Origin: a virus
Taxonomy: Duplodnaviria; Heunggongvirae; Uroviricota; Caudoviricetes
Strand: one strand, 5' to 3'
DNA length: 64,000 nucleotides
Virus record (IMG/VR): IMGVR_UViG_3300044712_001463
Below the pieces are notes generated by a model. The model ran no database searches, was not told where the DNA came from, and worked only from the letters and a program-made list of their open reading frames with translations. The position numbers and the translations under genes are program-made. Shown piece by piece: positions 1-64,000 of this stretch (within the stretch, counting starts at the first letter, position 1; the number at the start of each line of letters is the position of its first letter).

Positions 1-2
1 TC

Positions 3-950
3 TCTTATATAAGAGGAACGATTGAAGGAGTCAAATTAGTAAAGGATGCATTCAGATTTTATACAAACTATTATAGTAATGTTGAAAATGGAAGAGGTCG
101 ATTTTTTGTTAATAGATTCATAGGTGGGTATGCTGAAAATTCAAATGGCAGTAAGAAAAAAATAGAATCAGAAGTCAGTCAAAGAGATTCTGGAGAAATA
201 ACGGCTGGAAAATCTTTGGATTGGGATAAAGAAGATCTAAACCAATGCCTCGTTCAAAACAATTTCGAGAATCTTTGCTTTTCAAAGCAAATCGTAGAAT
301 CTTTTGATTTTATCAAAAGGTGGTATAACTCAAAAGAATGGTACAAAGAAAGGGGCATTCCCTGGAAGATTGGACTTCTTCTTCATGGCAAGCCTGGAAC
401 TGGCAAGTCTTCCTATGTAAGAAGCCTTGGGCAAGAGATAGATGTTCCAGTATTTGTTTTTGATATTGCAACAATGTCCAACTCTGAATTTTCAGAGTTT
501 TGGAGAGAAGCCCAATGTTTTTCTCCTTGTATCTGTTTGATTGAAGACTTTGATAGAGTCTTCGATAAGGATAAGAACACAGTAACAGCAGATCTTATGA
601 AGCAGAAGTTAACCCTAGATTGTATTCTAAATGAAATCTCTGGTGTTGAAAACGGAGATGGAATAGTTACAATCATTACGGCTAACAATGCTGATAGAAT
701 AGATGAATCATTGGGTCAAATAGGAACCGATGGCAAGGTTTCTAGACCAGGTCGTATTGATATGATTCTTGAGTTTGATATACTTGAGGAAGGTTGTAGG
801 AAAACCATTGCCGAAAGAATGCTCAAGGATAGCCCTGAACATATAGATAGGATTGTCAAAGAGGGCGATGGTGACACTGGTGCGCAGTTTGTCAATCGGT
901 GTTCTGTTTTTGCCCTTAATGATTATTGGAAGCACAAGAAACAAAAGTAA
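3..950 (+). CDS. AAA-family ATPase, 5' partial (frame open from window start; listed TTG start at 216 is an artefact)
   Basis: No stop in frame from nt 3; Walker A GKPGTGKSS, Walker B CLIEDFD, RPGRID second-region motif. Confidence 0.75.
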   Translation, partial: SYIRGTIEGVKLVKDAFRFYTNYYSNVENGRGRFFVNRFIGGYAENSNGSKKKIESEVSQRDSGEITAGKSLDWDKEDLNQCLVQNNFENLCFSKQIVESFDFIKRWYNSKEWYKERGIPWKIGLLLHGKPGTGKSSYVRSLGQEIDVPVFVFDIATMSNSEFSEFWREAQCFSPCICLIEDFDRVFDKDKNTVTADLMKQKLTLDCILNEISGVENGDGIVTIITANNADRIDESLGQIGTDGKVSRPGRIDMILEFDILEEGCRKTIAERMLKDSPEHIDRIVKEGDGDTGAQFVNRCSVFALNDYWKHKKQK

Positions 951-953
951 TAC

Positions 954-981
954 TTGACAAGTTTCGCAGAGTGGATATAAT
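954..981 (+). promoter_or_regulatory. consensus sigma70-type promoter TTGACA-16-TATAAT(A)
   Basis: acTTGACAagt...ggaTATAATAgag. Confidence 0.7.
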
Positions 982-1008
982 AGAGTTATATCCGCTCTGG
1001 AGATTACA

Positions 1009-2031
1009 ATGCAAGTGTGTGTAGCCATGAGCGGCGGCGTAGATTCTTCTACGACCGCCGCTTTGCTTAAGAGTCAAGGGCATGAAGTCTTAGGTCTTAC
1101 CATGAAGTTATTTCATGATAAGGACCAAAAGGTTTCTTGTGATAAGAAACTTTGTTGTGGTGATAAGGACCGGGGAGATGCCGTTTCTGTCGCTAGGCGC
1201 ATGGACTTCTCGCATTTCTCGGTCAATTATGAGAAAGAGTTCAAACAATTCGTCATTGATTATTTTATCGAGTCTTACAAGGTTGGAAGGACTCCAAACC
1301 CTTGTGTTCTTTGCAATGATAGGTTGAAGTTTGATTTTTTGCTCAAAAAGGCATTGGAATTGGGCAATGACAAACTTGCTACGGGTCATTATGCAAGGGT
1401 TGTTGAAAAGGATGGTAAGTTTCATCTTTATAAGGCAAAGCATCTTCCCAAGGATCAGTCTTATTTCCTTCATGGTGTAACCCAGGAGCAATTGTCAAAG
1501 ATTCTCTTTCCACTTGGCGAGTTTACCAAGGATGAAGTCAGAAAGATGGCTGAAGAATTTAATCTAGTCAACGCAAACAAGCCAGAGTCAATGGATATTT
1601 GCTTTGTTAGGGATGGAAACTACGCTAACTTGATTGGTTCTGTTGGCGACGGTTTGATTGTAGACAAGAGTGGCAAGGTTCTTGGAAAGCATAATGGTTT
1701 TTATCATTTCACCATTGGTCAGCGCAAGGGACTTGGTTTGAATGCTTTTGTTATTCAAATCATTCCAGACAAGAATATTGTAGTTGTTGGAGAAGAGTCT
1801 GACCTATATAAGAGTGAATGTTCTCTAAAAAGCATCAATTGGATTTCGGGAGAGACTCCTTCTAGTCCAGTTGAGTGTGAAGTTAAGATTAGAAGTGGAG
1901 CAGATGTTGTTCCCGCTATTGTAGATGGAATGACTGTTCGGTTCAAGAATCCAATCAAGTCAATAACACCTGGGCAGTTTGCCGTGTTCTATAATGGTGA
2001 CGAGTGTCTAGGTGGAGGGGAAATACAATGA
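1009..2031 (+). CDS. mnmA: tRNA 2-thiouridylase MnmA (s2U34 synthesis)
   Basis: PP-loop SGGVDSS near N-term; CVLCN, GHYAR and QSYFL motifs characteristic of MnmA/TrmU. Confidence 0.85.
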   Translation: MQVCVAMSGGVDSSTTAALLKSQGHEVLGLTMKLFHDKDQKVSCDKKLCCGDKDRGDAVSVARRMDFSHFSVNYEKEFKQFVIDYFIESYKVGRTPNPCVLCNDRLKFDFLLKKALELGNDKLATGHYARVVEKDGKFHLYKAKHLPKDQSYFLHGVTQEQLSKILFPLGEFTKDEVRKMAEEFNLVNANKPESMDICFVRDGNYANLIGSVGDGLIVDKSGKVLGKHNGFYHFTIGQRKGLGLNAFVIQIIPDKNIVVVGEESDLYKSECSLKSINWISGETPSSPVECEVKIRSGADVVPAIVDGMTVRFKNPIKSITPGQFAVFYNGDECLGGGEIQ

Positions 2032-2399
2032 GTCTAGAGCAATTCCTTAATGGTAAGTATGGAAAGGTTTTGGTTGAGGAACCCCATCCTCAATCAAGAG
2101 CATCTTTAGTTATGCTTAAAAAGCATCTTGCTATGCAGTTTGATCCTAAAGATGAAAAACTCCAGACTGTTAAATGGCTAGTCTTTCGAGATATAGTCTT
2201 AAAAGAGGTTCTTGCCAAGGAAGGGTCTCTTACTTGTCATTATTGCAAGCAAGAGAACCTTCTTATGGAATCTGTTGACTTAGACTTTCTTGCAACCCTT
2301 GACCATGTTGTTCCTGTGTCAAAGGGCGGAAAGGTGTATGATAGGGCGAACCTAGTTGTCGCTTGTCATAATTGCAACAATAACAAAGGAAACAAATAG
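2004..2399 (+). CDS. HNH endonuclease
   Basis: C-terminal HVVPVSKGG...ANLVVACHNCNNNKGN HNH motif; overlaps mnmA 3' end. Confidence 0.7.
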   Translation: MSRWRGNTMSLEQFLNGKYGKVLVEEPHPQSRASLVMLKKHLAMQFDPKDEKLQTVKWLVFRDIVLKEVLAKEGSLTCHYCKQENLLMESVDLDFLATLDHVVPVSKGGKVYDRANLVVACHNCNNNKGNK

Positions 2400-2402
2400 T
2401 AC

Positions 2403-2430
2403 TTGACAAGTTCTCGGACTTAGGTATAAT
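2403..2430 (+). promoter_or_regulatory. consensus promoter
   Basis: acTTGACAagt-16-TATAATgtag. Confidence 0.7.
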
Positions 2431-2503
2431 GTAGTCATGAGCCAGAGTCAACTCAACCGAAAGGAGACCAAAATGCTCGCCTGATTATTAGAACGGAGGA
2501 AAT

Positions 2504-3382
2504 ATGAGTCCTAGGAAGAAACCATCTAATAAACCACCACTATCTGGAGAATCAAAAATGGAAAAGCTCATTGGTTTCGGTATTGCACTGGCAATCGCTC
2601 TTATGCTTGCTTTCAGCACTTTCTTCACCGTTGATCCTGGTGCTGTGGGAGTCACCTTCAACCGCCTCACTGGTAAGACCGAAGTGTGTGAGCAGGGTGT
2701 TCACGGCAAGATTCCCCTTATCACGGCAGTTTGGGAGTATGATGTTCGGACTCAGAAGGACGAGCTTGAGGCTCAGAGTTCTTCCAAGGACTTGCAGAGC
2801 GTCAAGATTTCCCTCGCGGTCAACTACCACCTTCTGTATGACAAGGTGAACGAAATCCACACCAAGGTCGGTCCCGATTACGCTAACAGGGTTATTCATC
2901 CTGCCGTTTTCGAGTCCGTCAAGGCTGCTTCCGCGCTCTTCCCCGTTGAGCAGATTATCGTTCAGCGTGAGACTCTTAAGGGTCTTATCGAGAAGGCGTT
3001 GGGTGAGCGACTCACTGCTTATCACGTTGTTCTTGAGAGCGTCAACCTTGTGAATATCGAGTTCGACCCCGAGTTCTCCAAGGCTGTCGAGAGCAAGCAG
3101 ATTGAGGAGCAGAAGATTAAGACTGCCCAGTATCAGCGCCTCCAGGCAGAGGAATACAAGAAGAAGACCATTCTTGAGGCTGAGGCTGAATCGCAGAGCC
3201 AGAGGCTTCTCGCCTTGGCTACCACCAAGGACGTTATCGCCCTCAAGATGATTGAGAAGTGGGATGGTCAGATGCCGCAGATTATGACTGGTGGCGGCTC
3301 GAACATGCTGATGAACATCGGCAACCTTCCTACGAGGGCTCCGAAGCCAAAGTCGGAGTCTAAGGAAGCCGACAAGGAGTAA
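2504..3382 (+). CDS. SPFH/band-7 (prohibitin-like) protein
   Basis: N-terminal TM helix, SPFH core, coiled-coil QIEEQKIKTAQYQRLQAEE; good RBS. Confidence 0.7.
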   Translation: MSPRKKPSNKPPLSGESKMEKLIGFGIALAIALMLAFSTFFTVDPGAVGVTFNRLTGKTEVCEQGVHGKIPLITAVWEYDVRTQKDELEAQSSSKDLQSVKISLAVNYHLLYDKVNEIHTKVGPDYANRVIHPAVFESVKAASALFPVEQIIVQRETLKGLIEKALGERLTAYHVVLESVNLVNIEFDPEFSKAVESKQIEEQKIKTAQYQRLQAEEYKKKTILEAEAESQSQRLLALATTKDVIALKMIEKWDGQMPQIMTGGGSNMLMNIGNLPTRAPKPKSESKEADKE

Positions 3383-3403
3383 GTAGTTTAATTAAGCAAA
3401 TAA

Positions 3404-3433
3404 AAGCCCATGGCTAACGCTGTGGGCTTTTTT
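3404..3433 (+). terminator. rho-independent terminator
   Basis: agcccatgg...ctgtgggctttttt. Confidence 0.6.
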
Positions 3434-3435
3434 GC

Positions 3436-3463
3436 TTGACAAGTATCGCATCCTGGATATAAT
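3436..3463 (+). promoter_or_regulatory. consensus promoter
   Basis: gcTTGACAagt-16-TATAATAgag. Confidence 0.7.
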
Positions 3464-3497
3464 AGAGTCATGGAAGCAAACTCTCTAGGAGGAAGCC

Positions 3498-3788
3498 ATG
3501 ACTATCTTCTCGAAACTCCGTCAGGAAATGGAAAACACCTATCAATCAAAGCACCTTGCTCTTGTTAGGTTATACAGCCACAAGATAGTCTCAATGCAGG
3601 TGGCTGTATGGTCAATGTTGATTCTAGGAGCCCTTCTAGGGCTCTCTAGCCGCCTTGTAGAGGGCTTTAGCGGTGTTATCCTTATCGTTATCGGGTTTGC
3701 AGCCTGGATAGTAGCCTTCTTCTATCAAAGGGAGTTAGAAGAGGTCTTGGACCGGCTTATCAGGTTTAAGGAGAATTACAATCTTTAA
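3498..3788 (+). CDS. small membrane protein (2 TM helices)
   Basis: RBS aggagg; hydrophobic helices; own promoter and terminator. Confidence 0.5.
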   Translation: MTIFSKLRQEMENTYQSKHLALVRLYSHKIVSMQVAVWSMLILGALLGLSSRLVEGFSGVILIVIGFAAWIVAFFYQRELEEVLDRLIRFKENYNL

Positions 3789-3809
3789 AAACCGCATCGT
3801 GGAACCTAA

Positions 3810-3843
3810 AAAGAGAGGATAAATATCCTCTCTTTTTTTATTT
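3810..3843 (+). terminator. rho-independent terminator
   Basis: aagagaggat-aaat-atcctctcttttttttt. Confidence 0.7.
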
Positions 3844-3878
3844 AAAAATACTAAAAATTTAGTATAGTAGTAACAACC

Positions 3879-4097
3879 ATGGAGGATTTAAAAATGGCAA
3901 ATGATTTTGGTCTAAATGACATCATTTCCCCAATCTTGGAGACGGAGCATGGAAAAACCCAGTATGTTGTTTTTAAGATAGACTTGGTAAACAATGCCTT
4001 CTTCTTAAAAAACATGCATACTCAAGAAATCAAGATTGAATCCCAGGAAACAATGAACGCACAGTATTCAAAAGTATTCTCACGCTATAAGGAGTAA
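3879..4097 (+). CDS. hypothetical protein
   Basis: RBS ggagg upstream; 72 aa. Confidence 0.4.
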   Translation: MEDLKMANDFGLNDIISPILETEHGKTQYVVFKIDLVNNAFFLKNMHTQEIKIESQETMNAQYSKVFSRYKE

Positions 4098-4101
4098 TAA
4101 A

Positions 4102-4464
4102 ATGATTAAAGTAACCGTCGTTGAAAAGGAAGTTGGTAAGGAGTTCAGGATTAGCCTTGGTCTTGTTGACCAGAACACAAATGACATGGTCTGGAAGAAG
4201 GACGTTGTCGTTGTGAGGGTCGATGGAAAGGGTCCAAGGGTTTCTGGTCCCGCATTTGCCGACTTAAAGGTTGTTGAACTTGAAGGCTTCGCCGCCATCT
4301 TCCAGAAGGCTGTTCAAATCATAGAGTCGGATGGACACAACCTTTCTGGTATGCAGGTTGAAGTCGGTGGTGTTCCTAAGTCTGGAGAGGCAACTGCCCC
4401 TGCCGAAACTGCGCCCAAGAAGCGTGGTCGTCCAAAGAAGGTAGTTCTGGATGCCAAGGAGTAG
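4102..4464 (+). CDS. putative DNA-binding protein with C-terminal AT-hook (KKRGRPKK)
   Basis: GRP AT-hook core in basic tail. Confidence 0.5.
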   Translation: MIKVTVVEKEVGKEFRISLGLVDQNTNDMVWKKDVVVVRVDGKGPRVSGPAFADLKVVELEGFAAIFQKAVQIIESDGHNLSGMQVEVGGVPKSGEATAPAETAPKKRGRPKKVVLDAKE

Positions 4465-4467
4465 GAA

Positions 4468-4971
4468 ATGATAAGTTATAGGGAATCATCCTCTAATCCA
4501 ATACCATTGGATAAAAAAGTAGCACGACAACTTTCTAATGATTTATATAATTTGATTTATGAAAGAGTAAGCAAAAATAAATCAGATAAAATAGAAAGCC
4601 ATATCCAAAATGGTGAAACAATTTATACGGAAATAAACCTTAAAAATGTTAAGGGAGAGGATGTTTCCTGTAAGATAATAATCTTTTCAGAAAAAGAAGA
4701 AAGAAATGTTTTTGATGATGAGATTGTAGTTGGTTCTAATTTTTACAAAAAAGACAATGAAAACATAATAACAATAAACTTAAATACAAACAAAACTGGA
4801 AAAGAAATAGAAGACAACAAAGATGAAACAGAGAAACAGATATACTATAAATTACTTCATGAGATGACTCATTTAGTTGATGTTGATGTAAAAAATGACT
4901 ATCAAGATGATGGAAGAATAAACCCAGAGAAATACTTTAAAAATAAGTTTGAACAAAATGCATTTATTTAA
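4468..4971 (+). CDS. MISYRE-leader protein with HExxH (HEMTHLVD) zincin-like motif
   Basis: Starts MISYRE like array family but lacks NLFESLNKQ; HExxH motif. Confidence 0.5.
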   Translation: MISYRESSSNPIPLDKKVARQLSNDLYNLIYERVSKNKSDKIESHIQNGETIYTEINLKNVKGEDVSCKIIIFSEKEERNVFDDEIVVGSNFYKKDNENIITINLNTNKTGKEIEDNKDETEKQIYYKLLHEMTHLVDVDVKNDYQDDGRINPEKYFKNKFEQNAFI

Positions 4972-4989
4972 ACAATAGTTGAAGAGTTT

Positions 4990-5178
4990 TTGGATGAAAT
5001 AAAATTATCAAATGTTAAGTTTTCAGAATTGAGCCAAAATCAAAAGTATGATTTTATAAATAGAATACTATTTAACATTGAAGATTATCAGAATAATTTA
5101 AACATCCTAAATGAAGAAATAAAAAAGAGAATCATACAAGTAATATATCATCAATTGGATAAAAATGAAAAACGGTGA
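4990..5178 (+). CDS. hypothetical protein
   Basis: AT-rich small ORF. Confidence 0.35.
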   Translation: MDEIKLSNVKFSELSQNQKYDFINRILFNIEDYQNNLNILNEEIKKRIIQVIYHQLDKNEKR

Positions 5179-5455
5179 TATTTATAAATCAAAAAATAGC
5201 AATGAGTATATTAGAATAATAGGCTGTAATCCTATTGGCACAACTATTTTATCGAAAAAAACAGCCAAGAAAAACATGATAGAAAATGATGCGGATAGAT
5301 TTCTTCCTCCAAAGATATTGGCTTGTAAAGAGAATGGATCTTTAACATTGATTGGTTTTTCAAAAATGATTGAAGATTATGTTTTCTGCAATGAAAAGTT
5401 TGAAAAAGATTTTTGTTATCCTTCTATTTTTAAAAATGATAAAACTCCTCAATAA
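5165..5455 (+). CDS. hypothetical protein
   Basis: 96 aa ORF coupled to upstream. Confidence 0.4.
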   Translation: MKNGDIYKSKNSNEYIRIIGCNPIGTTILSKKTAKKNMIENDADRFLPPKILACKENGSLTLIGFSKMIEDYVFCNEKFEKDFCYPSIFKNDKTPQ

Positions 5456-5462
5456 AGACATA

Positions 5463-6029
5463 GTGATTACCGAGTTGCAGCATCAGAAATGCAGAGAGTT
5501 TGCAGAACAATCTGCCGCGACTCATTTTCAGCACTATGAAAAGAGGGGTCAGTCAGACCATAATAGGATTGTCGAGCAAATCCTTGTAGGCAAACTCGGA
5601 GAAGTTGCAGTATATAAGTTTCTGAGTCAATACAAGGATTGCTCGAAGCCTGATTTCAATATTTATCCAAGTGGTAAAACATTTGATTCAGATATAAAGT
5701 GGAGACACTATAGAGTTCATGTGAAGACTCAAGACAAAGAGTCCGCTGAACTATTTGGTTTATCTTGGACCTTTCAAAAGTCAAATGCTACTGGAAATGA
5801 CTCGCGTGGGCATAATGACCACGGAGTTTTTAAGAACTATGACAAGGATGATCTCATATTCTTTTGCAATATAAAAAACGATAGGCTTGTTAGAATTTGT
5901 GCATCAGTTGATGCAAAGACCCTCCATGAAAAACACCTGTTTGCCCTCCCAGTCAAACAATCTCTTCAAGAATCCAAACGCTGCGTCTATTATAATATGC
6001 TTGAAGAGTCCCTAAATGAAAAGCAATGA
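5463..6029 (+). CDS. putative PD-(D/E)xK (restriction-endonuclease-fold) nuclease; start uncertain (GTG 5463; alternatives TTG 5370 / ATG 5379)
   Basis: GKLGEVAV...SKPDFNIY...DSDIKW = E / PD / (D)xK spacing like Hjc-type nucleases; 3' end overlaps dam start. Confidence 0.45.
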   Translation: MITELQHQKCREFAEQSAATHFQHYEKRGQSDHNRIVEQILVGKLGEVAVYKFLSQYKDCSKPDFNIYPSGKTFDSDIKWRHYRVHVKTQDKESAELFGLSWTFQKSNATGNDSRGHNDHGVFKNYDKDDLIFFCNIKNDRLVRICASVDAKTLHEKHLFALPVKQSLQESKRCVYYNMLEESLNEKQ

Positions 6030-6825
6030 CCTCGGACATATTTTCCGCTATCCTGGCGGAAAAAAGAAACTCTTCCCTAAAATACAGCCTTTTCTATTTC
6101 CTTTAATAGAGAAGAATAAATCATTTGCCGAGCCATTTGTAGGTGGCGGTTCTGTTATGATTGAAGTTGCTAAGGCTTTCAATGATATCCCTATTTTCAT
6201 TAATGATAAAAACGAAGGAGTGTCTGCGTTTTGGGAAATGATTAATTCACCAGAAGAAGATGTTAACGCATTATTCGAATTAATAAAGAGGCGTCCGACT
6301 ATTGATATATTTAATCAGCTCAGAATAAATAGCCATAAAACGAAAATACAAAAGGCTTATAACCTATTATTCATGAACAGATGTTGTTTCAGTGGTATTG
6401 AAACTGCTGGTCCTATTGGCGGTATGGAGCAATCTAGTAAATGGAAAATTGATTGCAGATATAATGCCGATAAAATAATTGCGAGCATTAATTATCTAAG
6501 AGATTTATTAAAGGGAAGATTAATTGTCTCCAATGATGATGTAATTGATTTTATTAAAAGAAATAAACCGGCATTTTATTTAGATCCTCCCTATTATGAA
6601 AAGGGGGATTCTCTTTATCCAGTTAAAATGGACCATGATGAGCATTTGAAGTTAGCGGATTTACTTAAATCAAAAGAAGACTGGGTATTATCATATGATG
6701 AACATCCTGAAATAAGAAAGATTTATGACTTTGCAACAATAAAAGAAATTAATGCTCGATATTCAATTGACGGCAAAAAAGATAATTGGAAAAATACACA
6801 TGAATTAATTATTTATCGGGGATAA
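6016..6825 (+). CDS. dam: DNA adenine methyltransferase, Dam/D12 class
   Basis: YPGGKKKL, EPFVGGGS (SAM site), DPPY catalytic motif. Confidence 0.85.
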   Translation: MKSNDLGHIFRYPGGKKKLFPKIQPFLFPLIEKNKSFAEPFVGGGSVMIEVAKAFNDIPIFINDKNEGVSAFWEMINSPEEDVNALFELIKRRPTIDIFNQLRINSHKTKIQKAYNLLFMNRCCFSGIETAGPIGGMEQSSKWKIDCRYNADKIIASINYLRDLLKGRLIVSNDDVIDFIKRNKPAFYLDPPYYEKGDSLYPVKMDHDEHLKLADLLKSKEDWVLSYDEHPEIRKIYDFATIKEINARYSIDGKKDNWKNTHELIIYRG

Positions 6826-6827
6826 AT

Positions 6828-7403
6828 ATGAAAAAGATAATCAATGTAGGCTGTGATTTAGATGGTTGTGTATTTGATTTTTCTGATAATTTCAGGAAAA
6901 GCATGCTGAAGTATTATAGTACCGTTGCATTAAGTAGGGACCAGAAGAAATGCAGAGAATTATTAATGGCATTTATTGATGAACACACAAAAGAATGCTT
7001 TGAACTTCCTATTTATTCTGATTGTGATAAAGTATTATCCAAATTAAATAAAATGGGCAAGAAAATAACCTTTATTACGGCTAGGGGAACCCATAACAAG
7101 GGAAAGGTATTAAAAGAAATAAAACAAATTACAAAAAATAGTCTTAATAAAAAAATGAAATTCCCATATAAATTAAAATATAGCGATGAAAAATTCTTGT
7201 TTGCCAAAAATAAAAAGATTGATATAATGATTGAGGATGATATAGACAATGCAATTGCAATGAGTGAGTTTTGCCCAGTTATATTTTTTCCGAGACCGTG
7301 GAATTATGGAGAGAAAATAATAAATAAGAATATAATTCCAGTTACTAATTGGAGAGAGGTTTTATTTCTTTTAGAGAATTGGGAATTAATATATTATGAA
7401 TAG
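6828..7403 (+). CDS. HAD-family 5'(3')-deoxyribonucleotidase-like phosphatase
   Basis: N-terminal DLDGCVFDF (DxDG motif I), downstream ITFITARG and MIEDD motifs. Confidence 0.6.
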   Translation: MKKIINVGCDLDGCVFDFSDNFRKSMLKYYSTVALSRDQKKCRELLMAFIDEHTKECFELPIYSDCDKVLSKLNKMGKKITFITARGTHNKGKVLKEIKQITKNSLNKKMKFPYKLKYSDEKFLFAKNKKIDIMIEDDIDNAIAMSEFCPVIFFPRPWNYGEKIINKNIIPVTNWREVLFLLENWELIYYE

Positions 7404-7596
7404 ATACAAGTTTGTATTAAAAACAAAAAAAGAAGAAACATGTCCTTGGTGTGATGTTGAAATAAAGGACTGTAAGTGCTTTAAAAGAAAACCATTAAAC
7501 ATACCGGATTTAGATAAATACCAAATACCAGAAAATCTTAGAATTAAATTTCCACATACGGAGGAAGGTAATGATAAAGGCAAAAAAGAAGATTAA
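7396..7596 (+). CDS. small Cys-containing protein (CPWC...CKC)
   Basis: 66 aa; overlaps neighbours. Confidence 0.35.
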   Translation: MNRYKFVLKTKKEETCPWCDVEIKDCKCFKRKPLNIPDLDKYQIPENLRIKFPHTEEGNDKGKKED

Positions 7597-7942
7597 TTCT
7601 TATGGAATGAAGAATTATGAGATGATTTCCCTTGACACAATAAAAGGGACTAGCGGAATTACATTTTATTTAATGGACGATGACATTGTTCCTCCAAAGC
7701 CATATACGACCTATAGCGCCATTGAGGAGAGTTCTCAGAAGGCAATAGAGGTTCTTAGGAATAGAATGCTCCTTAATAAGGATGGTTCGGTATTTTTAAT
7801 GCCAGACCATGGTTGGCCTTTAATGGTAACGATGCCATGGCACCAAGAAGCCTGGATGGTTGGGTGTTGGCTTCATAAAGAAGAGTTCGAAAAGTGGGTT
7901 TTAGATGGTAAGATTGAAAAGAAGCAGATAGCGAAGTTTTGA
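7571..7942 (+). CDS. hypothetical protein
   Basis: 123 aa; followed by strong terminator. Confidence 0.4.
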   Translation: MIKAKKKINSYGMKNYEMISLDTIKGTSGITFYLMDDDIVPPKPYTTYSAIEESSQKAIEVLRNRMLLNKDGSVFLMPDHGWPLMVTMPWHQEAWMVGCWLHKEEFEKWVLDGKIEKKQIAKF

Positions 7943-7964
7943 TTGAAAAACAAGCAAAAACATA

Positions 7965-7998
7965 AGAGGGGATTCTTCGGAATCCCCTTATTTTTTTT
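7965..7998 (+). terminator. rho-independent terminator
   Basis: gaggggattc-ttcg-gaatccccttatttttttt. Confidence 0.75.
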
Positions 7999-8087
7999 AT
8001 AAAAAAGTAATAGTAAGAAGCCTTAAAATCTCTCAAAAAGGATTGAAATGAAACGGGAATCTTCCCTCAAGTCTTTAAAAGAGATAA

Positions 8088-8618
8088 ATGAATAAATCAT
8101 ACGAAGAAGAAGAAGTTGCAAGAAATCCAGAAACGCAAGCTTATAAACTCATCGAACTAAGCAGAAGCCTCAAGTCTCATGTTCGTGGGATTATAGCAAA
8201 AAACCCAAGCACCCCAAAGGATGTTCTTGGAAGACTTTCTAAGGACTCTGACTGGACCATTAGGGATGCTGTTGCTTGTAATGTTGAATGTCCGAGCAAG
8301 ATAATACAAGATTTGATTGAAGACGAAAATCTTAGAGTAAGACTTTCAGCTCTTAAGAATCCAAATTGCACAGCGAACATGTTATCAGAGTATGTGAATA
8401 GTGAAAATGTAAGAATAAGGTGTTCGGTCGCTTGCAACAAAAATCTTCTTCCAACTTCCTTGTTAGAACTTAGCAAGGATTCTAACTGGGAAGTCAGATT
8501 GTCGCTTGTTCACAATAAAGGACTTACAAGAGAAGCAATAGAAAATCTTACACAAGATGAATGTGAGTCTGTAAGAGAAGAAGCAAAAATAAAATTATTG
8601 GAGTTTGATAACAAATGA
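8088..8618 (+). CDS. HEAT/LRV-type alpha-helical repeat protein
   Basis: Repeated ~30 aa units (IRDAVACN, VRLSALKNPN, VRIRCSVACN, VRLSLVHN). Confidence 0.5.
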   Translation: MNKSYEEEEVARNPETQAYKLIELSRSLKSHVRGIIAKNPSTPKDVLGRLSKDSDWTIRDAVACNVECPSKIIQDLIEDENLRVRLSALKNPNCTANMLSEYVNSENVRIRCSVACNKNLLPTSLLELSKDSNWEVRLSLVHNKGLTREAIENLTQDECESVREEAKIKLLEFDNK

Positions 8619-9034
8619 TTTCTTACCGAGCAAATCTATTTGATAGTATAAAAAAGCAGATTCCATTGGAGCCTGGTGATTTGGTTATAATTCCTGGTTC
8701 AGATAGAGAATTTCAACACTATATTATTGTCGCTCCCCAAGGAGAATCAGTAGGAAAAAGACAATGTAAAAAAGATGAGATATATGCATACTATTTTAAT
8801 CTCGGATCAAAAGCAAGCGCATGGTTAGAACCGCTCGAAGTAAGAAAAATTAAAAAAGTAAATCCTATAAATATTGGCAGACCAAAATATAGAGTTAGGC
8901 AAAAGATAGGCAAAGAAATAATTCAAGCTCTAACATTTGATAAGGGATGGAAATATCTTTTTTGTACTAATAATAATGAGTCTTGCGAATGGATAAGAGA
9001 ACAGAGCCTAGAATTAGGAGCAAATCCAATATGA
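8615..9034 (+). CDS. MISYRANLF(E/D)S-leader family protein (first array member)
   Basis: N-term MISYRANLFDSIKKQ; ATGA overlap with upstream gene. Confidence 0.65.
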   Translation: MISYRANLFDSIKKQIPLEPGDLVIIPGSDREFQHYIIVAPQGESVGKRQCKKDEIYAYYFNLGSKASAWLEPLEVRKIKKVNPINIGRPKYRVRQKIGKEIIQALTFDKGWKYLFCTNNNESCEWIREQSLELGANPI

Positions 9035-9486
9035 TTTCTTACCGTAATGCAAACCTATTCGAGTCGTTGAATAAACAGCTTTCGGACCCAAAAGAAATTG
9101 GGGCAATATTTGTATTTGATGACGAAGAAGAAGGTTATATTGATTTCATTCAAACTTCTTATAAGGGAGCGAATAACTTTTATAGACTGAACTATGGGAA
9201 AAACATATTTAAGGAAAATGGATTTTATGATGAGGTAAAAACTACCACTGCTCAATTTTCCCAGCAAAACTTATGTAAGCTTTTCAAAATAAAACCATCA
9301 GATGTTGACAGAATTGAATTTGGATGGGATTCGGATACTCATGAGGAATTTTTGAGAGAAATAAGAGAAAAGAATGGAATCATAGAAAAAGCTAAGCATC
9401 TTAAGATGCTTAACAACATATCATTTTATACGAAAAAAGGAAAGAGAATTTATACTAATAAAGGGACGGTCGAAGGAAATGATTAA
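9031..9486 (+). CDS. leader family protein (MISYRNANLFESLNKQ)
   Basis: Start set at internal ATG 9031 with ATGA coupling; listed 8983 start overlaps upstream. Confidence 0.65.
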   Translation: MISYRNANLFESLNKQLSDPKEIGAIFVFDDEEEGYIDFIQTSYKGANNFYRLNYGKNIFKENGFYDEVKTTTAQFSQQNLCKLFKIKPSDVDRIEFGWDSDTHEEFLREIREKNGIIEKAKHLKMLNNISFYTKKGKRIYTNKGTVEGND

Positions 9487-9841
9487 CAAAACTATAAAAA
9501 AAATAAAAGAAACCTCTGATGCGATTGCAGCGATACTAAAAGATTTCGCTAGTATAGTTGCTAGCATAGCTGCTATAGGAACGGCGTCTATAACTGGATA
9601 CATAGAAATTAAGAAACTAACAGTTGTCGCTCTTCAAACAAGAAAAGAAACCAACAAACAAATAAAAGAAATCAGAAGTTCTAGTCCTCTAGGGCACGCA
9701 ACATCTACCACAGAAACCGCTGCGATAGTTGGGATTCCTTCTCCAATCGAAACATATAAGATGGACTACAATACTGGAATACTCGCCTTCTCTCTGCTTG
9801 TCATTCCTGTCATCTGGTTCTTCAAGAAAAAGAAGTCATGA
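9479..9841 (+). CDS. membrane protein (N-amphipathic, C-terminal TM)
   Basis: Hydrophobic C-term LAFSLLVIPVIWFF + KKKK. Confidence 0.45.
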   Translation: MINKTIKKIKETSDAIAAILKDFASIVASIAAIGTASITGYIEIKKLTVVALQTRKETNKQIKEIRSSSPLGHATSTTETAAIVGIPSPIETYKMDYNTGILAFSLLVIPVIWFFKKKKS

Positions 9842-10269
9842 ACTTAATCTCCTTCAGAAAAATTGGAAGTTCTGTTGAGTTATTTTCTTTAGGAGAAAGC
9901 AAGGATACTAGTTGGATTGGCTATGGCGTCTACTTTACAGACAATATTGATAAGATAAAAGAAAAAGGCTTGAGTGACATATTCTCAATTTATATTCCAA
10001 ATAAAGATCGTTTTTTGAACTTAGATAAATCATTAAAAGAACAAAGTGATTATATAAAAGAACTTTTGTCTAAGTTTGATTCAGAAATCTCTGGTAGCCA
10101 ATTATATGATTCGTTTCGCAGGTCTATGGGTAGCGCAGAAAATGTTTCTAAGCATTTGAATGATTTAGGAATTAACGGACTATATACAAGCAGAGATAAT
10201 TCCTTATGGTCCACAATGTTTGTGATATGGGACGATTCAATTCTTGAAAACATGAGGAGAGTAGAATGA
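9838..10269 (+). CDS. hypothetical protein
   Basis: 143 aa coupled ORF. Confidence 0.45.
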   Translation: MNLISFRKIGSSVELFSLGESKDTSWIGYGVYFTDNIDKIKEKGLSDIFSIYIPNKDRFLNLDKSLKEQSDYIKELLSKFDSEISGSQLYDSFRRSMGSAENVSKHLNDLGINGLYTSRDNSLWSTMFVIWDDSILENMRRVE

Positions 10270-11564
10270 GAATTGACCCAATTGTTTTTAAGAACAACCC
10301 ATTGGAGGTTCCTCCAATCAAAGAGATTGAATCTCCTAAGATAAAGAAAAAGAAACAGGATTCAAAAAAACAAAACTTTAAAGATGAATTTCAAGAAGCA
10401 GTTGATAAAATAAAGAAACACTCAAACAGGAAGATAAACAAATACGCTTCGTCAAACAACAAAGGAGAGAATCAAATGAAGAACCAAAGGGATGAAAGAA
10501 TTGAGGAGATGAATAGGATATTTGCGGTGAGCAATATTGAGCACTTGTTTGCTCTTGCTGCCAAGAAAAAAGATGACGACGAAGAAGAGGAAGATACATG
10601 GAGAGAGGAAAAGGATCCTACTGAACTAGAAGACGAAGATGTTGTGATAGAAGATGAAGAAGAGAATCCAGTAGACACTCTTGCTATAGACGCCGACAAA
10701 GAGACTGGAACCGCCGACCCAGTAGATGGCAAAGGAGCGTTTGATGAAGCCGATCATTTTAGCCGCATGCAAGAGAGGCTTGAGACAATAAAGCGTCTTC
10801 TGAACAAGCGCAAGAAGAAGGAAGAGGGAAAGCCAGTTGAGCATGGTCCAGAATCTTCTTTGGAAACCATTCTCAATGAGACTCCAGAAGAAACCAAAAA
10901 GCGTCTTGAAGAACAAGGGCTTACTGTAAAGCCTAAGCGCGATGAGAATGCGATTGAAGAGATGGAAAAGTGGAAGAAGGAAAGATTGGATGCATTTGAT
11001 GCCAAGGTTAAGAGAGAGAAAGAGACAGGAGTGGTAGAAGAACCAAAAGACGAGTTCGATGATAGTATTTTTGAGGAAACTGAGACAGCAGAAGATGAGG
11101 ATGTCTCAGGTAAAAAGAAAAGACAGGAAGTTAACATCCAGTCAAATCTTTTACCAATTGAAGAAGTCATAGAGTTAGCCATTGGAGAAGGAGTTCTAGA
11201 AGACGCAGACGATGCGGTTACGAATGAGTCTAAAGATAAACTAAAAGAAACCCTAGATGAGATTTATGACTTGCTCAAAGAAAACGCAAAAATTTCAAAG
11301 AGACATAAGAGTGAAGAGAGCAAGGGTAAGCACCTAGCACATCTAGATGAAGTGCTTGCCGAAGAAAAAAAGAAAATAGAAGCACAGGTTGACAAAGAAG
11401 ATGTATGTCAATATCTGTTAGCCTACTATCGTAGACAATTAAGATCTCTTAGAATGGAAGAGGACCGAGCATTGCTTATGAGCATAGATGCAGATAAAAA
11501 GACAAAGAAAACCGAAGAGGAGACGGAGCCTCCCAAAGAAGAGGAACCTAAAGAAGAGGAATAA
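10266..11564 (+). CDS. highly acidic KE-rich coiled-coil protein
   Basis: 432 aa, long E/D/K runs (EEEEDTWREEKDPTELEDED). Confidence 0.5.
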   Translation: MRIDPIVFKNNPLEVPPIKEIESPKIKKKKQDSKKQNFKDEFQEAVDKIKKHSNRKINKYASSNNKGENQMKNQRDERIEEMNRIFAVSNIEHLFALAAKKKDDDEEEEDTWREEKDPTELEDEDVVIEDEEENPVDTLAIDADKETGTADPVDGKGAFDEADHFSRMQERLETIKRLLNKRKKKEEGKPVEHGPESSLETILNETPEETKKRLEEQGLTVKPKRDENAIEEMEKWKKERLDAFDAKVKREKETGVVEEPKDEFDDSIFEETETAEDEDVSGKKKRQEVNIQSNLLPIEEVIELAIGEGVLEDADDAVTNESKDKLKETLDEIYDLLKENAKISKRHKSEESKGKHLAHLDEVLAEEKKKIEAQVDKEDVCQYLLAYYRRQLRSLRMEEDRALLMSIDADKKTKKTEEETEPPKEEEPKEEE

Positions 11565-11565
11565 T

Positions 11566-12270
11566 ATGTATTTTGAAATAAAAGACCAAATAAAGATAAT
11601 CGCAGCATTGTCCCTAGCAGATAAAAAGACTGCTAGGGACAATGGCATTTCTTATCGTGAAGCAAATTTATTTGAATCAATTAATAAAATAACCAATACG
11701 TCTAAGAGTGGTGACTATTATTTTAATCCAAAGACTAGAGCTTTTATGATACTCATGCCGCCTAGCAAGGATGCCGAAGCAGAAGATAAAAGCGGTAAGC
11801 CTAAGTGGAAATACATAGAAAGATTGCTAGGAAGAGGTGGAAGAGGTATTTCTGATAACGAGGCGCCGGCAGAGTTTGTTGCTGCTTTAAAAAAACCAGA
11901 ATACTACAAGGGAAATATTATAGAAGCTGGAACCCAAGAAATTAAAGATAAAATTATTCCAGGAAAAGAATATAAATTTAGATTTAAAGAGCCAGATGAG
12001 GAACAGGAAGAAGAAGATTCTATTATAAGAGTAATATTTGAAAGAGTTGGAATGTCAAGAGGCTGGTATAATGCTGGCTCAATATTTTCTCATATAAATG
12101 AACCTGAGAGACTCTACAGATATTTTGGACCAGAATACTATTATAAGTTTAAAACACCAGAAGATGGTATAAAATATAATGCGGTTCCTTTTTCACGGGG
12201 AAATTCATTTGATGGTGGAGTAGACTTAAATGATTACATCTTAAGAGATTATATTGAGGCAGATAAATGA
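11566..12270 (+). CDS. leader family protein with 24-aa N-terminal extension (…GISYREANLFESINK)
   Basis: Leader motif internal at aa ~25; start chosen after upstream stop. Confidence 0.5.
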   Translation: MYFEIKDQIKIIAALSLADKKTARDNGISYREANLFESINKITNTSKSGDYYFNPKTRAFMILMPPSKDAEAEDKSGKPKWKYIERLLGRGGRGISDNEAPAEFVAALKKPEYYKGNIIEAGTQEIKDKIIPGKEYKFRFKEPDEEQEEEDSIIRVIFERVGMSRGWYNAGSIFSHINEPERLYRYFGPEYYYKFKTPEDGIKYNAVPFSRGNSFDGGVDLNDYILRDYIEADK

Positions 12271-12725
12271 TTTCTTATAGAGAAAGAGTTATCAATTTAG
12301 TCAACGATCTCTTGAAAGAAAGAGGAATTAATTATTTGCGCCTTAATGACATTAAATTTGAAGAACCGCCAGCGGTTAGGCTCTCAGAATTTCTTTGGAA
12401 CAAACTTAAATGGGTAGGTAATTCAAAAACAGTCCCAGCTGAAGGCATTCTTTTTATTAAGGGCAACCATAAACTAGAGCCAGGTTGGGAAATTCATGAA
12501 AAAACACATCTTGAGAATCCCGTAGAAGAAGTCACAGACAAATATCCAATAAATGAACAAGAGATAAGACCATTTACAGAACAAATAAAGTTTTATTTAA
12601 CCAAGGGGCTTTCTAAATGGCATATTATTGATTTAATAAAGCAGGATTATGGAAATGATTGGAAAAAAGAATGGGAATCAGTTTTCTCGGATTTAATTGA
12701 TTCAATTAGAGAGGGCTCAAAATGA
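12267..12725 (+). CDS. MISYRE-variant family protein (lacks NLFESLNKQ)
   Basis: N-term MISYRERVINL; ATGA coupling. Confidence 0.6.
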   Translation: MISYRERVINLVNDLLKERGINYLRLNDIKFEEPPAVRLSEFLWNKLKWVGNSKTVPAEGILFIKGNHKLEPGWEIHEKTHLENPVEEVTDKYPINEQEIRPFTEQIKFYLTKGLSKWHIIDLIKQDYGNDWKKEWESVFSDLIDSIREGSK

Positions 12726-13174
12726 TTTCCTATAGAGCAAATCTATTTGAGTCTTTGAATAAGCAAATAGATAATAGCATAAAAATCGGAGACATTTTAT
12801 TTAATAAAGAAAAATGCTCTGTTTTATTTTATCAGGCGCCAGAAAATAGCTACTTTTATTCCTTTGCTATAATCTCTCCAAAAACAAGAAGATTTGTTCC
12901 AGAAGAGACCAATGCAAATAATTTGCTAAATGACAAATCGTATAAAAAAATAGGAAATATATTCCAAATTAAAAACGTTGACATCAATAAATGCGCAGCA
13001 GTTCAGTTCAAATCCCTTATTAATCTTGCTAGTCTTTTAACAAATATAAGTGAGGACACGGAAATAACTCCAGAAATTATAATTAATTATCTTAGACACC
13101 ACTATAAATCGGCTAATTTTATATCAAAAGACCATTTTAAAAAATTAAATGAAATATATGGAGAGAAGAAATGA
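12722..13174 (+). CDS. leader family protein
   Basis: MISYRANLFESLNKQIDNS; ATGA coupling. Confidence 0.7.
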   Translation: MISYRANLFESLNKQIDNSIKIGDILFNKEKCSVLFYQAPENSYFYSFAIISPKTRRFVPEETNANNLLNDKSYKKIGNIFQIKNVDINKCAAVQFKSLINLASLLTNISEDTEITPEIIINYLRHHYKSANFISKDHFKKLNEIYGEKK

Positions 13175-13641
13175 TTTCCCACAGAGCAAATCTATTTGAG
13201 TCTTTGAATAAACAGATTAAAGTTAATATAGGAGAGGACTGGATTGAAATAATAAATCCCTCATCCTTTATTAGTCTTGGAATACATGAGTCACTTGCTG
13301 TAAAATCGGTCCCATTTCTAGTGGGATATAAAGACTTGCGTGAAGTAAATAGCGTTGTCACTCTGATGTCGAATCAAGGGATACATGGAAATTGGAGTAA
13401 TCATCAAATAGATATAGAAGGGTTTTTGAAAATACCATTTTCTTCATATAAAAAAATAAACCCACCAATAAAATATGCTTTTAAAATCAATGAAGAGGTT
13501 ATTTACAAAACCAAGAAACAAAAAACAAAAATCATAAGCCATGTAACTGGAGCCCATGGATGGGGAAATCCAGAATATCTTTTGGATATACAAAATATTG
13601 GCGGTCCCCAGGACGAAGAAAGAATCGAGAGAGTAAAATGA
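13171..13641 (+). CDS. leader family protein, subtype A (WIEII...PIKYAFKINEEV)
   Basis: MISHRANLFESLNKQ; ATGA coupling. Confidence 0.7.
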   Translation: MISHRANLFESLNKQIKVNIGEDWIEIINPSSFISLGIHESLAVKSVPFLVGYKDLREVNSVVTLMSNQGIHGNWSNHQIDIEGFLKIPFSSYKKINPPIKYAFKINEEVIYKTKKQKTKIISHVTGAHGWGNPEYLLDIQNIGGPQDEERIERVK

Positions 13642-14135
13642 TTTCCTACAGAGCAAATCTATTTGAGTCTATAAATAAACAGATTACCATACAGCGCGGC
13701 GCTGTATATGAATGCACAGTATCGTTTTGGGCAAAAGCAGTCAACGAATTGATTACTGGAAATGCTAATAGGTCAATCAATACAAAGGTTTCAGAAAAAT
13801 ATTTATGCATTGGAGGCAAAGACGGAAAGTCATTTTTAAGAGAAAAAATGAATTATGGGCTTGTTCTTTCCGTTGATTCTGTTCAATTAAAAAATAACTT
13901 TAAAAAAATAGGACAATTTAATCTAGATAAATTTAAAAAAGGTGATGAGGTAATTTGGAGTTCTGAAAAGTTTATTTTCTTGGATTATGGATTAAATCCA
14001 GATGGCGAATTAAAAAGTTACTTAATATACAAAAAAGACTATAGAGATAACTCTGACTTATTATTTCTTTCTCCTTCTGCTAATCCAGATGTCAAATATA
14101 TTAAAAAAGAAGGAGATTCAAATGATCTCCTATAG
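13638..14135 (+). CDS. leader family protein
   Basis: Start at internal ATG 13638 (MISYRANLFESINKQ), listed start overlaps upstream. Confidence 0.7.
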   Translation: MISYRANLFESINKQITIQRGAVYECTVSFWAKAVNELITGNANRSINTKVSEKYLCIGGKDGKSFLREKMNYGLVLSVDSVQLKNNFKKIGQFNLDKFKKGDEVIWSSEKFIFLDYGLNPDGELKSYLIYKKDYRDNSDLLFLSPSANPDVKYIKKEGDSNDLL

Positions 14136-14550
14136 AGTCTCAAATCTATTTGAATCACTCAATAAGCAAATGCCGGAAAAAGCACAAGATGCTCCTGGAA
14201 GCATTTATTGGAATGGGTCCAATGGCAGTCTTTATATTAAACTGTATGGTGATGTTTGGGAGACATATCATTACGATTACGATGAACAGTCTTATAGGCA
14301 ATCTGTTAGTTTCGATGGAGTAGATTTGAACGGATTCAAATATATAGGAAATGTTTTTATTCTGAAGAAAACAAAAATCACTAAAGAAATAAAGGGCATA
14401 AATCTTACAGCCGTAGCAGTATTAGAATTAAAAACATTTTTAAATCGAAATAGAAATAAAATGGATATAGAAAATTTGAAGGAAACTATTAAAAATGCTC
14501 TTTTCACAATAGAGTATTTAGATGGAAAAATGGGGAGCTTTAAACAGTGA
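14122..14550 (+). CDS. leader family protein, subtype C (GSIYWNG)
   Basis: MISYRVSNLFESLNKQ; RBS aaggag. Confidence 0.7.
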   Translation: MISYRVSNLFESLNKQMPEKAQDAPGSIYWNGSNGSLYIKLYGDVWETYHYDYDEQSYRQSVSFDGVDLNGFKYIGNVFILKKTKITKEIKGINLTAVAVLELKTFLNRNRNKMDIENLKETIKNALFTIEYLDGKMGSFKQ

Positions 14551-15047
14551 TTTCCTATAGAACCTCAAATCTATTCGATTCTTTGAATAAACAAGTCCCA
14601 AAAATGATTTTTGGACAGACTTGGATTGAAATTATAGATTATAATCCTTTCATTAAAATGCCAGGAGTATCTAGAGTTGCAAATGGAGATATATTCCTTG
14701 TGTCTTATAGAAGAAGGCGCCATATAATAGAGAAACGTCTAGTGCTAATGGGTTTAAAAGAAGAAAATTTCATATGGGATGAGCATGAATTAAGTGTAGA
14801 AGAATTTAATTCATTGCCAAAAACTTCATATAGAATTGTGCCATCTCCGTTGAATTATAAGTTCAAGATAGGTCAAGAAGTAAGGTATGAAGCACTTATG
14901 TATGGAACAGATATAATACCTTATGGAAAAGTAATTAGTTATGCTACTGGTATTGGAAGAGTTGAAGCAAAGTGTTATTTGGTTGAAAAGTCGCCTCAAG
15001 ATGAGCCAATTTTAGAAGATGAATTAATAGCAATGGGTGAAAAATGA
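14547..15047 (+). CDS. leader family protein, subtype A (FGQTWIEIID...NYKFKIGQEV); GTG start
   Basis: GTGA overlap; MISYRTSNLFDSLNKQ. Confidence 0.65.
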   Translation: MISYRTSNLFDSLNKQVPKMIFGQTWIEIIDYNPFIKMPGVSRVANGDIFLVSYRRRRHIIEKRLVLMGLKEENFIWDEHELSVEEFNSLPKTSYRIVPSPLNYKFKIGQEVRYEALMYGTDIIPYGKVISYATGIGRVEAKCYLVEKSPQDEPILEDELIAMGEK

Positions 15048-15499
15048 TCTCCTATAGAACCTCAAATCTATTTGATTCTTTGAATAAACAAATAAGTCCC
15101 TTTAAACTAGGTGACGTATTTACTGTTAAAGAAAATAAAAATGTAACTCTAAATAGTGGTTTCACAGTTTATTCATCAGGAGAATATATTTATTCTCATA
15201 ATGCAAACGGCAAACTTGTATTTCAAATATGTAGAAATTATAAAGATTATGGACTAGTTGATTTATCAGAAGTAAATATGTTTTTTAATAAAATAGGACA
15301 TGCTGAGTTGTATGGCTTCAAGGTTGGAGACCAAATATCTGCTGGTCAAAAAACCGCTAGCATCGATGGTCTATATATAGCGAGAATAGGGTTTACTATT
15401 GATTCAGGACCCAAATTTACTGCTAGAGCATACTTATCTGATACAAAAGACTCAGAAGTCCCAGTTCATGGATGGGATCTTAAGGATGTAAAACGATGA
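15044..15499 (+). CDS. leader family protein, subtype B (LGDVF...FGFKVGD)
   Basis: MISYRTSNLFDSLNKQ. Confidence 0.7.
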   Translation: MISYRTSNLFDSLNKQISPFKLGDVFTVKENKNVTLNSGFTVYSSGEYIYSHNANGKLVFQICRNYKDYGLVDLSEVNMFFNKIGHAELYGFKVGDQISAGQKTASIDGLYIARIGFTIDSGPKFTARAYLSDTKDSEVPVHGWDLKDVKR

Positions 15500-16362
15500 T
15501 TTCCTACAGAGCAAATCTATTTGAGTCTTTGAATAAGCACCTTGGCGGATTTCGGCTTGGGGATATATTTGAAAATAGCGGAAATTCGCATCATTCGCTT
15601 TTTGTATATTCACATAATGTTTCCAATAAAGCAATTTTTATAAGACAGGACCATTCCCAAGACGTTATGGAAATAGATTTAAAAGAAATAAAAGAAGAAT
15701 CCTTAAAAAACCATAATCTTAAATTTGTTAGACATGGAGATTACCAAGGAATAAAAGTTGGTGACCAATATACTTTGAATGAATTAAATTATTTTGTTAT
15801 TGGGCTTGGATTGAATGAATCAGAAGTAGAAAAATTATATCTCAGTTTAGGCAAAATGATTAATATTACAGAAAAAAACACAGTTAGTGTTGCTAGAGAA
15901 GGAATTGAATTCGCGACTTTACCGACTAAAAAAACCGCAAACCTATTTGATTCTATAAATAAGCATCTACAAACTCAAGTGCCGAAGGAGCCACAGGCTG
16001 GCGACATTTTTTGGAATAAGCACTCAGAGAAGATTTGCATATGTTATGCTCCTAAAAATAGATTTTGGTATAGATGGGCAATAATATCGGGTAATGTTCG
16101 CGTTGACCATCAAGATTATAACTCAGACCTAGAAGGATTTACTTATTTGGGAAATATATTCAAAATTCGTCCCGAAGGTGAGAAATTTAAAAAAGAAGGA
16201 TTTGATGCGTGCGGCTTTGAGGACAGTTCCAATGAGGTGCTAGATTGGGTAAGAAGAACAGGAATTGAAAATGTAACAGGTCAAGGTATTATTCAATTTA
16301 TAAAAGATACTGACAAAATTATATGGAAAAATTCCTCAAGCGGAGACATTCAAGAGCCATGA
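15496..16362 (+). CDS. two-module leader family protein (B-like + C-like); internal motif KKTANLFDSINKHL at ~15937
   Basis: Leader core repeated internally after KK. Confidence 0.7.
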   Translation: MISYRANLFESLNKHLGGFRLGDIFENSGNSHHSLFVYSHNVSNKAIFIRQDHSQDVMEIDLKEIKEESLKNHNLKFVRHGDYQGIKVGDQYTLNELNYFVIGLGLNESEVEKLYLSLGKMINITEKNTVSVAREGIEFATLPTKKTANLFDSINKHLQTQVPKEPQAGDIFWNKHSEKICICYAPKNRFWYRWAIISGNVRVDHQDYNSDLEGFTYLGNIFKIRPEGEKFKKEGFDACGFEDSSNEVLDWVRRTGIENVTGQGIIQFIKDTDKIIWKNSSSGDIQEP

Positions 16363-17222
16363 TCTCCTACAGAGCAAACCTATTTGAATCCTTGAATAAG
16401 TTAAATGTTCCACAACTCGGAGACATAGTTGAGACTATTACACCGAATGGAATAAAAATAGCTGGAATAGTTGCGACTGAGGATGGGGCGGACATTGATA
16501 AATCATATGAAGGGAAAAAAGGATATATCTATGTTTATCAGTTTCATTTCTATGATAAGAGTGGATCAGGATTATTTAGAGTTCCAATAAATAGTTTAAA
16601 AAAAATACCAGGAAAACAATTACCAACAAGACCTAAATATTCACCCGGACAGGAAATTGGTCGTGCAAAAATATTAGCAGTAAATTATTCAACAACTGAT
16701 TATCACTATCTTTGTGATGACAGAGGAAATAACAGGATTTGGGTGTATGAAAGTGATTTTGATAAAATCAAATTAAACAAAAAAGCCAATCTATTTGATT
16801 CCTTAAATAAACAAATAAATCCATTTAAGCCAGGCGATGTCTTCGTTCTCAAAAGCTCGAACTTTTTAAATGGAAAAGAATATCCATCTAATTCAATGTG
16901 GATTTATTCTCACAATAATAAATCCACGGGCTTGGCAGTTATGCAAATGAAGCATAGTGAAGAAGATGTTATTGAGATTAGTACTTCAAAAATAGGCTCC
17001 TTATTTAAATTTGTAAGACACTGCGATTTAATGGGATTCGAAATTGGGGATAAGGTAAGGTCTCCGCATGGTGAAGAATATTATATAAAATCCTTTGGCA
17101 TGAACGAAGTCGGAGATGGACAAGCCAAGGCTTATTGTTATAATTCTTTTCGTGGAATTAATCAAAAAGGATATGCGGATTGTGATGCCCAGTTATCCGA
17201 GTTAAAGAAGGTAAAAGAATGA
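16359..17222 (+). CDS. two-module leader family protein (D + B); internal KKANLFDSLNKQI at ~16785
   Basis: Start at ATG 16359; leader repeated internally. Confidence 0.7.
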   Translation: MISYRANLFESLNKLNVPQLGDIVETITPNGIKIAGIVATEDGADIDKSYEGKKGYIYVYQFHFYDKSGSGLFRVPINSLKKIPGKQLPTRPKYSPGQEIGRAKILAVNYSTTDYHYLCDDRGNNRIWVYESDFDKIKLNKKANLFDSLNKQINPFKPGDVFVLKSSNFLNGKEYPSNSMWIYSHNNKSTGLAVMQMKHSEEDVIEISTSKIGSLFKFVRHCDLMGFEIGDKVRSPHGEEYYIKSFGMNEVGDGQAKAYCYNSFRGINQKGYADCDAQLSELKKVKE

Positions 17223-17581
17223 TCTCCTACAGAGCAAATCTATTTGAGTCTCTTCAGAAACAAGTGCCTGTAAAATTTACTACAGGGGATATTATTTATA
17301 TTCCAAACAAAGAAATAGGTGTTTATTATAATGAAAATAGGATGTTTGTTCTTGATAGTGTCTTTGACAATAGAAGACATTCAATTCAAAACTTATTACC
17401 AGGCACTATTGATTCTAGAATAAATTGTCCTAAAGTAGCTTCAAATATAAATCAAAACTATGGCTTTCACTTTACTAACCTTGTTGTGAAATATAATCTA
17501 CATGGAAAAAACGTAGACACAAATATACAAAGATTAAAAGAAATGGCCAAAGACTTTGAAAATGAAAATTTCGAGGCATAA
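17219..17581 (+). CDS. leader family protein (MISYRANLFESLQKQ)
   Basis: ATGA coupling. Confidence 0.7.
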   Translation: MISYRANLFESLQKQVPVKFTTGDIIYIPNKEIGVYYNENRMFVLDSVFDNRRHSIQNLLPGTIDSRINCPKVASNINQNYGFHFTNLVVKYNLHGKNVDTNIQRLKEMAKDFENENFEA

Positions 17582-17583
17582 GA

Positions 17584-18558
17584 ATGATCTCCCATAGAGC
17601 AAATTTATTTGAGTCTATAAATAAACAAATGCCAAAAGTTGTTTTTGGACAAACTTGGATTGAGATAATTGACCCTAAGCCTTTCAATGAAATTTCTGAT
17701 TCTGATAACTACAAATCCAAACAAGTTTATTTACTTGGGTATGCTGGAATCGAATATATTGATGCACATAGAATTCAATTAATGGGAATAACCGATGAGA
17801 CACAACTTTGGGCAGAACATGAGATGGAAGAGGATAATTTTAATAAAATACCAAAAACAGCTTATAGAATAATATCATCACCATTACAATACAAATATAA
17901 AATAGGACAGCTAGTTTATAGTGATAGACAAGGGAACATATGGGAGATAGTAGGTTTTGTAACTGGAGAGCATTCTCCTGAATCAAAGGAATATTTGTGC
18001 AAAGATGTTGTAAGAGATGGTTTAGATACTGTTGTGCGAGAACAAGTAATATATGATCAATTAAAAAAATTAGGTCCAGCCAAAAAAGAGATTCGCAATG
18101 CAAATCTATTTGAATCTCTTAACAAGCATACAAATGCTTATCAGCCTGGGGATGTATTTGAAGCCAAAGGAACAAAGATAGTTAATGGGCTTTGGCATAT
18201 CTCAACAAAATATAGATATGTTTTTTCTCATAAAACTCTCCTAGGTAATATCATAATGCAAAGAGGCGGACACTCAAATGATTGGTCTGTCTTAAGCCTA
18301 GACCAAATAAAAGAATATTTTATTAAAGTTGGTCATGTAGAACTTTATGGATTCAAAGTAGGTGACTTTATACCGAAAGAACCTAATGCCTCCGAATCAG
18401 TATTGAGAAGAGAAATTATTGAAAAGTATCTTATAAGAATAGGTCTTGATTCAAATGACCTTAATTTAGCTAGAGGTTATTTCTCTCCTGAAAAAAATTC
18501 TGATGTGGCTACAGATGGCGTTGCTTTATTATTTATAAAGGACATAAAAAAACAATGA
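17584..18558 (+). CDS. two-module leader family protein (A + B); internal RNANLFESLNKH at ~18100
   Basis: MISHRANLFESINKQ; FGQTWIEIID. Confidence 0.7.
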   Translation: MISHRANLFESINKQMPKVVFGQTWIEIIDPKPFNEISDSDNYKSKQVYLLGYAGIEYIDAHRIQLMGITDETQLWAEHEMEEDNFNKIPKTAYRIISSPLQYKYKIGQLVYSDRQGNIWEIVGFVTGEHSPESKEYLCKDVVRDGLDTVVREQVIYDQLKKLGPAKKEIRNANLFESLNKHTNAYQPGDVFEAKGTKIVNGLWHISTKYRYVFSHKTLLGNIIMQRGGHSNDWSVLSLDQIKEYFIKVGHVELYGFKVGDFIPKEPNASESVLRREIIEKYLIRIGLDSNDLNLARGYFSPEKNSDVATDGVALLFIKDIKKQ

Positions 18559-19034
18559 TCTCCTACAGAGCAAATCTATTTGAGTCACTTCAGAAGCATA
18601 TAAATCTTTATACACCTGGAGATTTATTTGAATCTATTGTTGAATATAAGGAATTCCCACATCAAGGCGATATCGCTGGTAATATTAGAAAGGAAAAAGG
18701 CTACGCTTACCTTTTTTCACATATGAGCGTTGGTAAAATGATTTTAGTTCAAAGAAATCATGGGGCGAATATTATTGACCTAGACCCAAAAGATGTAAAA
18801 AAATATTTAAAGATTATAAGTCATATTGATTTTCTAGGATTCAAGGTTGGTGATGAAATTGTTCAAACTAATTATGAATTAACTGGCAGGCATTATAAAA
18901 TAACCTGCCTAGGACTAAGGTCTGATAATACACCTAAAGCCTATTGTCATGATGCAAGAGATAATGTTTTATATAGATGGGATCCTACTAGAAGTTGCAC
19001 TGAAATAGATCTTTCATTATATAAGAAGGTATAA
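18555..19034 (+). CDS. leader family protein, subtype B
   Basis: MISYRANLFESLQKH; GFKVGDEI. Confidence 0.7.
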   Translation: MISYRANLFESLQKHINLYTPGDLFESIVEYKEFPHQGDIAGNIRKEKGYAYLFSHMSVGKMILVQRNHGANIIDLDPKDVKKYLKIISHIDFLGFKVGDEIVQTNYELTGRHYKITCLGLRSDNTPKAYCHDARDNVLYRWDPTRSCTEIDLSLYKKV

Positions 19035-19038
19035 TCAA

Positions 19039-19491
19039 ATGATTTCTTACAGAACCTCAAATCTATTTGACTCCATTAAGAAACAAATGAATCCATTTAA
19101 GCCTGGAGATGTATTCACGGCTAAAGAAAAATTTCGTTTCCGTGATAGATTTGTTATAGAGCCAGGAATTAATTATATTTTTTCGCATATGAAAGATGAT
19201 AAAATTGTAATGCAAGAACAGGCAGAATGGAGAAGTTGGGGAGAGATTTCTCCTCAAGAAGTCATGAAGTATTTTAATAAAGTAGGAGAAGCAAACTTAT
19301 TTGGCTTTAAGGTAGGAGATAAAGTTGATATTCCTAGTGGAAGTGTAGTAAATCCACGTATAAATGGTTTATATATCATAAGAATAGGGCTTGCTGGTGG
19401 AGAGCCGTTTTCTGCAAGAGGATATTTTAATAGAGGAAAAGAATCAGAAACTCCAGATTATGGATATGATCTTAAGGACATAAAAAAATGA
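19039..19491 (+). CDS. leader family protein, subtype B
   Basis: MISYRTSNLFDSIKKQ; FGFKVGDKV. Confidence 0.7.
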   Translation: MISYRTSNLFDSIKKQMNPFKPGDVFTAKEKFRFRDRFVIEPGINYIFSHMKDDKIVMQEQAEWRSWGEISPQEVMKYFNKVGEANLFGFKVGDKVDIPSGSVVNPRINGLYIIRIGLAGGEPFSARGYFNRGKESETPDYGYDLKDIKK

Positions 19492-19934
19492 TTTCTTACA
19501 GAGCAAATTTATTTGAATCACTTAATAAGCAATTAAATCTCGGTCTTCAAGATGGAGACTTTATAGAATTTAGGGGAAGAACCTATGTTGTCATGCAAAA
19601 TTATATATGGCAACAAGGGAAAGAATTGTTTTTAGAATGTATGGACGATACTGGTAAAAATATTGCGATTAAAAAAGAAGACCTTGAAAAGGAAAAATAT
19701 AAAAAAATAAATCCGCCAATAAAGCCTGCACACAAAGTAGGAGACATGATTGATGGTTGGAAGATAATATCAATTCTATATTCAATTGGTTCTAAAAAAT
19801 TTCAATATGCCGCTATAAATGATGAATTAAAAGAAGCCGTAGAGTTTTATGATTTTGAAGATTTGAAAAGAAAGAAAAGGTCTAATTATAGTAGCCATTA
19901 TTACACAACTTATAAAGAATGGACTTCAAGATGA
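19488..19934 (+). CDS. leader family protein
   Basis: MISYRANLFESLNKQ; PPIKPAHKVGDMI. Confidence 0.7.
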   Translation: MISYRANLFESLNKQLNLGLQDGDFIEFRGRTYVVMQNYIWQQGKELFLECMDDTGKNIAIKKEDLEKEKYKKINPPIKPAHKVGDMIDGWKIISILYSIGSKKFQYAAINDELKEAVEFYDFEDLKRKKRSNYSSHYYTTYKEWTSR

Positions 19935-20374
19935 TTTCCTATAGAGCAAACCTATTTGATTCGATTAGAAAACAAACGTTCTTTAATGGAGAGCCTAAGA
20001 TAGGTGATATATTCTGGGACGGTAAAAATATACATATTTATTTGTGTGAATTGAATGATCATAATTGGACATGGGTTCATTATCTTTATTCAAAAGATCT
20101 TAAAAACTATAGTTATCTTAGCAACGATGAAAAACCACAAAATCTTAAAAATTACAGATTAATAGGAAATGTATATAAGTTAAAAAATATAGAAAGCAGA
20201 AGGGATTCCACCTTCGGCTTAGCGTCATTTCCAGGATTTTCAGATTTTATCGCATGGTTAAATCTAAATGAAGATAAAAATCTAAAAGAACAAGATATAT
20301 TAAACAAAATAAAAGAACTTCCATTTATGATTTGGGCAGCAAAAACACCAAATCGTTATGAGGAAATTAAATGA
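19931..20374 (+). CDS. leader family protein, subtype C (GDIFWDGKN)
   Basis: Start at ATG 19931. Confidence 0.7.
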   Translation: MISYRANLFDSIRKQTFFNGEPKIGDIFWDGKNIHIYLCELNDHNWTWVHYLYSKDLKNYSYLSNDEKPQNLKNYRLIGNVYKLKNIESRRDSTFGLASFPGFSDFIAWLNLNEDKNLKEQDILNKIKELPFMIWAAKTPNRYEEIK

Positions 20375-20874
20375 TTTCTTACAGAGCAAATTTATTTGAG
20401 TCTTTGAATAAACAAATACCAAAGGTCATCTTTGGGCAAACCTGGATTAAGATAATTAATCCTGAATTATTCAATAAATATTCAAATGCCTTGTCTAGTC
20501 TCCAGACTTATAAAGCTGGCGAAGTTTATCTTATCAGTTCTACTGCAAGGCTAAAGAAATCTGGTAAGATAATACTCATGGGTATTGTAAGTACAATGTG
20601 GGCTTCGCATATTTTAAAGGAAGAAGACTTTAATAAAATACCCAAACAAGATTATTTAATAGTACCATCTCCATTAGACTATAAATACAAAATAGGACAA
20701 AAGGTTAGATTCGGTGCCGTAAGAATAGAATATAAGATTATCTATTTCGCCACGGGCAATAAGCGCCCAGGCTCTAAGGATTATGCTATACAATCTGCCG
20801 AGGAAGAGCGTAATAATGATTTTTCTATAACCTCTGAGGAGACTTTAACTCCTTGGGAGGAGAGCGCACAATGA
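20371..20874 (+). CDS. leader family protein, subtype A
   Basis: MISYRANLFESLNKQIPKVIFGQTWIKII. Confidence 0.7.
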   Translation: MISYRANLFESLNKQIPKVIFGQTWIKIINPELFNKYSNALSSLQTYKAGEVYLISSTARLKKSGKIILMGIVSTMWASHILKEEDFNKIPKQDYLIVPSPLDYKYKIGQKVRFGAVRIEYKIIYFATGNKRPGSKDYAIQSAEEERNNDFSITSEETLTPWEESAQ

Positions 20875-21356
20875 TTTCTTACAGAGCCAACCTATTTGAG
20901 TCCCTTAATAAACAAATACCAAGAGTTGTCTTTGGACAAACGTGGATTGAGGTAATTGATCCAAAATCATTTGAACCATTTATCTCAGAGCGATACGCCA
21001 ACAAAGGCGTGCCATTTTTAGTGGGAGCACCATATATAGGTGATTTCCAAAGAAAAAGAATAACACTAATGGCGGCTAGTGGTTCTGCGGCTGATTGGAG
21101 TAATCGTAGTTTATCATTTGAAGATTTCCAAAAAATACCAAAGCAAGCCTACAAAATAGTGCCCTCTCCAATACCATATAAATTTAAAATTGGCGACGAG
21201 GTCATGTCAAATGTAGTTGGCAATAAAGGAAAAGTTGTTGCTTATTATTGTAATGGACAGAAAAGTGAAAACAAGCAAGCATATTGGATACAATTAAATG
21301 ATGGGACTAAGATGCAGAAATATGAAGAACATATTACAGGAGTATCTAATTCATGA
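20871..21356 (+). CDS. leader family protein, subtype A
   Basis: Start at ATG 20871; FGQTWIEVID...PYKFKIGDEV. Confidence 0.7.
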   Translation: MISYRANLFESLNKQIPRVVFGQTWIEVIDPKSFEPFISERYANKGVPFLVGAPYIGDFQRKRITLMAASGSAADWSNRSLSFEDFQKIPKQAYKIVPSPIPYKFKIGDEVMSNVVGNKGKVVAYYCNGQKSENKQAYWIQLNDGTKMQKYEEHITGVSNS

Positions 21357-21817
21357 TTTCCTACAGAGCAAATTTATTTGATTCCTTGAATAAACAAATA
21401 AATCCCTATAAGTCAGGAGATTTATTTAAGGCTATTGATTTTTTTAATATTAATGGCATGATAGATAAAAGAGGTAGAAATGTTAATAAAAATGATATAT
21501 TTATTCTGTCACACAAAATAGGAAATAAGTGTGTAATGCAAAGACAAGACTGTGAAGGTTGTGTTGTTTTATTTGACAAGAAGCAAATAGATGAACATTT
21601 TAAGTTATATAAACATGAGGATTTTGGACAATTTTCCATAGGGCAGAAGGTTTGCCCAAGAGATTTGTCAGATCGTCGCGCAGGAGAAGCAAGATATATC
21701 ATTAGATTTGGATTAACAGGAGAATTAGAACCTAAAGCCTATTTAGCATGGAGTCCTAGCGAAAATACTGCGGATGCTGGAGACTATAAACTTATAGATT
21801 TGAGGATTATAGAATGA
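21353..21817 (+). CDS. leader family protein, subtype B
   Basis: MISYRANLFDSLNKQ. Confidence 0.7.
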   Translation: MISYRANLFDSLNKQINPYKSGDLFKAIDFFNINGMIDKRGRNVNKNDIFILSHKIGNKCVMQRQDCEGCVVLFDKKQIDEHFKLYKHEDFGQFSIGQKVCPRDLSDRRAGEARYIIRFGLTGELEPKAYLAWSPSENTADAGDYKLIDLRIIE

Positions 21818-22479
21818 TTTCCTACAGACATTCAAACCTATTTGAATCCATTAAGAAGCAAATGCCCGCGAATCCAAAAATCGGGGATATTTATTATTGT
21901 CCTACAAGAAAATCCTTTGCTATTTTAAGATCGATAAGGGATATGTCCTGGGCCATCGTATATCGGGTAAGGGATAATAGATATACTACATGGAATAATA
22001 AGTCTTTAAACATCCCGGGTAGTATGTCCAAAATAGGAAATATGTTCGAATTAAAAAATTTGGAAATCCCTGAGCCGCCATATATAATATCATCTTTATC
22101 TTTATCATCTATGGTAAGAAAAATACGACAAGGCCAAGACCCTACAAAAGAATGGGTTCTTGATGAATTTAAAAACCTAACAAGCGCAGAAATCGCAAAA
22201 GAGGTCTTAGGCCAAGAGCATTATGAAAGAGAAGATAAAAAGACAGTAGCCAACCTATTTGAATCTCTTAATAAACATATAAATCATAAATATGTTATTA
22301 TAGGTCGGTATAATCCTAAGTCTCCTGATATATATTACTTTGGAAAAGAAAGAGGAACAAAGACATATACCTACGACATACAACTAGCAAAGGTATTCAA
22401 TAGTAGGGCAGAGGCCGAGAAAATTTTGAACAGTATATCGGATAAAAGATATTACAGAATCATAGAGGTCAATTCATGA
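21814..22479 (+). CDS. two-module leader family protein; internal KKTVANLFESLNKHI at ~22249
   Basis: MISYRHSNLFESIKKQ. Confidence 0.7.
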   Translation: MISYRHSNLFESIKKQMPANPKIGDIYYCPTRKSFAILRSIRDMSWAIVYRVRDNRYTTWNNKSLNIPGSMSKIGNMFELKNLEIPEPPYIISSLSLSSMVRKIRQGQDPTKEWVLDEFKNLTSAEIAKEVLGQEHYEREDKKTVANLFESLNKHINHKYVIIGRYNPKSPDIYYFGKERGTKTYTYDIQLAKVFNSRAEAEKILNSISDKRYYRIIEVNS

Positions 22480-23387
22480 TTTCTTACAGAGCAAACCTAT
22501 TTGAGTCCCTTCAGAAGCAAATGCCTGTCAATCTAGGAGATATAGTTGAAACTACTGCTACTGGTGGATATAGAATAGTTGGAATAGTTGCCACTAGAGA
22601 AGGGCAAGATATAAGTGACAAAAACAAAGGTGAAAAGGGATATGTATATATTTATGGATTTAATACAAAACTCAAGGAAGGTAATGGATTATTTCTAGTG
22701 CCAATAAGTAGTTTGAAAAAAATACCAGGTGAGCAATTGCCAACAAGACCCAAATACTCCCCAGGCCAAACGATTGGGAACAACATAAAAATCATTGCGG
22801 TTAATTATGCAAAAGATGATTATAGTTATCTTTGTGATAGTAGTGAAGATGGTCGGCGTTGGGGTCGGTGTTGGTATGATGAAAAAGAAATCGATCAAAT
22901 GCAATTATCCAAGAAGGCCAACCTATTTGAATCTATTAAGAAACAAATACCTAATGTTATCTTTGGAGAGACTTGGATTGAGATAATCGATCCAAAGCCA
23001 TTTAATTCGGCTAACATGCATAATTCATTTAATAATGGAGATGTATATTTAGTATCTTATCATGATAGAGAAAATATAGAAAGAGGATTGCTTTATTTAA
23101 TGGGAATAACTAGCAGGACATTCTCATGGGGTGAACACGAACTTACAAAAGAGCAATTTAATAAAATTCCTAAATCAGCTTATAAAGTAATACCATCGCC
23201 ATTAGAATATAAATATAAGATAGGCCAAGAGTTTAATGATTATGAACTAACTTTTAAAATAATCGCCCTCGTAACTGGATACAATGGAATAGAGCATCAA
23301 GATTATCTATGCGAGCAAGTAGGCTCTAGGGAAACTAGAATTTACAAACAAGAGGTTATTGATGGGCTTATGGGAGAGAACCAATGA
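22476..23387 (+). CDS. two-module leader family protein (D + A); internal KKANLFESIKKQI at ~22917
   Basis: MISYRANLFESLQKQ; FGETWIEIID. Confidence 0.7.
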   Translation: MISYRANLFESLQKQMPVNLGDIVETTATGGYRIVGIVATREGQDISDKNKGEKGYVYIYGFNTKLKEGNGLFLVPISSLKKIPGEQLPTRPKYSPGQTIGNNIKIIAVNYAKDDYSYLCDSSEDGRRWGRCWYDEKEIDQMQLSKKANLFESIKKQIPNVIFGETWIEIIDPKPFNSANMHNSFNNGDVYLVSYHDRENIERGLLYLMGITSRTFSWGEHELTKEQFNKIPKSAYKVIPSPLEYKYKIGQEFNDYELTFKIIALVTGYNGIEHQDYLCEQVGSRETRIYKQEVIDGLMGENQ

Positions 23388-23848
23388 TATCCTACAGGGC
23401 AAATCTATTCGAATCACTTAATAAGCAAAATCCAGTAATCTTTGGACAGACCTGGATTAAAATAATCGACTCTAAGCCTTTCCTTGAAATTCCAAATGTA
23501 AAGGATATTAGTGATGGAGATATTTTTCTTGTTTCTTATAAAAGTAAAGTTGATATGAGGGATGGTATTATATCACTTATGGGACTGAAGGTCGAAAACC
23601 TTATATGGGATAATCATAGTTTAAGAATAGATAGATTTAAATCTATATCTAGATCCGCATATAGAATCGTGCCATGCCCATTGAATTATAAATACAAAAT
23701 AGGGCAGACGGTTTATACTGGTCGCCCTGACAAGGTAATATCCCTTGCAACTGGCATCGGAGAACCAGAAACAAAATGTTATTTATTAGAACATAGTGCC
23801 CCTTATCCTATCCAAGAAAGTCAATTATCGGAAAGGGCTAGGAAATGA
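23384..23848 (+). CDS. leader family protein, subtype A
   Basis: MISYRANLFESLNKQNPVIFGQTWIKII. Confidence 0.7.
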   Translation: MISYRANLFESLNKQNPVIFGQTWIKIIDSKPFLEIPNVKDISDGDIFLVSYKSKVDMRDGIISLMGLKVENLIWDNHSLRIDRFKSISRSAYRIVPCPLNYKYKIGQTVYTGRPDKVISLATGIGEPETKCYLLEHSAPYPIQESQLSERARK

Positions 23849-24336
23849 TCTCTTACCGAGCAAATCTATTTGAGTCTCTTAATAAGCAAATAAATACCCT
23901 TAGGCCAGGGGACATACTTGAGCCTAAGTCTAATATTATGGAGGCTATTATTTCCAAAAAAGGGATAAGATGGGTTTTAGCTCCTAATGATATGTACAAC
24001 ATATCGCATATAAAAGGGAATTATTCAGTATTCGTAATAAACGGCAGTAGACAGACTTGGATTGAATTAACGCCAGAAGAAATACATAAATACTATAACA
24101 AAATAGGTGAGGCCAACCTATATGGATTTAAGGCAGGGGATAAGATTCCAATTTCTTGTGTTGAGAGAATGACAAATGTTCGGACACCTACAAATGAACT
24201 ATTTTTATATGAAATAATGGTTGTTGGAAAAGAAAGCCCACTATCAATTGGATTATTAGGAGCGGAAAATAGATTAGACCAAGCTTTTGCAACCTATCTT
24301 CCCCTAGAAGATCTAGCAAAGAGGTGTGGTAAATGA
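23845..24336 (+). CDS. leader family protein, subtype B
   Basis: MISYRANLFESLNKQ; YGFKAGDKI. Confidence 0.7.
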   Translation: MISYRANLFESLNKQINTLRPGDILEPKSNIMEAIISKKGIRWVLAPNDMYNISHIKGNYSVFVINGSRQTWIELTPEEIHKYYNKIGEANLYGFKAGDKIPISCVERMTNVRTPTNELFLYEIMVVGKESPLSIGLLGAENRLDQAFATYLPLEDLAKRCGK

Positions 24337-24794
24337 TCTCCTATAGAAATTCAAACCTATTTGAATCTATTAAGAAACAAATACTTCCTACTCCTGGGAT
24401 TATTTATCAGCCTATTGAAGATAAGCCTTGGCCTAACCCCTATTTAAATGTTAGTTTTTCAAAACAATGTTTTTATTTGTTCTCGCATATTAGGGATGGT
24501 AAGATGGTTCTTATTAGGAGAATGGCAGGAGATTGGGTTTTCGAAGTAAGTCATGATGAGATAAATAGTATTTTAAAGCCCGTAGGCCAAGCCGATTTAA
24601 AGGGTTTCAAAGTCGGGGATAAGATTCGCCGTAAAGGATTAAGTGAAATATTTATAATAGTAGGATTCGGCTTGACTGGCGATAATACCCCGAAAGCCTA
24701 TTGTATTCAAGAAGGAGCAGATATTGAACCTATCTGGGACTTCCATTTTACTAGTGCAATTTCATTAATGGTAATGGAAAAGGTATCCCAATGA
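24333..24794 (+). CDS. leader family protein, subtype B (PWPNP)
   Basis: MISYRNSNLFESIKKQ; KGFKVGDKI. Confidence 0.7.
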   Translation: MISYRNSNLFESIKKQILPTPGIIYQPIEDKPWPNPYLNVSFSKQCFYLFSHIRDGKMVLIRRMAGDWVFEVSHDEINSILKPVGQADLKGFKVGDKIRRKGLSEIFIIVGFGLTGDNTPKAYCIQEGADIEPIWDFHFTSAISLMVMEKVSQ

Positions 24795-25267
24795 TCTCCT
24801 ACCGGACCTCAAACCTATTCGATTCTATTAAGAAACAAATACCCTTTAGGTCAGGGGACATACTCAAACCTATTTCACCTACCAAAATGGATTGGAACGG
24901 ATGGGAGATAAATCCCGATAGGCCATACAATGTTTCGCATATAACGGAGAATGGATTAGTAGTCGTTCAAAATGGATTCTTATCTAGTGATTTCGCCAAA
25001 CTAACACTAGAAGATGCAAAATTGCTATTTGAAAAAATAGGTGAGTCCAACCTCTATGGTTTCAAGGTAGGGGATATGGTCTGTCCTGAATATGTTCGCG
25101 GGGTAAGGCAAACTGAAAAGACTTGTTATTACCTAAATAAAATACTTGTCAACGCAGCAGGTAAAGCATTTGGATTCTTTACTAAAGATAATAATAATGA
25201 TGCTAAGAAATTTGATTCATATTGTGAATTATCTAAATTGCAAAAACAAGGCGGTTCTGTCCAGTAA
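24791..25267 (+). CDS. leader family protein, subtype B
   Basis: MISYRTSNLFDSIKKQ; YGFKVGDMV. Confidence 0.7.
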   Translation: MISYRTSNLFDSIKKQIPFRSGDILKPISPTKMDWNGWEINPDRPYNVSHITENGLVVVQNGFLSSDFAKLTLEDAKLLFEKIGESNLYGFKVGDMVCPEYVRGVRQTEKTCYYLNKILVNAAGKAFGFFTKDNNNDAKKFDSYCELSKLQKQGGSVQ

Positions 25268-25584
25268 TCGGGTTTTACCCCGTAGGCCAAAGCATTAATT
25301 TTGTCCGGCGATTGGAAACATTGTAAAACTTTATAAGAAACTAGTAGTGTGTGGTAAAGTAATAAAAGCCCATAGGCCAAAGGATAAATTGAGTAATTGT
25401 TGCAAATGGTCTATTGTGGTTTATTGTGGGTAGGAATAGGATAGATTGGATAAGAGGGGAGGTGTAGTGTCATTCACCTCTCTTAATAAGATCTACAAAT
25501 CACCACCCTACCCTGGTTTGTTAAGTCATATTAAGTTTTGTCTATCGTTAATTAATAAATCTTAATAAGAAGGATTTATACAAC

Positions 25585-26118
25585 ATGATAAGTTATAGGA
25601 ATGCAAATATATTTGAATCATTAAAGAAGCAGATGTATCCTCTTGTTGGAGGCATATATATTTGTTTAGAGGATAAGCCCTGGCCTAACCCACGGAACAG
25701 GCATTTGGCTATTATAGAAGGTGAGAGATATATCTTTTCACATGTAAGAGATGGCAAGATGGTTCTAGTGCAAAAGATGCAGGGTGGGAATGTTTTCGAG
25801 GTAGGTCCAGGGGATATAAAAAAATACTTTAGTTTTCTTGACCAGGGTGATTTAAGAGGTTTCAAAGTAGGAGACATGGTTGTAAGGGGAGACGTTGAGG
25901 TTCTTGAAGTTCCAGGTAGAATGCATGAGGCCGGCAGGTCAATTCCTAGATATAAAATAATGGCATTCGGATTAGGAATAAGACTAGCACCCAAGGCATA
26001 TTGTTTAAGAGAGGGCTCTGGAACTGAAGAGGGAATTGGACTAGAATATTTGAAATGGAGTTTCGCCCATTGCGACTCAGAACTTCTTTTAGAACAGATA
26101 AAGAAGGCTGACAAATGA
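25585..26118 (+). CDS. leader family protein, subtype B (PWPNP); first gene after internal non-coding gap
   Basis: MISYRNANIFESLKKQ. Confidence 0.7.
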   Translation: MISYRNANIFESLKKQMYPLVGGIYICLEDKPWPNPRNRHLAIIEGERYIFSHVRDGKMVLVQKMQGGNVFEVGPGDIKKYFSFLDQGDLRGFKVGDMVVRGDVEVLEVPGRMHEAGRSIPRYKIMAFGLGIRLAPKAYCLREGSGTEEGIGLEYLKWSFAHCDSELLLEQIKKADK

Positions 26119-26591
26119 TCTCTTACAGAGCAAATCTATTCGAATCTATTAATAAGATAAATGCGCCTAGGCCCGGGGTTGTTTATGAAGGTATTGTGAA
26201 TAAGGATTGGCCTAACCCGAGGCACAATGATATTGGGATTACAGAAGGGGAGCAATATATTTTCTCTCATATGAGAAATGGCAAGATGGTTCTTGTTAGA
26301 AAAATGGCTGGTTCTTGGATTTTTGAAGTAAGTCCTAACGAGATAAATAAATACTTTAAACCCATAGGCCAAGCAAACTTACAGGGGTATGAAATAGGAG
26401 ATAAGATATATAGTGAAATGTATGGCAATGGAACCATAACAGGGTTCGGCCTAGCGGATATTGAAAGAATAAAAGCATATATAATTAGAGAAGGGATTGT
26501 TGAGGATGAGGATGACAAATGGGATTTTATATCTGGTAACGGTCACGATGATCCTTTATTGAGCAGAGTAGAAAAAGGATGGAAGAAATGA
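26115..26591 (+). CDS. leader family protein, subtype B
   Basis: MISYRANLFESINKI; KPIGQANLQGYEIGDKI. Confidence 0.7.
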   Translation: MISYRANLFESINKINAPRPGVVYEGIVNKDWPNPRHNDIGITEGEQYIFSHMRNGKMVLVRKMAGSWIFEVSPNEINKYFKPIGQANLQGYEIGDKIYSEMYGNGTITGFGLADIERIKAYIIREGIVEDEDDKWDFISGNGHDDPLLSRVEKGWKK

Positions 26592-27073
26592 TTTCTTATC
26601 GTAAGTCCAACTTATTTGAATCCTTAAACAAAATGAACATCTGTAGTCCAGGTGATATTTTTGAAGGCATTGCAAATATGCCCTGGCCTCATAGCGAAAA
26701 GCAGGTATGGATATGGAAGGGAACTCGTTATATATTTTCACATATGTATAATGGTAAGATGGTTCTCATACAGAAGAACGAAGGTAGCAGGATTTTCTTT
26801 GTATCACCTAGCGAATTAAATAAATATTTTAAGCGCATAGGCCATGCTGATTTTCAAGGACTTAAAGTAGGGGATTATGTTTATACTGAGAGCAGGGAGA
26901 CTGGGACTTTCAGGCATTATATAATAACTGCCCTGGGCCTATACGATGATGACAGTCCGATGCCCTGGTGTAGGTGGATACATGATTCAGTTCCATTTAA
27001 TCCAGAGAGGCCAACAAACAGAGCAGAAAGATTTTACTTAAAAGAGATTATTAAGAATCCACATCAGGGGTAG
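26588..27073 (+). CDS. leader family protein, subtype B
   Basis: Start at ATG 26588; MISYRKSNLFESLNKM. Confidence 0.7.
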   Translation: MISYRKSNLFESLNKMNICSPGDIFEGIANMPWPHSEKQVWIWKGTRYIFSHMYNGKMVLIQKNEGSRIFFVSPSELNKYFKRIGHADFQGLKVGDYVYTESRETGTFRHYIITALGLYDDDSPMPWCRWIHDSVPFNPERPTNRAERFYLKEIIKNPHQG

Positions 27074-27078
27074 GCCAA

Positions 27079-27618
27079 ATGATTTCTTATCGTGCAAATT
27101 TATTTGAATCCTTGAACAAGGTTGTCAAAAAGATTACTGAGTCTGGGCAATACTGCGTAGGCCCAGACGGAATTGTTTATTTTGTTAATGCTGGCGAAAA
27201 CATAGGGGACTTTTATTTAATGTCCGAAAAGGGTAATGTTACTAAGACCACGAACCTTGATGAGATTAATAAGAATTATCAATATACGACACCTAGGCCA
27301 GGGTGGGTAACTAAGAAAGTCAAAGACGGAACTCGATATGCTCATTATCCTCATAGGGCTGGGGATAAATATGAGGCAAGAGGTGCTGACGGAAGCTATA
27401 GGCTTATATGGATTTCATGCGGTTGCTATATAACTTCATTTAAGAATTTTTCTAAGATGATGTTAAGTTATAGAGCTGCAACTATGCCAAATCCGGAAGC
27501 AAGGAAGCCAGAAAGAAAACCTAGTTCGATAACGCACGAAGATGTTCTCATCAAAGATATATTGGATGATAATAATCAATGGGTTAATAATGATACAAGA
27601 GGCCCAGGGGGATACTGA
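27079..27618 (+). CDS. leader family protein
   Basis: MISYRANLFESLNKV; internal MMLSYRAA echo. Confidence 0.65.
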   Translation: MISYRANLFESLNKVVKKITESGQYCVGPDGIVYFVNAGENIGDFYLMSEKGNVTKTTNLDEINKNYQYTTPRPGWVTKKVKDGTRYAHYPHRAGDKYEARGADGSYRLIWISCGCYITSFKNFSKMMLSYRAATMPNPEARKPERKPSSITHEDVLIKDILDDNNQWVNNDTRGPGGY

Positions 27619-27621
27619 TAA

Positions 27622-28059
27622 ATGATTTCTTATCGTGCAAATTTATTTGAATCCTTAAAGAAGCAAATCAACCCTGGGCCTCCTAGGGTTGGTGATTTCT
27701 TTTGGGATAGCGAGAACCAGGTATTTATTCTCAAGACATGTGACCAGAACAATTCAAAATATGTTTTCGGACAGGCTTATAAAGATAGGGAAGATGGTGA
27801 GTTCCTATATAAATTCAGAGATAATGCTACTATCACTGGCAGACGTTTGGGCAATGTTCTAGATATGAATCCTAAAGCGGCTGAGGCTTTTAAAAGGAAT
27901 GAGATAAATTGCATAGAAACATTCAAGTTCATACAAAACCTTTGTGAATGGCTTGACAAGGCAAATATAACCGAGCGTGGTATCATAGAATATGTAAGAG
28001 CCTATAAGTTCGGCTGGATTAAAATAACTGCTGGTGGTGAAGCAGGAGTAGAACTATGA
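27622..28059 (+). CDS. leader family protein, subtype C (GDFFWDSEN)
   Basis: MISYRANLFESLKKQ. Confidence 0.7.
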   Translation: MISYRANLFESLKKQINPGPPRVGDFFWDSENQVFILKTCDQNNSKYVFGQAYKDREDGEFLYKFRDNATITGRRLGNVLDMNPKAAEAFKRNEINCIETFKFIQNLCEWLDKANITERGIIEYVRAYKFGWIKITAGGEAGVEL

Positions 28060-28502
28060 TTTCTTACCGGGCAAACTTATTTGAATCCTTGAACAGGGTG
28101 GTGGCTAAACAGTATCAGCCTGGGGATGTATTTAAGGAAAGTGGTATTGCTGATAGTTTTTCCATCTTAATGATTGAACGGGTAGGTAGAGAAAGAGGTG
28201 GACAAACTCTTTATTGGCTTCATAGAAAAGGTCTTCCCGATCAGAACATAAAGCTTACCCAGAAACAATTAGATGACAAGGCTAGTTTTAATTATATTAG
28301 GCACTTGGACTTGGGTGACTGGAAGGTAGGAGACTTTTGTAAATTAAACGAATCCTTCCAGGGAGATCAAGAAACATATAAAATAGAAACAATATTCCTA
28401 GATAACTTCGATATGGTCAGGGTAGGCTTAAATAAAAACTGGAGTTATCATAATGTTGCTGAAAAAACCGTGCTGCTTGTCCATATAAAAAAGCCTTCCT
28501 AG
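28056..28502 (+). CDS. leader family protein (last array member)
   Basis: MISYRANLFESLNRV; ATGA coupling. Confidence 0.7.
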   Translation: MISYRANLFESLNRVVAKQYQPGDVFKESGIADSFSILMIERVGRERGGQTLYWLHRKGLPDQNIKLTQKQLDDKASFNYIRHLDLGDWKVGDFCKLNESFQGDQETYKIETIFLDNFDMVRVGLNKNWSYHNVAEKTVLLVHIKKPS

Positions 28503-28646
28503 TTCTTGGTAAGATTTTTTAGCACAGGCTAAAGGCTTTTTCGGACTAGAACCTGACATAATACATATAATATGCACACAAAGAAGACTGCTCTGTAACA
28601 GCAGTCTTTTTCTTTGTCTGGGGATCTTCTGGGGATCATATTAGAA

Positions 28647-28666
28647 CCTACTTAAATATAAGTAGA
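28647..28666. repeat. inter-cassette palindrome CCTACTTA-AATA-TAAGTAGa (imperfect right arm)
   Basis: Member of 14-copy family. Confidence 0.7.
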
Positions 28667-28691
28667 ATGCGGATAGCCTAGGCTAGGTGTC

Positions 28692-28719
28692 TTGACATGT
28701 GTCCTAGGGCGAGTATAAT
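28692..28719 (+). promoter_or_regulatory. promoter (TTGACAtgt variant)
   Basis: -35/-10 consensus. Confidence 0.6.
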
Positions 28720-28889
28720 CAGGGTATGAATCAACCACTTCTCAGGAGGCTCTCATGGCGACTTTTAGGAAAGTTCATAAGAAGGGGACTTGGCGATAAA
28801 AGGTGTTTATTTATTACTCCTTTTTTGATATAATTTGATCCAGGAGGTAGTTCTCCATTTCGGAGGACGGATCAAAAAGGGGCAATCAA

Positions 28890-29141
28890 ATGAGAAACCT
28901 ATATCGCTGGGTTCTAGAAAAGGAGATAAAGAGGATAGGCTTGCATGAGGGCTCGGTCTGCATTGTTCCTTTGGGCAAGGATGTCTATCTAGTTGGGGAC
29001 GGCAACAGATTCATTGAAGCCAAGGGGCATAAGATTCTTAGAATCCTTAAGAAGGTGCCTAATAAGGCTGGATACGATTTTCTGTGGCAGTCATTGAAGC
29101 CACTGCGGAAGCCAAAGAAAGTAGCTGACAAAACAAGATAA
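28890..29141 (+). CDS. hypothetical small basic protein (first GC-rich cassette)
   Basis: Promoter 28692; terminator downstream. Confidence 0.5.
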   Translation: MRNLYRWVLEKEIKRIGLHEGSVCIVPLGKDVYLVGDGNRFIEAKGHKILRILKKVPNKAGYDFLWQSLKPLRKPKKVADKTR

Positions 29142-29152
29142 TTGAGTATAAT

Positions 29153-29192
29153 AAGGGGTGAGGCTATTCGGCTTTCACCCCTTCTTATTTTA
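29153..29192 (+). terminator. rho-independent terminator
   Basis: aaggggtgaggc...gctttcaccccttcttatttt. Confidence 0.6.
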
Positions 29193-29203
29193 GGAGTACA
29201 TAT

Positions 29204-29512
29204 ATGGGAACCGCAACTGAGACTTTGAGGAACATCATCTACAGGTGGAGGATCTCCCGGGATGAGGCTGATGCCATCAACCTGGTAGACAAGGGCGACG
29301 AGTTTGGGGCTCCTCAGACCACCTACATTCTGATGACCGACGAAGAGAATGGCGCTGCTGTTTGGATCGGAACTGAGAGGGGCGAGATCAGACGCTTCCT
29401 CAGGTTCTATGATGACAAGACACGAGCCATACGTTGGGCTGTCCGCGAAGCCGAGAAGTATGTTAGAGAGCGGAACATCCCTGAAGCCTCACCAGATGCA
29501 ACGAACGACTAA
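29204..29512 (+). CDS. hypothetical protein
   Basis: RBS taggag; terminator downstream. Confidence 0.5.
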   Translation: MGTATETLRNIIYRWRISRDEADAINLVDKGDEFGAPQTTYILMTDEENGAAVWIGTERGEIRRFLRFYDDKTRAIRWAVREAEKYVRERNIPEASPDATND

Positions 29513-29537
29513 GATTCACACAGGGAATTAGGAATTA

Positions 29538-29573
29538 AAGAGCCGCTCTCTTTACGGGAGTGGCTCTTTTTTC
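29538..29573 (+). terminator. rho-independent terminator
   Basis: agagccgctctc...gagtggctctttttt. Confidence 0.6.
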
Positions 29574-29602
29574 TTGACAAGATGGGTAGGCTTATGCATA
29601 AT
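29574..29602 (+). promoter_or_regulatory. cassette promoter (-10 CATAAT)
   Basis: ctTGACAaga...tgCATAATg. Confidence 0.6.
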
Positions 29603-29621
29603 GTAGGCAAGGAGGTGTGAT

Positions 29622-29846
29622 ATGAGACGCAAGCGTTGTCCTGTATGTGGAGACCTTCCCGAGTATTGTTGCAGTGGAGATAAGATCGGTTTCTATGGTC
29701 ACTTCTTGGAGTGCCCTAGACATAGGTGTAGGCTCAGGACCCAGTATTATGATCATCCAGACAAAGCATTGCAAGCCTGGAACGAACGACTCGCACTCTG
29801 TTATGCAGGAAAGTTAGCTGACCTGAAGCCTAAGAGGAAGTCATGA
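29622..29846 (+). CDS. Cys-rich zinc-finger-like protein (CPVCG...CPRHRC)
   Basis: Promoter 29574, RBS aaggagg; ATGA coupled to tilS. Confidence 0.55.
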   Translation: MRRKRCPVCGDLPEYCCSGDKIGFYGHFLECPRHRCRLRTQYYDHPDKALQAWNERLALCYAGKLADLKPKRKS

Positions 29847-30475
29847 TCCGTTTTGAAAAGCGACTAGTGGATAAGAGCAAGCATGTGCACGTAGCGTGCT
29901 CAGGTGGAGTTGACTCCATGGCAGTGTGTGACTTCCTGAAGAGGGGTGGCTTCAATGTCCGCCCCGTCTTCTTCAACCATGGCACTGAGACGAGTCGTGC
30001 GGCGGAGATCTTCCTGGAGAACTATTTCACTGTAGGCTTCACCAAAGGCAAGTTGTATGGCGAGAAGCCTAAGGATAAGTCCTGGGAGGAATACTGGCGC
30101 GATGAGCGCTATAAGTTCTTCAACAGCCTAGGCTTGGAGACAATTGTCACTGCGCATCACCTAGATGACTGTGTCGAATCTTACGTCTTCAGTGCACTGC
30201 ATGGGAATGCCAAACTTCCCATGGTTCACCGTAGGCTCGGGCGCAGTATCGTCGTCCGCCCCTTCATGATGACCTCGAAGAGCGACCTAGTCGCCTGGGC
30301 TAAGCAGCATAATGTGCCCTGGATGGAAGATGCTAGCAACTTCGATGTCTCAGTGGGAACCCGGAACTACGTGCGGCATGCGTTGATGCCTGGCATCCTT
30401 CGAGTCAACCCTGGTATTTCCAAGGTGGTGGCTAAGAAGGTTAGAGAATTATACTTGACAAGTTTGGCGAAGTGA
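29843..30475 (+). CDS. tilS: tRNA(Ile)-lysidine synthetase TilS-like (N-terminal catalytic domain only, 210 aa)
   Basis: PP-loop ACSGGVDSMAV; FNHGT; TAHHLDDCVESYVFSALHG; RPFMM..K.DLVAWAK.H..PWMEDASN. Confidence 0.75.
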   Translation: MIRFEKRLVDKSKHVHVACSGGVDSMAVCDFLKRGGFNVRPVFFNHGTETSRAAEIFLENYFTVGFTKGKLYGEKPKDKSWEEYWRDERYKFFNSLGLETIVTAHHLDDCVESYVFSALHGNAKLPMVHRRLGRSIVVRPFMMTSKSDLVAWAKQHNVPWMEDASNFDVSVGTRNYVRHALMPGILRVNPGISKVVAKKVRELYLTSLAK

Positions 30476-30482
30476 GTATAAT
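30455..30482 (+). promoter_or_regulatory. cassette promoter driving tRNA(CAT)
   Basis: Overlaps tilS 3' end. Confidence 0.7.
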
Positions 30483-30493
30483 AGTAAGTGTTC

Positions 30494-30570
30494 GGGAACC
30501 TAGCTCAATTGGTTAGAGCAAGCGACTCATAATCGCTAGGTTCAGGGTTCAAGTCCCTGGGTTCCCACCA
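30494..30570 (+). tRNA. tRNA with CAT anticodon (Met elongator or Ile2/lysidine substrate)
   Basis: Cloverleaf, acceptor GGGAACC/GGTTCCC, loop CTCATAA, CCA encoded; directly downstream of tilS and promoter 30455. Confidence 0.8.
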
Positions 30571-30595
30571 CCTTTTCTTCTTCTAGGAGTCCGCA

Positions 30596-30739
30596 ATGCG
30601 CAAGTATTCTGCAAACAAGGGTCGGGAAGCCGCACTGAAGGCGTGGAAGACCATCCGCCGCAAGAAGGCTGCTGAAGCCAAGAAGTGGCGTGAGGCTGGG
30701 CTCAAGGCATGGAAGACCCGCAAGCGCAACGGCAACTAA
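30596..30739 (+). CDS. small basic protein (47 aa) with AALKAWKT / AGLKAWKT internal repeat
   Basis: RBS taggagt; not in ORF track (<60 aa); terminator follows. Confidence 0.45.
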   Translation: MRKYSANKGREAALKAWKTIRRKKAAEAKKWREAGLKAWKTRKRNGN

Positions 30740-30758
30740 AGAAGGCAAATCAAGGCAG

Positions 30759-30797
30759 AAAAGACCAGGGGCTAGCAACCTCTGGTCTTTTTGTTTG
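30759..30797 (+). terminator. rho-independent terminator
   Basis: aagaccagg...cctctggtctttttgtttg. Confidence 0.65.
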
Positions 30798-30800
30798 GGC

Positions 30801-30828
30801 TTGACAAGTGGTCTGGGAAGTGTATAAT
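30801..30828 (+). promoter_or_regulatory. cassette promoter
   Basis: consensus. Confidence 0.7.
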
Positions 30829-30856
30829 AGAGCCATACCTACTTTAGGAGGAAGTC

Positions 30857-31063
30857 ATGGACAACAAGATGAATAAGTTGCTTGAAAGGGTCAAGAAGGA
30901 ACTGAAGGAAGAGAAGGTGAAATACGCTGACAGGACCAAGCAACGCGAAGAGGACCCTGAGTTGGACTGCGACCACGAATTCATGGACTCCTACATCGCT
31001 CAAGAGGGCTACATCGTCGCCCTCGAAGAGATGATCAAGTGGATTCGCTACTACGGGAGGTAG
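30857..31063 (+). CDS. hypothetical protein
   Basis: Promoter 30801; RBS taggagg. Confidence 0.5.
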   Translation: MDNKMNKLLERVKKELKEEKVKYADRTKQREEDPELDCDHEFMDSYIAQEGYIVALEEMIKWIRYYGR

Positions 31064-31065
31064 TC

Positions 31066-31266
31066 ATGGCTGGTAAATACGGCAACTATACCTTCACCAT
31101 TACCATCGGAGCATATGGCAATGGACCTGACGACGCCTTCAACAGCGCCGTCCAGATGCTCTGCGAGGACCCTGGAGCCACCCCTGAGGACTACGAGTTT
31201 GAGGAAGATGAAGAGAGTGACGAGGACGACGAGGAGACCGAAGACGGGGAGGACGACCATGACTAA
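31066..31266 (+). CDS. small protein with poly-acidic C-terminus
   Basis: Start at ATG 31066 (ggagg upstream). Confidence 0.5.
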   Translation: MAGKYGNYTFTITIGAYGNGPDDAFNSAVQMLCEDPGATPEDYEFEEDEESDEDDEETEDGEDDHD

Positions 31267-31576
31267 GCCCTATAAGCCTAAGATGTTTTTCCGATACAGA
31301 ATCGTTGGGATGTCTAATTCCCCTTGGTTTGCCACTCTCGTTCAAAAGATTGAGCGGCAATGGGGAAAGTTTGATTCAAAGAGTAAAGAAAAGCGCTATG
31401 GGCAGTGGCTAGCGGATGAAGAGGGACACAATATCGAATGGCAGTTTACCAATAAACTCCCAAAGAAAGAATGGGAGCAACTTAAGGACCAACTTAAAGA
31501 TAGAATGGAAGATGCCAAGTCTGACTATAACGCAATCATGGACCACAAACTTTATGGAAAGGTGGTGAAGTCATGA
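31259..31576 (+). CDS. hypothetical protein
   Basis: Start at ATG 31259 overlapping upstream stop. Confidence 0.45.
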   Translation: MTKPYKPKMFFRYRIVGMSNSPWFATLVQKIERQWGKFDSKSKEKRYGQWLADEEGHNIEWQFTNKLPKKEWEQLKDQLKDRMEDAKSDYNAIMDHKLYGKVVKS

Positions 31577-32007
31577 CTAGGGATGAAGCCAAGAAGGTTT
31601 ACGACGAGGCTGAGGCACTCCTGACTGCCCTTGCTGCAAAGCATGGGTTTCAACTAGACCGTGGTGTTGGTGGCACGTTCGGCATCGATGAACTGAACCT
31701 GCGTGCCAGGTTTACTTCTGCGGTCAGTCCTGAACAGAAGGAAGAGAAGCGCAAGAGGGACTTCGAATTCAACTGCTTCCATTATGGGGTTGACAAGAAG
31801 CATTACCGTGCGACTCTGCTGTATGGTGGAAAGAGGTATCTCCTGGTGGGATTCAATACTCGGAAGCCGAAGTATTGCGTCATGGCTGAGGATGTTGCGA
31901 CAGGCAAGGTCTGGGGTCTTCCCGAGTTAGCGCTCGGCAAACTTCAGAAGAAGGGTTTCCGTGACCTCGATGACGAGGCTTGGAAGGCAGAGGGAAAGGC
32001 ATCTTAG
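31573..32007 (+). CDS. hypothetical protein
   Basis: ATGA coupling; 144 aa. Confidence 0.5.
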   Translation: MTRDEAKKVYDEAEALLTALAAKHGFQLDRGVGGTFGIDELNLRARFTSAVSPEQKEEKRKRDFEFNCFHYGVDKKHYRATLLYGGKRYLLVGFNTRKPKYCVMAEDVATGKVWGLPELALGKLQKKGFRDLDDEAWKAEGKAS

Positions 32008-32010
32008 CCC

Positions 32011-32038
32011 TTGACAAGTTTTACGAATCGGATATAAT
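32011..32038 (+). promoter_or_regulatory. cassette promoter
   Basis: consensus. Confidence 0.7.
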
Positions 32039-32073
32039 AGGTCTATCAGACTTCTCTCTTTAAGAGGTGTGTC

Positions 32074-32340
32074 ATGGCGAAGACCAAGGTCAACATCGAC
32101 ATCTACTACACACTGAATTCGGGCTCCTTGGCTGATTCACGCGCCAAGAAGATCTTGAAGGAGTTCCTGTTCTTCAAGGGTCTGGGAAAGCCCAGGCTCC
32201 TGGAGCAGGGCTCTGGCTTCTGCTTCCTGAACAAGGAGCGGGACATCTCGTTCTGCACCACGGTCAACAAGTCCCTCCCTCGGAACATCGTCGGCAAGAC
32301 CTACAAGAACCTGCGCATCTACATAAGGAAGGCGGTCTAG
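32074..32340 (+). CDS. hypothetical protein
   Basis: Promoter 32011; leader ctctttaagaggtgtgtcATG. Confidence 0.5.
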   Translation: MAKTKVNIDIYYTLNSGSLADSRAKKILKEFLFFKGLGKPRLLEQGSGFCFLNKERDISFCTTVNKSLPRNIVGKTYKNLRIYIRKAV

Positions 32341-32342
32341 CC

Positions 32343-32519
32343 ATGATGCGCAAAGCGAAAGTCGGAGATGTTGTCCAGGTCTCTGGCTATGTAGATACTG
32401 CTACTGTCGTTGATGTCCTCAAGGATGTTCCTGGCGGGGTTCGTCTCGACAAGTACATCGGTGATTTCAGGTATTGGAACATCGATGAACTTACTCTTGT
32501 GTGGAGGAAGAGGTCATGA
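32343..32519 (+). CDS. small protein (58 aa)
   Basis: ATG follows upstream stop; not in ORF track. Confidence 0.4.
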   Translation: MMRKAKVGDVVQVSGYVDTATVVDVLKDVPGGVRLDKYIGDFRYWNIDELTLVWRKRS

Positions 32520-32746
32520 TGAAACAGGAACTCTACGATGTTTGCTTTGGCTCTGGTGTCATGGCGGTCGCCGTCATCAACATAAACGATGATAAGCCCT
32601 TTGATTGGGGAGCCTATATCGGAGTCCAGGCTACTGGGGACCAGATGCTCGACAGGGAGCACATTGCGAAACACGGAGTCAAGCTGACCAAGAAGGTGGC
32701 TGAGGCTATCTTTCCTTTCGGCGGAATCGTGAAATACCGCGATTAG
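32516..32746 (+). CDS. hypothetical protein
   Basis: ATGA overlap. Confidence 0.45.
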   Translation: MMKQELYDVCFGSGVMAVAVININDDKPFDWGAYIGVQATGDQMLDREHIAKHGVKLTKKVAEAIFPFGGIVKYRD

Positions 32747-32749
32747 CTC

Positions 32750-32777
32750 TTGACAAGTTTCCCAAAAGGCATATAAT
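32750..32777 (+). promoter_or_regulatory. cassette promoter
   Basis: consensus. Confidence 0.7.
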
Positions 32778-32815
32778 ATACCTTGACAGACAAAACTCTC
32801 TCTAAGAGGTCGGTC

Positions 32816-33073
32816 ATGGCGAAGAAAAAGGTCGAGAAGGTCAAGAAGTATGTCCCAGGTCGCCACATCAAGAGGGGCTTCTCGGTCCTGAAGCAGGCTG
32901 AGGGCGGTCCCTGCCTGACCAACGCTGACCTCAAGTGCTTCGCTCGCATCACCAAGGGCATCGTGTCCATCAAGCGGGTTTACTCCTGCTACGTCGGGCA
33001 CACGGGTATCGAGGTCTGCGGGACCCCCAAGGCTGTCAACAAGTGGGCTCTCGACTACCTCGGCTTCAACTAA
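32816..33073 (+). CDS. hypothetical basic protein
   Basis: Promoter 32750; leader ctctctaagaggtcggtcATG. Confidence 0.5.
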   Translation: MAKKKVEKVKKYVPGRHIKRGFSVLKQAEGGPCLTNADLKCFARITKGIVSIKRVYSCYVGHTGIEVCGTPKAVNKWALDYLGFN

Positions 33074-33080
33074 CATCTTC

Positions 33081-33157
33081 GTCCCTGTAGCTCAGTTGGA
33101 TAGAGTACTGGTTTCCTAAACCGGGGGTCGCGTGTTCGAATCACGCCGGGGACACCA
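33081..33157 (+). tRNA. tRNA-Arg (anticodon CCT)
   Basis: Cloverleaf; acceptor GTCCCTG/CGGGGAC; TTCGAAT T-loop; CCA encoded. Confidence 0.75.
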
Positions 33158-33175
33158 TCTTCTAAGAGGTCTCAG

Positions 33176-33436
33176 ATGAAGGATGTCAAGTGGGTCATCG
33201 AGAACGTCATCAACCAGGGCAAACACGCCTGCTACGATGGTGAGGACATCAAGGGCGGCTTCCACAGCGCTCTTGAGGCTGAACTCAGGCGCCAAGGCTG
33301 GACGTATCACGAGACGGGATCGTATTGCACCAAGGCTTCGGGCGAGACGCATCTTCAGAAGGATGGGTTGGCTGTCGAGATTATCTCAGCCAGTTTCCTG
33401 GGCTCCTTCACTCAGATTCATACGGTGCGTATCTAG
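33176..33436 (+). CDS. hypothetical protein
   Basis: RBS aagagg; abuts next tRNA. Confidence 0.5.
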   Translation: MKDVKWVIENVINQGKHACYDGEDIKGGFHSALEAELRRQGWTYHETGSYCTKASGETHLQKDGLAVEIISASFLGSFTQIHTVRI

Positions 33437-33511
33437 GCTCTTGTAGGCTAATGGATAAACCTGGGGGCTCCGAACCTCCGATTCCAAGTTCGATTCTTGG
33501 CAAGAGCACCA
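33437..33511 (+). tRNA. tRNA-Arg (anticodon CCG), somewhat non-canonical D-arm
   Basis: Acceptor GCTCTTG/CAAGAGC, T-arm CCAAG-TTCGATT-CTTGG, CCA. Confidence 0.6.
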
Positions 33512-33519
33512 AATAAAGC

Positions 33520-33547
33520 TTGACAAGTTCCTGAAAGTAAGTATAAT
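33520..33547 (+). promoter_or_regulatory. cassette promoter
   Basis: consensus. Confidence 0.7.
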
Positions 33548-33615
33548 GAAGACAAAGGGTAAGGCTTTCCCCTTCTAACGAAAGCCAACAAAGAACATCT
33601 CTCTACGAGGCAGTC

Positions 33616-33852
33616 ATGTCGAACGAGACCCCCCGCAAGGCAGGTCGTCCCGCTGAGTGGACGGAGACCGAGGTCAACGCGGTTCTCACGCTCAGCACCG
33701 ATCGCAACATCTCCTGCAAGAAGGCTTGCGCGATGGCGCACAAGTCCTACCCCTCCTTCGTCTCCGCTGCGCATCGGCTGAACATCGCCCTCCCCAAGCG
33801 CGGTCGGCGTCCGGTGGTCAAGGCTGAGAAGACCCCCGAGGTCGCAGCCTGA
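33616..33852 (+). CDS. small putative DNA-binding protein, paralog of 40785
   Basis: Shared GRP...RNISC(K/Q)KACAM.HKSY...SAAHR...LP.RGRR with 40785..41027. Confidence 0.55.
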   Translation: MSNETPRKAGRPAEWTETEVNAVLTLSTDRNISCKKACAMAHKSYPSFVSAAHRLNIALPKRGRRPVVKAEKTPEVAA

Positions 33853-33882
33853 AGATCCAACACAACTGAATATAGACAAGTT

Positions 33883-33920
33883 CAAGCCCTTGGAGAAATC
33901 CGAGGGCTTTCTTGTTTTTG
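33883..33920 (+). terminator. rho-independent terminator (duplicate of 44802)
   Basis: aagcccttggagaaatccgagggctttcttgtttttg. Confidence 0.6.
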
Positions 33921-33974
33921 CTATGCATCTCCAGGAGGATCAATACGATCGATCATATGTCCCTGGGTATATAA

Positions 33975-33998
33975 AACCTACTTAAATATAAGTAGGTT
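33975..33998. repeat. inter-cassette palindrome AACCTACTTA-AATA-TAAGTAGGTT
   Basis: 10 bp perfect arms. Confidence 0.8.
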
Positions 33999-34040
33999 CT
34001 GAAGAGGCGCCGCTGTAACTTCAACATCTTAAAATAGTAG

Positions 34041-34068
34041 CTGACAAGCACAAGAATCTGCGTATAAT
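34041..34068 (+). promoter_or_regulatory. degenerate cassette promoter (CTGACA -35)
   Basis: gctgacaagc-16-TATAATA. Confidence 0.45.
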
Positions 34069-34112
34069 ATAAGGGAATCGATGATGACGAAACTCCACAT
34101 ATGAGGTGTAAC

Positions 34113-34349
34113 ATGCACATCCTTCAGGCACTAGAACTTAAGAAGAGTTACGACGCAGGAAAGCCATCACCAGAGGTGTGGTATCTTGGGCAGCCAGGGG
34201 AGATTACCGATGCTGACCAGGACGGAAATACCGTATCCTTCTGGTGGGTATCCAAGAATGGGCTCAAATTCGGTCAATATTCATATAAAGAACTCACTTT
34301 GTATGACGAAAATAGTCCTAGGAAACAACCTAAACCAGTAATTGACTAG
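34113..34349 (+). CDS. hypothetical protein
   Basis: Start ATG 34113 with GAGGTG SD. Confidence 0.45.
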   Translation: MHILQALELKKSYDAGKPSPEVWYLGQPGEITDADQDGNTVSFWWVSKNGLKFGQYSYKELTLYDENSPRKQPKPVID

Positions 34350-34380
34350 GAATAAAACCCCATACATTGAGGAGAATACA

Positions 34381-34491
34381 ATGGCAAAGGCTAATACAAC
34401 TAAGAACATTTACGTGTATGTGAACATTCGACCAGGTTACAACAAGACTTCCAAACGCAAACCCATCACGGAACTTGAAAACAAGAAATAA
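34381..34491 (+). CDS. small protein (36 aa)
   Basis: RBS gaggag; not in ORF track. Confidence 0.35.
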   Translation: MAKANTTKNIYVYVNIRPGYNKTSKRKPITELENKK

Positions 34492-34494
34492 ATC

Positions 34495-34522
34495 TTGACA
34501 AGTTCCCTAATGTGAGTATAAT
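34495..34522 (+). promoter_or_regulatory. cassette promoter driving tRNA cluster
   Basis: consensus; 14 nt upstream of tRNA-Lys. Confidence 0.7.
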
Positions 34523-34535
34523 AAAGCTCACAGAT

Positions 34536-34611
34536 GGGTGTGTAGCTCAGTTGGTAGAGTAGCGGACTTTTAATCCGTTTGTCGTGAGTTCGATCCTCAC
34601 CGCACCCACCA
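34536..34611 (+). tRNA. tRNA-Lys (anticodon TTT)
   Basis: Cloverleaf, loop CTTTTAA, CCA; own promoter 34495. Confidence 0.8.
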
Positions 34612-34937
34612 TATCTTTGAACCAGGGAATCCCTCCTGGTAATCAGTCCTAGGGGAGACCATCGAGTTCGTCGTCGTAAGAGGTGCGGTGGGAGACCAAA
34701 TAAGCCTTTCAAGCTCTGGGTATGAGAAGTGATATCCCTCATATCATAGCCTTGATAGCATGTGTCCTCCCACCCACAGCCCATGGTGTAATACTCTCCA
34801 AGAGTAGCAAGTAAAACGCGGCGTCGGTACACGCCGACCCTAGGACAGGGTGAATAGATTTACCCAGGACTCGGTTCTTTAAGGCAGCGAGTTGGTGCCT
34901 ACGAGGAATCGGTGCTTCTGAGTCTTGGGCGTATTTT

Positions 34938-35012
34938 GCAGGCTTAATTCAGTGGTAGAATGTCTCGTTGCCAACGAGAATGTCACCGGTTCGAGCCCGG
35001 TAGCCTGCTCCA
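34938..35012 (+). tRNA. tRNA-Gly (anticodon GCC)
   Basis: Acceptor GCAGGCT/AGCCTGC, loop TTGCCAA, CCA. Confidence 0.75.
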
Positions 35013-35020
35013 ATAGTTTC

Positions 35021-35096
35021 GCCGCGATAGCTCAGTTGGTAGAGCACCTGCCTGAAGAGCAGGGTGTCGGGGGTTCGACTCCCTCTTGCGGCACCA
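35021..35096 (+). tRNA. tRNA-Phe (anticodon GAA)
   Basis: Acceptor GCCGCGA/TTGCGGC, loop CTGAAGA, CCA. Confidence 0.75.
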
Positions 35097-35106
35097 AAAG
35101 TTATGA

Positions 35107-35183
35107 TGCGGGATAGAGCAGCCCGGTAGCTCGTCAGGTTCATACCCTGAAGGTCGCTGGTTCAAATCCAGCTCCCGCACCCA
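35107..35183 (+). tRNA. tRNA with CAT anticodon (Met or Ile2), U1-A72
   Basis: Acceptor TGCGGGA/TCCCGCA, loop TTCATAC, T-loop TTCAAAT, CCA. Confidence 0.65.
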
Positions 35184-35477
35184 ATATTCCAAGAAGTAAA
35201 ACACATACTCGTTTTCATAGGTGCTCACATGGGATGCATGCCACATTTTAATTAGTAAGGTGCCCTTAGAGTTCTCTTCCAGAGCCTGGGGACCAAAGTC
35301 AGCGACCGCCCCTGAAGCGACGGTATCGGGACAGAGGTTCTAGTCAGGGACAGTGAAGAGAGTGTCAACGGTGTCGAGCCGGGGTAAAATCCGTAGAGAC
35401 GCAACCGCTTTGAGAGGGAGTCCTGCCCCAATAGGTATAGTATCAAAAATTAGGTCTAGGAAGACTTTCTTAGACGA

Positions 35478-35556
35478 GACTCCCTGGTAGTTTAGTGGCA
35501 AAACGCCCGCATTATAAGCGGGAAACGTCCGGCATCGAAGCCGAACCCTAGGAGTA
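35478..35556 (+). pseudogene. tRNA-like remnant with TAT anticodon loop (possible degenerate tRNA-Ile UAU)
   Basis: Good D-arm (GTTT/AAAC) and anticodon arm (CCCGC-ATTATAA-GCGGG) but defective T-arm and acceptor; embedded in long hairpin. Confidence 0.3.
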
Positions 35557-35671
35557 GTCTTAGAAAGCACAACACCTAGAAGCCTTATGGCTCTTCGAGT
35601 CGTTGAGAGACGGAGAGAAGTCCTAAGTTTTGATACTCAATTATGTTTATATATAATACTATGGAAGACAA

Positions 35672-35712
35672 TAAGCCCTCGGACGCATTAGCGACTGTGG
35701 GCTTTTATTTTG
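35672..35712 (+). terminator. rho-independent terminator ending tRNA-cluster transcript
   Basis: aagccctcgg...ctgtgggcttttatttt. Confidence 0.55.
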
Positions 35713-35715
35713 CCC

Positions 35716-35743
35716 TTGACAAGTAGGCTAGGATATGTATAAT
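35716..35743 (+). promoter_or_regulatory. cassette promoter
   Basis: consensus. Confidence 0.7.
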
Positions 35744-35768
35744 AGAGCCATCACTCAAGGAGGCTGCG

Positions 35769-36095
35769 ATGTCAGACCGTCGAATCATCGAGTATGAAGA
35801 CTTGCTTCACCCTGGCACTCTTGTTCGGCTCTATTACAAGGGTTCGGTTCTTCAGAACATGACCGAGATGGTGAAACTCGATGCGCCTGGCACCGATTGG
35901 GTGGTTCGCAGGACGAACTCCAATTCCTACCAGCGGCGCAGGGTTGCAGACAATGCTCGCAGGAAGCATGAGGCTGAGGTCTACGGGGATCAGACGCCCC
36001 CGAAGAAGAAGGAGATGCCATTGGATGCGGCTGAGATCATGAAGGCTTTTGAGGCGGCGGGTTCGCCTCCTCCAACCCCAGAGGTTGCGGCATAA
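35769..36095 (+). CDS. hypothetical protein
   Basis: Promoter 35716; RBS aaggagg. Confidence 0.5.
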   Translation: MSDRRIIEYEDLLHPGTLVRLYYKGSVLQNMTEMVKLDAPGTDWVVRRTNSNSYQRRRVADNARRKHEAEVYGDQTPPKKKEMPLDAAEIMKAFEAAGSPPPTPEVAA

Positions 36096-36116
36096 AAGGG
36101 GGTAGAAAGGTAAGTC

Positions 36117-36482
36117 GTGAAAAACTTCATTGACTACAAAATGGATCCCTACGTTGAGTATGACTACTCCCATAATTTCTTTAAGACAGATGGGATGGAT
36201 AGTTTTTTGAAAAGTATCCCAACTAGGGAGGCTAAGATGAACAGGAAATCGGGCAAGGCTGTCAGGGCTACGGTTAGCGGCACGGTTCCGCTGACCTTGA
36301 CCGAGAGCATCAACAAGATCACCAAGTCGGTGGGAAAGAAACATCCCAACGTCAAGGTCCAGGTGGTTCTTGAGGGAATCGTCACCGTGACCTACAAGGT
36401 TATCGGGACGAGCCTTGACAAGGCAGAGGTCGAAGCCTTTACCCAGGACTTGGTTGGCAAAATTAAGTCAGCCATCGCCTAA
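36117..36482 (+). CDS. hypothetical protein (start uncertain: GTG 36117, ATG 36141 or ATG 36237 with AGGGAGG SD)
   Basis: 121 aa frame. Confidence 0.4.
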   Translation: MKNFIDYKMDPYVEYDYSHNFFKTDGMDSFLKSIPTREAKMNRKSGKAVRATVSGTVPLTLTESINKITKSVGKKHPNVKVQVVLEGIVTVTYKVIGTSLDKAEVEAFTQDLVGKIKSAIA

Positions 36483-36489
36483 AAAAGAC

Positions 36490-36517
36490 TTGACAAGTTC
36501 CGAGAAACAGGTATAAT
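36490..36517 (+). promoter_or_regulatory. cassette promoter
   Basis: consensus. Confidence 0.7.
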
Positions 36518-36536
36518 AGTATCATCACCTTCATTC

Positions 36537-36782
36537 ATGGAGAACATCGTGGCAGATGTGTTGGCTACTCCGGCTACGGAGCAGAAGAAAGAACCGAAGC
36601 AGTCGTGGAACGCCCCCAAGGTGGCTGTCTATCCAGGCTACCGCAACACCAAGTTCGACAAGATCTTGATCGGAGCCAAGGGCGACAAGAACCGCAAGGG
36701 CTGGTATCGCCTGATGAACCAGGGTTGGGGTGAGGCTATCCCTGCCCGCAGGCGTGGTCCGGGTCAGCGCAGGACTGTGTAA
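36537..36782 (+). CDS. hypothetical basic protein
   Basis: Promoter 36490; weak SD. Confidence 0.45.
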   Translation: MENIVADVLATPATEQKKEPKQSWNAPKVAVYPGYRNTKFDKILIGAKGDKNRKGWYRLMNQGWGEAIPARRRGPGQRRTV

Positions 36783-36986
36783 GTTGGGAGTAGACCAGAT
36801 AGGATGTCCGAGACCGGGCACCTGAGCGCGAATGCTGGCTACCGTGCGCTACATTCTGAAAGCGCCACATCTTCGAGTCCTCGTAGGGAAACGGTCCAAC
36901 CCTGTTAAGAGCAGGTATCGAAAAATGCGGAAGCCCTCCGTTCCCTTCGGGGCGATAATAGAGGAAACCACTACGAGAGATAGGGA

Positions 36987-37016
36987 GAGGAGCCATTAGA
37001 GGCTCCTCTTCTTTGT
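36987..37016 (+). terminator. rho-independent terminator
   Basis: agaggagccattagaggctcctcttctttg. Confidence 0.6.
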
Positions 37017-37018
37017 AC

Positions 37019-37046
37019 TTGACAAGTTAGCGAGTCCGTGCATAAT
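37019..37046 (+). promoter_or_regulatory. cassette promoter (-10 CATAAT) driving ORF-less RNA
   Basis: acTTGACAagt...tgCATAATg. Confidence 0.6.
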
Positions 37047-37290
37047 GGAGTTGTAAGCACACAGGCTCCCTCGGGCTCAACTAGGCGAATCGCTGAGGGC
37101 ATTGAAGGGAGCCATTCGATACTGAGGCTCGTCATGAGCATAATTCGGAAAGCCAAAGGAGTCAAAGTCAAGGTGCGGTCTGGCGGACGCCCTTTACTTA
37201 TCTCCAAGTAAAGTCTTCGAGGGGCTACCTTCGGAGTGGTGCGCGAGGCGCTAGAGCCCTGGGAAATACTCCTGGGGCTCTATGCTTTTG
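37047..37290 (+). ncRNA. candidate small structured RNA (promoter + terminator unit with no ORF)
   Basis: Promoter 37019, terminator 37253-37290, no +-strand ORF >=60 aa, multiple UUCG-loop hairpins. Confidence 0.4.
37253..37290 (+). terminator. rho-independent terminator of ORF-less RNA unit
   Basis: agagccctgggaaatactcctggggctctatgcttttg. Confidence 0.6.
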
Positions 37291-37292
37291 TC

Positions 37293-37320
37293 TTGACAAG
37301 TAGCCCTAGATATGTATAAT
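37293..37320 (+). promoter_or_regulatory. cassette promoter
   Basis: consensus. Confidence 0.7.
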
Positions 37321-37349
37321 AGAGTCATCCTTCTTCTAAGAGGCTAGCC

Positions 37350-37811
37350 ATGTTCTTCAAGGACCTGCCAGGCGATGTCAAAGCCATCGTGGGTATCGCC
37401 AAGACCAACCTTGAAAGCGACGGTGAGTTGGTTCCTGTTGTCTTCTTGGGATGTAGGGGCTCCGTCAAGATTGTCCCTCTTGACATGTTCAATGATGAAA
37501 CCAAGTCTCTGATGGTCAGGACGGTCAGCATGCTCTACAAGGAGTCCAAGCCTGAGTGGGCTCTGCACATCTCTGAGTGCTGGATGAAGAAGTTCGAGAA
37601 GGATGAGGCTGTCCCTGAAAATGGTCGGGTCAGGGATGTCCCTGGTCGCATCGAGGCTGTCCTGTTTCATCTGAAGGTGAAAGACAAGTGCTACTTGGCT
37701 ACGGCTCCTATCATCGAAAACGCTGGCGAAAAGACCTTCACCATCGATGACATCGAGTTCATCGATGCCGATGGAATGGGTGGCAACTTTGCCGACATGT
37801 TTAAGGAGTAG
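37350..37811 (+). CDS. hypothetical protein
   Basis: Promoter 37293; leader ttcttctaagaggctagccATG. Confidence 0.55.
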   Translation: MFFKDLPGDVKAIVGIAKTNLESDGELVPVVFLGCRGSVKIVPLDMFNDETKSLMVRTVSMLYKESKPEWALHISECWMKKFEKDEAVPENGRVRDVPGRIEAVLFHLKVKDKCYLATAPIIENAGEKTFTIDDIEFIDADGMGGNFADMFKE

Positions 37812-37814
37812 GTC

Positions 37815-38006
37815 ATGACCAAACAGGAGATGGAGAAGGAACTTCAGGAACAAGCAAGGCTCCTCGGCATCAGCGGGAGTCGGGAAGCGGCTTTGATGGC
37901 AAAGAACGACGAACTCAGAAAGGCTCTTAGGCAGATTGCCAAATTGGATGCGAAGGTTCACCCGACATCCGTGGCAATCCTCATTGCTGAAGAGGCGCTT
38001 AAGTAG
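37815..38006 (+). CDS. small coiled-coil protein
   Basis: RBS aaggag; terminator follows. Confidence 0.5.
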   Translation: MTKQEMEKELQEQARLLGISGSREAALMAKNDELRKALRQIAKLDAKVHPTSVAILIAEEALK

Positions 38007-38027
38007 AATACTTCCCTCCCTGTGAAC

Positions 38028-38069
38028 AAAGAGAGCCCTGGGCGTAATAGCCTGGGGCTCTTTTGTTTG
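38028..38069 (+). terminator. rho-independent terminator
   Basis: agagccctgggcgtaatagcctggggctcttttgtttg. Confidence 0.65.
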
Positions 38070-38113
38070 TACTGGCGGAGGTCAGGACATTCTGCTGTGG
38101 CGCCTTCAATAGA

Positions 38114-38133
38114 ACTACTTATATATAAGTAGG
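38114..38133. repeat. inter-cassette palindrome aCTACTTA-TATA-TAAGTAGG
   Basis: Flank agaactactt identical to copy at 53464. Confidence 0.75.
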
Positions 38134-38166
38134 ATTAAGATCCTAGCTCTCCGGGAAGCTTTCTTC

Positions 38167-38194
38167 TTGACAAGCCAGGCTATTTGTGTATAAT
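38167..38194 (+). promoter_or_regulatory. cassette promoter
   Basis: consensus. Confidence 0.7.
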
Positions 38195-38212
38195 ATACCT
38201 AGGAGGTTAGCC

Positions 38213-38968
38213 ATGGAACTCAACATCTTCCATACATCGGACAATCACGGCAAGATGAAGAAGGGTGTGTCTTCCAAGTGGGAGGCTAAGCCCATTGACC
38301 TTGCTCTCCTTTCCGGGGATCACTGTCCGAACTATGTCCGGAACTTCTCCTTTGACCAGCACTACCTGCGCCATGTGAATCGCGATGAGGAGAAGATCCT
38401 TCAGCGCTCCTGGAACAAGAAGGTTCTGAAGTCATGGTTAGCCAGGAAGGGATGGCTTGATAAGACGGTCATCTGTCCGGGAAATCATGACTTCGCTGCC
38501 TTCCATGAGTTCCCAAACACTGTTGCTACTGGATCCAAGACCATCACCCTGGATATCAAAGGCGTGCAGGTGAAGATTGGCATCCTGGTGGGGACTAACA
38601 TCATCCCCACAGGAGGCATAGCCGGTGGCTGGTATGAGGAAGTTGATGAGTCGGAGTTCGAGCGTCGGATCTACGCGCTTGATTCCGATATCGATATCCT
38701 GCTGAGTCATCGCCCTCCATATGGCATCCTGGATATGGGATACGGCGAGCACATCGGTAGCCAACATCTGACTCGTGCCATCTTCGGCGGTGTCTTTGGA
38801 TCTACAGCACCGCACTTCAGCAAGTTGAAGTTGCACTGTTTTGGGCACGCACATGAATCCGGTGCCCAGAGGTTGCATCACAGCTTTGCCGGAGATGACC
38901 GGAGAAAGGGATCCATACTCTTCAGTAACGCTGCGTGCAGTTATGAGTTCCTGAGCATCGAAGTGTAG
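38213..38968 (+). CDS. calcineurin-like metallophosphoesterase
   Basis: FHTSDNHG, GDHCPNY, GNHDFAAF, GHAHE motifs; start ATG 38213 with aggagg SD. Confidence 0.7.
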   Translation: MELNIFHTSDNHGKMKKGVSSKWEAKPIDLALLSGDHCPNYVRNFSFDQHYLRHVNRDEEKILQRSWNKKVLKSWLARKGWLDKTVICPGNHDFAAFHEFPNTVATGSKTITLDIKGVQVKIGILVGTNIIPTGGIAGGWYEEVDESEFERRIYALDSDIDILLSHRPPYGILDMGYGEHIGSQHLTRAIFGGVFGSTAPHFSKLKLHCFGHAHESGAQRLHHSFAGDDRRKGSILFSNAACSYEFLSIEV

Positions 38969-38990
38969 TTCAATAAAATCAAGGCAATCC

Positions 38991-39027
38991 AAGAAGACCA
39001 TCTCCTAACCGAGGTGGTCTTCTTACG
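38991..39027 (+). terminator. terminator-like hairpin (weak U-tract)
   Basis: aagaagaccatctcctaaccgaggtggtcttctt. Confidence 0.4.
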
Positions 39028-39057
39028 TACGTGAACGATCATTTATGGGTCCTAATT

Positions 39058-39083
39058 AAACCTACTTAAATATAAGTAGGTTT
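39058..39083. repeat. inter-cassette palindrome AAACCTACTTA-AATA-TAAGTAGGTTT
   Basis: 11 bp perfect arms. Confidence 0.8.
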
Positions 39084-39135
39084 GATGTCCGGGCAGCCCA
39101 GTAACCCAGAACTTCTGGGGAGATGAGAGTTCTCC

Positions 39136-39163
39136 TTGACAAGTTCCAGAGAATATGTATAAT
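39136..39163 (+). promoter_or_regulatory. cassette promoter
   Basis: consensus. Confidence 0.7.
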
Positions 39164-39191
39164 AGGGTTACACTCACTCAAGAGGTTTATC

Positions 39192-39746
39192 ATGAAGGCT
39201 AGAGTTATGGTTACTCTTAACTGCAATCGGAAGTGTGATGGATGTTGCAATAAAGGTCCAGTCTTTAATTTACACCAAGTTGCCGAGAATCTTGATGAGA
39301 TTCTGAAGGCAGATGAAATTATGATTACTGGTGGTGAACCCATGCTTTTACCGATTAAGGTTTTTGAATTCATCAAGATGTTGCGCTATCATAGGCAATA
39401 CAAGGGAAAGATTTATCTCTACTCTGCCTACTATCCTTCAACGGATAGAGAAAAAGAACACTTCTGGTATTGTGCAGACCTTTGCGATGGTGTGCATTTT
39501 ACCTTGCACGCTGAGGCTACGGACAGGGATGTGGCGGACCTTAAAAGGCTGTCAGAAGATTTAGGGGAGTGGGATAAAAAGCACCGCTCTTTCCGTCTTG
39601 CCATTGACAAGCGCCTCTATGAAAAGTTTGATTTCTCCAACATTGATTTCACCTTTTGGGATGTGGTCAGAAAGTTAGTTTGGATGACTGACTGCCCTCT
39701 GCCTAAAGATGAGAAACTATTCCTTTATGACTTGACAAGTCTTTAA
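39192..39746 (+). CDS. small radical-SAM domain protein (NrdG- or QueE-like)
   Basis: CNRKCDGC = CxxxCxxC; ITGGEPML glycine-rich SAM motif; start ATG 39192. Confidence 0.6.
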   Translation: MKARVMVTLNCNRKCDGCCNKGPVFNLHQVAENLDEILKADEIMITGGEPMLLPIKVFEFIKMLRYHRQYKGKIYLYSAYYPSTDREKEHFWYCADLCDGVHFTLHAEATDRDVADLKRLSEDLGEWDKKHRSFRLAIDKRLYEKFDFSNIDFTFWDVVRKLVWMTDCPLPKDEKLFLYDLTSL

Positions 39747-39759
39747 GAATATGTATAAT
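39732..39759 (+). promoter_or_regulatory. cassette promoter (unit near-identical to 54441)
   Basis: consensus; overlaps upstream stop. Confidence 0.7.
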
Positions 39760-39788
39760 AAAGTTACACTCAAACAAAGGAGGCTGTC

Positions 39789-40160
39789 ATGCGCGGTGCG
39801 GTCGTAGTCACCATCAAGCAGGAAGGCATGGTTGCAGAGAACGAGGTCTTCCTAGTCGGTCATCGCGGTCGTGGCTCGAAGGCGACCTGGAACAAGGCTA
39901 TGGGATACTTCATCCACAGCATCGAGTTCGCCTTCAAGAACGCTGACGACCTTTCTGGTCTTCGGGAGTTTCGGAAGCAGTTGAAGGCGAAGACCGAAAT
40001 GACTTCCGAGTTCGAGGAGTCAGAGGACGGTGGATGGCACAAGGTCGTCAAGCCTCTCTACGCTAGCGAGGATGAGTGGTTCGAGGACATCTTTGGGGAT
40101 GGCTTGTATGAACTCCCCAACGGTGAGGAAATCACCATCGCTTGGGCTAGCGTCAAGTAA
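39789..40160 (+). CDS. hypothetical protein
   Basis: Promoter 39732; RBS aaggagg. Confidence 0.5.
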   Translation: MRGAVVVTIKQEGMVAENEVFLVGHRGRGSKATWNKAMGYFIHSIEFAFKNADDLSGLREFRKQLKAKTEMTSEFEESEDGGWHKVVKPLYASEDEWFEDIFGDGLYELPNGEEITIAWASVK

Positions 40161-40179
40161 CCCTATTCAGGAGTCTGTC

Positions 40180-40689
40180 ATGGGCTGGATCAAGATGGGT
40201 GAGTTTGAGGTTGCTTCCAAGCGAGTCATGATCAGTGACCCCTGCTATGAGTCAGGGCAATCCCTCACGGCACTCAACGGAACCTACGATGCCTACATCT
40301 TCAAGAACAAGGAAGGTCGGGTCATGAAGTTGAAGGCGGTCAGGAAGGGATCCAAGGTCGTGGGTGGAATGCAGGAGGCTAGGATTGCAGGCGTGGACTC
40401 AGGTCAGATGAGCATCACGGACTACCTGCAATACCGCGAGAGCAACCCCAATGACCTGCGCCTGGTCACTTCGCTCTGGCAGGACACGCTCAAGGATCCT
40501 GATGGTGGTCAGTTCTACGCCGTGTGTTGCTCCCTGACCTGTGGCGATGACAACGGTCAGACCCAGCAGGGAGGCGTCTTCGCTAGTGGGTGCGTTTCGC
40601 AGTCAGGCTATGGGGATGGGGGATATCCCATTTTCTATGGTGAGGATGAGAACGGCGATTCGGTGGCTTTTGAGGTCAGGTTCAAATAA
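40180..40689 (+). CDS. hypothetical Gly/Cys-rich protein
   Basis: Start ATG 40180 with caggag SD. Confidence 0.45.
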   Translation: MGWIKMGEFEVASKRVMISDPCYESGQSLTALNGTYDAYIFKNKEGRVMKLKAVRKGSKVVGGMQEARIAGVDSGQMSITDYLQYRESNPNDLRLVTSLWQDTLKDPDGGQFYAVCCSLTCGDDNGQTQQGGVFASGCVSQSGYGDGGYPIFYGEDENGDSVAFEVRFK

Positions 40690-40692
40690 AGC

Positions 40693-40720
40693 TTGACAAG
40701 TTTCCAAAAGTAAGTATAAT
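40693..40720 (+). promoter_or_regulatory. cassette promoter
   Basis: consensus. Confidence 0.7.
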
Positions 40721-40784
40721 CATACTTACAAGAGGCAAGGGTTCCCCTCTCCACAAGTGAATCCACTCTCTCTAGGAGGTCGTC

Positions 40785-41027
40785 ATGTCCGAGAACACCC
40801 CGCAGGTCGAGCAGGCTCCCCGCAAGGTCGGTCGTCCCGTCACCATGACCAAGGAGGAGGTCGAGAAGATCCTCTCCCTGGGCGCCGAGCGCAACATCTC
40901 GTGTCAGAAGGCGTGCGCCATGGTCCACAAGAGCTACAGCACCTTCATCAGCGCGGCTCACCGCTACGGCGTGGCTCTCCCCGCCCGTGGTCGCCGGTCG
41001 AGCAAGAAGGATGAGGTCGCCGCCTAA
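40785..41027 (+). CDS. small putative DNA-binding protein, paralog of 33616
   Basis: Promoter 40693; shared motifs with 33616. Confidence 0.55.
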   Translation: MSENTPQVEQAPRKVGRPVTMTKEEVEKILSLGAERNISCQKACAMVHKSYSTFISAAHRYGVALPARGRRSSKKDEVAA

Positions 41028-41054
41028 CAACCGGTCACAGCCGAGAAACACCCA

Positions 41055-41090
41055 AAGGGAGGCAGAGAAATCTGCCTCTCTTTATTTTAT
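41055..41090 (+). terminator. rho-independent terminator
   Basis: gggaggcagagaaatctgcctctctttatttt. Confidence 0.6.
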
Positions 41091-41111
41091 AAATAAGTAA
41101 TTAAATAGGGC

Positions 41112-41139
41112 TTGACAAGTCCTAGGGAATAGATATAAT
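41112..41139 (+). promoter_or_regulatory. cassette promoter
   Basis: consensus. Confidence 0.7.
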
Positions 41140-41157
41140 AGAATCAGGAGGAAAGTC

Positions 41158-41982
41158 ATGAGTCTTTTTGACGCGCTCAACAAACATCTGAAACCCACGT
41201 TCGAGGTCGGAACCTTCTTTGTCTGGGAGGGCTCCGTATTCTTTATTTGCGGCAAACAGAATACGCAGTATTTGATTGAGTTGGTTGACAAGGGAGAAAA
41301 CAGAAGGGTTCATATCTGCAATTGTGAATCTTCGAATGGATTTGCCTGGTATATCAACGAAGGCACACATGAAAGCATAGACATTGTAAAGAAAGACGGA
41401 ACCGAGATTCGTAAAACTATTAAAGAGATAAAAGCAGATAACACCAAGACATATCCGCATTCCCTTCCAGCATTTAAGATTGGCGAAAAAGCAATGCGTG
41501 GTCGTGCAGGAAAGAAAACTATTGTAATAGTAAAATACAATCCTGCTGATGACTCTTTCTATTATGGTGATGGAGTTGAGAGCACTTTCGGCAGTCATAA
41601 CGACAGATTTAATTATGGGCGTAACGAATACAAGGAATCTGAATACTCGAAGATAGAGGAACCAAAGCCCGAGGCTCCAGCCGCCGTAACTCCAATGCGT
41701 GTAATATCTCCCATGGCTGTGACCCCCATTTCGCATAGGGAAACTCCTGACCATGGTGCAGGAGCAGGTTACAGGCGTGACGCCATATCAGGACTTGGTC
41801 GTTACGAAATGACTGAGAATGGTCATAACAAGTTCTGGTCTATCCGCCAACTTCCTTCAGGAAACTACGAAGCCACCTGGGGAAGGATTGGAACGGCTGG
41901 TCAGTCTATTATTTATTCAGCCGTAGAAGCAGCAAAGAAAATCAGAGAGAAAATAGCCAAAGGCTATGTTTTCGTGGAGTAA
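41158..41982 (+). CDS. MSLFDALNKH-leader protein with C-terminal WGR domain
   Basis: Leader variant; PAFKIGEKA; C-term FWSIRQL...YEATWGRIGTAGQ...AKKIREKIAKGY = WGR. Confidence 0.6.
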   Translation: MSLFDALNKHLKPTFEVGTFFVWEGSVFFICGKQNTQYLIELVDKGENRRVHICNCESSNGFAWYINEGTHESIDIVKKDGTEIRKTIKEIKADNTKTYPHSLPAFKIGEKAMRGRAGKKTIVIVKYNPADDSFYYGDGVESTFGSHNDRFNYGRNEYKESEYSKIEEPKPEAPAAVTPMRVISPMAVTPISHRETPDHGAGAGYRRDAISGLGRYEMTENGHNKFWSIRQLPSGNYEATWGRIGTAGQSIIYSAVEAAKKIREKIAKGYVFVE

Positions 41983-42478
41983 TGCCGTGAGCCTATTTGA
42001 TGCTATTAACAAACAACTTAAGCCTGTCATTGAAGCAGGGAACATGTTTTCCATAGATGGAAACGTGTTTCTTATTTGCTATATGCCAGAAAACGATACC
42101 GTTTTATTGCAGATAGTCGAAAGGAAAAGTCAAGACCTTGCTATGTATAGGCACAATCCTAATCCTGGAGACGCATGGTATAGCGGCGATTGTTCGAATA
42201 GAATGTATTGGTTTAGGATTGATGGCAAACAGTATTTCTATAAGGACGTAAAGCAACAGGCAAAACCAGTCTTTAATTATCCGAAATCCCCTTTCAAGAT
42301 TGGGGAAAGGGTAAGGGTTAAAAATCCTAAAAAGGTTAACAGCAATCGTGAGGAATTTGTTATTGTATCCTGCCACTTCGAAAATGGTAAATACTACTAT
42401 TCAGCGGGCGACTTTAACACCCATGTCGCCAACTATCCCCATCACTATAATTCCCAAGATGAGTTAGAAAAGGCTTGA
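41966..42478 (+). CDS. MSLFDAINKQ-leader protein (GC-rich family homologue); probable GTG start at 41987
   Basis: VSLFDAINKQLKP; PFKIGERVRV SH3-like motif. Confidence 0.5.
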   Translation: MFSWSNAVSLFDAINKQLKPVIEAGNMFSIDGNVFLICYMPENDTVLLQIVERKSQDLAMYRHNPNPGDAWYSGDCSNRMYWFRIDGKQYFYKDVKQQAKPVFNYPKSPFKIGERVRVKNPKKVNSNREEFVIVSCHFENGKYYYSAGDFNTHVANYPHHYNSQDELEKA

Positions 42479-42502
42479 CAAGTTCCAGTTATTCGGTATA
42501 AT
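42475..42502 (+). promoter_or_regulatory. cassette promoter
   Basis: consensus; -35 overlaps upstream TGA. Confidence 0.7.
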
Positions 42503-42544
42503 AGGATACATGAGAAGTTTCAAACCCATTCTTATGAGGCGGTC

Positions 42545-42934
42545 ATGGACGAGAAGGAGATGGTGAAGTTCCTGGATCAGCGCATCGTGGAGATCAAGGC
42601 GCTCACGGACGACAGCCCCCAGGGTGTCAACAAGTTCCTTGAGTTGGCTCAGGCGGTCGGCACGGAGCACATCCTGCGGGCAACCTTCTTCAAGGACAAG
42701 GAAGTGGTCATGAAGGCGGCGGAGTATCTCTGCGAGGTCGCTGACATGATGAACCGCTTCGAACTCGATGCTCGGATGCAGCAGGTCGGTCCGGGCGTCC
42801 TCGCCCTCGCGGTTGGCAAGAAGGGTGCCTTCGATGCCCAGCCCAAGGAGCCCGTCAAGGCAACGGACGAGGCGCTCAGGGCTCTCCTCGCCCAGGCGCT
42901 CAAGGAGAACGAGAAGCCCGACACGGCTGCTTAA
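42545..42934 (+). CDS. hypothetical protein
   Basis: Promoter 42475; leader cttatgaggcggtcATG. Confidence 0.5.
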   Translation: MDEKEMVKFLDQRIVEIKALTDDSPQGVNKFLELAQAVGTEHILRATFFKDKEVVMKAAEYLCEVADMMNRFELDARMQQVGPGVLALAVGKKGAFDAQPKEPVKATDEALRALLAQALKENEKPDTAA

Positions 42935-42956
42935 GAACCAAATCCCAAGCGAGAAC

Positions 42957-42997
42957 GAGAAGACCCAGGTGCAACTAGCCTGGGTCTTTTTGTTTGT
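42957..42997 (+). terminator. rho-independent terminator
   Basis: agacccaggtgcaactagcctgggtctttttgtttg. Confidence 0.65.
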
Positions 42998-43036
42998 CAC
43001 GACGGAGGACTTCTGACTCAGTCGGGTACCTACTCG

Positions 43037-43056
43037 CCTACTTAAAAATAAGTAGG
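43037..43056. repeat. inter-cassette palindrome CCTACTTA-AAAA-TAAGTAGG
   Basis: Lies inside a shadow ORF; partial extra half-site upstream (acctactcg). Confidence 0.75.
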
Positions 43057-43090
43057 TCTGAAGTACCCCAGCCCTGTAGATCAAAAGAGC

Positions 43091-43118
43091 TTGACAAGTA
43101 TCCAGGTTTATATATAAT
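43091..43118 (+). promoter_or_regulatory. cassette promoter
   Basis: consensus. Confidence 0.7.
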
Positions 43119-43137
43119 AGAGTCATGGAGGAAAGCC

Positions 43138-43659
43138 ATGAGTCTCTTTGATGCCATAGCCAAACATACCAAGAAAGAGGTTGATTGGAATAAGGCTGGC
43201 GAGTTTTTCGAACTCGATGGCGTTATCTTTTCAATCAATCATATTTCTGACATTGGCAGTCACAACCAATCTGCGTATGTAGGCGTTCATTCCAATCCCC
43301 TTAAGAAAAAGGTCATGGTTGGGAGGTTCAGGTCTGGAGATTTTTCAGGACAACATGATTTGACTAGGATTACGGCAGGCGAAGGTAATTGCCATATGTA
43401 TAAAAGCGCATCGGATGGACCCAACGCCATTCAGGTTGATGGGAAAGTCTTTGTTATTGGCAGAGACATGTTCACTTCCTGCACTAAAAGGTTCCCTCTG
43501 TTTGGGCTCTTCGGCAAGACAATGAGGATCAAGGGAGGCGGCTACGGCGACTTTAAGGTTCAGACTGCCTGGTTGATGCCTGATGGCACTTGGCTGTGTT
43601 CAGCGGGACAGCATCCTAGGCGCTCACATAAAGTCAGCGATCTTGAAGTTATAGATTGA
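43138..43659 (+). CDS. MSLFDAIAKH-leader protein
   Basis: Promoter 43091; SD ggagga; start at ATG 43138. Confidence 0.55.
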   Translation: MSLFDAIAKHTKKEVDWNKAGEFFELDGVIFSINHISDIGSHNQSAYVGVHSNPLKKKVMVGRFRSGDFSGQHDLTRITAGEGNCHMYKSASDGPNAIQVDGKVFVIGRDMFTSCTKRFPLFGLFGKTMRIKGGGYGDFKVQTAWLMPDGTWLCSAGQHPRRSHKVSDLEVID

Positions 43660-43683
43660 CAAGTAAAGGGATTTAGATATAAT
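43656..43683 (+). promoter_or_regulatory. cassette promoter (ATTGACA)
   Basis: -35 overlaps upstream stop. Confidence 0.65.
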
Positions 43684-43701
43684 AGAGTCATGGAGGAAGT
43701 C

Positions 43702-44211
43702 ATGAGTCTTTTTGATGCACTCGCCAAACAACTTGTTTTGCCCTTCTCTACGAAAGAGAGTGAAGGGCGTATTCTGACCATCCCTGGAACGAAAATCAAG
43801 TTCCTTTTTCGTGTTTATGACCATAGCGATAACACCTGCTATCTTCAAATTTACAAGATGCCCGAAGATGTGAAATATATTCATGGCTTTATTAAGGGTA
43901 GTGATGACAATGTGGTTTGCAAGTGGGATGAAGAAGGGGAATGCCAATGGGTTAATCTTGCTCAAACAGACCTTGCTATTGTTTACAAGAACAAGAAGGT
44001 TAAAAAACTCTCGATTCAGGATGGCAGAGAAGGGTTTATTGTTGACCTGCAAGACCCGAAACCCAAGTTTTGGCACCAGAAGGTCAAGTTTGTCAATTCA
44101 AAGAAGCGGGCTTTTAAGATTGAAGAATATCGGATTAATGACGGAGTGTTTGAATACAGGGACTTCGATGGAAACTGGCAACAGGAAGAAAACCTCAAGG
44201 CGGCGGAGTAG
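43702..44211 (+). CDS. MSLFDALAKQ-leader protein
   Basis: Promoter 43656; SD ggaggaag; start ATG 43702. Confidence 0.55.
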   Translation: MSLFDALAKQLVLPFSTKESEGRILTIPGTKIKFLFRVYDHSDNTCYLQIYKMPEDVKYIHGFIKGSDDNVVCKWDEEGECQWVNLAQTDLAIVYKNKKVKKLSIQDGREGFIVDLQDPKPKFWHQKVKFVNSKKRAFKIEEYRINDGVFEYRDFDGNWQQEENLKAAE

Positions 44212-44214
44212 GTC

Positions 44215-44490
44215 ATGGGTAAGTTAAAGGTTGGCAAGCCCATCATCATTCAGCGTCCCATCTACGCAATCCTGCCGCCTAATGCCACACCTGAACAGTC
44301 TAGGCGATACCAGGAGGCTCTTGCCGCCCTTCGCAAGAGATACCCGAAGCCCTTTGAACCTAGCCTGAATCAAAAGTATCATCCTGATGCCATCGAAAAT
44401 ACACATGATACATTCGAGGAATATGTAAGCGCCTTAACTAAAGCCGCAATCAAAGAAGGAAAGATTCTATTCCCGTATCTTTGCTCTTGA
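44215..44490 (+). CDS. hypothetical protein
   Basis: SD ggagtagg; 91 aa. Confidence 0.45.
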   Translation: MGKLKVGKPIIIQRPIYAILPPNATPEQSRRYQEALAALRKRYPKPFEPSLNQKYHPDAIENTHDTFEEYVSALTKAAIKEGKILFPYLCS

Positions 44491-44514
44491 CAAGTTTCCT
44501 GAAATAGATATAAT
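44487..44514 (+). promoter_or_regulatory. cassette promoter
   Basis: consensus. Confidence 0.7.
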
Positions 44515-44545
44515 AACATCATCACCCATTCATAGGAGGTCGGTC

Positions 44546-44773
44546 ATGAAGCATTTGACACCGCCAGAGATGGTGGCGCGGAAGATGGTGCTGGACCAGA
44601 TCAAGGAGTTGACCGCCACGGTCGCCTCCAAGCCCGAGAACGAGAAGTTCATGATCGCCCTGCACTACGCCGCCTTCATCGGGTTCGTCCGCGAACAGCA
44701 GGACAAGGAAGCGGAGCAGGTCGGCATCGCCCTCTACAAGGAACTCGGCGTCGAGATCCCCGCCGAACTCTGA
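44546..44773 (+). CDS. hypothetical protein
   Basis: Promoter 44487; leader cataggaggtcggtcATG. Confidence 0.5.
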   Translation: MKHLTPPEMVARKMVLDQIKELTATVASKPENEKFMIALHYAAFIGFVREQQDKEAEQVGIALYKELGVEIPAEL

Positions 44774-44801
44774 GATCCTCCACAACTCATGAAAGACCCT
44801 T

Positions 44802-44835
44802 GAAGCCCTCGGAGAAATCCGGGGGCTTTCTGTTG
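44802..44835 (+). terminator. rho-independent terminator (duplicate of 33883)
   Basis: gaagccctcggagaaatccgggggctttctgttg. Confidence 0.55.
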
Positions 44836-44880
44836 TACTCTTCAGAACTCTCCGGCAACTACTTGCGGCGCCTGGATAGT

Positions 44881-44900
44881 TCTACTTATATATAAGTAGG
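44881..44900. repeat. inter-cassette palindrome tCTACTTA-TATA-TAAGTAGG
   Basis: family member. Confidence 0.75.
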
Positions 44901-44944
44901 TCTTAATATGATCGTACGATGAGTGCATCTCCGGCAAAACACTG

Positions 44945-44973
44945 CTTTAAAAACCCCTATATTTTGGTATAAT
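44945..44973 (+). promoter_or_regulatory. weaker promoter (TATAAT -10 at 44968, poor -35)
   Basis: ggTATAATAaaatag. Confidence 0.35.
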
Positions 44974-45004
44974 AAAATAGACCATAAACTCAAAGGAGCC
45001 CCAT

Positions 45005-45544
45005 ATGTTTAGAGATATCGCATTCTTCACGAGCATGTCATCGCACGATAAGAACATCCAGAAGGTAATCGATGACAGCTTCATAAACTACCTTACGAAG
45101 AGAGTTGTTGATGTGAAGAACTCGAAGGAGATCTTCCTCATCTTGTCCATGATTGAGATGCAGAACAAATACACGCGTGCGATGGAGTTGCTCAGGTCTA
45201 TCGAACTCGCAGTGCCGATGCTAGCAACTGTTCTCATCATGGCAGCAGGTGGCAAAAGTCTTCCGTTCTGGTTGTTCTTGCCTCTAGTGCTTGCCATCTT
45301 CTGGTCGTTCGATTTCTTTATCATGCGCCCAATCAAAATCCAGGTCATCCAGGGCTACCAGTTCAGGTTGATGTGCGATCTCACGCAGCAAGAAGACGCA
45401 GTCATCTGCCGGGAAGACTCAACTGATGACAGCAAGATTATAGTCAATAAAGACCCTGAGAAATCAGTGTATCTCCAGGAGTTCATTTCCAATGGTGAGA
45501 AGCTCCTCGAACAGTTCCGGCAAGACCTACTTAAAGGTAAGTAG
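45005..45544 (+). CDS. membrane protein (2 TM)
   Basis: RBS aaaggagcc; weaker promoter (-10 at 44968). Confidence 0.5.
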   Translation: MFRDIAFFTSMSSHDKNIQKVIDDSFINYLTKRVVDVKNSKEIFLILSMIEMQNKYTRAMELLRSIELAVPMLATVLIMAAGGKSLPFWLFLPLVLAIFWSFDFFIMRPIKIQVIQGYQFRLMCDLTQQEDAVICREDSTDDSKIIVNKDPEKSVYLQEFISNGEKLLEQFRQDLLKGK

Positions 45545-45653
45545 GCAGTCAATCTGCATTCACGGGCGCACACTGAGCAATGTCTGCAAAGCTTGCTTTG
45601 ACTCAGTGTGGCGTTCGGGGGAAGTTGCTGGATTCAAATATGATTTCACCAAG

Positions 45654-45830
45654 ATGGGCATCCCCAAAACATTCATGTGGGGTATGCGGTTGGTGTACGA
45701 AGAGAGTTCGGGTATAACCTGGACGATTAATACTGAGCGTTTGGATTCAGCCCCGGCGGATGTCGGGACTAATCATTTAGATGTCATCCTGGAAATCATT
45801 AAACTCTACTTGACAAGTTTGCGAGAATAG
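45654..45830 (+). CDS. possible small ORF (start unclear; GTG 45606 alternative)
   Basis: No SD; low support. Confidence 0.25.
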   Translation: MGIPKTFMWGMRLVYEESSGITWTINTERLDSAPADVGTNHLDVILEIIKLYLTSLRE

Positions 45831-45837
45831 ATATAAT
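45810..45837 (+). promoter_or_regulatory. cassette promoter
   Basis: consensus. Confidence 0.7.
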
Positions 45838-45860
45838 AGGAACTGTGAGATGCAGCAGGT

Positions 45861-45954
45861 GGTAGGGAGAAACGCTAGCGGTTATCACGGTCGAAGAACA
45901 TTCTCCGCCGACGGGAGACAAGGATAACCAAGACCTAGATTCCCTACCACCATC
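45861..45954 (+). promoter_or_regulatory. structured 5' leader: 11 bp inverted repeat GGTGGTAGGGA ... TCCCTACCACC enclosing ~72 nt, upstream of Cys-rich protein gene
   Basis: Between promoter 45810 and ATG 45974; no ORF. Confidence 0.4.
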
Positions 45955-45973
45955 CAAAACATTGAGGTTTCAA

Positions 45974-46261
45974 ATGTATAACTGTTGCAAGTGTGGGCGC
46001 AAGGGCATCACCTACGATGAAGATGTTCTTCGTGAAAACTGTCATGACTGTGGGGCAAAGGTCGGTCGGTGCCATAAGGCGGGATGCGATGTTGAGCGTT
46101 GTTCGGTCTGCAAGGGTCAGCGCCTCGGATGCGACTGTAAGGGTCATTCCCGCAAAGCCTCCAAGTGGACAGGTTTTTGGCCAGGAACCAAGGAAGCCGC
46201 CGCCAAGAAAATCTGTCTGAACTGCCTGACCATTGATGAAATGACAGGAGCCCAATCATGA
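45974..46261 (+). CDS. Cys-rich putative zinc-binding protein
   Basis: 14 Cys in CxxC-like pairs; structured 5' leader. Confidence 0.5.
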   Translation: MYNCCKCGRKGITYDEDVLRENCHDCGAKVGRCHKAGCDVERCSVCKGQRLGCDCKGHSRKASKWTGFWPGTKEAAAKKICLNCLTIDEMTGAQS

Positions 46262-46626
46262 AATCCCTTCGCATCGGTCTGACCATCCTGAATTGGCTCA
46301 TCATCATTGGCATTGTCGCCCTGCACAGGCATTACAATGTCCCTGCTAGCATTGGCTTTTTTAGCATCATGGCTGGCATGGCTATTCTTGGTTTAGGGAT
46401 GGTCATTGATGATTGTAAAAAGCAGGAGAGGAATGACAAGAAACAGTTATACATTAACGCCTACCATGCGGCAAAGGAACGGGTTCAGAAGGAAATGGCT
46501 GAATTTCCGAGACCTACTACTCCAGAAAAGTGTGAATGGGCGCAGGTTTCACATATTCATGATACTAATCTTGTCACACTCCTTCACAAGAAGGCGTGTG
46601 AACTTCAAGACAAGAAGGAGGATTAG
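46258..46626 (+). CDS. membrane protein
   Basis: ATGA coupling; 2 TM helices. Confidence 0.5.
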   Translation: MKSLRIGLTILNWLIIIGIVALHRHYNVPASIGFFSIMAGMAILGLGMVIDDCKKQERNDKKQLYINAYHAAKERVQKEMAEFPRPTTPEKCEWAQVSHIHDTNLVTLLHKKACELQDKKED

Positions 46627-46628
46627 CC

Positions 46629-47015
46629 ATGCTGGTCCAGCGTATCATCGCCCTTTCCTTTCTTGGTCTTATCATCTGGTTCTTTGTTTGGGTCTTCAAG
46701 AGCGCGGCAAAAGATAGGAGTAAGGCGATTGCCGACTTCAACCTTCAGGTTGCAGAATTCGCCGCTGAAGCAAGGATTATTCTTGCCAAGGCAAACATCA
46801 GTCTTTACGAAGTCTCTGAACCGAGCAAGATTCTTGGCGATGCCCCCATCGATTACTTCAAGGTTAACATTACTCCGAAAACCAGCCGCATGTTTCGGAA
46901 GGACAGGATAGGGCTCTTTTCTTTCAAGGCGTATGTATATGGCGTGGCTGATGCCCTGCAAACCCAAGAGCAACGCGATGATTTGGAAGAGCAAAAGAAG
47001 TCTCTTGACAAGTAA
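46629..47015 (+). CDS. membrane-anchored protein
   Basis: N-terminal TM; RBS aggagg. Confidence 0.5.
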   Translation: MLVQRIIALSFLGLIIWFFVWVFKSAAKDRSKAIADFNLQVAEFAAEARIILAKANISLYEVSEPSKILGDAPIDYFKVNITPKTSRMFRKDRIGLFSFKAYVYGVADALQTQEQRDDLEEQKKSLDK

Positions 47016-47032
47016 ACGGATATAGATATAAT
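47005..47032 (+). promoter_or_regulatory. cassette promoter
   Basis: consensus. Confidence 0.7.
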
Positions 47033-47060
47033 AGAGCCATACCCCAACTTAGAGGGCGTC

Positions 47061-47225
47061 ATGGTTGCCTTTCTCTCACTCGTAGTCGGTCTGCTCGTTG
47101 GCGCTGGGAGCACTTTCATCTTCGTTCTCCGTCCGCCTCGCCATCAGGTCAAGGCGACAGCCCCCATCGGTTTCGTGCCTGTGGCGGCAACGACAGCCTC
47201 CCGCAAGTCTACCATCGGTTTCTGA
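47061..47225 (+). CDS. small hydrophobic peptide (54 aa)
   Basis: Promoter 47005; leader cttagagggcgtcATG; not in ORF track. Confidence 0.4.
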   Translation: MVAFLSLVVGLLVGAGSTFIFVLRPPRHQVKATAPIGFVPVAATTASRKSTIGF

Positions 47226-47268
47226 GGTAGCCATGACCCGTCCATTCTATGATGGTGAGAGGTAATTC

Positions 47269-47769
47269 ATGAAAAAGATCCGTCCCATGACCATGAAGCA
47301 ATACAAGAAGATGGAAGCCTCTTCCATGCGGGTTCACGAAACCTTCCATGGGCTCTATGCCTATTTGAAGCGTTTCCCTGAATACTGCGATCTGCAACAT
47401 GGCACGCTTTGCAAGACGGTCTTCACCAAGAATCCCATTCCCACCAAGCGGCAATACCGAGTCCTGAACCCTGCCAAGATTCACGGCTACAGGGCAATGC
47501 TCCGTGTCAAGCGCTACGCCCAGAAGCACCCGAAGGAAGTCATCGAATGCCATGTGGATGATGCCTTTCATGCAGGTTCGAGCGTCTTTCTCATCGCTCA
47601 TCGGGACAGGAAGTCTAGGAAGGGTCATTGGATGGGCGTCACTGCTCTTTACATCCCGCAGTGCACTACCCAACAGAATGAGTTCTTCCTCTACCCTGGT
47701 GATCTTCAGGGGCTCATTGCTGGTCTTCAGCAGATGCAGAAGTTGCAAGGCAAGGATGAAGATGTCTAG
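47269..47769 (+). CDS. hypothetical protein
   Basis: SD gagagg; 166 aa. Confidence 0.5.
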   Translation: MKKIRPMTMKQYKKMEASSMRVHETFHGLYAYLKRFPEYCDLQHGTLCKTVFTKNPIPTKRQYRVLNPAKIHGYRAMLRVKRYAQKHPKEVIECHVDDAFHAGSSVFLIAHRDRKSRKGHWMGVTALYIPQCTTQQNEFFLYPGDLQGLIAGLQQMQKLQGKDEDV

Positions 47770-47806
47770 AATCCGAATCAAATCAAAGAGAAAAATGCGC
47801 TAGCCC

Positions 47807-47846
47807 AAAGGAGCCACCTCTAACCCAGGTGGCTCTTCTGTTTTCC
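47807..47846 (+). terminator. rho-independent terminator
   Basis: ggagccacctctaacccaggtggctcttctgttttcc. Confidence 0.6.
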
Positions 47847-47877
47847 GGCGACCGCCAGTCGGGTACCCGATGTCTAG

Positions 47878-47897
47878 CCTACTTACTTTTAAGTAGG
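47878..47897. repeat. inter-cassette palindrome CCTACTTA-CTTT-TAAGTAGG
   Basis: family member. Confidence 0.75.
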
Positions 47898-47942
47898 TGG
47901 TCACAGATCGTTACCGGCTAGCCAGGCGCCTTGAGTTCACTC

Positions 47943-47970
47943 TTGACAAGTCGCTCGCTTTGGATATAAT
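47943..47970 (+). promoter_or_regulatory. cassette promoter
   Basis: consensus. Confidence 0.7.
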
Positions 47971-47994
47971 AGAGATACACTCAAGGAGGCGGTC

Positions 47995-48159
47995 ATGGAA
48001 AAGTTATGGGTTTGGATTTCGCTTTACGGCTGCACTTTTTGCGGAATACTCATCGGGTTGGGCGTAGCCAAGTCCAATCCCAGGTTGGTTTTGTGCGGTA
48101 TCTTCATGGCGCTGATTTACTCTTTGATTGCTTTATTCAACCTGAACAAACTCAAGTAA
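47995..48159 (+). CDS. small TM peptide (54 aa)
   Basis: Promoter 47943; RBS aaggagg. Confidence 0.4.
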   Translation: MEKLWVWISLYGCTFCGILIGLGVAKSNPRLVLCGIFMALIYSLIALFNLNKLK

Positions 48160-48170
48160 GGAGAGTCGTC

Positions 48171-48365
48171 ATGCACCTCATCTGCCCCAAGAACAAGAAA
48201 CACAAGTTGTTCAGTGTCACGGCGCACGAAGTTCACGACTGGACCGTGGATGAAGATGGCGAGTTCGTTGCCGACATGGGCTGTTCCGAGATGGCTCACC
48301 GCCCTGATGCCAACGACTCCTACCATTGCCTCAAATGTGGGGCGGTGGCTAAAGTTCGCTCTTGA
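48171..48365 (+). CDS. small zinc-ribbon-like protein (CPKNKKH...CLKCG)
   Basis: RBS aaggag. Confidence 0.45.
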   Translation: MHLICPKNKKHKLFSVTAHEVHDWTVDEDGEFVADMGCSEMAHRPDANDSYHCLKCGAVAKVRS

Positions 48366-48389
48366 CAAGTTCTCCCGAATAGATATAAT
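48362..48389 (+). promoter_or_regulatory. cassette promoter
   Basis: consensus. Confidence 0.7.
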
Positions 48390-48421
48390 AAAGTCATAAC
48401 CCTTCACTCAAGAGGTCGGTC

Positions 48422-48613
48422 ATGGCTCGGAACAAGAAGATCCGCATCTCGGAACAGGACTTCAAGCGGTATGTGCGGGTTCAGATGAGCGGCGTCACCA
48501 ACATGTTCGCCATCGACACCGTGCGGCGTCTGACGGGTCTGACCGAGCAGAAGATCAAGTCCATCATGGACAACTACGACTCCCTCTGCGATGCCTACCC
48601 TTCGGTCGGGTAA
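48422..48613 (+). CDS. hypothetical protein
   Basis: Promoter 48362; leader ctcaagaggtcggtcATG. Confidence 0.5.
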   Translation: MARNKKIRISEQDFKRYVRVQMSGVTNMFAIDTVRRLTGLTEQKIKSIMDNYDSLCDAYPSVG

Positions 48614-48656
48614 GTCAGCACCTCGTTCTAGTTCCGAGGATACCAAGCAACTAGCA

Positions 48657-48697
48657 AGAAAGACCTCTCTTAACCGAGAGGTCTTTTTGTTTGTCTT
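48657..48697 (+). terminator. rho-independent terminator
   Basis: agacctctcttaaccgagaggtctttttgtttg. Confidence 0.65.
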
Positions 48698-48753
48698 CAG
48701 TTATCTGGAATTTCCGGATACCTGCCACCTCCGTCGTAACCCCGGTCTCATCT

Positions 48754-48776
48754 AACCTACTTATTTTTAAGTAGGT
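48754..48776. repeat. inter-cassette palindrome ACCTACTTA-TTTT-TAAGTAGGT
   Basis: family member. Confidence 0.8.
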
Positions 48777-48828
48777 GCCTGCTAGCGACGCGCTCTTCAG
48801 AATTCTGGAGCAATTGTTGTATAAACCC

Positions 48829-48856
48829 TTGACAGGTTTTCATATCTATGTATAAT
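48829..48856 (+). promoter_or_regulatory. cassette promoter (TTGACAggt)
   Basis: consensus hexamers. Confidence 0.65.
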
Positions 48857-48900
48857 ACAACTATCAGCCCTGAATCACTTCTCTCTAAAGAGGCATCGTC

Positions 48901-49749
48901 ATGGCAAAGGACAGGTTCAACAGCGGGGACGAAGGAAAGAAGATGGACTGGCGGGCTCTTGAGTTGATTCAGGTCGAGAAGGTTCTCGGTTCCATTCCCA
49001 AGGGTCAGGTGTATGTGAGCCTCACCCACAAGTTCATGAAGCACGGCAAGATTGACCCCAAGTCGGAAGTCGGCATGGGGATTCGCCTTGGCATCTTCAG
49101 CCCCAAGCAGGTTGTGAGCGTGGATATGAATCCCTCTATCTGCGTTCTCAATCACCTTGGCAACCGTCAGGGAGTCAGCATCAAGCAGGGCGACCTCGCT
49201 CATGTGGTCAAGCGTCTTGTCGCGCAGGGCGTCAAGATTGCTTGGGTGTCGGCAGACCTCATGGCAATGCCCAAGAAGGTTGCTCCGTGGATTGCTTCCA
49301 TCATGGAGAGCCTGAACACCAAGGGACAGCCCGAAAAGGCAGGGCTGTTCGTCAACGCGGTGTCGCAGTCCCATGCCTACGATGTTCGGCACACCACCAT
49401 CCACAAGGTCATGGTGGCAGAGAGCGAAGAATTCAGGGCGGCATACCGCAAGTCGTCCTGCAAGCCCTCGGAGTGGCAGGAAGAAGATTGTCTGCTCTCC
49501 CACATCAACCACAGGACGGCAAAGGAGTGGATGCAGTCAGCCCTCTACATCAAGACACCCAACAAGGGATACAATCCCAACAAGAAGGTCGAACCCCCCA
49601 AGGCATCCGTTTACGCCATGCTCAAGAACGGGCAAAAGAAGCGCTACACGCGCATCGTCAACGAAATCGAGTGCCTCCGTTCTTCGGGCAAGAAAGCCGC
49701 CCGCCGCAGGTATCTCAACAGCCTCGTTGCAGGTTGGCTCGGCAAGTAA
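48901..49749 (+). CDS. hypothetical protein (282 aa, largest cassette gene)
   Basis: Promoter 48829; leader ctctctaaagaggcatcgtcATG; terminator. Confidence 0.55.
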   Translation: MAKDRFNSGDEGKKMDWRALELIQVEKVLGSIPKGQVYVSLTHKFMKHGKIDPKSEVGMGIRLGIFSPKQVVSVDMNPSICVLNHLGNRQGVSIKQGDLAHVVKRLVAQGVKIAWVSADLMAMPKKVAPWIASIMESLNTKGQPEKAGLFVNAVSQSHAYDVRHTTIHKVMVAESEEFRAAYRKSSCKPSEWQEEDCLLSHINHRTAKEWMQSALYIKTPNKGYNPNKKVEPPKASVYAMLKNGQKKRYTRIVNEIECLRSSGKKAARRRYLNSLVAGWLGK

Positions 49750-49769
49750 GCCCCAAACATCCTGAAGCA

Positions 49770-49810
49770 AACCAAGACCTTCCTAAATCGGGAAGGTCTT
49801 TTTCTTTCCC
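49770..49810 (+). terminator. rho-independent terminator
   Basis: agaccttcctaaatcgggaaggtctttttctttcc. Confidence 0.65.
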
Positions 49811-49847
49811 GGTCATCGCTGCGACTGGAGTGGCGCCTGGTCTCATC

Positions 49848-49872
49848 TGACCTACTTAAATATAAGTAGGTC
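49848..49872. repeat. inter-cassette palindrome GACCTACTTA-AATA-TAAGTAGGTC
   Basis: family member. Confidence 0.8.
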
Positions 49873-50038
49873 TTATCCGGGCAGCCCGCTGCAACTGATG
49901 TCCCAGGTGAGTAGTACTTTATTCTGAGGGCTCCCCTAATCTAGGTTCAAAACCTACTATAGATAGTTAGGGAATAATGTCCTACCCCTGCCCTTTATAT
50001 ATCAGGAAGACAAAACAACCCATTCTCTGAGGTGAGTC

Positions 50039-50353
50039 ATGTGGCACTACTCCATCAAGCAGTTCAACTACCAGACGGGGCAGTTCGAGTTTTACTCCCA
50101 CGGAGTCTCGACAGAGCACGAGGGGTGGGAGGTCGTCTTTGCCAATGCCGAGCAGTTCAGGTTGGTGGAGGCACCCCGGAAGTTCGGGCAGGTGCGACAC
50201 GGTATGCGTGCCACACTGACGGATAGGGCAACGCGGGAGGTAGTCTTTGTCGCACGGGTCTTTGAGGACGGAAACCCTGAGCAGCACGAACCCCTTCCTG
50301 GCGAGCCGCTCGAATACGAAGACCTCGCATCTCCCCTGGATTCTGAAGACTAG
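50039..50353 (+). CDS. hypothetical protein
   Basis: SD gaggtgag; no consensus promoter upstream. Confidence 0.45.
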   Translation: MWHYSIKQFNYQTGQFEFYSHGVSTEHEGWEVVFANAEQFRLVEAPRKFGQVRHGMRATLTDRATREVVFVARVFEDGNPEQHEPLPGEPLEYEDLASPLDSED

Positions 50354-50362
50354 TAGTCAAGT

Positions 50363-50397
50363 AAAAGAAGCCCCTAGAAATAGGGGCTTTTCTTTTG
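50363..50397 (+). terminator. rho-independent terminator
   Basis: gaagcccctagaaataggggcttttcttttg. Confidence 0.65.
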
Positions 50398-50444
50398 CGC
50401 AAACAACCAGGCGTCAGTTTGCCGGAGCTCCTGGGGACTCATAT

Positions 50445-50466
50445 ACCTACTTATATATAAGTAGGT
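50445..50466. repeat. inter-cassette palindrome ACCTACTTA-TATA-TAAGTAGGT
   Basis: family member. Confidence 0.8.
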
Positions 50467-50520
50467 CAGATGTCTCCTCCGCCAGCTAGCCGGGATCGAT
50501 CTGACTGGCGTCATCTCTTC

Positions 50521-50548
50521 TTGACAAGTTCTCATATTCATGTATAAT
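50521..50548 (+). promoter_or_regulatory. cassette promoter
   Basis: consensus. Confidence 0.7.
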
Positions 50549-50577
50549 AGACTTACACCCAAACCAAGGAGTAAGTC

Positions 50578-50751
50578 ATGGGATGCGATAACTGCAAATA
50601 CCTTAAGAGGCAGATATACGGTCTTCGCATGGATGGAACTGTTGATACTATCGGTTCCTGTATGTTCCTCGTCAATGGCATCAAGATTCGTGGCGCTAAG
50701 AAAGAAACCGACACCTGCGCCGACTTCGAAGAAACCCCAACCAAGGAGTAA
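50578..50751 (+). CDS. small Cys-containing protein (57 aa)
   Basis: Promoter 50521; SD aaggagtaag. Confidence 0.4.
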   Translation: MGCDNCKYLKRQIYGLRMDGTVDTIGSCMFLVNGIKIRGAKKETDTCADFEETPTKE

Positions 50752-50754
50752 GTC

Positions 50755-50991
50755 ATGAACAATCAAGAGCGCCAAGCCCTCATCAACGAACTGAACGCCA
50801 ACCTCAAGTCCATCCACAAGTGCTCCCGCCACACCCGCCGTGAACGGGCAGTCAGCGCAATGAAGGTCTGCCTTGCGCTCGGCAAGGACACGGACAACCG
50901 TGAGGATGGCGTCATCGACCTCTGCAAGAGCATCGTCAAGGCATCGGGGTATGCCTACGAGCGAATCGTCAACCTCGCCTTCATCCTCTGA
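50755..50991 (+). CDS. hypothetical protein
   Basis: SD aaggagtaag. Confidence 0.5.
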   Translation: MNNQERQALINELNANLKSIHKCSRHTRRERAVSAMKVCLALGKDTDNREDGVIDLCKSIVKASGYAYERIVNLAFIL

Positions 50992-50998
50992 GCAGGTC

Positions 50999-51175
50999 AT
51001 GGAAATCGTCATCCTCGAAAAATACACAGGCGGCAACCTCGTCAAGAAAGAACTTGCCGCCTTGAAGCAGGGGAAGAATCCGTGGAAGGGAGTAAGCGGA
51101 TTGAGCCCCTTGGTTAAGAAGATACAAAAGAGGAATGAAAAACTTCAGAACTTCAAAAAGCAATTCTCTTACTAG
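50999..51175 (+). CDS. small protein (58 aa)
   Basis: ATG after upstream stop. Confidence 0.35.
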   Translation: MEIVILEKYTGGNLVKKELAALKQGKNPWKGVSGLSPLVKKIQKRNEKLQNFKKQFSY

Positions 51176-51185
51176 GAGCGCCATC

Positions 51186-51425
51186 ATGCAAATCCACCTG
51201 TTGGTCATGGAAGAGATGAAACCCATCCCCAAGAACATCAAGGTTCTGTTTGACTGGGATGAAGTGGGCATCGTCACGGACAAGAAAACCACCGTCTCGG
51301 GGACGCACATGATGGTGGAAGGCACCGAGGAAGCGCTCAAGGCATGGCTGTCGCCGTTCGATGCTGTCTGGGTGGGCAAGGGAGCGCCCCAACTTCAGAA
51401 CTTCCAAGTCATGCACATCGCCTAG
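51186..51425 (+). CDS. hypothetical protein
   Basis: SD taggag. Confidence 0.45.
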   Translation: MQIHLLVMEEMKPIPKNIKVLFDWDEVGIVTDKKTTVSGTHMMVEGTEEALKAWLSPFDAVWVGKGAPQLQNFQVMHIA

Positions 51426-51436
51426 GGAGCCCTGTC

Positions 51437-51712
51437 ATGGAAATTACCAACATCGAGCAGTTGTATGACACCATGAGGGATTGCGGCATCTGCACCCCTG
51501 GTGAACGTTGGGCAGGTGGTCTTTCCCATCATCCCAAGTCCATCGCACTGTTCAATGCGCTTTCCGTCATCGATATGGTGACGAACAAGGGCGAAGGGGA
51601 TTGGACCTCTGGTGGTGACGGAGACAACGGAGAGCAGTTGATGTATCTTTTCGACATCATTTTCGAACTCGAAGGACTCGGATATACCGTCAGCAAAGAT
51701 GCGTGGATGTAG
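51437..51712 (+). CDS. hypothetical acidic protein
   Basis: SD tagggag. Confidence 0.45.
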   Translation: MEITNIEQLYDTMRDCGICTPGERWAGGLSHHPKSIALFNALSVIDMVTNKGEGDWTSGGDGDNGEQLMYLFDIIFELEGLGYTVSKDAWM

Positions 51713-51759
51713 TCATGGCACATATCCGACTTAGGTCAACCCGAAAAATGCGCTGAACT

Positions 51760-51800
51760 AAAAGAGGGCTCTCTTAACTGGGAGCCCTCTTCAGTTTTCC
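51760..51800 (+). terminator. rho-independent terminator
   Basis: agagggctctcttaactgggagccctcttcagttttcc. Confidence 0.6.
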
Positions 51801-51831
51801 GGTCATCTCCTCCCGGGGATCACCGGTAATA

Positions 51832-51854
51832 GACCTACTTACTTTTAAGTAGGT
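51832..51854. repeat. inter-cassette palindrome GACCTACTTA-CTTT-TAAGTAGGT
   Basis: family member. Confidence 0.8.
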
Positions 51855-51896
51855 ATAGCCTACCTAGCCAGGGAACCCGACCTGGTCATCTCGAGC

Positions 51897-51924
51897 TTGA
51901 CAAGTTCAAAGATTTCGGTATAAT
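51897..51924 (+). promoter_or_regulatory. cassette promoter
   Basis: consensus. Confidence 0.7.
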
Positions 51925-51944
51925 AGAATCAAGGAGATAGCCCA

Positions 51945-52352
51945 ATGCAAATCCACCAAACAATCGGCAAGGTGCGTAGCGCTCTAGAGATTTATGCTAG
52001 CCGCCATCATCTGCTCGGAGCAGACGAAAGTCTGACCTGCTGGTGTGCCATTGGGTCATCCGTTCTCAAGCGCATCCTGAAGGAAAAGCACAATCTCAAT
52101 CCCAAGTTTGTCCGAGGTGCGTGTCTCAATGGCAATCACTGCTGGATTGAATTAGAGGAATACGCGATTGATATAACCGCGTCGCAGTTCTTCAATCAGA
52201 AGGTAAAGATATTCAAGACCAAGAAATACAACAAGGATGAATACGACCCTATCGAAGTCCTAGAGAACGAATACAAACTTGATTGGGGAGACCAAGCACC
52301 CAAACCCAAGCACCTCAAGGCAGTAAAGGCAATCCTCAAAACCCTCTCTTAA
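51945..52352 (+). CDS. hypothetical protein
   Basis: Promoter 51897; SD aaggag. Confidence 0.5.
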   Translation: MQIHQTIGKVRSALEIYASRHHLLGADESLTCWCAIGSSVLKRILKEKHNLNPKFVRGACLNGNHCWIELEEYAIDITASQFFNQKVKIFKTKKYNKDEYDPIEVLENEYKLDWGDQAPKPKHLKAVKAILKTLS

Positions 52353-52375
52353 TCGGAGAGGGTTTTCTCTTTCCC
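52339..52375 (+). terminator. rho-independent terminator
   Basis: aaccctctcttaatcggagagggttttctctttcc. Confidence 0.65.
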
Positions 52376-52411
52376 GGCGATCTCTTCCGGTACGCGTGCA
52401 GCACTGCCAAA

Positions 52412-52433
52412 ACCTACTTATCTTTAAGTAGGT
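52412..52433. repeat. inter-cassette palindrome ACCTACTTA-TCTT-TAAGTAGGT
   Basis: family member. Confidence 0.8.
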
Positions 52434-52476
52434 GCCTGCCACCACCAGGATGTCCTCCCAGCGGGCGACTTTCTCC

Positions 52477-52504
52477 TTGACAAGTTCGCCTATTTATGTA
52501 TAAT
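52477..52504 (+). promoter_or_regulatory. cassette promoter (unit near-identical to 53528)
   Basis: consensus. Confidence 0.7.
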
Positions 52505-52534
52505 ATAATCATACCCAAACAAAGAGGTGCTCAA

Positions 52535-52756
52535 ATGAATCCGTGGGTTTCCTCAATCATCTTCCTCTCCTTCATCCTCATCTGCGCCAAGGACAAGATT
52601 CTTGCTCTGTTCTGTATCCTGCTCTTCATCGCAGAGAACACCTACTTCGGGTGGAACCTGCATCCTTCCTGCACAGGGGAAGAGGTCTGCGACTTGTTCG
52701 TTCTCATCGTTGGCATCTTTGCCCTCTTCCACGAACCCAAGACAAAGGAGAATTAA
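52535..52756 (+). CDS. small membrane protein
   Basis: Promoter 52477; start ATG 52535. Confidence 0.5.
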   Translation: MNPWVSSIIFLSFILICAKDKILALFCILLFIAENTYFGWNLHPSCTGEEVCDLFVLIVGIFALFHEPKTKEN

Positions 52757-52758
52757 CC

Positions 52759-53169
52759 ATGTCCATCCTCAAGCAAGCGCTCGACCTGTCAGGCGTCATC
52801 GACAAGAACGAAACAGCGAAGCAGGTGAATGAAGTCATCGACACCCTCGACCTTCACAGCAAGGAAGGAACCGCTGTCGGCAAGAACCTCGGTGTCCTGC
52901 TCTCGGCAACCAAGTTCGCTCATCACCTCGGAACCTTCAAGGCACTCTTCATCGTCATCCTCAACCTCGCTCTCTACAACAACATCCCTAATCACCTGCT
53001 CGCCATCTCTCTCGCCGTCCTCATCGACTTCCTCTTTCTCAGGTCTATGAAGTCCGTCCAAGAACGGTTCATGGTGGTCTGCATGGCATGGACTACCGAC
53101 TTCACCCTCGGCAGGTTCGACATGGAAGGCAATTCAGTCAAGACCTACACGAAGTTGATTCGGAAGTAG
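52759..53169 (+). CDS. membrane protein
   Basis: SD aaggag; start ATG 52759. Confidence 0.5.
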   Translation: MSILKQALDLSGVIDKNETAKQVNEVIDTLDLHSKEGTAVGKNLGVLLSATKFAHHLGTFKALFIVILNLALYNNIPNHLLAISLAVLIDFLFLRSMKSVQERFMVVCMAWTTDFTLGRFDMEGNSVKTYTKLIRK

Positions 53170-53382
53170 GACCATCGCAGTTCAGGTGTCCCTTCACAGG
53201 GTAAGACGACAAAAGGGTTCGCGTTTCATGGTAACGTCGAAGGATGTGGGTTCCTATTAGGAATTGCTAGGGACCAAGGTTAGAACCCCATTACCTACTT
53301 CACATCCGCAAGGGTAAGATAATCCCTGCATCTGACAAGCGTAATCTCATTCCCGTTCTGAGAAAACCAAGCAACGGGCAAT

Positions 53383-53420
53383 AATGAAACCCTCTCCTGC
53401 AAGAGAGGGTTTTTTGTTTG
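53383..53420 (+). terminator. rho-independent terminator
   Basis: aaaccctctcctgcaagagagggttttttgtttg. Confidence 0.7.
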
Positions 53421-53463
53421 TCAGCAGTCCCCACTGGTACCGGACATCTCCGACGGCAATAGA

Positions 53464-53483
53464 ACTACTTATATATAAGTAGG
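53464..53483. repeat. inter-cassette palindrome aCTACTTA-TATA-TAAGTAGG
   Basis: family member. Confidence 0.75.
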
Positions 53484-53527
53484 TAGGACATCCCAAGAAG
53501 TTCTCCTCCCAGGGGACTACTTCGCCC

Positions 53528-53555
53528 TTGACAAGTATTCGAATTTATGTATAAT
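53528..53555 (+). promoter_or_regulatory. cassette promoter
   Basis: consensus. Confidence 0.7.
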
Positions 53556-53585
53556 ATAATCATACCCACCAAACAGGAGACTTCC

Positions 53586-53825
53586 ATGACCAAGAACATC
53601 TTCAATGCAATCGTCATCACCTACATGCTCATCGCCATCGCTGTCTCCTGCTACTGCAATATCATCAAGGGGTTCCGAATCTTCGACCTGCCCATGCAGT
53701 TTCGGGAAGAGGTCTACACCGCTTCAGGTCTGCTGTGGAACCACATCACCACCGATTTCGCCCTGCTCTGCCTGATTCCCACCCTGCTTGTTGGGGTCTA
53801 CATCATCTTCTTTGTGAAGGACTAG
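53586..53825 (+). CDS. small membrane protein
   Basis: Promoter 53528 with leader near-identical to 52477 unit; start ATG 53586. Confidence 0.5.
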   Translation: MTKNIFNAIVITYMLIAIAVSCYCNIIKGFRIFDLPMQFREEVYTASGLLWNHITTDFALLCLIPTLLVGVYIIFFVKD

Positions 53826-53827
53826 TC

Positions 53828-54046
53828 ATGTTGACCTTCAAGGAAAACGTCAAGAAGTTCGGCAAACCCATTCAGGGCAAGGTCTATGACTGCAAACTCC
53901 AAAGTTTCACCTCGGGCAAGATTGTCGAGGAAAAGTTAGTCGCGGTCTTCAAGGATGACTGTGCGTGGAGAACGGCAGATGACTTCTCGGAAATCAACGA
54001 GATGAATTGGAACGTCATCGAATGGCATCTTGCCAAGGAGAAGTAG
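53828..54046 (+). CDS. hypothetical protein
   Basis: SD gaagga. Confidence 0.4.
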   Translation: MLTFKENVKKFGKPIQGKVYDCKLQSFTSGKIVEEKLVAVFKDDCAWRTADDFSEINEMNWNVIEWHLAKEK

Positions 54047-54048
54047 TC

Positions 54049-54294
54049 ATGAGCAATCCTCTGCGACAGGACAGACTTCCCAAGGACAAGAAGACCAAGC
54101 GGTGCCCTGCTTACATCCGTGAGAAGTATGGACTTGACAGGAGGGGCAAGGGGAAGAACGGGGAACTCTCCCTGCTTCAGGCATCCCACATCCTCGCTCA
54201 CCGCCCTGAACCTACCCTGCGTGAACACATCGAAACCTTCATCGCCAAGGTTTTCGGATATGAAGGCAACCTTCCTTGGAATGAGAGGATGTAA
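54049..54294 (+). CDS. hypothetical basic protein
   Basis: SD aaggag. Confidence 0.45.
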   Translation: MSNPLRQDRLPKDKKTKRCPAYIREKYGLDRRGKGKNGELSLLQASHILAHRPEPTLREHIETFIAKVFGYEGNLPWNERM

Positions 54295-54437
54295 TGACTA
54301 CCTTCGTTCTTATCCTCATAGTGTTTGCTTCCCTTACCTTCCTCTTTGGCATGATTGGTCTTGCCTTGTGGGGAATGGGGTTCATCAAGGGAACCATGCC
54401 CCTAACCAAAGCAAACACTGTTGGTCTTCGCCTTTAA
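54294..54437 (+). CDS. small TM peptide (47 aa)
   Basis: TAATG overlap; hydrophobic. Confidence 0.3.
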   Translation: MTTFVLILIVFASLTFLFGMIGLALWGMGFIKGTMPLTKANTVGLRL

Positions 54438-54440
54438 TCC

Positions 54441-54468
54441 TTGACAAGTCTTTAAGAATAGATATAAT
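54441..54468 (+). promoter_or_regulatory. cassette promoter
   Basis: consensus. Confidence 0.7.
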
Positions 54469-54498
54469 AAAGATACACCCCAACAAAGGAAGTCAGTC

Positions 54499-54744
54499 AT
54501 GAAACTCACGTGGACAGTCTCTAAGGTTCCTGGGTGCTCCTCCAAACACTACATCTCCAATCCGCACCCCATGGTCAAGTTCGTCATCACCACTGCCTGT
54601 GGTTCATCCAAGGAAGGAAGGGTCTACATGTTCGGGGGTTGCATTCCCCACATCGGGTTCGGCAGTCTAGACAACTGCAAGAAAGCATGCGAAGATTTCT
54701 ACAACGGTCTCCTCGCTCTCTCTTCCCCTCCCTCAGGAGTCTAA
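54499..54744 (+). CDS. Cys-containing hypothetical protein
   Basis: Promoter 54441 (near-identical to 39732 unit); SD aaggaag. Confidence 0.5.
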   Translation: MKLTWTVSKVPGCSSKHYISNPHPMVKFVITTACGSSKEGRVYMFGGCIPHIGFGSLDNCKKACEDFYNGLLALSSPPSGV

Positions 54745-54815
54745 CATGTCCGTCGTCCGAGTCACTTCCCATCGCAAGATGCACTAGAATCCTGGAAAAC
54801 CCTTGTAACTCAAGC

Positions 54816-54846
54816 ACAAAGCCCCAGAAATGGGGCTTTTTTGCGT
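54816..54846 (+). terminator. rho-independent terminator
   Basis: aaagccccagaaatggggcttttttgcg. Confidence 0.65.
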
Positions 54847-54912
54847 GCCATAGACTGCCATAAGGCGCCTTATGACCTGTACCGGCTAGAAATGCGGGCA
54901 AAATACTTCATT

Positions 54913-54932
54913 TCTACTTAAATATAAGTAGT
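54913..54932. repeat. inter-cassette palindrome tCTACTTA-AATA-TAAGTAGt (last copy, at GC-rich/AT-rich boundary)
   Basis: family member. Confidence 0.7.
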
Positions 54933-55028
54933 TTTAACTGGAGAAAAAGGGCTTGATCTGGATAAGAAATTCGAGTTTTCTGAGGAAAGCGAGCCAGGTC
55001 CCCATATCCACGCTTTATAACTTTTCGT

Positions 55029-55158
55029 CAAAAGTTTTGTCCAATGCAAATCAATAAATGTACTTGGCTATTTAAAAAATTTTGCCATTAGAAATCAAAA
55101 CCTTTTGTCCAAAAAGTAGTTCGCTATTTTTTTATTGGGAAAATTTCGCGCCAAAACC
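55029..55158. repeat. four iteron-like direct repeats aaa(N)TTTTG(T/C)CCAa in AT-rich non-coding DNA
   Basis: caaaagttttgtccaa; aaaaaattttgccatt; aaaaccttttgtccaaaaa; gaaaatttcgcgccaaaacc. Confidence 0.5.
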
Positions 55159-55209
55159 CTTTTATAATAGCACCTAGTCCAAACCCCGTCCTTATCAGTT
55201 CTTGGCAAA

Positions 55210-55253
55210 GTGTGACACCAGTACTGTTATGGGTAGTATGTATGGTGTCACAC
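55210..55253. repeat. 10 bp perfect inverted repeat GTGTGACACC-N24-GGTGTCACAC
   Basis: Read directly; at boundary between cassette array and AT-rich operon. Confidence 0.7.
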
Positions 55254-55329
55254 TAATTAAAAATCTTTTAAAAGGTAAGAAAATTGAGTATAGTAGAAAG
55301 CGAGAACTTCTAACTTTCGGGGGCTACAG

Positions 55330-55650
55330 ATGGTTATTGCATTTGCATATGTATTGTTTTTAATAGTGATGTCCATTATAACCAAGGTATGGTATAAATG
55401 GTATAAAATGAAGTTGGATAGTTCGAATTCATTTTATATGGACATGCCTAGGATACATAGGCAGATTTATTCTGTGCTTGAGGATATAGCAGATGACATG
55501 TTCATTATATATGTTTTGCTTATGCCTATTTTTTTAATAGGCTTTTTGGTTATTGGTATCTTTGTATTATTCGTTTATGTAATAGATTTATTATCAGAAA
55601 AGATTTTTATTATAGCGACATCTAAAAATAAATTAAATAAGAAGGGGTAG
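55330..55650 (+). CDS. small membrane protein
   Basis: 2 TM helices. Confidence 0.45.
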   Translation: MVIAFAYVLFLIVMSIITKVWYKWYKMKLDSSNSFYMDMPRIHRQIYSVLEDIADDMFIIYVLLMPIFLIGFLVIGIFVLFVYVIDLLSEKIFIIATSKNKLNKKG

Positions 55651-55652
55651 AC

Positions 55653-55901
55653 ATGCATTTGCCGTATAAGGGCAAAATCCTAGCCTTCGATTCTGACGGG
55701 TTTGTTTATAGGACCGACCAAGAGGGCGAGTTTAGTATAATAAAGGGTTTAAAGGGCAACTGGATGCCAAATAGCGTGTATGTGGAAGGGGATTGGACGG
55801 TCTATTTATCAGAAGGAATAACAATAAATCAAGTAACAGAATGGCAGGGGACTTGGATACTTGAAAACTTAAGAAATCCACCTGGGACTAGCAATGGCTA
55901 A
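55653..55901 (+). CDS. hypothetical protein
   Basis: Coupled ORF. Confidence 0.45.
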   Translation: MHLPYKGKILAFDSDGFVYRTDQEGEFSIIKGLKGNWMPNSVYVEGDWTVYLSEGITINQVTEWQGTWILENLRNPPGTSNG

Positions 55902-56106
55902 GCGTGTATATCGAAAGGTTATTGGCAAGACATTTGTTATCAAGAAAAAGCATCGTAGTAAAATCATTGATTTTACTACTGGGGATGTTATTAATAGAAT
56001 AAAGATTATAGGTTTTCTAGACAATGGTTATGAAGGGTTTTTTAAAAGAAACCTTATTTACAAGATGACCTACTATCAATTGAAAAAGTATTATAAAGAG
56101 GTCTAG
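55894..56106 (+). CDS. hypothetical protein
   Basis: Overlap coupling. Confidence 0.4.
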   Translation: MAKRVYRKVIGKTFVIKKKHRSKIIDFTTGDVINRIKIIGFLDNGYEGFFKRNLIYKMTYYQLKKYYKEV

Positions 56107-56109
56107 ACC

Positions 56110-56349
56110 ATGCGCATACTTGGCGAGATGTTTAAATGCAGGATGAATGTAGATGAATTATCTGATTGTATGCCTAAGTATGTTCTTGTCATGCGTCGAG
56201 AGACCCATGCATCTAGAGGCAAGGCATATCATATTCTTTTTGCCGATGACAAGCAAACGCTTTTAAAGCGAACCCATCGTCGGGATTTTCTTTACGCTCG
56301 GATATCGCCATATATCCTAAAGACTTACTATGATAGGGTCAAAAGGTGA
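56110..56349 (+). CDS. hypothetical protein
   Basis: Coupled ORF. Confidence 0.4.
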   Translation: MRILGEMFKCRMNVDELSDCMPKYVLVMRRETHASRGKAYHILFADDKQTLLKRTHRRDFLYARISPYILKTYYDRVKR

Positions 56350-56367
56350 GAAAATTTTTAATTTTTT

Positions 56368-56604
56368 GTGTTTCGGATGAATTTGTATATACCCCGACCC
56401 TCGGATGATATAACAATGGCTTCCAAGAGACACATTAGAAGAAAGATGTGCAACGGCAAGACCGCATACAAAGAGCAGCAATTTGCTGTGCTAGCGCTTA
56501 TTAATATGAAACGTAATGACGATTGCGAAAATATGTGCTCCTATAAATGTTCATTTTGCAAACAATGGCACATTGGACATTTTGATCCAAAGAGAAGGCA
56601 ATGA
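56368..56604 (+). CDS. small Cys4 zinc-ribbon-like protein
   Basis: CENMCSYKCSFCKQWH. Confidence 0.4.
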   Translation: MFRMNLYIPRPSDDITMASKRHIRRKMCNGKTAYKEQQFAVLALINMKRNDDCENMCSYKCSFCKQWHIGHFDPKRRQ

Positions 56605-56834
56605 AGATAATCGGAAAAGTATTCAAAAGAGTCGGTGGCTCCCATAGATGGAAGTATATGAAGGTTCAATCAAGAACCTTCTATGGAGGTTTGGGAGCCG
56701 CTGCCGGATACAGTGCAGGGAAATACAGCTATAATGTTCGTTGCTCTGATAAGATCAGTGAACTTAATGAAGTCGATGGCTCATGGGATTTTCTTTCATA
56801 TTACGAACTAAAAAGAGATTACATACCAGTATAG
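56601..56834 (+). CDS. hypothetical protein
   Basis: ATGA coupling. Confidence 0.4.
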   Translation: MKIIGKVFKRVGGSHRWKYMKVQSRTFYGGLGAAAGYSAGKYSYNVRCSDKISELNEVDGSWDFLSYYELKRDYIPV

Positions 56835-56933
56835 GAGAATTGAAAATGATAAGAGAATTCCTGGAAGCAATCGGCAAAACCAAAGAACAGCATTATCAAG
56901 AATGCTTTGATAATTTTCACTTAGAGGTCTCGT

Positions 56934-57155
56934 GTGAATAAGCTAATGTTAGCATTTGCTTTGGTTCTGATGCTGAGAGTGACCTGGACCGACAGTCCTC
57001 CCATCGGGAAAAATTCAGACATGGATGGCGTGGTTGTTGGGTCGCTTGCCATTGCAAATGTGCCTCATTTTCTAGTCAGAACTGATGATGGCAAGATTCA
57101 TCAGGTTGTTGTTGATTATATTTATAGTAGCAAATGGGCGGAGGTAAAGCAATGA
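56934..57155 (+). CDS. secreted small protein (signal peptide), paralog of 61360
   Basis: LMLRVTWT signal segment; shared motifs with 61360. Confidence 0.45.
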   Translation: MNKLMLAFALVLMLRVTWTDSPPIGKNSDMDGVVVGSLAIANVPHFLVRTDDGKIHQVVVDYIYSSKWAEVKQ

Positions 57156-57367
57156 AGAAACTATTGAAGAAGTTTGATGGCGACTTATGGATATATAACG
57201 ATGACTTTGTTAATAAGAACTTCAATGAGGCCGACAAGCGGGATATTATCTTTTGGCGCTGGGAGATTAGAGTTCTCAAACTTATATTTTTTGTTACTAT
57301 GACTGCATCTGTATTAGGAATGATCTATTGCCTTTACAAACTTTTCAAGGGGATGATTCATGGATAA
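57134..57367 (+). CDS. membrane protein
   Basis: TM helix. Confidence 0.4.
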   Translation: MGGGKAMKKLLKKFDGDLWIYNDDFVNKNFNEADKRDIIFWRWEIRVLKLIFFVTMTASVLGMIYCLYKLFKGMIHG

Positions 57368-57629
57368 TAAAGAAATTCAAGAGTTGTCAAGAATCTTCGC
57401 ATTCGAAATTATTAATAAAATGAATGAACGAAGCAGATGGGGATGGGATTATCTAAACTTTGAAATTGGACCCCTTATTCCAGAAGAAGCCATCAAGGGC
57501 GTTGTTGCTTTCTTAAATGACCCTGGAAGATGCGAACACCTAGCAACAGGAAAAGAAATCGCCTATCGTGGCGTTCACTATACCAATGGTGAAACAAAGA
57601 ATTGGCTGATAAGTATTTCCTGGGCTTAA
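57360..57629 (+). CDS. hypothetical protein
   Basis: Coupled ORF. Confidence 0.4.
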   Translation: MDNKEIQELSRIFAFEIINKMNERSRWGWDYLNFEIGPLIPEEAIKGVVAFLNDPGRCEHLATGKEIAYRGVHYTNGETKNWLISISWA

Positions 57630-57646
57630 CCTAAAGGAGAAATTAA

Positions 57647-57946
57647 ATGAATATGTGCGCCGTTAAAAAGACTGCAAGGGATTTTGGTGTTTTTTTTGGA
57701 ATAACTGCTGGGATTTTTTTATTTGGCGGGCTATTAGTTTCCTGGGTCAATTTTTGCGTCGAACATAAATGGGGTCCATTTATTGGGCTTATTCCCATGT
57801 ATCCAATTTGTGCTTTTCTTTGTTTTATGGTTATTAAAGCTGAATATAATCACAATGTTATGTTATGCGAATGTGCCGCTGAACGAGAAAAGCAATATGC
57901 AGAACGAGAGAAGAAGGCAAACAAAAAGAAGAGGAGTAAGCGATGA
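57647..57946 (+). CDS. membrane protein
   Basis: RBS aaggag; 2 TM. Confidence 0.45.
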   Translation: MNMCAVKKTARDFGVFFGITAGIFLFGGLLVSWVNFCVEHKWGPFIGLIPMYPICAFLCFMVIKAEYNHNVMLCECAAEREKQYAEREKKANKKKRSKR

Positions 57947-58425
57947 AGAATTTTAAAGTTTTAGGTATATCTATATTGGCTATTTTTTTAATTTTATTAT
58001 CTGTAATATTGTTTAATAAAACTCACAAGAAAATGTTTGATGTAAAACTTATCGACAGTCCTTTTGTAGACGAAGCCATGGATGCCCAAAAGCATAAACT
58101 GACTTACACCGAACGGCTTGGCGATATCTATGGTGGAAAAATTATTGGAAAGTATTACGACAGAGGAGACCAGGACTCATGTATGATGGTAACTGATAGG
58201 CGTTGGGGAATAGTGGCTAGTGATAAGAACTTCTTGATTGATACCAATGTTGGCGATAAGGTCTGGTTTCACTATGACTACAGCAGAAACATCTGGTATA
58301 CCAAAACAGAGAAAAGTGCAATCGAATACAAACATCCAATTATGAATGGAATTGATGGCGGAGCTGGGATATCCGAAATTACAAAAGAACAATTCAATAA
58401 GATTAAAGCAAAAACGGAGAAATAA
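57943..58425 (+). CDS. signal-anchored protein
   Basis: N-terminal TM; ATGA coupling. Confidence 0.45.
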   Translation: MKNFKVLGISILAIFLILLSVILFNKTHKKMFDVKLIDSPFVDEAMDAQKHKLTYTERLGDIYGGKIIGKYYDRGDQDSCMMVTDRRWGIVASDKNFLIDTNVGDKVWFHYDYSRNIWYTKTEKSAIEYKHPIMNGIDGGAGISEITKEQFNKIKAKTEK

Positions 58426-58426
58426 G

Positions 58427-58651
58427 ATGAATAAGACTATTAAAACCAGCATCAGTGGACCTCGCTGGGCAAATATTACTAACTTCCTTTTTCAAGCCAG
58501 TGTTGCTTATGGTTTTGATTTAGAGATACTTTATCGTGACAAAGGCTGGTTTAGGGAAGAAGTATTTTTTAAGATGAGTGGAGAGAGGAATATGGTAGAA
58601 GGTGCTTATAATGAAATAGTCAGACAACTTGAGGAGCATAACAAATCATGA
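58427..58651 (+). CDS. hypothetical protein
   Basis: Start ATG 58427. Confidence 0.4.
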   Translation: MNKTIKTSISGPRWANITNFLFQASVAYGFDLEILYRDKGWFREEVFFKMSGERNMVEGAYNEIVRQLEEHNKS

Positions 58652-58869
58652 GTAAACTAGATGCGCTTATATCAGAAATAGAGAAAAAAGGTTTTGATTG
58701 GAAATATGATTCCTTACATGGATGTGCTGAAATATGTAAATATAATAAAACTAGTTGTACATATTATGATGGTGAAGGCAAGAGTTGTTTAGAAGCCCTA
58801 GAAGATGCTTATAAAAAGTATAAGCAAAAAAAGGGAATCAAATCAGGTCCAGGAGATTGGGCGTTATAA
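58648..58869 (+). CDS. small Cys-containing protein
   Basis: ATGA coupling. Confidence 0.4.
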   Translation: MSKLDALISEIEKKGFDWKYDSLHGCAEICKYNKTSCTYYDGEGKSCLEALEDAYKKYKQKKGIKSGPGDWAL

Positions 58870-58882
58870 AAGGAAAATCAAA

Positions 58883-59074
58883 ATGAAAACCATCCTATTA
58901 GTATTGTCTTTAGTTCTGCTTTCTGGCTGTGTTACAGTGAAGCCAGTCCAGCCAATTACTAGACAACAACTGGTTTCCAATATGGTTGCTGAGATGATTT
59001 ATTGTTGGGACCGTGGATATCTAGATCAATGTCAGTGTTATAAAAACCTATTGAACAAACCATGCTCGGAGTAG
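58883..59074 (+). CDS. putative lipoprotein (lipobox LLSGC)
   Basis: Signal peptide + Cys lipobox. Confidence 0.45.
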   Translation: MKTILLVLSLVLLSGCVTVKPVQPITRQQLVSNMVAEMIYCWDRGYLDQCQCYKNLLNKPCSE

Positions 59075-59078
59075 TAAA

Positions 59079-59297
59079 ATGAAAGCCATCATTTGTAAGT
59101 GCGGACATGAGGAATGGAAACACGATGATGGTTTTATAGATCAAGAATGTGGGGTTATTTATCAGGAAAAAGGTTGTAGGGAGTGTGATTGCAAAGAAGG
59201 TTATGAACAACTTATTATCGAGCGCCTTGAATCACTTGAAACCGAAAACGAAGAACTCAAGACTAAATTAAATACAAAGCAAGGAGTAGCAAAATGA
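59079..59297 (+). CDS. zinc-ribbon + coiled-coil protein, paralog of 60838
   Basis: MKAIICKCGHEEWKHDD...GCRECDCKEG. Confidence 0.5.
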   Translation: MKAIICKCGHEEWKHDDGFIDQECGVIYQEKGCRECDCKEGYEQLIIERLESLETENEELKTKLNTKQGVAK

Positions 59298-59536
59298 AAA
59301 TTATCCTACTAGCACTCCTATTATCACTTGGCATTGGTCTAGCCGCTCAAGATGTTAAAGTAGTTTGTTCCACTGGATCATTTTTTGGGCTAGAGGATGA
59401 ATTAAATAACAAATTAGTTAAGCTTATTAAATCTGGATATAAAGCGCAGGGAGGCGTTTCGGTTTCAGTATGCAATCTTGATCTAGGTGGTGGTTTTAGA
59501 TATATAATCTGCCAAACAATGGTAAAGGAGAAATAA
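59294..59536 (+). CDS. secreted small protein
   Basis: Signal peptide. Confidence 0.45.
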   Translation: MKIILLALLLSLGIGLAAQDVKVVCSTGSFFGLEDELNNKLVKLIKSGYKAQGGVSVSVCNLDLGGGFRYIICQTMVKEK

Positions 59537-59537
59537 A

Positions 59538-59876
59538 ATGGGATTCCTATCAAAACTATTCCCTCCAGATCCGCCACATGTTCCGAAGTGGTATGCTATG
59601 TCAAGGAAGCGATATGAAGAATATGATAAAAGGCATTTGGAGGAATGCGGGAGTGTCATTAAAAAGAATATATATACAATTTCTAGAAATCAATCATTCG
59701 TAATATATTTCAATGGAAGTAAGGAGATTGATCGTGGATATATTACAGACATAAGTAATATGGACTTTGAAGAAGTAACTGACAAAGAGGCTATAAAGAG
59801 ACTAGATAAGATTTATGCTGATTTTAAAAAGAAGACAGAGCAGGAATATAGAAAACACATGCTTGCGGAGGATTGA
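59538..59876 (+). CDS. hypothetical protein
   Basis: Coupled ORF. Confidence 0.4.
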   Translation: MGFLSKLFPPDPPHVPKWYAMSRKRYEEYDKRHLEECGSVIKKNIYTISRNQSFVIYFNGSKEIDRGYITDISNMDFEEVTDKEAIKRLDKIYADFKKKTEQEYRKHMLAED

Positions 59877-60245
59877 GTGACGCCAAAATTTACAGCAACT
59901 ATAGGTAATATACGTTTTGGACAGACTCCTATGGGAACCGGTCCACATGGAGGTCATGCCGGAGATCAATGGATGGGTGACGTTTTTATAAGGAAAGATA
60001 AAAAAACAGTTAAGGTAATTAAAAATGTAGTCATTGATTATAATAGCGACGAGACTATTGCGCCTTCGGAAAGCAAGTTAAAAAGCAGGTGCGCCGACAA
60101 ACTACATGATTACATTCGAAACATTGAGTCTGAAAAACTAGAAGAACAATTTGAAGTCGATTATAAACGAAAGAAGAGGATGGCAAAACAGAAGGCTAAT
60201 GATATCGCAAAAACAGTAAAAGTTGAAATCGGAGGATTAAAATGA
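59877..60245 (+). CDS. hypothetical protein (GTG start)
   Basis: TGAGTG junction. Confidence 0.35.
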   Translation: MTPKFTATIGNIRFGQTPMGTGPHGGHAGDQWMGDVFIRKDKKTVKVIKNVVIDYNSDETIAPSESKLKSRCADKLHDYIRNIESEKLEEQFEVDYKRKKRMAKQKANDIAKTVKVEIGGLK

Positions 60246-60652
60246 ATAATAAATATGTACTAATTTTGATTTTTATTACTGTCGCTATTTTAGCCATCGG
60301 TTTAAATTATTATAAGAATCATCCAAAAGTTCAAACCATATCAATCATGAAAGACGAAAACTCCACACCATTGCCAAACCTAGAAGCCCTTAAGTGGTAT
60401 TGTGTAGGGCTCAATCAAGCCGCATGTTATGTTGTAGACGATAAAAAGAAGTATAAGGACTTGTCAATTATATTCATCAATGATGGTCCTGGATTTAACT
60501 TTGATAGAAAAGAAATACAGGAAATCATTGAGTTAGGTCGTTATGATATCTCAAGAACAGTTGAGGCTCCAGTAAAGCTTAACGACTACACCGTAAATGC
60601 GACTGGATACTTTCTTAAGGAGAAAAAAAATGAACATAGAAACCGTCGTTAG
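60242..60652 (+). CDS. signal-anchored protein
   Basis: N-terminal TM. Confidence 0.45.
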   Translation: MNNKYVLILIFITVAILAIGLNYYKNHPKVQTISIMKDENSTPLPNLEALKWYCVGLNQAACYVVDDKKKYKDLSIIFINDGPGFNFDRKEIQEIIELGRYDISRTVEAPVKLNDYTVNATGYFLKEKKNEHRNRR

Positions 60653-60836
60653 TGTAAGCAACAAGGATTTGAAAGATTCTGCAAAAGATAAGCAAGTTGG
60701 AGATGTTTCATTTTTTGACTTTACAGTTCCAATTGAACTTTTTGAAAAAGCAGACAGGGTAATATATGAAGGAGATAATTTTAGAAAGATTATAAAGGAT
60801 AGACGCAATTCAGTTGGTGTTATTTTTAGGAGTTGA
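60630..60836 (+). CDS. hypothetical protein
   Basis: SD aaggag; start ATG 60630. Confidence 0.4.
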   Translation: MNIETVVSVSNKDLKDSAKDKQVGDVSFFDFTVPIELFEKADRVIYEGDNFRKIIKDRRNSVGVIFRS

Positions 60837-60837
60837 A

Positions 60838-61194
60838 ATGAAACCGATTATCTGTAAGTGCGGGCATGATTGGTGGCGACATGATGAAGCCAACTCTGAT
60901 CTTGAGCAGAAAAAAGGTTGCAGAAAATGTGATTGTAAAAAAGGAGACGATGAACTTATCTTTGAAAGAATAGAGTCTCTAGAAAATAGAGTAAGGGCTT
61001 ATAGAAAGGCTTGGGCTGACAAACGGTTACATTGGAAAATTGCCGATAACTGTGCAAAACAATTCGTTAAATCAAATATGAACCTTATTGATAAAAATAG
61101 TAAATTAGAAGCAAAGTTAAATCCTAAATGCACTTGTCAAAAGTGTTCGGGTCTACCAGAAGAACTTAGTGATGCCAATCTTTACAAGGAGTAG
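60838..61194 (+). CDS. zinc-ribbon + coiled-coil protein, paralog of 59079
   Basis: MKPIICKCGHDWWRHDE...GCRKCDCKKG. Confidence 0.5.
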   Translation: MKPIICKCGHDWWRHDEANSDLEQKKGCRKCDCKKGDDELIFERIESLENRVRAYRKAWADKRLHWKIADNCAKQFVKSNMNLIDKNSKLEAKLNPKCTCQKCSGLPEELSDANLYKE

Positions 61195-61198
61195 TAAG

Positions 61199-61360
61199 GT
61201 GAAATATATTTATATTGTCAAAAATAAACATAATCCCTTGGCTTATTTTACTACAAAAGAATTAGCTGAAGAATTCATCGAAATGAATGACTGGGCTTGC
61301 AATATGTGGATTACCAAAGAAGAAATTGATGCACCAATTGAAAAAATGGAGTTGGCGTAA
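61199..61360 (+). CDS. hypothetical protein (GTG start)
   Basis: SD aaggag. Confidence 0.35.
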   Translation: MKYIYIVKNKHNPLAYFTTKELAEEFIEMNDWACNMWITKEEIDAPIEKMELA

Positions 61361-61584
61361 TGAAAACTCTGCTTTCAGTTCTCTTACTGACTGTTATGCT
61401 TCGTGTTTGGTGGACAGAGCACGACCACTTAGGAATGCATTACAAAGCTGGTAGTGGTATTTTGATAAATGTAGGAGGCTATGGTCTTCTTTATGTGGTA
61501 AATGATAGTGGTGGTCTTATAACAATAAAATCAAAGGTTATTAATAAAATGAAATGGGTTGAAGTTAATGCTGAGAAGTCATAA
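61360..61584 (+). CDS. secreted small protein, paralog of 56934
   Basis: VMLRVWWT signal segment. Confidence 0.45.
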   Translation: MKTLLSVLLLTVMLRVWWTEHDHLGMHYKAGSGILINVGGYGLLYVVNDSGGLITIKSKVINKMKWVEVNAEKS

Positions 61585-61867
61585 AGTTTTGAAAAGGAGT
61601 AGTTATGCATTTTGGACACTTTAGTTTTACGCACTTCTTTGAGTTCCTGGCGGCTATCATTGCTTCGAGGATTGTCTGGCATTATATCAGAAAGTATCTA
61701 CCATAGGAGAATAAAATGTACGTATTCGTTGTTATAGGAAAGCCATGGGAAGAGCCAGTCGTATTTGCCGAAAGGGAAAAGGCTGAAATGTATTGCGAAG
61801 ATGCAAATGGATATGAAGAATTGAATGATGGTTTCGAATATAAAGTCTTTCCTTGTGAGGTGATAAA

Positions 61868-62152
61868 ATGAAATGGTCATACGAGGCTCCGCAGCAAGCA
61901 AATCCAAAATACTTTCCAGGTTGCCATTGGTTTAGCGTGGAAGACAAGAAGTTTCATATCTCCTTTCTAGTAGAAGTCCTTGTGTTTCCCAAAGAGGTCT
62001 ATAAAGCAAATGTTGGTTTTAAATCTCCAGAACATATTGAAAGTATTTATCAAAAGCAGTTTAAAGATTTGAACGCCGCAAAGAAATGGTGTGAAAGCAA
62101 AGTTCGTAGCACTATTGCCAATATGTTAAAACAGGTCCCGAAGACATTATGA
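61868..62152 (+). CDS. hypothetical protein
   Basis: 94 aa. Confidence 0.4.
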   Translation: MKWSYEAPQQANPKYFPGCHWFSVEDKKFHISFLVEVLVFPKEVYKANVGFKSPEHIESIYQKQFKDLNAAKKWCESKVRSTIANMLKQVPKTL

Positions 62153-62391
62153 TTAAGTCGATAAGACAATTCTTTTCAGGATGTCTTACTCCGATTTTAT
62201 TTTCGGCAGTATTTGTTATTGTATTTAACATTGGCGATATAGCAAAAAACCCCATGGTTTTCTTTAAAAGGTTTATAGAGCTTTGGGTAATCATAATAAC
62301 GGTTCTTTGGAAGTTCGTTTCTTTCTATTCAGTTTGGATTGTAACACATTTAGATGATATTCAAAATTGGTTAAGGAGCGCATTCCTATGA
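62149..62391 (+). CDS. membrane protein
   Basis: 2 TM. Confidence 0.4.
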   Translation: MIKSIRQFFSGCLTPILFSAVFVIVFNIGDIAKNPMVFFKRFIELWVIIITVLWKFVSFYSVWIVTHLDDIQNWLRSAFL

Positions 62392-62648
62392 ACAGGTTCG
62401 CAATGCTAAATAAAACAAAAGAAAGTGAATTAATAATTGCCCTAAAGACAAGAGTTGCTGAATTGGAAAAAGAAATACTGATTTTAAAAAATGAAAAAAG
62501 AGAATTAGAAGTAGCAAGGATAATAAATAGAGCTAGCACCAATAGGGCAACTTATGAATACAAACAAAGTGACGCCATGTCATCAAGGGATGATATGTCA
62601 AATCCTTTCAGTAATTTTAATGGAGGTCAAAATGAAGACGGTAGATGA
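62388..62648 (+). CDS. coiled-coil protein
   Basis: Start ATG 62388 (ATGA). Confidence 0.4.
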   Translation: MNRFAMLNKTKESELIIALKTRVAELEKEILILKNEKRELEVARIINRASTNRATYEYKQSDAMSSRDDMSNPFSNFNGGQNEDGR

Positions 62649-62898
62649 ACTCTGGAAGTCTTTTGAGAAGGCAATTATACCAGAAGGTGCGCCTGATTTA
62701 CAAAGGCGTGAAATGAAGAAGGCTTTCTATGGTGGTGCCTGGAGCATGATGCATACTTTTCTTGCAATGACTGAGATTGCGGAGAAGCTTGAAAAAGAAA
62801 ATAAGGGACAAGAAGCAAAGGAACAAGCAATGAATCAATTGGATGCAATAATGAAAGAGATGGAAGAATACATTTCATCTGAATCAAAGGGAGCATAG
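62632..62898 (+). CDS. hypothetical protein
   Basis: SD ggaggt; start ATG 62632. Confidence 0.4.
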   Translation: MKTVDELWKSFEKAIIPEGAPDLQRREMKKAFYGGAWSMMHTFLAMTEIAEKLEKENKGQEAKEQAMNQLDAIMKEMEEYISSESKGA

Positions 62899-62899
62899 A

Positions 62900-63133
62900 A
62901 TGATAACAAAAGATGATATCGTTCCAGGCGCAAGACTATATCTAGAGACAGATGAGATTAAGACCATCATATCTGTTAGCGAAATAACAGATGATGGTAA
63001 GGTTAATGGTGGAGTCATAACAAACTATAAGACTGGCAGATATGCTGGGGCTCATAGAATGTCTATGCTCGGTGCTGAAAACACCGTTGAGGAATGCGCT
63101 GAAATTTGGAAGGATTTCTCAAAGGGTGATTGA
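62900..63133 (+). CDS. hypothetical protein
   Basis: 77 aa. Confidence 0.4.
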   Translation: MITKDDIVPGARLYLETDEIKTIISVSEITDDGKVNGGVITNYKTGRYAGAHRMSMLGAENTVEECAEIWKDFSKGD

Positions 63134-63744
63134 TGCAAGCCAATAGAATTTACGATGTTTTTAATCGAGATTATGTCAAGAGGCTTTTTACAAAGAAAAA
63201 GTCTAGACAATTTTTATTGCCGCAAGGCTGTGTTTCTCCAAACGATGTAAAGGTGTATTCTCGTACATTTTCTATTACAGTAGCACGATTTATGCCCATG
63301 TCAGATTGGCAATTCAAAAGATGGTTTTATAAAAAAGTAAATAAACTTATAGATGCCGTTCATAGCGATAAGAATGCTGACACCTTTTATCATCGCGGTC
63401 TTTTAAATATTGAAACTAGGAATAATGTAAAATCCTTTAAGATACACTTTCAAATATATATAATTGGAGAATGGGCTCCAAAAGGATTCATTAAGAGAAA
63501 TAATAGGAAAATTAAGAACCAAGTTTTTACAGATGTTAATGGAAAGGTAATCAAGATTGTTGGCTACGATAATGGTTATTACATTACAGAACAAAAAGAG
63601 ATGATAAGCAGAAAAGACTTTAAACATTACCATAACATAACTCCTATTGTCAACGCACTTAAGAAACCATTGATGCGAGAAGTTTTATATCCCTCCGTCT
63701 CTAGGATTTTAAATGAAAATCATATCAAACAAAGTAAATCATAG
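63130..63744 (+). CDS. hypothetical protein
   Basis: 204 aa. Confidence 0.45.
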   Translation: MMQANRIYDVFNRDYVKRLFTKKKSRQFLLPQGCVSPNDVKVYSRTFSITVARFMPMSDWQFKRWFYKKVNKLIDAVHSDKNADTFYHRGLLNIETRNNVKSFKIHFQIYIIGEWAPKGFIKRNNRKIKNQVFTDVNGKVIKIVGYDNGYYITEQKEMISRKDFKHYHNITPIVNALKKPLMREVLYPSVSRILNENHIKQSKS

Positions 63745-64000
63745 TTTCAGGCGTGATGAGATTGTATGTCCTTATTGTCATAGTAAAAAGCATACCTATT
63801 CTCAATCTCATACACAAACTTTAGTTGGCGGAACTCCAGATCCAAATCATCACACTTTGATTTGCTTTTGTTCTTTTTGTGCCAAAAAGTTTGTAATGGA
63901 ATACAAGCATGCTAATGTTTGGTATTCAGAGCAGATGCCTGGTAGCAAGGATTTAAAACTACTTGCTGGTATCCCAAACTGTTTCGAAGATTGGGTTTAT
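63713..64000 (+). CDS. zinc-ribbon-like protein, 3' partial (runs off window)
   Basis: CPYCH...CFCSFC. Confidence 0.35.
   Translation, partial: MKIISNKVNHSFRRDEIVCPYCHSKKHTYSQSHTQTLVGGTPDPNHHTLICFCSFCAKKFVMEYKHANVWYSEQMPGSKDLKLLAGIPNCFEDWVY

Follow-up and report, generated by a model that had tools for sequence, protein, structure and literature searches.

Lineage-specific expansion of paralogues that carry a short adaptor motif is known from large DNA viruses, as in the poxvirus ankyrin families with their PRANC/F-box tails, and short encapsulation peptides are carried by the cargo of microcompartments. Among phages, a close described system is that of the T4 internal proteins, which are highly diverse and have in common only an N-terminal capsid-targeting sequence of 10–19 residues (PMC9026906, PMC3012670). 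The gp21 cut site lies after L/I-x-E, with Glu at P1 (PMC9026906), and in IPIII targeting depends on positions 4 and 7, processing on positions 8 and 10 (PMC9026906, PMC3012670). Asp at position 10 (P1) blocks processing in T4. Reviewing T4, others have described jumbo phages (phiKZ, 201phi2-1 and SPN3US) in which processing of the gp21 kind also occurs after Glu.

The locus described here resembles the T4 set (IPI, IPII, IPIII and Alt) in that dissimilar small phage proteins begin with one short peptide, with similar positions occupied (aromatic at 4, Leu/Ile at 8, acidic at 10). It differs in that the bodies are homologous (SH3-like, read as two barrels) whereas those of T4 are mutually unrelated, and in that it comprises 31 + 4 genes against 3–4 in T4. 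By analogy, the poxvirus ankyrin/PRANC families likewise show expansion in tandem, with a binding body that varies and a single short helical motif that does not, although the motif here is N-terminal rather than C-terminal and both the fold and the domain of life of the host differ.

The gene array and its family

Our window (the whole stretch of DNA analysed, 64,000 nucleotides) belongs to a 94.8-kb phage contig, roughly 20 kb of which is covered by the family, making it a clean case of lineage-specific expansion. Within the main array, 31 genes (counting 28056–28502) begin with the full leader, that is, MISYR followed by a core motif, A-N-L-F-[E/D]-S-[L/I]-x-K-[Q/H], and most of them overlap by ATGA. 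Across the span from 8088 to 28502, this 4-nt overlap was found at 27 of 36 junctions, with the Shine-Dalgarno sequence (SD) falling within the last codons of the upstream gene. Five other genes interrupt the array at 9479–12725, and of these three lack any leader, one possesses an internal leader copy and one possesses MISYRE without the core. Adding four divergent members (41158–44211), which begin directly with M/V-SLFDA and lack MISYR, brings the family to about 35 genes; the family HMM finds the M-SLFDA members at E about 1e-5, with the match starting from HMM position 8. The array and the genes outside its regular pattern are as follows.

4468–4971, + strand: gene starting MISYRE, core absent
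7966–7999, + strand: terminator-like hairpin with T-run, immediately 5' of the array block
8615–28502, + strand: main gene array, 31 family genes starting with MISYR and the core
11566–12270, + strand: sixth gene whose leader copy is not N-terminal; an extension of 26 residues comes first, then G-ISYRE-ANLFESINK at 11647–11694
12267–12725, + strand: gene within the array starting MISYRE, core absent
41158–41982, + strand: divergent member starting MSLFDALNKHL, without MISYR; C-terminal WGR domain; own TTGACA/TATAAT promoter box and GGAGGA SD
41987–42478, + strand: divergent member with a GTG start, then SLFDAINKQL
43138–43659, + strand: divergent member starting MSLFDAIAKH; own promoter box and SD
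43702–44211, + strand: divergent member starting MSLFDALAKQL; own promoter box and SD

Searches of protein libraries sampled from about 15 billion predicted sequences gave no relative of the family; there was likewise no Pfam match above the gathering threshold and no PHROG match, and in a PDB sequence search the best match reached only E = 0.76. The phage relatives of the neighbouring genes were jumbo phages only, mainly from groups such as the PA5oct-like phages. Judged from these searches, the family appears to be a phage-specific, lineage-specific expansion of paralogues that is very large and young-looking.

Two-module genes and the fold of the module

An initial annotation had reported that the core recurs mid-protein in five genes, and we recovered all five internal copies within uninterrupted ORFs, as listed here with the coordinates of each core running from the Ala codon before NLF.

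15496–16362, + strand: two-module gene, type B + type C; HMM matches at residues 1–121 and 148–269
15937–15966, + strand: its internal core, ANLFDSINKH, preceded by TKKT
16359–17222, + strand: two-module gene, type D + type B; HMM matches at residues 1–141 and 143–286
16785–16814, + strand: its internal core, ANLFDSLNKQ, preceded by LNKK
17584–18558, + strand: two-module gene, type A + type B; HMM matches at residues 1–162 and 171–323
18100–18129, + strand: its internal core, ANLFESLNKH, preceded by KKEIRN
21814–22479, + strand: two-module gene pairing type C with an orphan body of 76 residues; second HMM match confined to the leader and the first part of barrel 1
22249–22278, + strand: its internal core, ANLFESLNKH, preceded by KKTV
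22476–23387, + strand: two-module gene, type D + type A; HMM matches at residues 1–147 and 147–293
22917–22946, + strand: its internal core, ANLFESIKKQ, preceded by LSKK

Clustering the bodies by BLAST with the leader stripped gave subtypes B (14), A (7), C (6) and D (3) plus singletons, and with these groups each internal core does mark the junction of two body subtypes (B+C, D+B, A+B, C+orphan, D+A), as had been proposed. The domain boundaries agree, with the family HMM finding two full-length modules in four of the five genes and a partial second match in 21814. A KK dipeptide said to precede every internal core is present in four genes, while in 17584 the sequence is KKEIRN. More generally, a K/R sits 2–4 residues before the helix in all 37 copies of the core, of which 36 were matched by a degenerate DNA pattern (all on the + strand, against 0.00 expected from 100 dinucleotide shuffles) and the 37th, at 8633, encodes its Ser as AGT. 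KK stands in for Arg5 of MISYR and is no separate signal. Similarly, the EIRNA of 17584 resembles the MI(SY)RNA of single genes 9031 and 25585 and looks like a remnant of M-I-(SY)-R-N-A.

In MAFFT alignments type A is consistently stacked on type B, end to end, and the subtypes are divergent paralogues of one module of about 150 residues rather than unrelated folds. Each module begins with a disordered tip, followed by the core as a short amphipathic helix (hydrophobic moment about 0.6, with the acidic residue, E or D being tolerated, and Lys spaced i/i+4) and then by a body of SH3-like beta-barrel type, read as two barrels. For the single-module protein 19039–19488, AlphaFold2 gave a mean pLDDT of 89.9 and pTM of 0.82, leaving residues 1–8 unstructured, residues 9–17 as helix and the remainder as beta, with pLDDT of only about 75 (moderate) in the helix block and above 90 in the body. 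For 17584, the C-half was predicted at pLDDT 84–97, with the internal core lying within helix 165–183 (the internal helix copy at 57–84) and followed by a confident B module. Structure comparison placed the predicted body with five-stranded, SH3-like small barrels. SH3-like or Tudor-like small beta-barrels, phage DUF1653-type domains included, do not characteristically have a conserved helix at the N-terminus, and no sequence match in Pfam, PHROG or PDB accompanies the comparison.

With these data, we consider it on balance probable that the five long genes arose when neighbours in this phage-specific family fused in frame, and that the internal core is the first helix of the second module. 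Each module consists of a basic residue, an N-cap Asn (or Ser), the helix L-F-[E/D]-[S/A]-[L/I]-x-K-[Q/H]-hydrophobic, a linker of 7–9 residues and the SH3-like body, apparently of two barrels. The core would then stand at fusion junctions because every module opens with it as its first structural element, and the simplest reason for an apparently odd internal motif is ordinary domain fusion, a point that the initial annotation had overlooked. The fused halves nest among single-module relatives, which, like the EIRNA of 17584, points to fusion as the probable direction of change.

As to what the helix does, it is by far the most conserved surface among paralogues of 22% identity, and we infer from this that it may be a contact for a common partner: the helix together with the start of barrel 1 would form a shared site through which all members bind one partner or assembly, while the variable barrels would supply differing specificities. 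A related but distinct explanation, which we regard as unlikely, is that the core serves as a free short linear docking peptide, tethered loosely to the barrels and without a part in the fold, that recruits all paralogues to one hub (a host machine or phage assembly), making the two-module proteins bivalent. The extreme conservation of a 10-residue amphipathic helix relative to the bodies and the moderate helix pLDDT beside bodies above 90 would fit such a peptide, as would the analogy with the encapsulation peptides and PRANC/F-box tails introduced above. Yet no hub candidate emerged, the distance from Lys to the first downstream Gly is nearly fixed (7–9 residues in 30 of 37 copies), a limit that a free peptide would not need, and the invariant residues run on into the start of barrel 1 (G23). 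Were the helix a common docking or packaging signal, it would represent a compact cargo-directing tag in a jumbo phage; if not, ordinary domain fusion tidily explains the apparent oddity.

Selection on the two parts of the leader

Amino-acid identity was 77% in the core as compared to 22% in the bodies. At identical residues, codon pairs across 36 copies differed in 44% of cases in the core and 52% in MISYR, against 53–55% expected from array codon usage, and the core Ser switched between TCN and AGT. Synonymous sites are thus near saturation, which implies that selection acts on the protein. The initial annotation had argued that the core is kept at the protein level, and the identities and synonymous sites bear this out; it had also argued that start-codon context alone would not need the motif to persist within a protein, and start context indeed fails to explain the core, because four members that have their own promoter together with a strong SD start directly with the core. 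Its wider interpretation stands in part, in that protein-level retention is upheld and shuffling of modules partly so, whereas polyprotein cleavage is not (see below). Signs of shuffling are seen in the two D-type fusions, whose N-halves are nearest each other (56%) and which share the D body, linker and core, with similarity stopping right after the core as they split into B or A bodies.

That abrupt split could also be read as the mark of a motif kept at the DNA or RNA level, either as a recombination hot spot for cassette shuffling (as at polymorphic-toxin junctions or T4-type PeSL) or as a translation-initiation element, with the peptide as a by-product. Two codon patterns lend themselves to this reading: at the first Leu codon of the core, 36 copies read YTA and the remaining one ATA (Ile), so that third-position A occurs in 37 of 37 versus about 56% expected, and three of the four GCC alanine codons before the helix belong to internal copies. 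We interpret the Leu-codon bias as leaving some nucleotide-level constraint within the core. As a full account, however, a DNA- or RNA-level element is very improbable given the near-saturated synonymous sites over the 36 array copies counted, the use of both TCN and AGT for Ser and the retention of the peptide, with other codons, by GC-rich members; start function is absent from the internal copies, and homologous recombination would have only about 24 nt at roughly 75% identity to act on. Separately, we rejected assignment to the class of recombination cassettes with a nucleotide-conserved junction, synonymous differences being 0.44–0.52 versus 0.53–0.55 at saturation.

The leader is bipartite, with MISYR tied to the gene start and the helix alone surviving in the five fusions. 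The MISYR codons are pyrimidine-rich (AUY UCY UAY), and predicted pairing of the SD to codons 2–5 scored 4.8 as compared to 2.7 in synonymous recodings (27 of 31 genes, Wilcoxon p = 5e-7) and 2.0 in other low-GC genes (p = 3e-6), although the hairpins are predicted to be weak (mean MFE -4.7 kcal/mol). Little SD pairing (1.4) was found in the two MISYRE-only genes. Together, the ATGA overlaps and predicted local SD pairing place the array with coupled operons in which the SD would be occluded. We infer that MISYR codons, pairing with the SD in the tail of the upstream gene, may contribute to tight translational coupling in the ATGA-overlapped array, and that MISYR would be the portion dropped in the five fusions, the helix being retained since every module would need it as protein and not for start context or, on present evidence, for cleavage. 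The array is like other coupled phage operons in its overlaps and in an SD that lies inside the upstream gene and is predicted to pair with downstream codons 2–5; it differs in that the predicted occlusion would come from a conserved pentapeptide-coding stretch, MISYR, used 31 times over.

The two parts are separable, since MISYR occurs without the core in two genes and is missing from the four divergent members described above as having their own promoter and strong SD. Nor is loss of MISYR obligatory in internal copies, because the one at 11647 retains ISYR (the sole internal copy to do so), with GGC standing at the ATG position and a non-family module as the body of that gene (11566–12270). 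In this way, two layers of selection are parted within 15 codons, a putative RNA-level gate for coupled translation and a protein-level helix, and the fusions serve as a natural experiment that assigns each layer to its part of the leader.

Possible cleavage and capsid targeting

Given the T4 precedent for diverse proteins with one short N-terminal targeting peptide, the leader could instead be a capsid-targeting propeptide, in which MISYRANLFE directs proteins to the prohead core, a gp21-type prohead protease cuts after L-x-E and the fusions are polyproteins split in the head. A short N-terminal peptide common to divergent small proteins is indeed what the 31 genes with MISYR and core possess; the 23 insertion-free genes among them carry Leu8, a Tyr at position 4 in all but two (which have His) and, at position 10, an acidic residue that is Glu in 19 and Asp in 4, residues 1–8 are predicted disordered and hence accessible, and the phage relatives of the neighbouring genes are jumbo phages, yet mainly of groups other than phiKZ, 201phi2-1 and SPN3US. 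We nevertheless judge this propeptide reading improbable. A bolder form is slightly less credible again: the leader would be a jumbo-phage packaging and processing signal, by which about 35 diversified SH3-like binders are loaded into the capsid via MISYR..LFE and, once trimmed by the head protease, co-injected as an arsenal against host defence, with the five two-module genes as true polyproteins.

The polyprotein cleavage suggested in the initial annotation went unsupported, with no sign of processing and several features against a Glu-specific site. No protease domain was present in the family or among the window proteins scanned, and no head gene (scaffold or capsid) was found within the 64-kb window. 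Unlike in the T4 internal proteins, Asp occupies the would-be P1 in 9 of the 36 array copies counted (L-F-D, the other 27 being L-F-E) and in all four divergent members, while a one-residue insertion in eight genes moves Leu and Glu to positions 9 and 11. In the M-SLFDA members the propeptide would be only five residues long and would lack Tyr4. A further difference from T4 is that conservation passes the putative cut by at least 5 residues (S-L/I-x-K-Q/H), more than T4- and phiKZ-type sites require, and that a helical core bound up with the fold is predicted, at a short, fixed spacing from the first strand.

Core copies and the modules they begin

The initial annotation had placed five copies of the core (A-N-L-F-[E/D]-S-[L/I]-x-K-[Q/H]) in the middle of proteins, at junctions between two different body subtypes, and we recovered all five within continuous open reading frames, with the Ala codon before NLF at 15937, 16785, 18100, 22249 and 22917. 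Searched for as a degenerate DNA pattern, the core gave 36 matches, all on the + strand (expected, 0.00), and a 37th copy uses AGT for its Ser. Preceded by MISYR, with which it makes up the leader, the core begins 31 genes across 8615-28502.

Other occurrences of leader or core-like sequence (window coordinates)
11647-11694, +: sixth non-N-terminal leader, with GGC at the start-codon position; a 26-residue extension, then G-ISYRE-ANLFESINK
4468 and 12267, +: two genes with a MISYRE start and lacking the core
41158, 41987, 43138 and 43702, +: divergent members in the GC-rich block, starting directly with M/V-SLFDA[L/I]xK[H/Q]

The family HMM matched two of the four divergent members (E ~1e-5), beginning at HMM position 8. 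One divergent gene (41158-41982) joins a family module to a C-terminal WGR domain, the sole recognisable extra domain in any member, which hints at a nucleic-acid-related context.

Clustering of leader-stripped bodies gave types B (14), A (7), C (6) and D (3) plus singletons, and the five fusions combine them as B+C, D+B, A+B, C+orphan and D+A, so that the core does mark the meeting of two different subtypes. Domain boundaries from the family HMM agreed, with four of the five fusions matched twice at module length and the gene starting at 21814 showing a partial second match. The subtypes are related to each other: A and B align end to end in MAFFT regardless of trimming, and they have in common the leader, a Gly that is invariant at the first strand and, at the second barrel, the motif K-[VI]-G-[DQ]. 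AlphaFold2 modeling of gene 19039-19488 with a 39-row family alignment (mean pLDDT 89.9, pTM 0.82) left residues 1-8 unstructured, made residues 9-17 a helix (block pLDDT ~75) and predicted the remainder as a confident all-beta body; a fused protein was modeled well in its C-half only, because MAFFT always places A- and B-type modules together on a single half. Searches of Pfam, PHROGs and PDB sequences were all negative for the family modules, and a BFVD fold search returned nothing significant. The PDB match 6l7v (mRNA triphosphatase, 'LFDAVNKHLSNPF', E = 0.76) was weak and mismatched in fold, and was treated as chance. A possible clamp-binding role for the core, by likeness to a putative RB69 polymerase tail sequence KKASLFDMFDF, was dropped when a PDB sequence search with the window's own 25-residue core peptide did not bear out that tail sequence.

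Three neighboring features were also observed. The first gene past the terminator at 7966-7999 (8088-8618) encodes a 176-aa HEAT-like or leucine-rich repeat protein, and an ATGA coupling links it to the first family gene. Within the array block, 10266-11564 encodes an extremely acidic, Lys/Glu-rich, low-complexity protein of 432 residues that matched no Pfam family. The otherwise gap-free array is interrupted by 318 non-coding nt (25268-25584) with a GC-rich hairpin at ~25453-25485 and short direct repeats (TAGGCCAAAG twice), where folding was not significant overall (z = -1.8) and Rfam gave 0 matches.

Selection on the core and a proposed role for MISYR

The core is a textbook helix start. 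In 37 of 37 copies a basic residue stands 2-4 positions before it; Arg5 of MISYR fills this place in N-terminal copies, and internal copies have 'KK' or RN there. Next come an Asn N-cap and a hydrophobic face made up of Leu, Phe, Leu/Ile and one more hydrophobic residue (hydrophobic moment ~0.6), with the acidic residue and Lys of the core spaced i/i+4. The linker from the core to the first downstream Gly measures 7-9 residues in 30 of 37 copies.

Retention of the core at the protein level, as the initial annotation had proposed, was borne out when copies were compared in both amino acids and nucleotides. Core amino-acid identity averages 77% against 22% for the bodies, while identical residues differ in codon in 44% of pairs in the core and 52% in MISYR, where 53% and 55% would be expected at saturation, given codon usage in the array itself. 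Because codons are thus near saturation, and because leader copies switch between TCN and AGT for Ser and between AGR and CGN for Arg, we take selection on the protein to be what maintains the core. Among its codons, that for the first Leu (e.g., 12743-12745) is YTA (CTA or TTA) in 36 copies and ATA in the remaining one, where it encodes Ile; the third position is thus invariably A, versus ~56% expected from gene-body Leu codons, an oddity that points to some constraint on the nucleotides of a motif saturated at its other synonymous sites.

MISYR behaves differently from the helix that follows it. None of the five fusions has it, nor do the four divergent members, which have their own TTGACA-N17-TATAAT promoter and GGAGGA Shine-Dalgarno (SD) sequence, and the codon choice of MISYR is unlike that of the bodies (TAC, TCY and ATY preferred). 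The SD window is predicted to pair with codons 2-5 at 4.8 base-pair equivalents, versus 2.7 in synonymous recodings (p = 5e-7; above the recodings in 27 of 31 genes) and 2.0 in thirty other low-GC genes (p = 3e-6), with a clean AGGAGAU/AUCUCCU hairpin in gene 14122. ATGA overlaps occur at 27 of 36 junctions, and there the SD falls within the final codons of the preceding gene. MISYR, we infer, acts mostly as a start-context element that gates translational coupling, a moderately strong case and no stronger because the hairpins are weak (mean -4.7 kcal/mol); it may have become dispensable upon fusion of a module.

Possible cleavage, fusion and exchange of modules

Polyprotein cleavage at the internal core, one of the roles earlier suggested, is possible though disfavoured. 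The model for it is T4, in which diverse internal proteins have only a 10-19 residue capsid-targeting peptide in common, with positions 4 and 7 serving targeting and 8 and 10 processing, and in which the gp21 protease cleaves after L/I-x-E (PMC9026906, PMC3012670). The phage leader matches those positions with Tyr4, Leu8 and Glu10, yet we consider a T4-like targeting and cleavage signal unlikely, given that the would-be cut residue is Asp in 9 of the 36 array copies counted and in 4 of 4 divergent members, and Asp at position 10 of the T4 peptide blocks processing. Further, an insertion shifts the register in eight genes, five residues beyond the putative cut are still conserved, the propeptide of the M-SLFDA members would be 5 residues, and the core is modeled as helical at a fixed distance from the fold.

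The plain explanation is instead that each internal core is the second homologous module's own conserved N-terminal helix, carried along by fusion; the halves of the fusions each nest among single-module relatives. Such a fusion could arise in a typical ATGA junction (...AAA AAA TGA/ATG ATT TCT TAC AGA GCA...) by deletion of the 14 nt that run from TGA to AGA, and this deletion yields exactly the ...K-K-A-N-L-F read at the 16359 and 22476 junctions. The 17584 junction, E-I-R-N-A, is similar to the M-I-(S-Y)-R-N-A of single genes 9031 and 25585. The D-type N-halves of two fusions are 56% identical, with linker and core in common, and their similarity ends directly after the core, where a type B body follows in one and a type A body in the other. 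Either one fusion followed by downstream-body exchange or two parallel deletions would produce this pair, which partly supports the shuffling of modules put forward initially.

Relatives and phage setting

Relatives of the family outside this phage were not found in the collections searched. Megablast of 12-30 kb gave no match among phage records; a single sequence, the whole-family profile and a GC-rich subfamily profile returned only the contig's own proteins from 5.8 billion protein clusters; and full HMMER with a type-B profile against 1.84 billion representatives found the window proteins and one weak repeat protein, P0023. The leader DNA pattern, with 27 control matches within the window, had 0 in IMG/VR, JGI metagenomes and GTDB genomes, and the core-only pattern gave 52 single matches in metagenomes, all in unrelated ORFs, none with family context and all scoring <=20 bits by HMM.

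The window resembles a piece of a jumbo-phage genome, in that it carries 7-8 tRNA genes and encodes MnmA-like and TilS-like tRNA-modification enzymes, a Dam methylase and an AAA ATPase, for which jumbo phages are the only phage relatives. For TilS, identity is 43% with PA5oct-like phages and ~41% with uncultured phages of 630 kb, and the AAA ATPase matches jumbo Pseudomonas, Salmonella and Erwinia phages.

tRNA-related genes and promoter cassettes (window coordinates)
1009-2031: MnmA-like gene
29843-30475: TilS-like gene, adjoining the tRNA cluster
30494-35554: tRNA cluster, seven genes by ARAGORN (Met x2, Arg-CCT, Arg-CCG, Lys, Gly, Phe)
35481: eighth tRNA, weak (Rfam)
976, 2425, 3458, 30823, 35738, 36512, 37315, 39158, 39754 and 41134, +: sigma-70 cassettes, first ten
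43113, 43678, 47027, 47965, 48384, 50543, 51919, 52499 and 53550, +: sigma-70 cassettes, other nine

Three Logan contigs from run SRR26046407, the source sample (L001, L002 and L003), are 100% identical to portions of the window, and walking the genome through them added no head genes. L002 (window 404-8601) ends 14 nt ahead of the first array gene, a break implying that the array is repetitive enough to defeat short-k-mer assembly; the array is spanned solely by the JGI contig (94.8 kb, metagenome). GC content splits sharply between ~50% at 30000-54000, the tRNA and early-promoter block, and ~32-34% at 4000-28000 and 55000-64000; the independent L001 recovers the GC-rich block, not its join to the array.

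Consensus promoter boxes number 0 inside the array (8-28.5 kb), though they are abundant elsewhere in the window. There, ~19 near-identical, perfect sigma-70 consensus cassettes run cTTGACAAGT, a 13-nt spacer, TATAATAGAGTC, SD and ATG on the + strand, and many are preceded by a hairpin and T-run. The resulting terminator-promoter units are reminiscent of PeSL-like mobile regulatory cassettes.

Follow-up and report, generated by a model that had tools for sequence, protein, structure and literature searches.

The region from 28,648 to 54,931 of this phage DNA raises the question of what kind of gene set stands behind so many nearly identical promoters, and how that set is divided and controlled. 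In the window, i.e., the whole stretch of 64,000 nucleotides analysed, the region (28648-54931, +) is a GC-rich island of ~26 kb with a GC content of ~0.50 vs ~0.33 in the flanks, the rest of the genome being AT-rich, and it contains 58 genes, 7-8 tRNAs, 35 promoters, and ~20 terminators. We read it, with a probability of roughly 60%, as the early block ("host-takeover" or hyperplastic genes) that depends on the host RNA polymerase in a large, AT-rich phage; this phage is so far unique, and no relatives of it were found in any collection searched.

The perfect sequence TTGACA-N16-TATAAT occurs at 32 sites in the 64-kb window, all on the + strand and none on the minus strand, where 0.08 would be expected by chance. 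Twenty-nine of these sites lie between 28,692 and 54,441, and the spacer is 16 nt in every perfect promoter, within an extended consensus of cTTGACAAGT..N13..TATAATa. Six near-perfect promoters, five with 11 of the 12 consensus bases and one (44946) with 10, are also located in the island, so that the claim of an earlier note that consensus promoters run throughout the array is borne out by 29 perfect and 6 near-perfect sites, all on the + strand.

Promoters (perfect unless described):
28692-28719, +
29125-29152, +, near-consensus CTGACA-N16-TATAAT; terminator-like hairpin 29153-29190 within the leader
29574-29602, +, near-consensus TTGACA-N17-CATAAT
30455-30482, +, in the 3'-terminal codons of the TilS-like gene; drives tRNA(CAU) 30494-30570
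30801-30828, +
32011-32038, +
32750-32777, +
33520-33547, +, 68 nt leader to HTH-like gene 33616
34041-34068, +, near-consensus CTGACA-N16-TATAAT
34495-34522, +, drives the tRNA cluster
35630-35657, +, near-consensus TTGATA-N16-TATAAT
35716-35743, +
36490-36517, +
37019-37046, +, near-consensus TTGACA-N16-CATAAT
37293-37320, +
38167-38194, +
39136-39163, +
39732-39759, +, overlaps the last codons of gene 39192-39746
40693-40720, +, 64 nt leader to HTH-like gene 40785
41112-41139, +
42475-42502, +, -35 hexamer contains the upstream gene's stop codon
43091-43118, +
43656-43683, +, -35 hexamer contains the upstream gene's stop codon
44487-44514, +, -35 hexamer contains the upstream gene's stop codon
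44946-44973, +, near-consensus TTTAAA-N16-TATAAT with a TG extended -10
45810-45837, +, 136 nt structured leader
47005-47032, +, overlaps the end of gene 46629-47015
47943-47970, +
48362-48389, +, -35 hexamer contains the upstream gene's stop codon
48829-48856, +
50521-50548, +
51897-51924, +
52477-52504, +
53528-53555, +
54441-54468, +, directly 3' of the stop of gene 54294-54437
954-981, 2403-2430, and 3436-3463, +, island-type promoters outside the island

The three outside promoters (954, 2403, and 3436) drive genes for MnmA, an HNH protein, and an SPFH protein, together with small genes, and some genes of this region are GC-enriched (2504-3382, GC 0.51).

The units that follow the promoters are less independent than the earlier note proposed. 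About 10 island promoters extend into the gene ahead of them, sharing bases with its 3' end or its stop codon, and therefore the units are nested, transcripts must overlap, and not all units are autonomous. An intrinsic terminator had been claimed for each of ~30 units, and only ~20 strong ones were counted, all on the + strand; promoter-driven small genes are thus retained from the proposal of ~30 autonomous cassettes, in ~20 terminator-bounded units. The sequence ttccggtcatc, described as a reused spacer module, has a single exact copy and, with up to 2 mismatches, 20 copies vs 15 expected, and is not significantly repeated. Promoter 37019-37046 is followed by ~240 nt without a convincing ORF and then by a terminator, and therefore marks a candidate small RNA.

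Strong intrinsic terminators:
28581-28620, +, closes the upstream low-GC operon
29537-29577, +
30767-30799, +
33884-33924, +, end of module 1
35673-35712, +, 3' of the tRNA cluster
36984-37018, +
37245-37295, +
38029-38072, +, end of module 2
38996-39026, +, end of module 3
41054-41093, +
42957-42998, +, end of module 4
44802-44837, +, end of module 5
47809-47849, +, end of module 7
48657-48698, +, end of module 8
49774-49808, +, end of module 9
50366-50398, +, end of module 10
51762-51803, +, end of module 11
52338-52374, +, end of module 12
53386-53421, +, end of module 13
54818-54847, +, closes module 14 and the island

A larger division is given by the palindrome CTACTTA-N4-TAAGTAG, of which 15 perfect copies (14 specified bases, no mismatches) are present vs 0.26 expected. 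Within the 64 kb they are confined to the island, with one at each edge, and the GC content changes abruptly, at 28.6 and 54.9 kb, just where the first and last copies lie. The arms are invariant, the centre and flanks vary, and the half-site CTACTTA does not occur on its own in the 64 kb. Fourteen of the 15 copies come after a terminator, and 12 lie upstream of a promoter at 44, 52-53, 62-64, or 72-74 nt; no consensus promoter was found downstream of those at 45527, 49852, and 54914.

Palindromes (no strand assigned; distances to the -35 hexamer unless described):
28648-28665, palindrome 1, CTACTTA-AATA-TAAGTAG, left island edge, terminator 37 nt upstream, -35 hexamer 44 nt downstream
33978-33995, palindrome 2, centre AATA, 63 nt before 34041
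38115-38132, palindrome 3, centre TATA, 52 nt before 38167
39062-39079, palindrome 4, centre AATA, 74 nt before 39136
43038-43055, palindrome 5, centre AAAA, 53 nt before 43091
44882-44899, palindrome 6, centre TATA, 64 nt before 44946 (near-consensus promoter)
45527-45544, palindrome 7, centre AAGG, overlaps gene 45005-45544 at its stop codon; no terminator upstream and no promoter within 280 nt
47879-47896, palindrome 8, centre CTTT, 64 nt before 47943
48757-48774, palindrome 9, centre TTTT, 72 nt before 48829
49852-49869, palindrome 10, centre AATA, gene 50039 follows without an intervening sigma-70 consensus promoter
50447-50464, palindrome 11, centre TATA, 74 nt before 50521
51835-51852, palindrome 12, centre CTTT, 62 nt before 51897
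52414-52431, palindrome 13, centre TCTT, 63 nt before 52477
53465-53482, palindrome 14, centre TATA, 63 nt before 53528
54914-54931, palindrome 15, centre AATA, right island edge, 75 nt after the last terminator

The composite boundary, i.e., a terminator, 37-75 nt, the palindrome (A)CCTACTTA-N4-TAAGTAGG(T), 44-74 nt, and a promoter, separates 14 larger modules. Their 58 + strand genes (median 85 aa) are mostly ORFans, nearly all without a Pfam or PHROG match, in agreement with the small, mostly unassigned ORFs noted earlier, and the gene calls agree with independent calls on an identical public contig. The few matches (Lar-like, PP-loop/TilS-like, phosphoesterase, and radical SAM) are typical phage early or auxiliary genes. 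Each promoter interval holds 0-5 genes (mean of 1.7), and every island gene is close to a strong promoter.

Modules and their genes:
28666-33977, +, module 1, 15 genes and 3 tRNAs: 28890-29141, 29204-29512, 29622-29846 (Lar-like), 29843-30475 (PP-loop, TilS-like), 30596-30739, 30857-31063, 31066-31266, 31259-31576, 31573-32007, 32074-32340, 32343-32519, 32516-32746, 32816-33073, 33176-33436, 33616-33852 (HTH-like)
33996-38114, +, module 2, with tRNA cluster 34536-35554: 34113-34349, 34381-34491, 35769-36095, 36117-36482, 36537-36782, 37350-37811, 37815-38006; non-coding stretches 34612-34937, 35184-35480, 36783-37290
38133-39061, +, module 3: 38213-38968 (calcineurin-like phosphoesterase)
39080-43037, +, module 4: 39192-39746 (radical-SAM, HxsC-like), 39789-40160, 40180-40689 (DUF4241), 40785-41027 (HTH-like), 41158-41982 (WGR), 41987-42478, 42545-42934
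43056-44881, +, module 5: 43138-43659, 43702-44211, 44215-44490, 44546-44773
44900-45544, +, module 6: 45005-45544 (hydrophobic stretches, by eye)
45545-47878, +, module 7, opening with non-coding stretch 45545-45809: 45974-46261 (Cys-rich), 46258-46626, 46629-47015, 47061-47225, 47269-47769
47897-48756, +, module 8: 47995-48159, 48171-48365, 48422-48613
48775-49851, +, module 9: 48901-49749 (282 aa; no homologue among 5.8 billion proteins)
49870-50446, +, module 10, without a sigma-70 consensus promoter: 50039-50353
50465-51834, +, module 11: 50578-50751, 50755-50991, 50999-51175, 51186-51425, 51437-51712
51853-52413, +, module 12: 51945-52352
52432-53464, +, module 13: 52535-52756, 52759-53169; non-coding stretch 53170-53385
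53483-54913, +, module 14: 53586-53825, 53828-54046, 54049-54294, 54294-54437, 54499-54744

The distances from palindrome to promoter show a 10.0-bp periodicity (R = 0.88, p < 0.001), and none of 5,000 random sets scored as high; the periodicity persists when only unique distances are used (R = 0.86, p = 0.0004), and the distances from terminator to palindrome have none (R = 0.29, p = 0.98). Shared ancestry could account for part of the phasing, as distances of 62-64 nt make up half of the phased set, but the spacer sequences between palindrome and promoter are unlike one another. The palindrome set is probably the operator network of a dimeric regulator. Each copy would then be an operator from which a DNA-binding dimer, always on one helical face, acts on the promoter that leads the module, with putative operators centred near -70, -78, -88, and -99, and the regulator would coordinately shut down or boost the gene set. 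The candidate binders are two paralogous island-encoded proteins (33616-33852 and 40785-41027), which are predicted to form a three-helix bundle (core pLDDT of ~90) and carry GRP (AT-hook-like) tails. A Foldseek search with the three-helix protein gave no significant fold match (best E-value of 0.6). Many of its weak hits were helix-turn-helix domains.

The leaders are less uniform than the conserved 5' untranslated region per unit that had been proposed. The exact leader AGAGGTCGGTCATG has 2 copies (4 when up to 2 mismatches are allowed), and a CTCTCT..GAGG leader lies upstream of 6 genes, so that an exact leader belongs to only 2-6 units; the typical island leader is short and G-poor, with a median of 30 nt between the -10 hexamer and the ATG. 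What is general in island genes is a Shine-Dalgarno sequence at -11 to -7, with GTC at -3 to -1 before the ATG in 31 of 58 island genes and in none of 71 flank genes. This is a start-site context and not a shared leader, because promoter-distal genes have it too.

The island also differs from its flanks in codon usage, being GC- and C3-rich, whereas the AT-rich remainder is rich in AUA, AAA, AGA, and UUA. Third-position GC is 0.64 in the island and 0.29 in the flanks, and the respective frequencies per 1000 codons are 4.3 and 39.9 for AUA, 19.6 and 64.6 for AAA, 4.5 and 25.2 for AGA, and 2.9 and 25.8 for UUA. Early and late phage genes are known to differ in codon usage (PMC5683454), and that of the island may favour efficient translation of immediate-early mRNA before the phage remodels the cell.

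tRNA genes:
30494-30570, +, tRNA(CAU), directly 3' of the TilS-like gene
33081-33157, +, tRNA-Arg(CCU)
33437-33511, +, tRNA-Arg(CCG)
34536-34611, +, tRNA-Lys(UUU)
34938-35012, +, tRNA-Gly(GCC)
35021-35096, +, tRNA-Phe(GAA)
35107-35183, +, tRNA-Met(CAU)
35481-35554, +, weak tRNA-like element (32 bits), anticodon loop UAU

The tRNA(CAU) at 30494-30570 may, we infer, be tRNA-Ile2, in which case lysidine modification would allow it to decode AUA, and the D and T arms of tRNA-Met(CAU) look initiator-like when compared with those of E. coli tRNA-fMet. The AT-rich remainder may depend partly on tRNA(CAU) and the TilS-like enzyme, on tRNA-Lys(UUU), and on MnmA from the outside promoters. A reading in which the tRNAs simply serve AT-rich codons is too simple, since the codons of Arg(CCU) and Arg(CCG) end in G and are favoured in the island. 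The only hint of the host is the SPFH gene: Leptospirales MAGs with a local GC of 0.38 carry a gene that is 53% identical to it. A host of this kind would place the island above host GC, which weakens the idea of host-like codons.

A chimeric assembly was considered as the source of the island and rejected: the right junction is also present in an independent assembly, the island promoter type recurs at 0.9-3.5 kb, and the boundary has members of the MSLFDA/MISYRANLFESLNKQ gene family on either side. The dinucleotide signature argued neither for nor against a foreign origin.

In the island, ~35 sigma-70 consensus promoters point rightward into 58 small genes and 7-8 tRNAs. The sequence fits the host-takeover-style early array of the earlier note in its perfect sigma-70 promoters, strong Shine-Dalgarno sequences, ORFans, and use of one strand only, and in its genes for tRNAs and tRNA modification; early timing and takeover function we infer from promoter type and gene content. 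That account did not include the GC island and its codon usage, the palindromes, their helical phasing, or the tRNA genes. The island thus looks like a first-strike gene set with a putative built-in master switch. In style the island, with its small and mostly ORFan genes, is similar to the SPO1 host-takeover module and to the T5 early regions. The closest published analogue, which the earlier note did not mention, is the PeSL promoter-terminator cassettes of T4-type phages, in which near-perfect sigma-70 promoters lie upstream of ORFans (PMC2839356, PMC4122927). The island is most distinctive in its composition and codon usage, in the 15 perfect palindromes bounding 14 modules, and in their helical phasing to the promoters.

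The window is phage-like throughout, with tightly packed small genes on the + strand, and it contains one GC-rich island (28,648-54,931) that is a real and strongly non-random feature. At either end of this block, the GC content changes from approximately 0.33-0.38 outside to approximately 0.50 inside in less than 500 bp, a step of about 17 points at both edges. A pattern search of the window found 32 perfect TTGACA-N16-TATAAT promoters, all on the + strand, against 0.08 expected; 29 of these are in the island, and the other three are at 954, 2403, and 3436. Six more island sites are near consensus (five match 11 of the 12 bases, and the one at 44946 matches 10), which gives 35 promoters per 26 kb. 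The spacer is 16 nt in all perfect copies, conservation is wider than the hexamers (cTTGACAAGT ... (G/A)TATAATA(G/A)), and the DNA upstream of the -35 box is GC-rich. The leaders from -10 to the ATG have a median length of 30 nt and are poor in G (14%).

The curated gene set of the island comprises 58 genes on the + strand with a median length of 85 amino acids (34 are <100 amino acids) and a coding fraction of 0.72, and it agrees, where the two overlap, with independent gene calls on a 100% identical public contig. Each promoter interval contains 0 to 5 genes (mean, 1.7). The intergenic DNA holds approximately 20 strong intrinsic terminators on the + strand, and approximately ten promoters share sequence with the end of the gene before them (final codons or stop codon), with no terminator in between; the island is therefore not a set of 30 insulated cassettes. 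The earlier note had described about 30 autonomous units, and the dense promoters and small genes on which that description relied are indeed present, but the arrangement is one of about 20 terminator-bounded units with additional internal promoters. A terminator lies within about 30 nt 5' of the -35 box at only about six promoters (29574, 30801, 35716, 37019, 37293, and 41112).

Coding and regulatory layers are tightly packed at the gene ends that overlap promoters. The cTTGACAAGT box doubles as coding sequence of the upstream gene at 30455, 39732, 42475, 43656, 44487, 47005, and 48362, and two unrelated proteins share the C-terminal ..LTSL(AK), in which TTG ACA AGT is read in frame. In four genes, the TGA within TTGACA is the stop codon.

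Gene starts in the island follow a common grammar, i.e., a purine-rich Shine-Dalgarno (SD) sequence fixed at -11 to -7, followed by G at -3 (71%), T at -2 (64%), and C at -1 (79%). The context GTC-ATG is found in 31 of the 58 island genes, promoter-distal ones among them, and in 0 of the 71 flank genes, whose starts favor A-rich contexts. This grammar is what remains of the shared leader reported previously: it is general, but the exact leader string has 2 copies, or 4 at ≤2 mismatches. A CTCTCT..GAGG leader is located upstream of 6 genes. The "ttccggtcatc" spacer module of the earlier note does not occur more often than expected by chance. Its functional guess of a host-takeover role is reasonable, but its anatomy was right only in part, and the compositional and codon domain and the palindrome were both absent from its account.

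The codon usage of the island differs sharply from that of the low-GC flanks. Third-position GC is 0.64 in the island versus 0.29 in the flanks, and third-position C is 0.35 versus 0.13. Per 1000 codons, AUA occurs 4.3 versus 39.9 times (9-fold), AAA 19.6 versus 64.6, AGA 4.5 versus 25.2, and UUA 2.9 versus 25.8. The non-coding DNA of the island is also GC-rich (0.46). In the dinucleotide signature, the delta* values among the island thirds are 23-53 (very alike), those among the heterogeneous flanks are 66-142, and those between island and flanks are 85-172, so that flank-versus-flank values are about as large as flank-versus-island values and fall in the same range.

Fifteen copies of a palindrome, (A)CCTACTTA-N4-TAAGTAGG(T), divide the island into modules; all have 0 mismatches over the 14 core bases, against 0.26 copies expected, and the outermost coincide with both compositional edges. 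No copy is found elsewhere in the window. Isolated half-sites (CTACTTA) do not exist in the window, which dismisses a signal from single half-sites, and an extended cruciform or attC-like structure was rejected because further pairing around the palindrome is seen in only 3 of 14 copies. The 4-nt center is A/T-rich and variable, and the flanking DNA is unrelated among copies. In 14 of the 15 copies, the palindrome lies 37-75 nt 3' of a terminator, and in 12 copies, the -35 box starts 44, 52, 53, 62, 63, 63, 63, 64, 64, 72, 74, or 74 nt after it. The boundary element thus consists of a terminator, the palindrome, and a promoter, with a terminator-to-promoter distance of 100-140 nt at module boundaries.

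The palindrome-to-promoter distances are periodic at 10.0 bp with a resultant length (R) of 0.88, which was matched by 0 of 5,000 random sets; with only the eight unique distances, R is 0.86 (p = 0.0004). The terminator-to-palindrome distances, which served as a control, have no periodicity (R = 0.29, p = 0.98). This phasing to the promoter, and not to the terminator, argues for an action of the palindrome on the promoter from a single helical face. When transcription is assumed to start 7 nt after the -10 box, the palindrome centers are near -70, -78, -88, and -99. Two hallmarks of an operator are thus found, namely, a site of dyad symmetry that recurs upstream of promoters with unchanged half-sites (15 of 15 perfect) and dependence on the face of the helix (10.0-bp periodicity, aperiodic control). 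With its invariant half-sites and variable center, and with neither isolated half-sites nor compensatory changes, the palindrome has the features that an operator bound by a dimeric protein would show.

Two island genes (33616-33852 and 40785-41027) encode paralogues that are 61% identical, and both are modeled as a three-helix bundle (core pLDDT of approximately 90) flanked by RKxGRP and RGRR tails. A Foldseek search with the three-helix protein gave no significant match, and the weak matches were mostly to helix-turn-helix domains. These proteins are candidates for the palindrome binder and nothing beyond that. Neither a ParB/KorB nor a CRP-family protein was found in the window. The leaders of the two paralogues are unusually long (64-68 nt; 33548-33615 and 40721-40784) and both carry, immediately 3' of the promoter, a GGG..CCCCT hairpin with a possible role in autoregulation. 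The leader of the gene starting at 29204 contains a terminator-like hairpin (29153-29190, -20 kcal/mol) followed by a T-run, which is a possible attenuator.

Nearly all island genes are ORFans. Family searches with the 58 proteins (Pfam/PHROGs) assigned the following feature:

29843-30475, + strand: TilS-like PP-loop enzyme

The only further family matches among the 58 proteins are a Lar-like zinc protein, a calcineurin-like phosphoesterase, a radical-SAM HxsC-like protein, DUF4241, and a WGR domain. The short TilS-like protein (210 amino acids) matches Pfam PF01171 with an E-value of 3e-24, and its motif SGGVDS fits the SGGxDS of the N-terminal PP-loop ATPase. Nine small membrane proteins are apparently encoded in the island, as judged from the sequences by eye.

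Seven tRNAs and one weak tRNA-like element are located at 30.5-35.6 kb. A tRNA with the anticodon CAU lies directly 3' of the TilS-like gene (29843-30570 for the pair), and its promoter is embedded in the last codons of that gene. From this adjacency and a resemblance of the anticodon arm, it is a candidate tRNA-Ile2, the predicted target of lysidine formation. The D and T arms of a second CAU tRNA (35107-35183) resemble those of the bacterial initiator tRNA, but U1 pairs with A72 in this molecule, and just two G:C pairs adjoin its anticodon loop. The tRNA-like element (35481-35554) is weak (32 bits) and was not called by ARAGORN; its UAU anticodon loop would read AUA. Outside the island, a full-length MnmA (tRNA 2-thiouridylase; 1009-2031) lies behind the promoter of the same type at 954 and is followed by an HNH endonuclease gene (2028-2399). 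The A-ending codons AUA and AAA are 3-9 times commoner in the low-GC genes, and the TilS-like enzyme and MnmA would favor their decoding.

Non-coding stretches of 230-330 nt are found in or beside the tRNA cluster (34612-34937, 35184-35480, 36783-37018, and 37047-37290). The last has its own near-consensus promoter (37019) and a terminator (37245-37295), and the first folds better than shuffled controls (z = -2.8). Rfam searches over the non-coding gaps at gathering and E-value thresholds gave only tRNAs. From their sequence features, these stretches are candidates for stable small RNAs and are similar to the unexplained species 1 and 2 RNAs of the T4 tRNA region.

For the composition of the island, we favor the hypothesis of stage-specific tuning. 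The early mRNAs, with their C- and G-ending codons, would be read well without help from the phage, and the AT-rich remainder, rich in AUA, AAA, AGA, and UUA, would be aided by phage-supplied decoding functions. The same promoter class drives the tRNA(CAU) beside the TilS-like gene, tRNA-Lys(UUU), and MnmA (at 954), and all of these would specifically aid A-ending codons. On the other hand, the Arg tRNAs CCU and CCG serve G-ending codons, and the sole host hint, the resemblance of an SPFH gene to genes in Leptospirales metagenome-assembled genomes with a local GC content of 0.38, would set the island above the GC content of the host. Alternatively, the composition might allow AT-directed silencing or nucleases to be evaded at entry, or the block might be of foreign origin. 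A wider proposal, which we put forward tentatively and with the odds against it, is as follows: one phage genome may contain two expression "dialects" separated by a hard physical border, the first-strike compartment being wired by 15 identical, helically phased operators, so that early DNA and mRNA could be recognized, protected, silenced, or destroyed as a class by the cell or the phage. The marks of this compartment are its perfect-consensus sigma-70 promoters with a 16-nt spacer, SD-N3-GTC-ATG, codons rich in C3/G3, and GC-rich non-coding DNA. If this is true, the early DNA could, e.g., evade AT-directed xenogeneic silencing or nucleases as it enters the cell, after which one protein could shut off the set and the early mRNAs could be selectively degraded or left untranslated.

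As a whole, the island is best read as an early expression block. The host sigma-70 holoenzyme would transcribe it immediately on entry, the promoters in gene ends would place every small gene within one to two genes of a strong start, the terminators would restrict spill-over between units, and the operators would mediate coordinated shut-off or activation. The one-directional array of consensus promoters, the short unstructured leaders with a strong SD, and the frequent terminators are directly visible; the timing, the palindrome binder, and the cause of the GC shift are what we infer from them. The repeated promoters, terminators, and palindromes might instead be chiefly substrates for recombination, homologous or site-specific, in a hyperplastic block produced by cassette shuffling, with cassettes drawn from a higher-GC phage pool and the palindrome as the target of a recombinase or homing nuclease. 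We consider such a scaffold rather unlikely, and it is compatible with early expression of the block. It fits the 14 modules of 0.6-5.3 kb, each bracketed by identical 18-22 bp palindromes of which the outermost lie exactly at the compositional edges, and the ORFan genes, for which homologues elsewhere were not found; the 9+4+9 layout, with a variable center that looks uncontacted, presumably resembles homodimeric nuclease sites. The low-GC island members of the MSLFDA family seem to have been imported recently from the flank, and the promoter-early stem-loop (PeSL) cassettes of T4-type phages have been published as shuffling mediators that form mini-circles (PMC2839356). However, integrase, recombinase, and LAGLIDADG genes are absent from the island, the HNH protein (2028-2399) is the only nuclease found in the window, a helical phase with the next promoter is not expected of a pure recombination site, and no related genome that would show gain or loss of cassettes is present among the collections searched. 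Moreover, the island is compositionally very homogeneous (delta* of 23-53 between thirds) and has a single promoter type and start context throughout, which argues for long residence under common selection and not for a recent mosaic.

The sharp GC steps (approximately 17 points in <500 bp) at both ends, the distinct codon usage, start context, and promoters of the block, and the identical palindromes at both edges would also be expected if a self-regulated mobile element or satellite had integrated here, or if two genomes had been joined in a chimeric assembly. An explanation of this kind is highly improbable, since perfect promoters of the same type are also found beyond the block (954, 2403, and 3436), members of one gene family, recognized by their N-terminal (MIS)..NLF(D/E)(S/A)LNKQ, are found in both compartments, the genes are co-oriented on both sides, and integrase, replication, and packaging genes are absent from the block. 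The right junction is identical base for base in a separate assembly, and the database also lists a 94.9-kb JGI contig with these proteins; an assembly chimera is unlikely in view of this junction, the outside promoters, and the shared family. Another explanation concerns the palindrome only, which might act as a nucleic-acid hairpin rather than a duplex operator, either as an N4-style DNA-hairpin promoter for a phage-borne RNA polymerase or as an RNA stem-loop that processes or stabilizes read-through transcripts or backs up their termination. A stem of 7-10 bp with a 4-nt loop folds in every copy, the site is just 3' of terminators, where only read-through RNA would carry it, and three copies have no sigma-70 promoter after them, of which two still precede genes (50039; 55330 onwards). 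Nevertheless, the stem has no following T-run, the 7-bp arms are invariant without compensatory variation, and the outer positions vary without keeping the pairing (A..G in 38115 and 53465 and T..T in 54914). The phasing to the sigma-70 promoter is a geometry of duplex DNA, no RNA polymerase gene was seen in the window, and the hairpin explanation is accordingly improbable. The operator remains our preferred reading of the palindrome.

Several loci outside the island, or shared with it, were also observed. A tandem array of at least about 28 translationally coupled paralogues of approximately 150 amino acids occupies 8615-28502, and some members of 290-320 amino acids resemble two fused units. 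The array genes have a near-invariant N-terminus (MISYRANLFESLNKQ..GD) and an internal (F/Y)K(I/V)G(D/Q) motif, and their bodies are otherwise divergent. Four higher-GC members, which start with MSLFDA(L/I).K, are in the island (41158-41982, 41987-42478, 43138-43659, and 43702-44211). No member of the family was found outside this phage; the conserved N-terminus on variable bodies recalls, by analogy, the capsid-targeting sequence of T4 internal proteins. A mini-island at 2403-4464 contains the perfect promoters at 2403 and 3436, an SPFH/Band-7 gene with a GC content of 0.51, and small genes with GC contents of 0.44-0.50; palindromes are absent from it. The SPFH gene is 53% identical to Leptospirales sequences, which was too weak to use for host assignment. 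Directly after the last palindrome, an AT-rich gap of 400 nt (54932-55330) contains a 10-bp inverted repeat, GTGTGACACC (55210) and GGTGTCACAC (55244), and the 10-mer AGTATAGTAG at 55287, which has one other exact copy at 3861 (region 3850-3894). Both copies of the 10-mer lie 23-33 nt 5' of a low-GC gene start, and this element may represent another, non-sigma-70 type of promoter, which would serve the genes of the next temporal class. The window opens within a gene (1-950) whose product has the Walker-A P-loop motif GKPGTGKSS and could be an AAA+-type ATPase. This gene, MnmA, and a Dam-type methyltransferase gene (6016-6825) are the only large enzyme-like genes of the window, and no structural, replication, or packaging genes are found anywhere in the 64 kb.

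No close relative was found in any collection searched. Megablast and tblastn searches against 50,697 phage records gave only tRNA-sized matches or distant homologues of MnmA and of the radical-SAM HxsC-like island protein, the latter being also present in crAss-like and huge phages. IMG/VR scans with the palindrome and the extended promoter gave only single, chance-like matches, and a metagenome scan with the 22-bp palindrome gave 27 loci with one site each and the promoter architecture in none. Only proteins of this same phage were retrieved from 5.8 billion proteins, and exact-protein look-ups gave only fragments of 100% identity, all from a single sequencing run.

T4-type phages, SPO1, and T5 are known to have small ORFans preceded by arrays of strong host-type promoters. 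To our knowledge, the collective switch-off of early sets and their separation from later genes are understood in only a few model phages. Here, a set of early type is marked at four independent levels (promoter, start context, codon usage and GC content, and promoter-phased palindrome), each with sharp borders, and the 22-bp candidate operator and the two candidate binders encoded next to it provide a testable handle. The island also offers a natural test of whether codon usage and GC content are adapted to the stage of infection. Its approximately 50 compact, self-contained expression units of uncharacterized small proteins suit toxicity or anti-defense screens, and its promoters can serve directly as a collection of natural consensus promoters that differ in spacer and leader. 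Three aspects merit follow-up: the phased operator network, the two-dialect composition, and the GTC-ATG start context.

Among known systems, the repetition of one perfect palindrome a dozen or more times upstream of promoters is similar to the KorB OB network of IncP plasmids, and site positions that differ by whole helical turns (approximately -70, -78, -88, and -99) are similar to those of the class I activators CRP and phi29 p4; the CRP sites are at -61.5, -71.5, -82.5, and -92.5. Unlike in those systems, whose cognate protein is known, the palindromes here follow terminators. In an integron array, a tyrosine-recombinase integrase lies next to cassettes that lack promoters, and each cassette ends in an imperfect attC of 57-141 bp. 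An integron-like cassette array is excluded here because the island has no integrase, its cassettes have their own promoters, and its repeat is a perfect palindrome of 18-22 bp. We know of no early/late codon difference of this amplitude with so sharp a border. Early and late genes of one phage, e.g., T4, can differ in synonymous codons in connection with tRNA supply (Mioduser et al. 2017, PMC5683454), whereas the effect here is much larger (third-position GC of 0.64 versus 0.29; 9-fold for AUA) and has a sharp physical border.

As in the T5 early regions and the T4 immediate-early promoters, the sigma-70 promoters of the island are conserved beyond the two hexamers. The promoters of the T5 pre-early and early regions and of the T4 immediate-early class are extremely strong sigma-70 promoters that are read by the unmodified host polymerase; those regions are less compositionally distinct from the rest of their genomes and lack a repeated palindrome. 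The host-takeover module of the Bacillus phage SPO1 comprises genes 37-60 in the terminal redundancy; the genome ends of the present phage lie outside the window. The SPO1 module is likewise a compact cluster of small genes (approximately 25 early genes) served by numerous strong host-type promoters, together with strong ribosome-binding sites and several terminators, and it encodes mostly phage-specific proteins, initially of unknown function. The dense small genes, multiple strong host-type promoters, and strong SD sequences of this type are all found in the island, for which early timing is predicted. No homologue of SPO1 gp37-gp60 or of other characterized takeover proteins was found among the 58 proteins (PHROGs and Pfam). 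The block is twice as large as the SPO1 module, from which it also differs in its tRNAs, its palindromes at module boundaries, and its compositional island.

Among published systems, the block comes closest to the PeSL cassettes, which are found in hyperplastic regions of the T4-type phages phi1/RB49, PST/T4, and nt-1/KVP40. In phi1 and RB49, approximately 50 near-perfect sigma-70 promoters per genome lie with stem-loop terminators and an SD upstream of ORFans; the promoters are experimentally very strong, the stem-loops terminate, and modular shuffling has been proposed (PMC2839356, PMC4122927). The island has similarly tens of such promoters (29 perfect and 6 near-perfect in 26 kb), with terminators and an SD directly upstream of small ORFan genes. 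However, its spacer is invariably 16 nt, compared with 17 nt in PeSLs, and the DNA upstream of its -35 box is GC-rich instead of AT-rich. PeSL terminators lie between or overlap the promoter boxes or are in the AT-rich stretch just upstream (PMC2839356, PMC4122927), whereas a terminator is fused to or adjoins only about 6 of the 35 promoters here, i.e., it is generally not integrated. A separate, perfectly conserved, promoter-phased palindrome stands between terminator and promoter, the elements are concentrated in one 26-kb block that is distinct in GC content, codon usage, and start context, and, unlike in the genomes that carry PeSLs, T4 core genes are not seen in the 64-kb window. By analogy, the block would work like PeSL cassettes and the SPO1 host-takeover module, and from its sequence features, it probably belongs with the known early or hyperplastic regions of phages, among which its phased palindromes, two-dialect composition, and GTC-ATG start context are distinguishing features.
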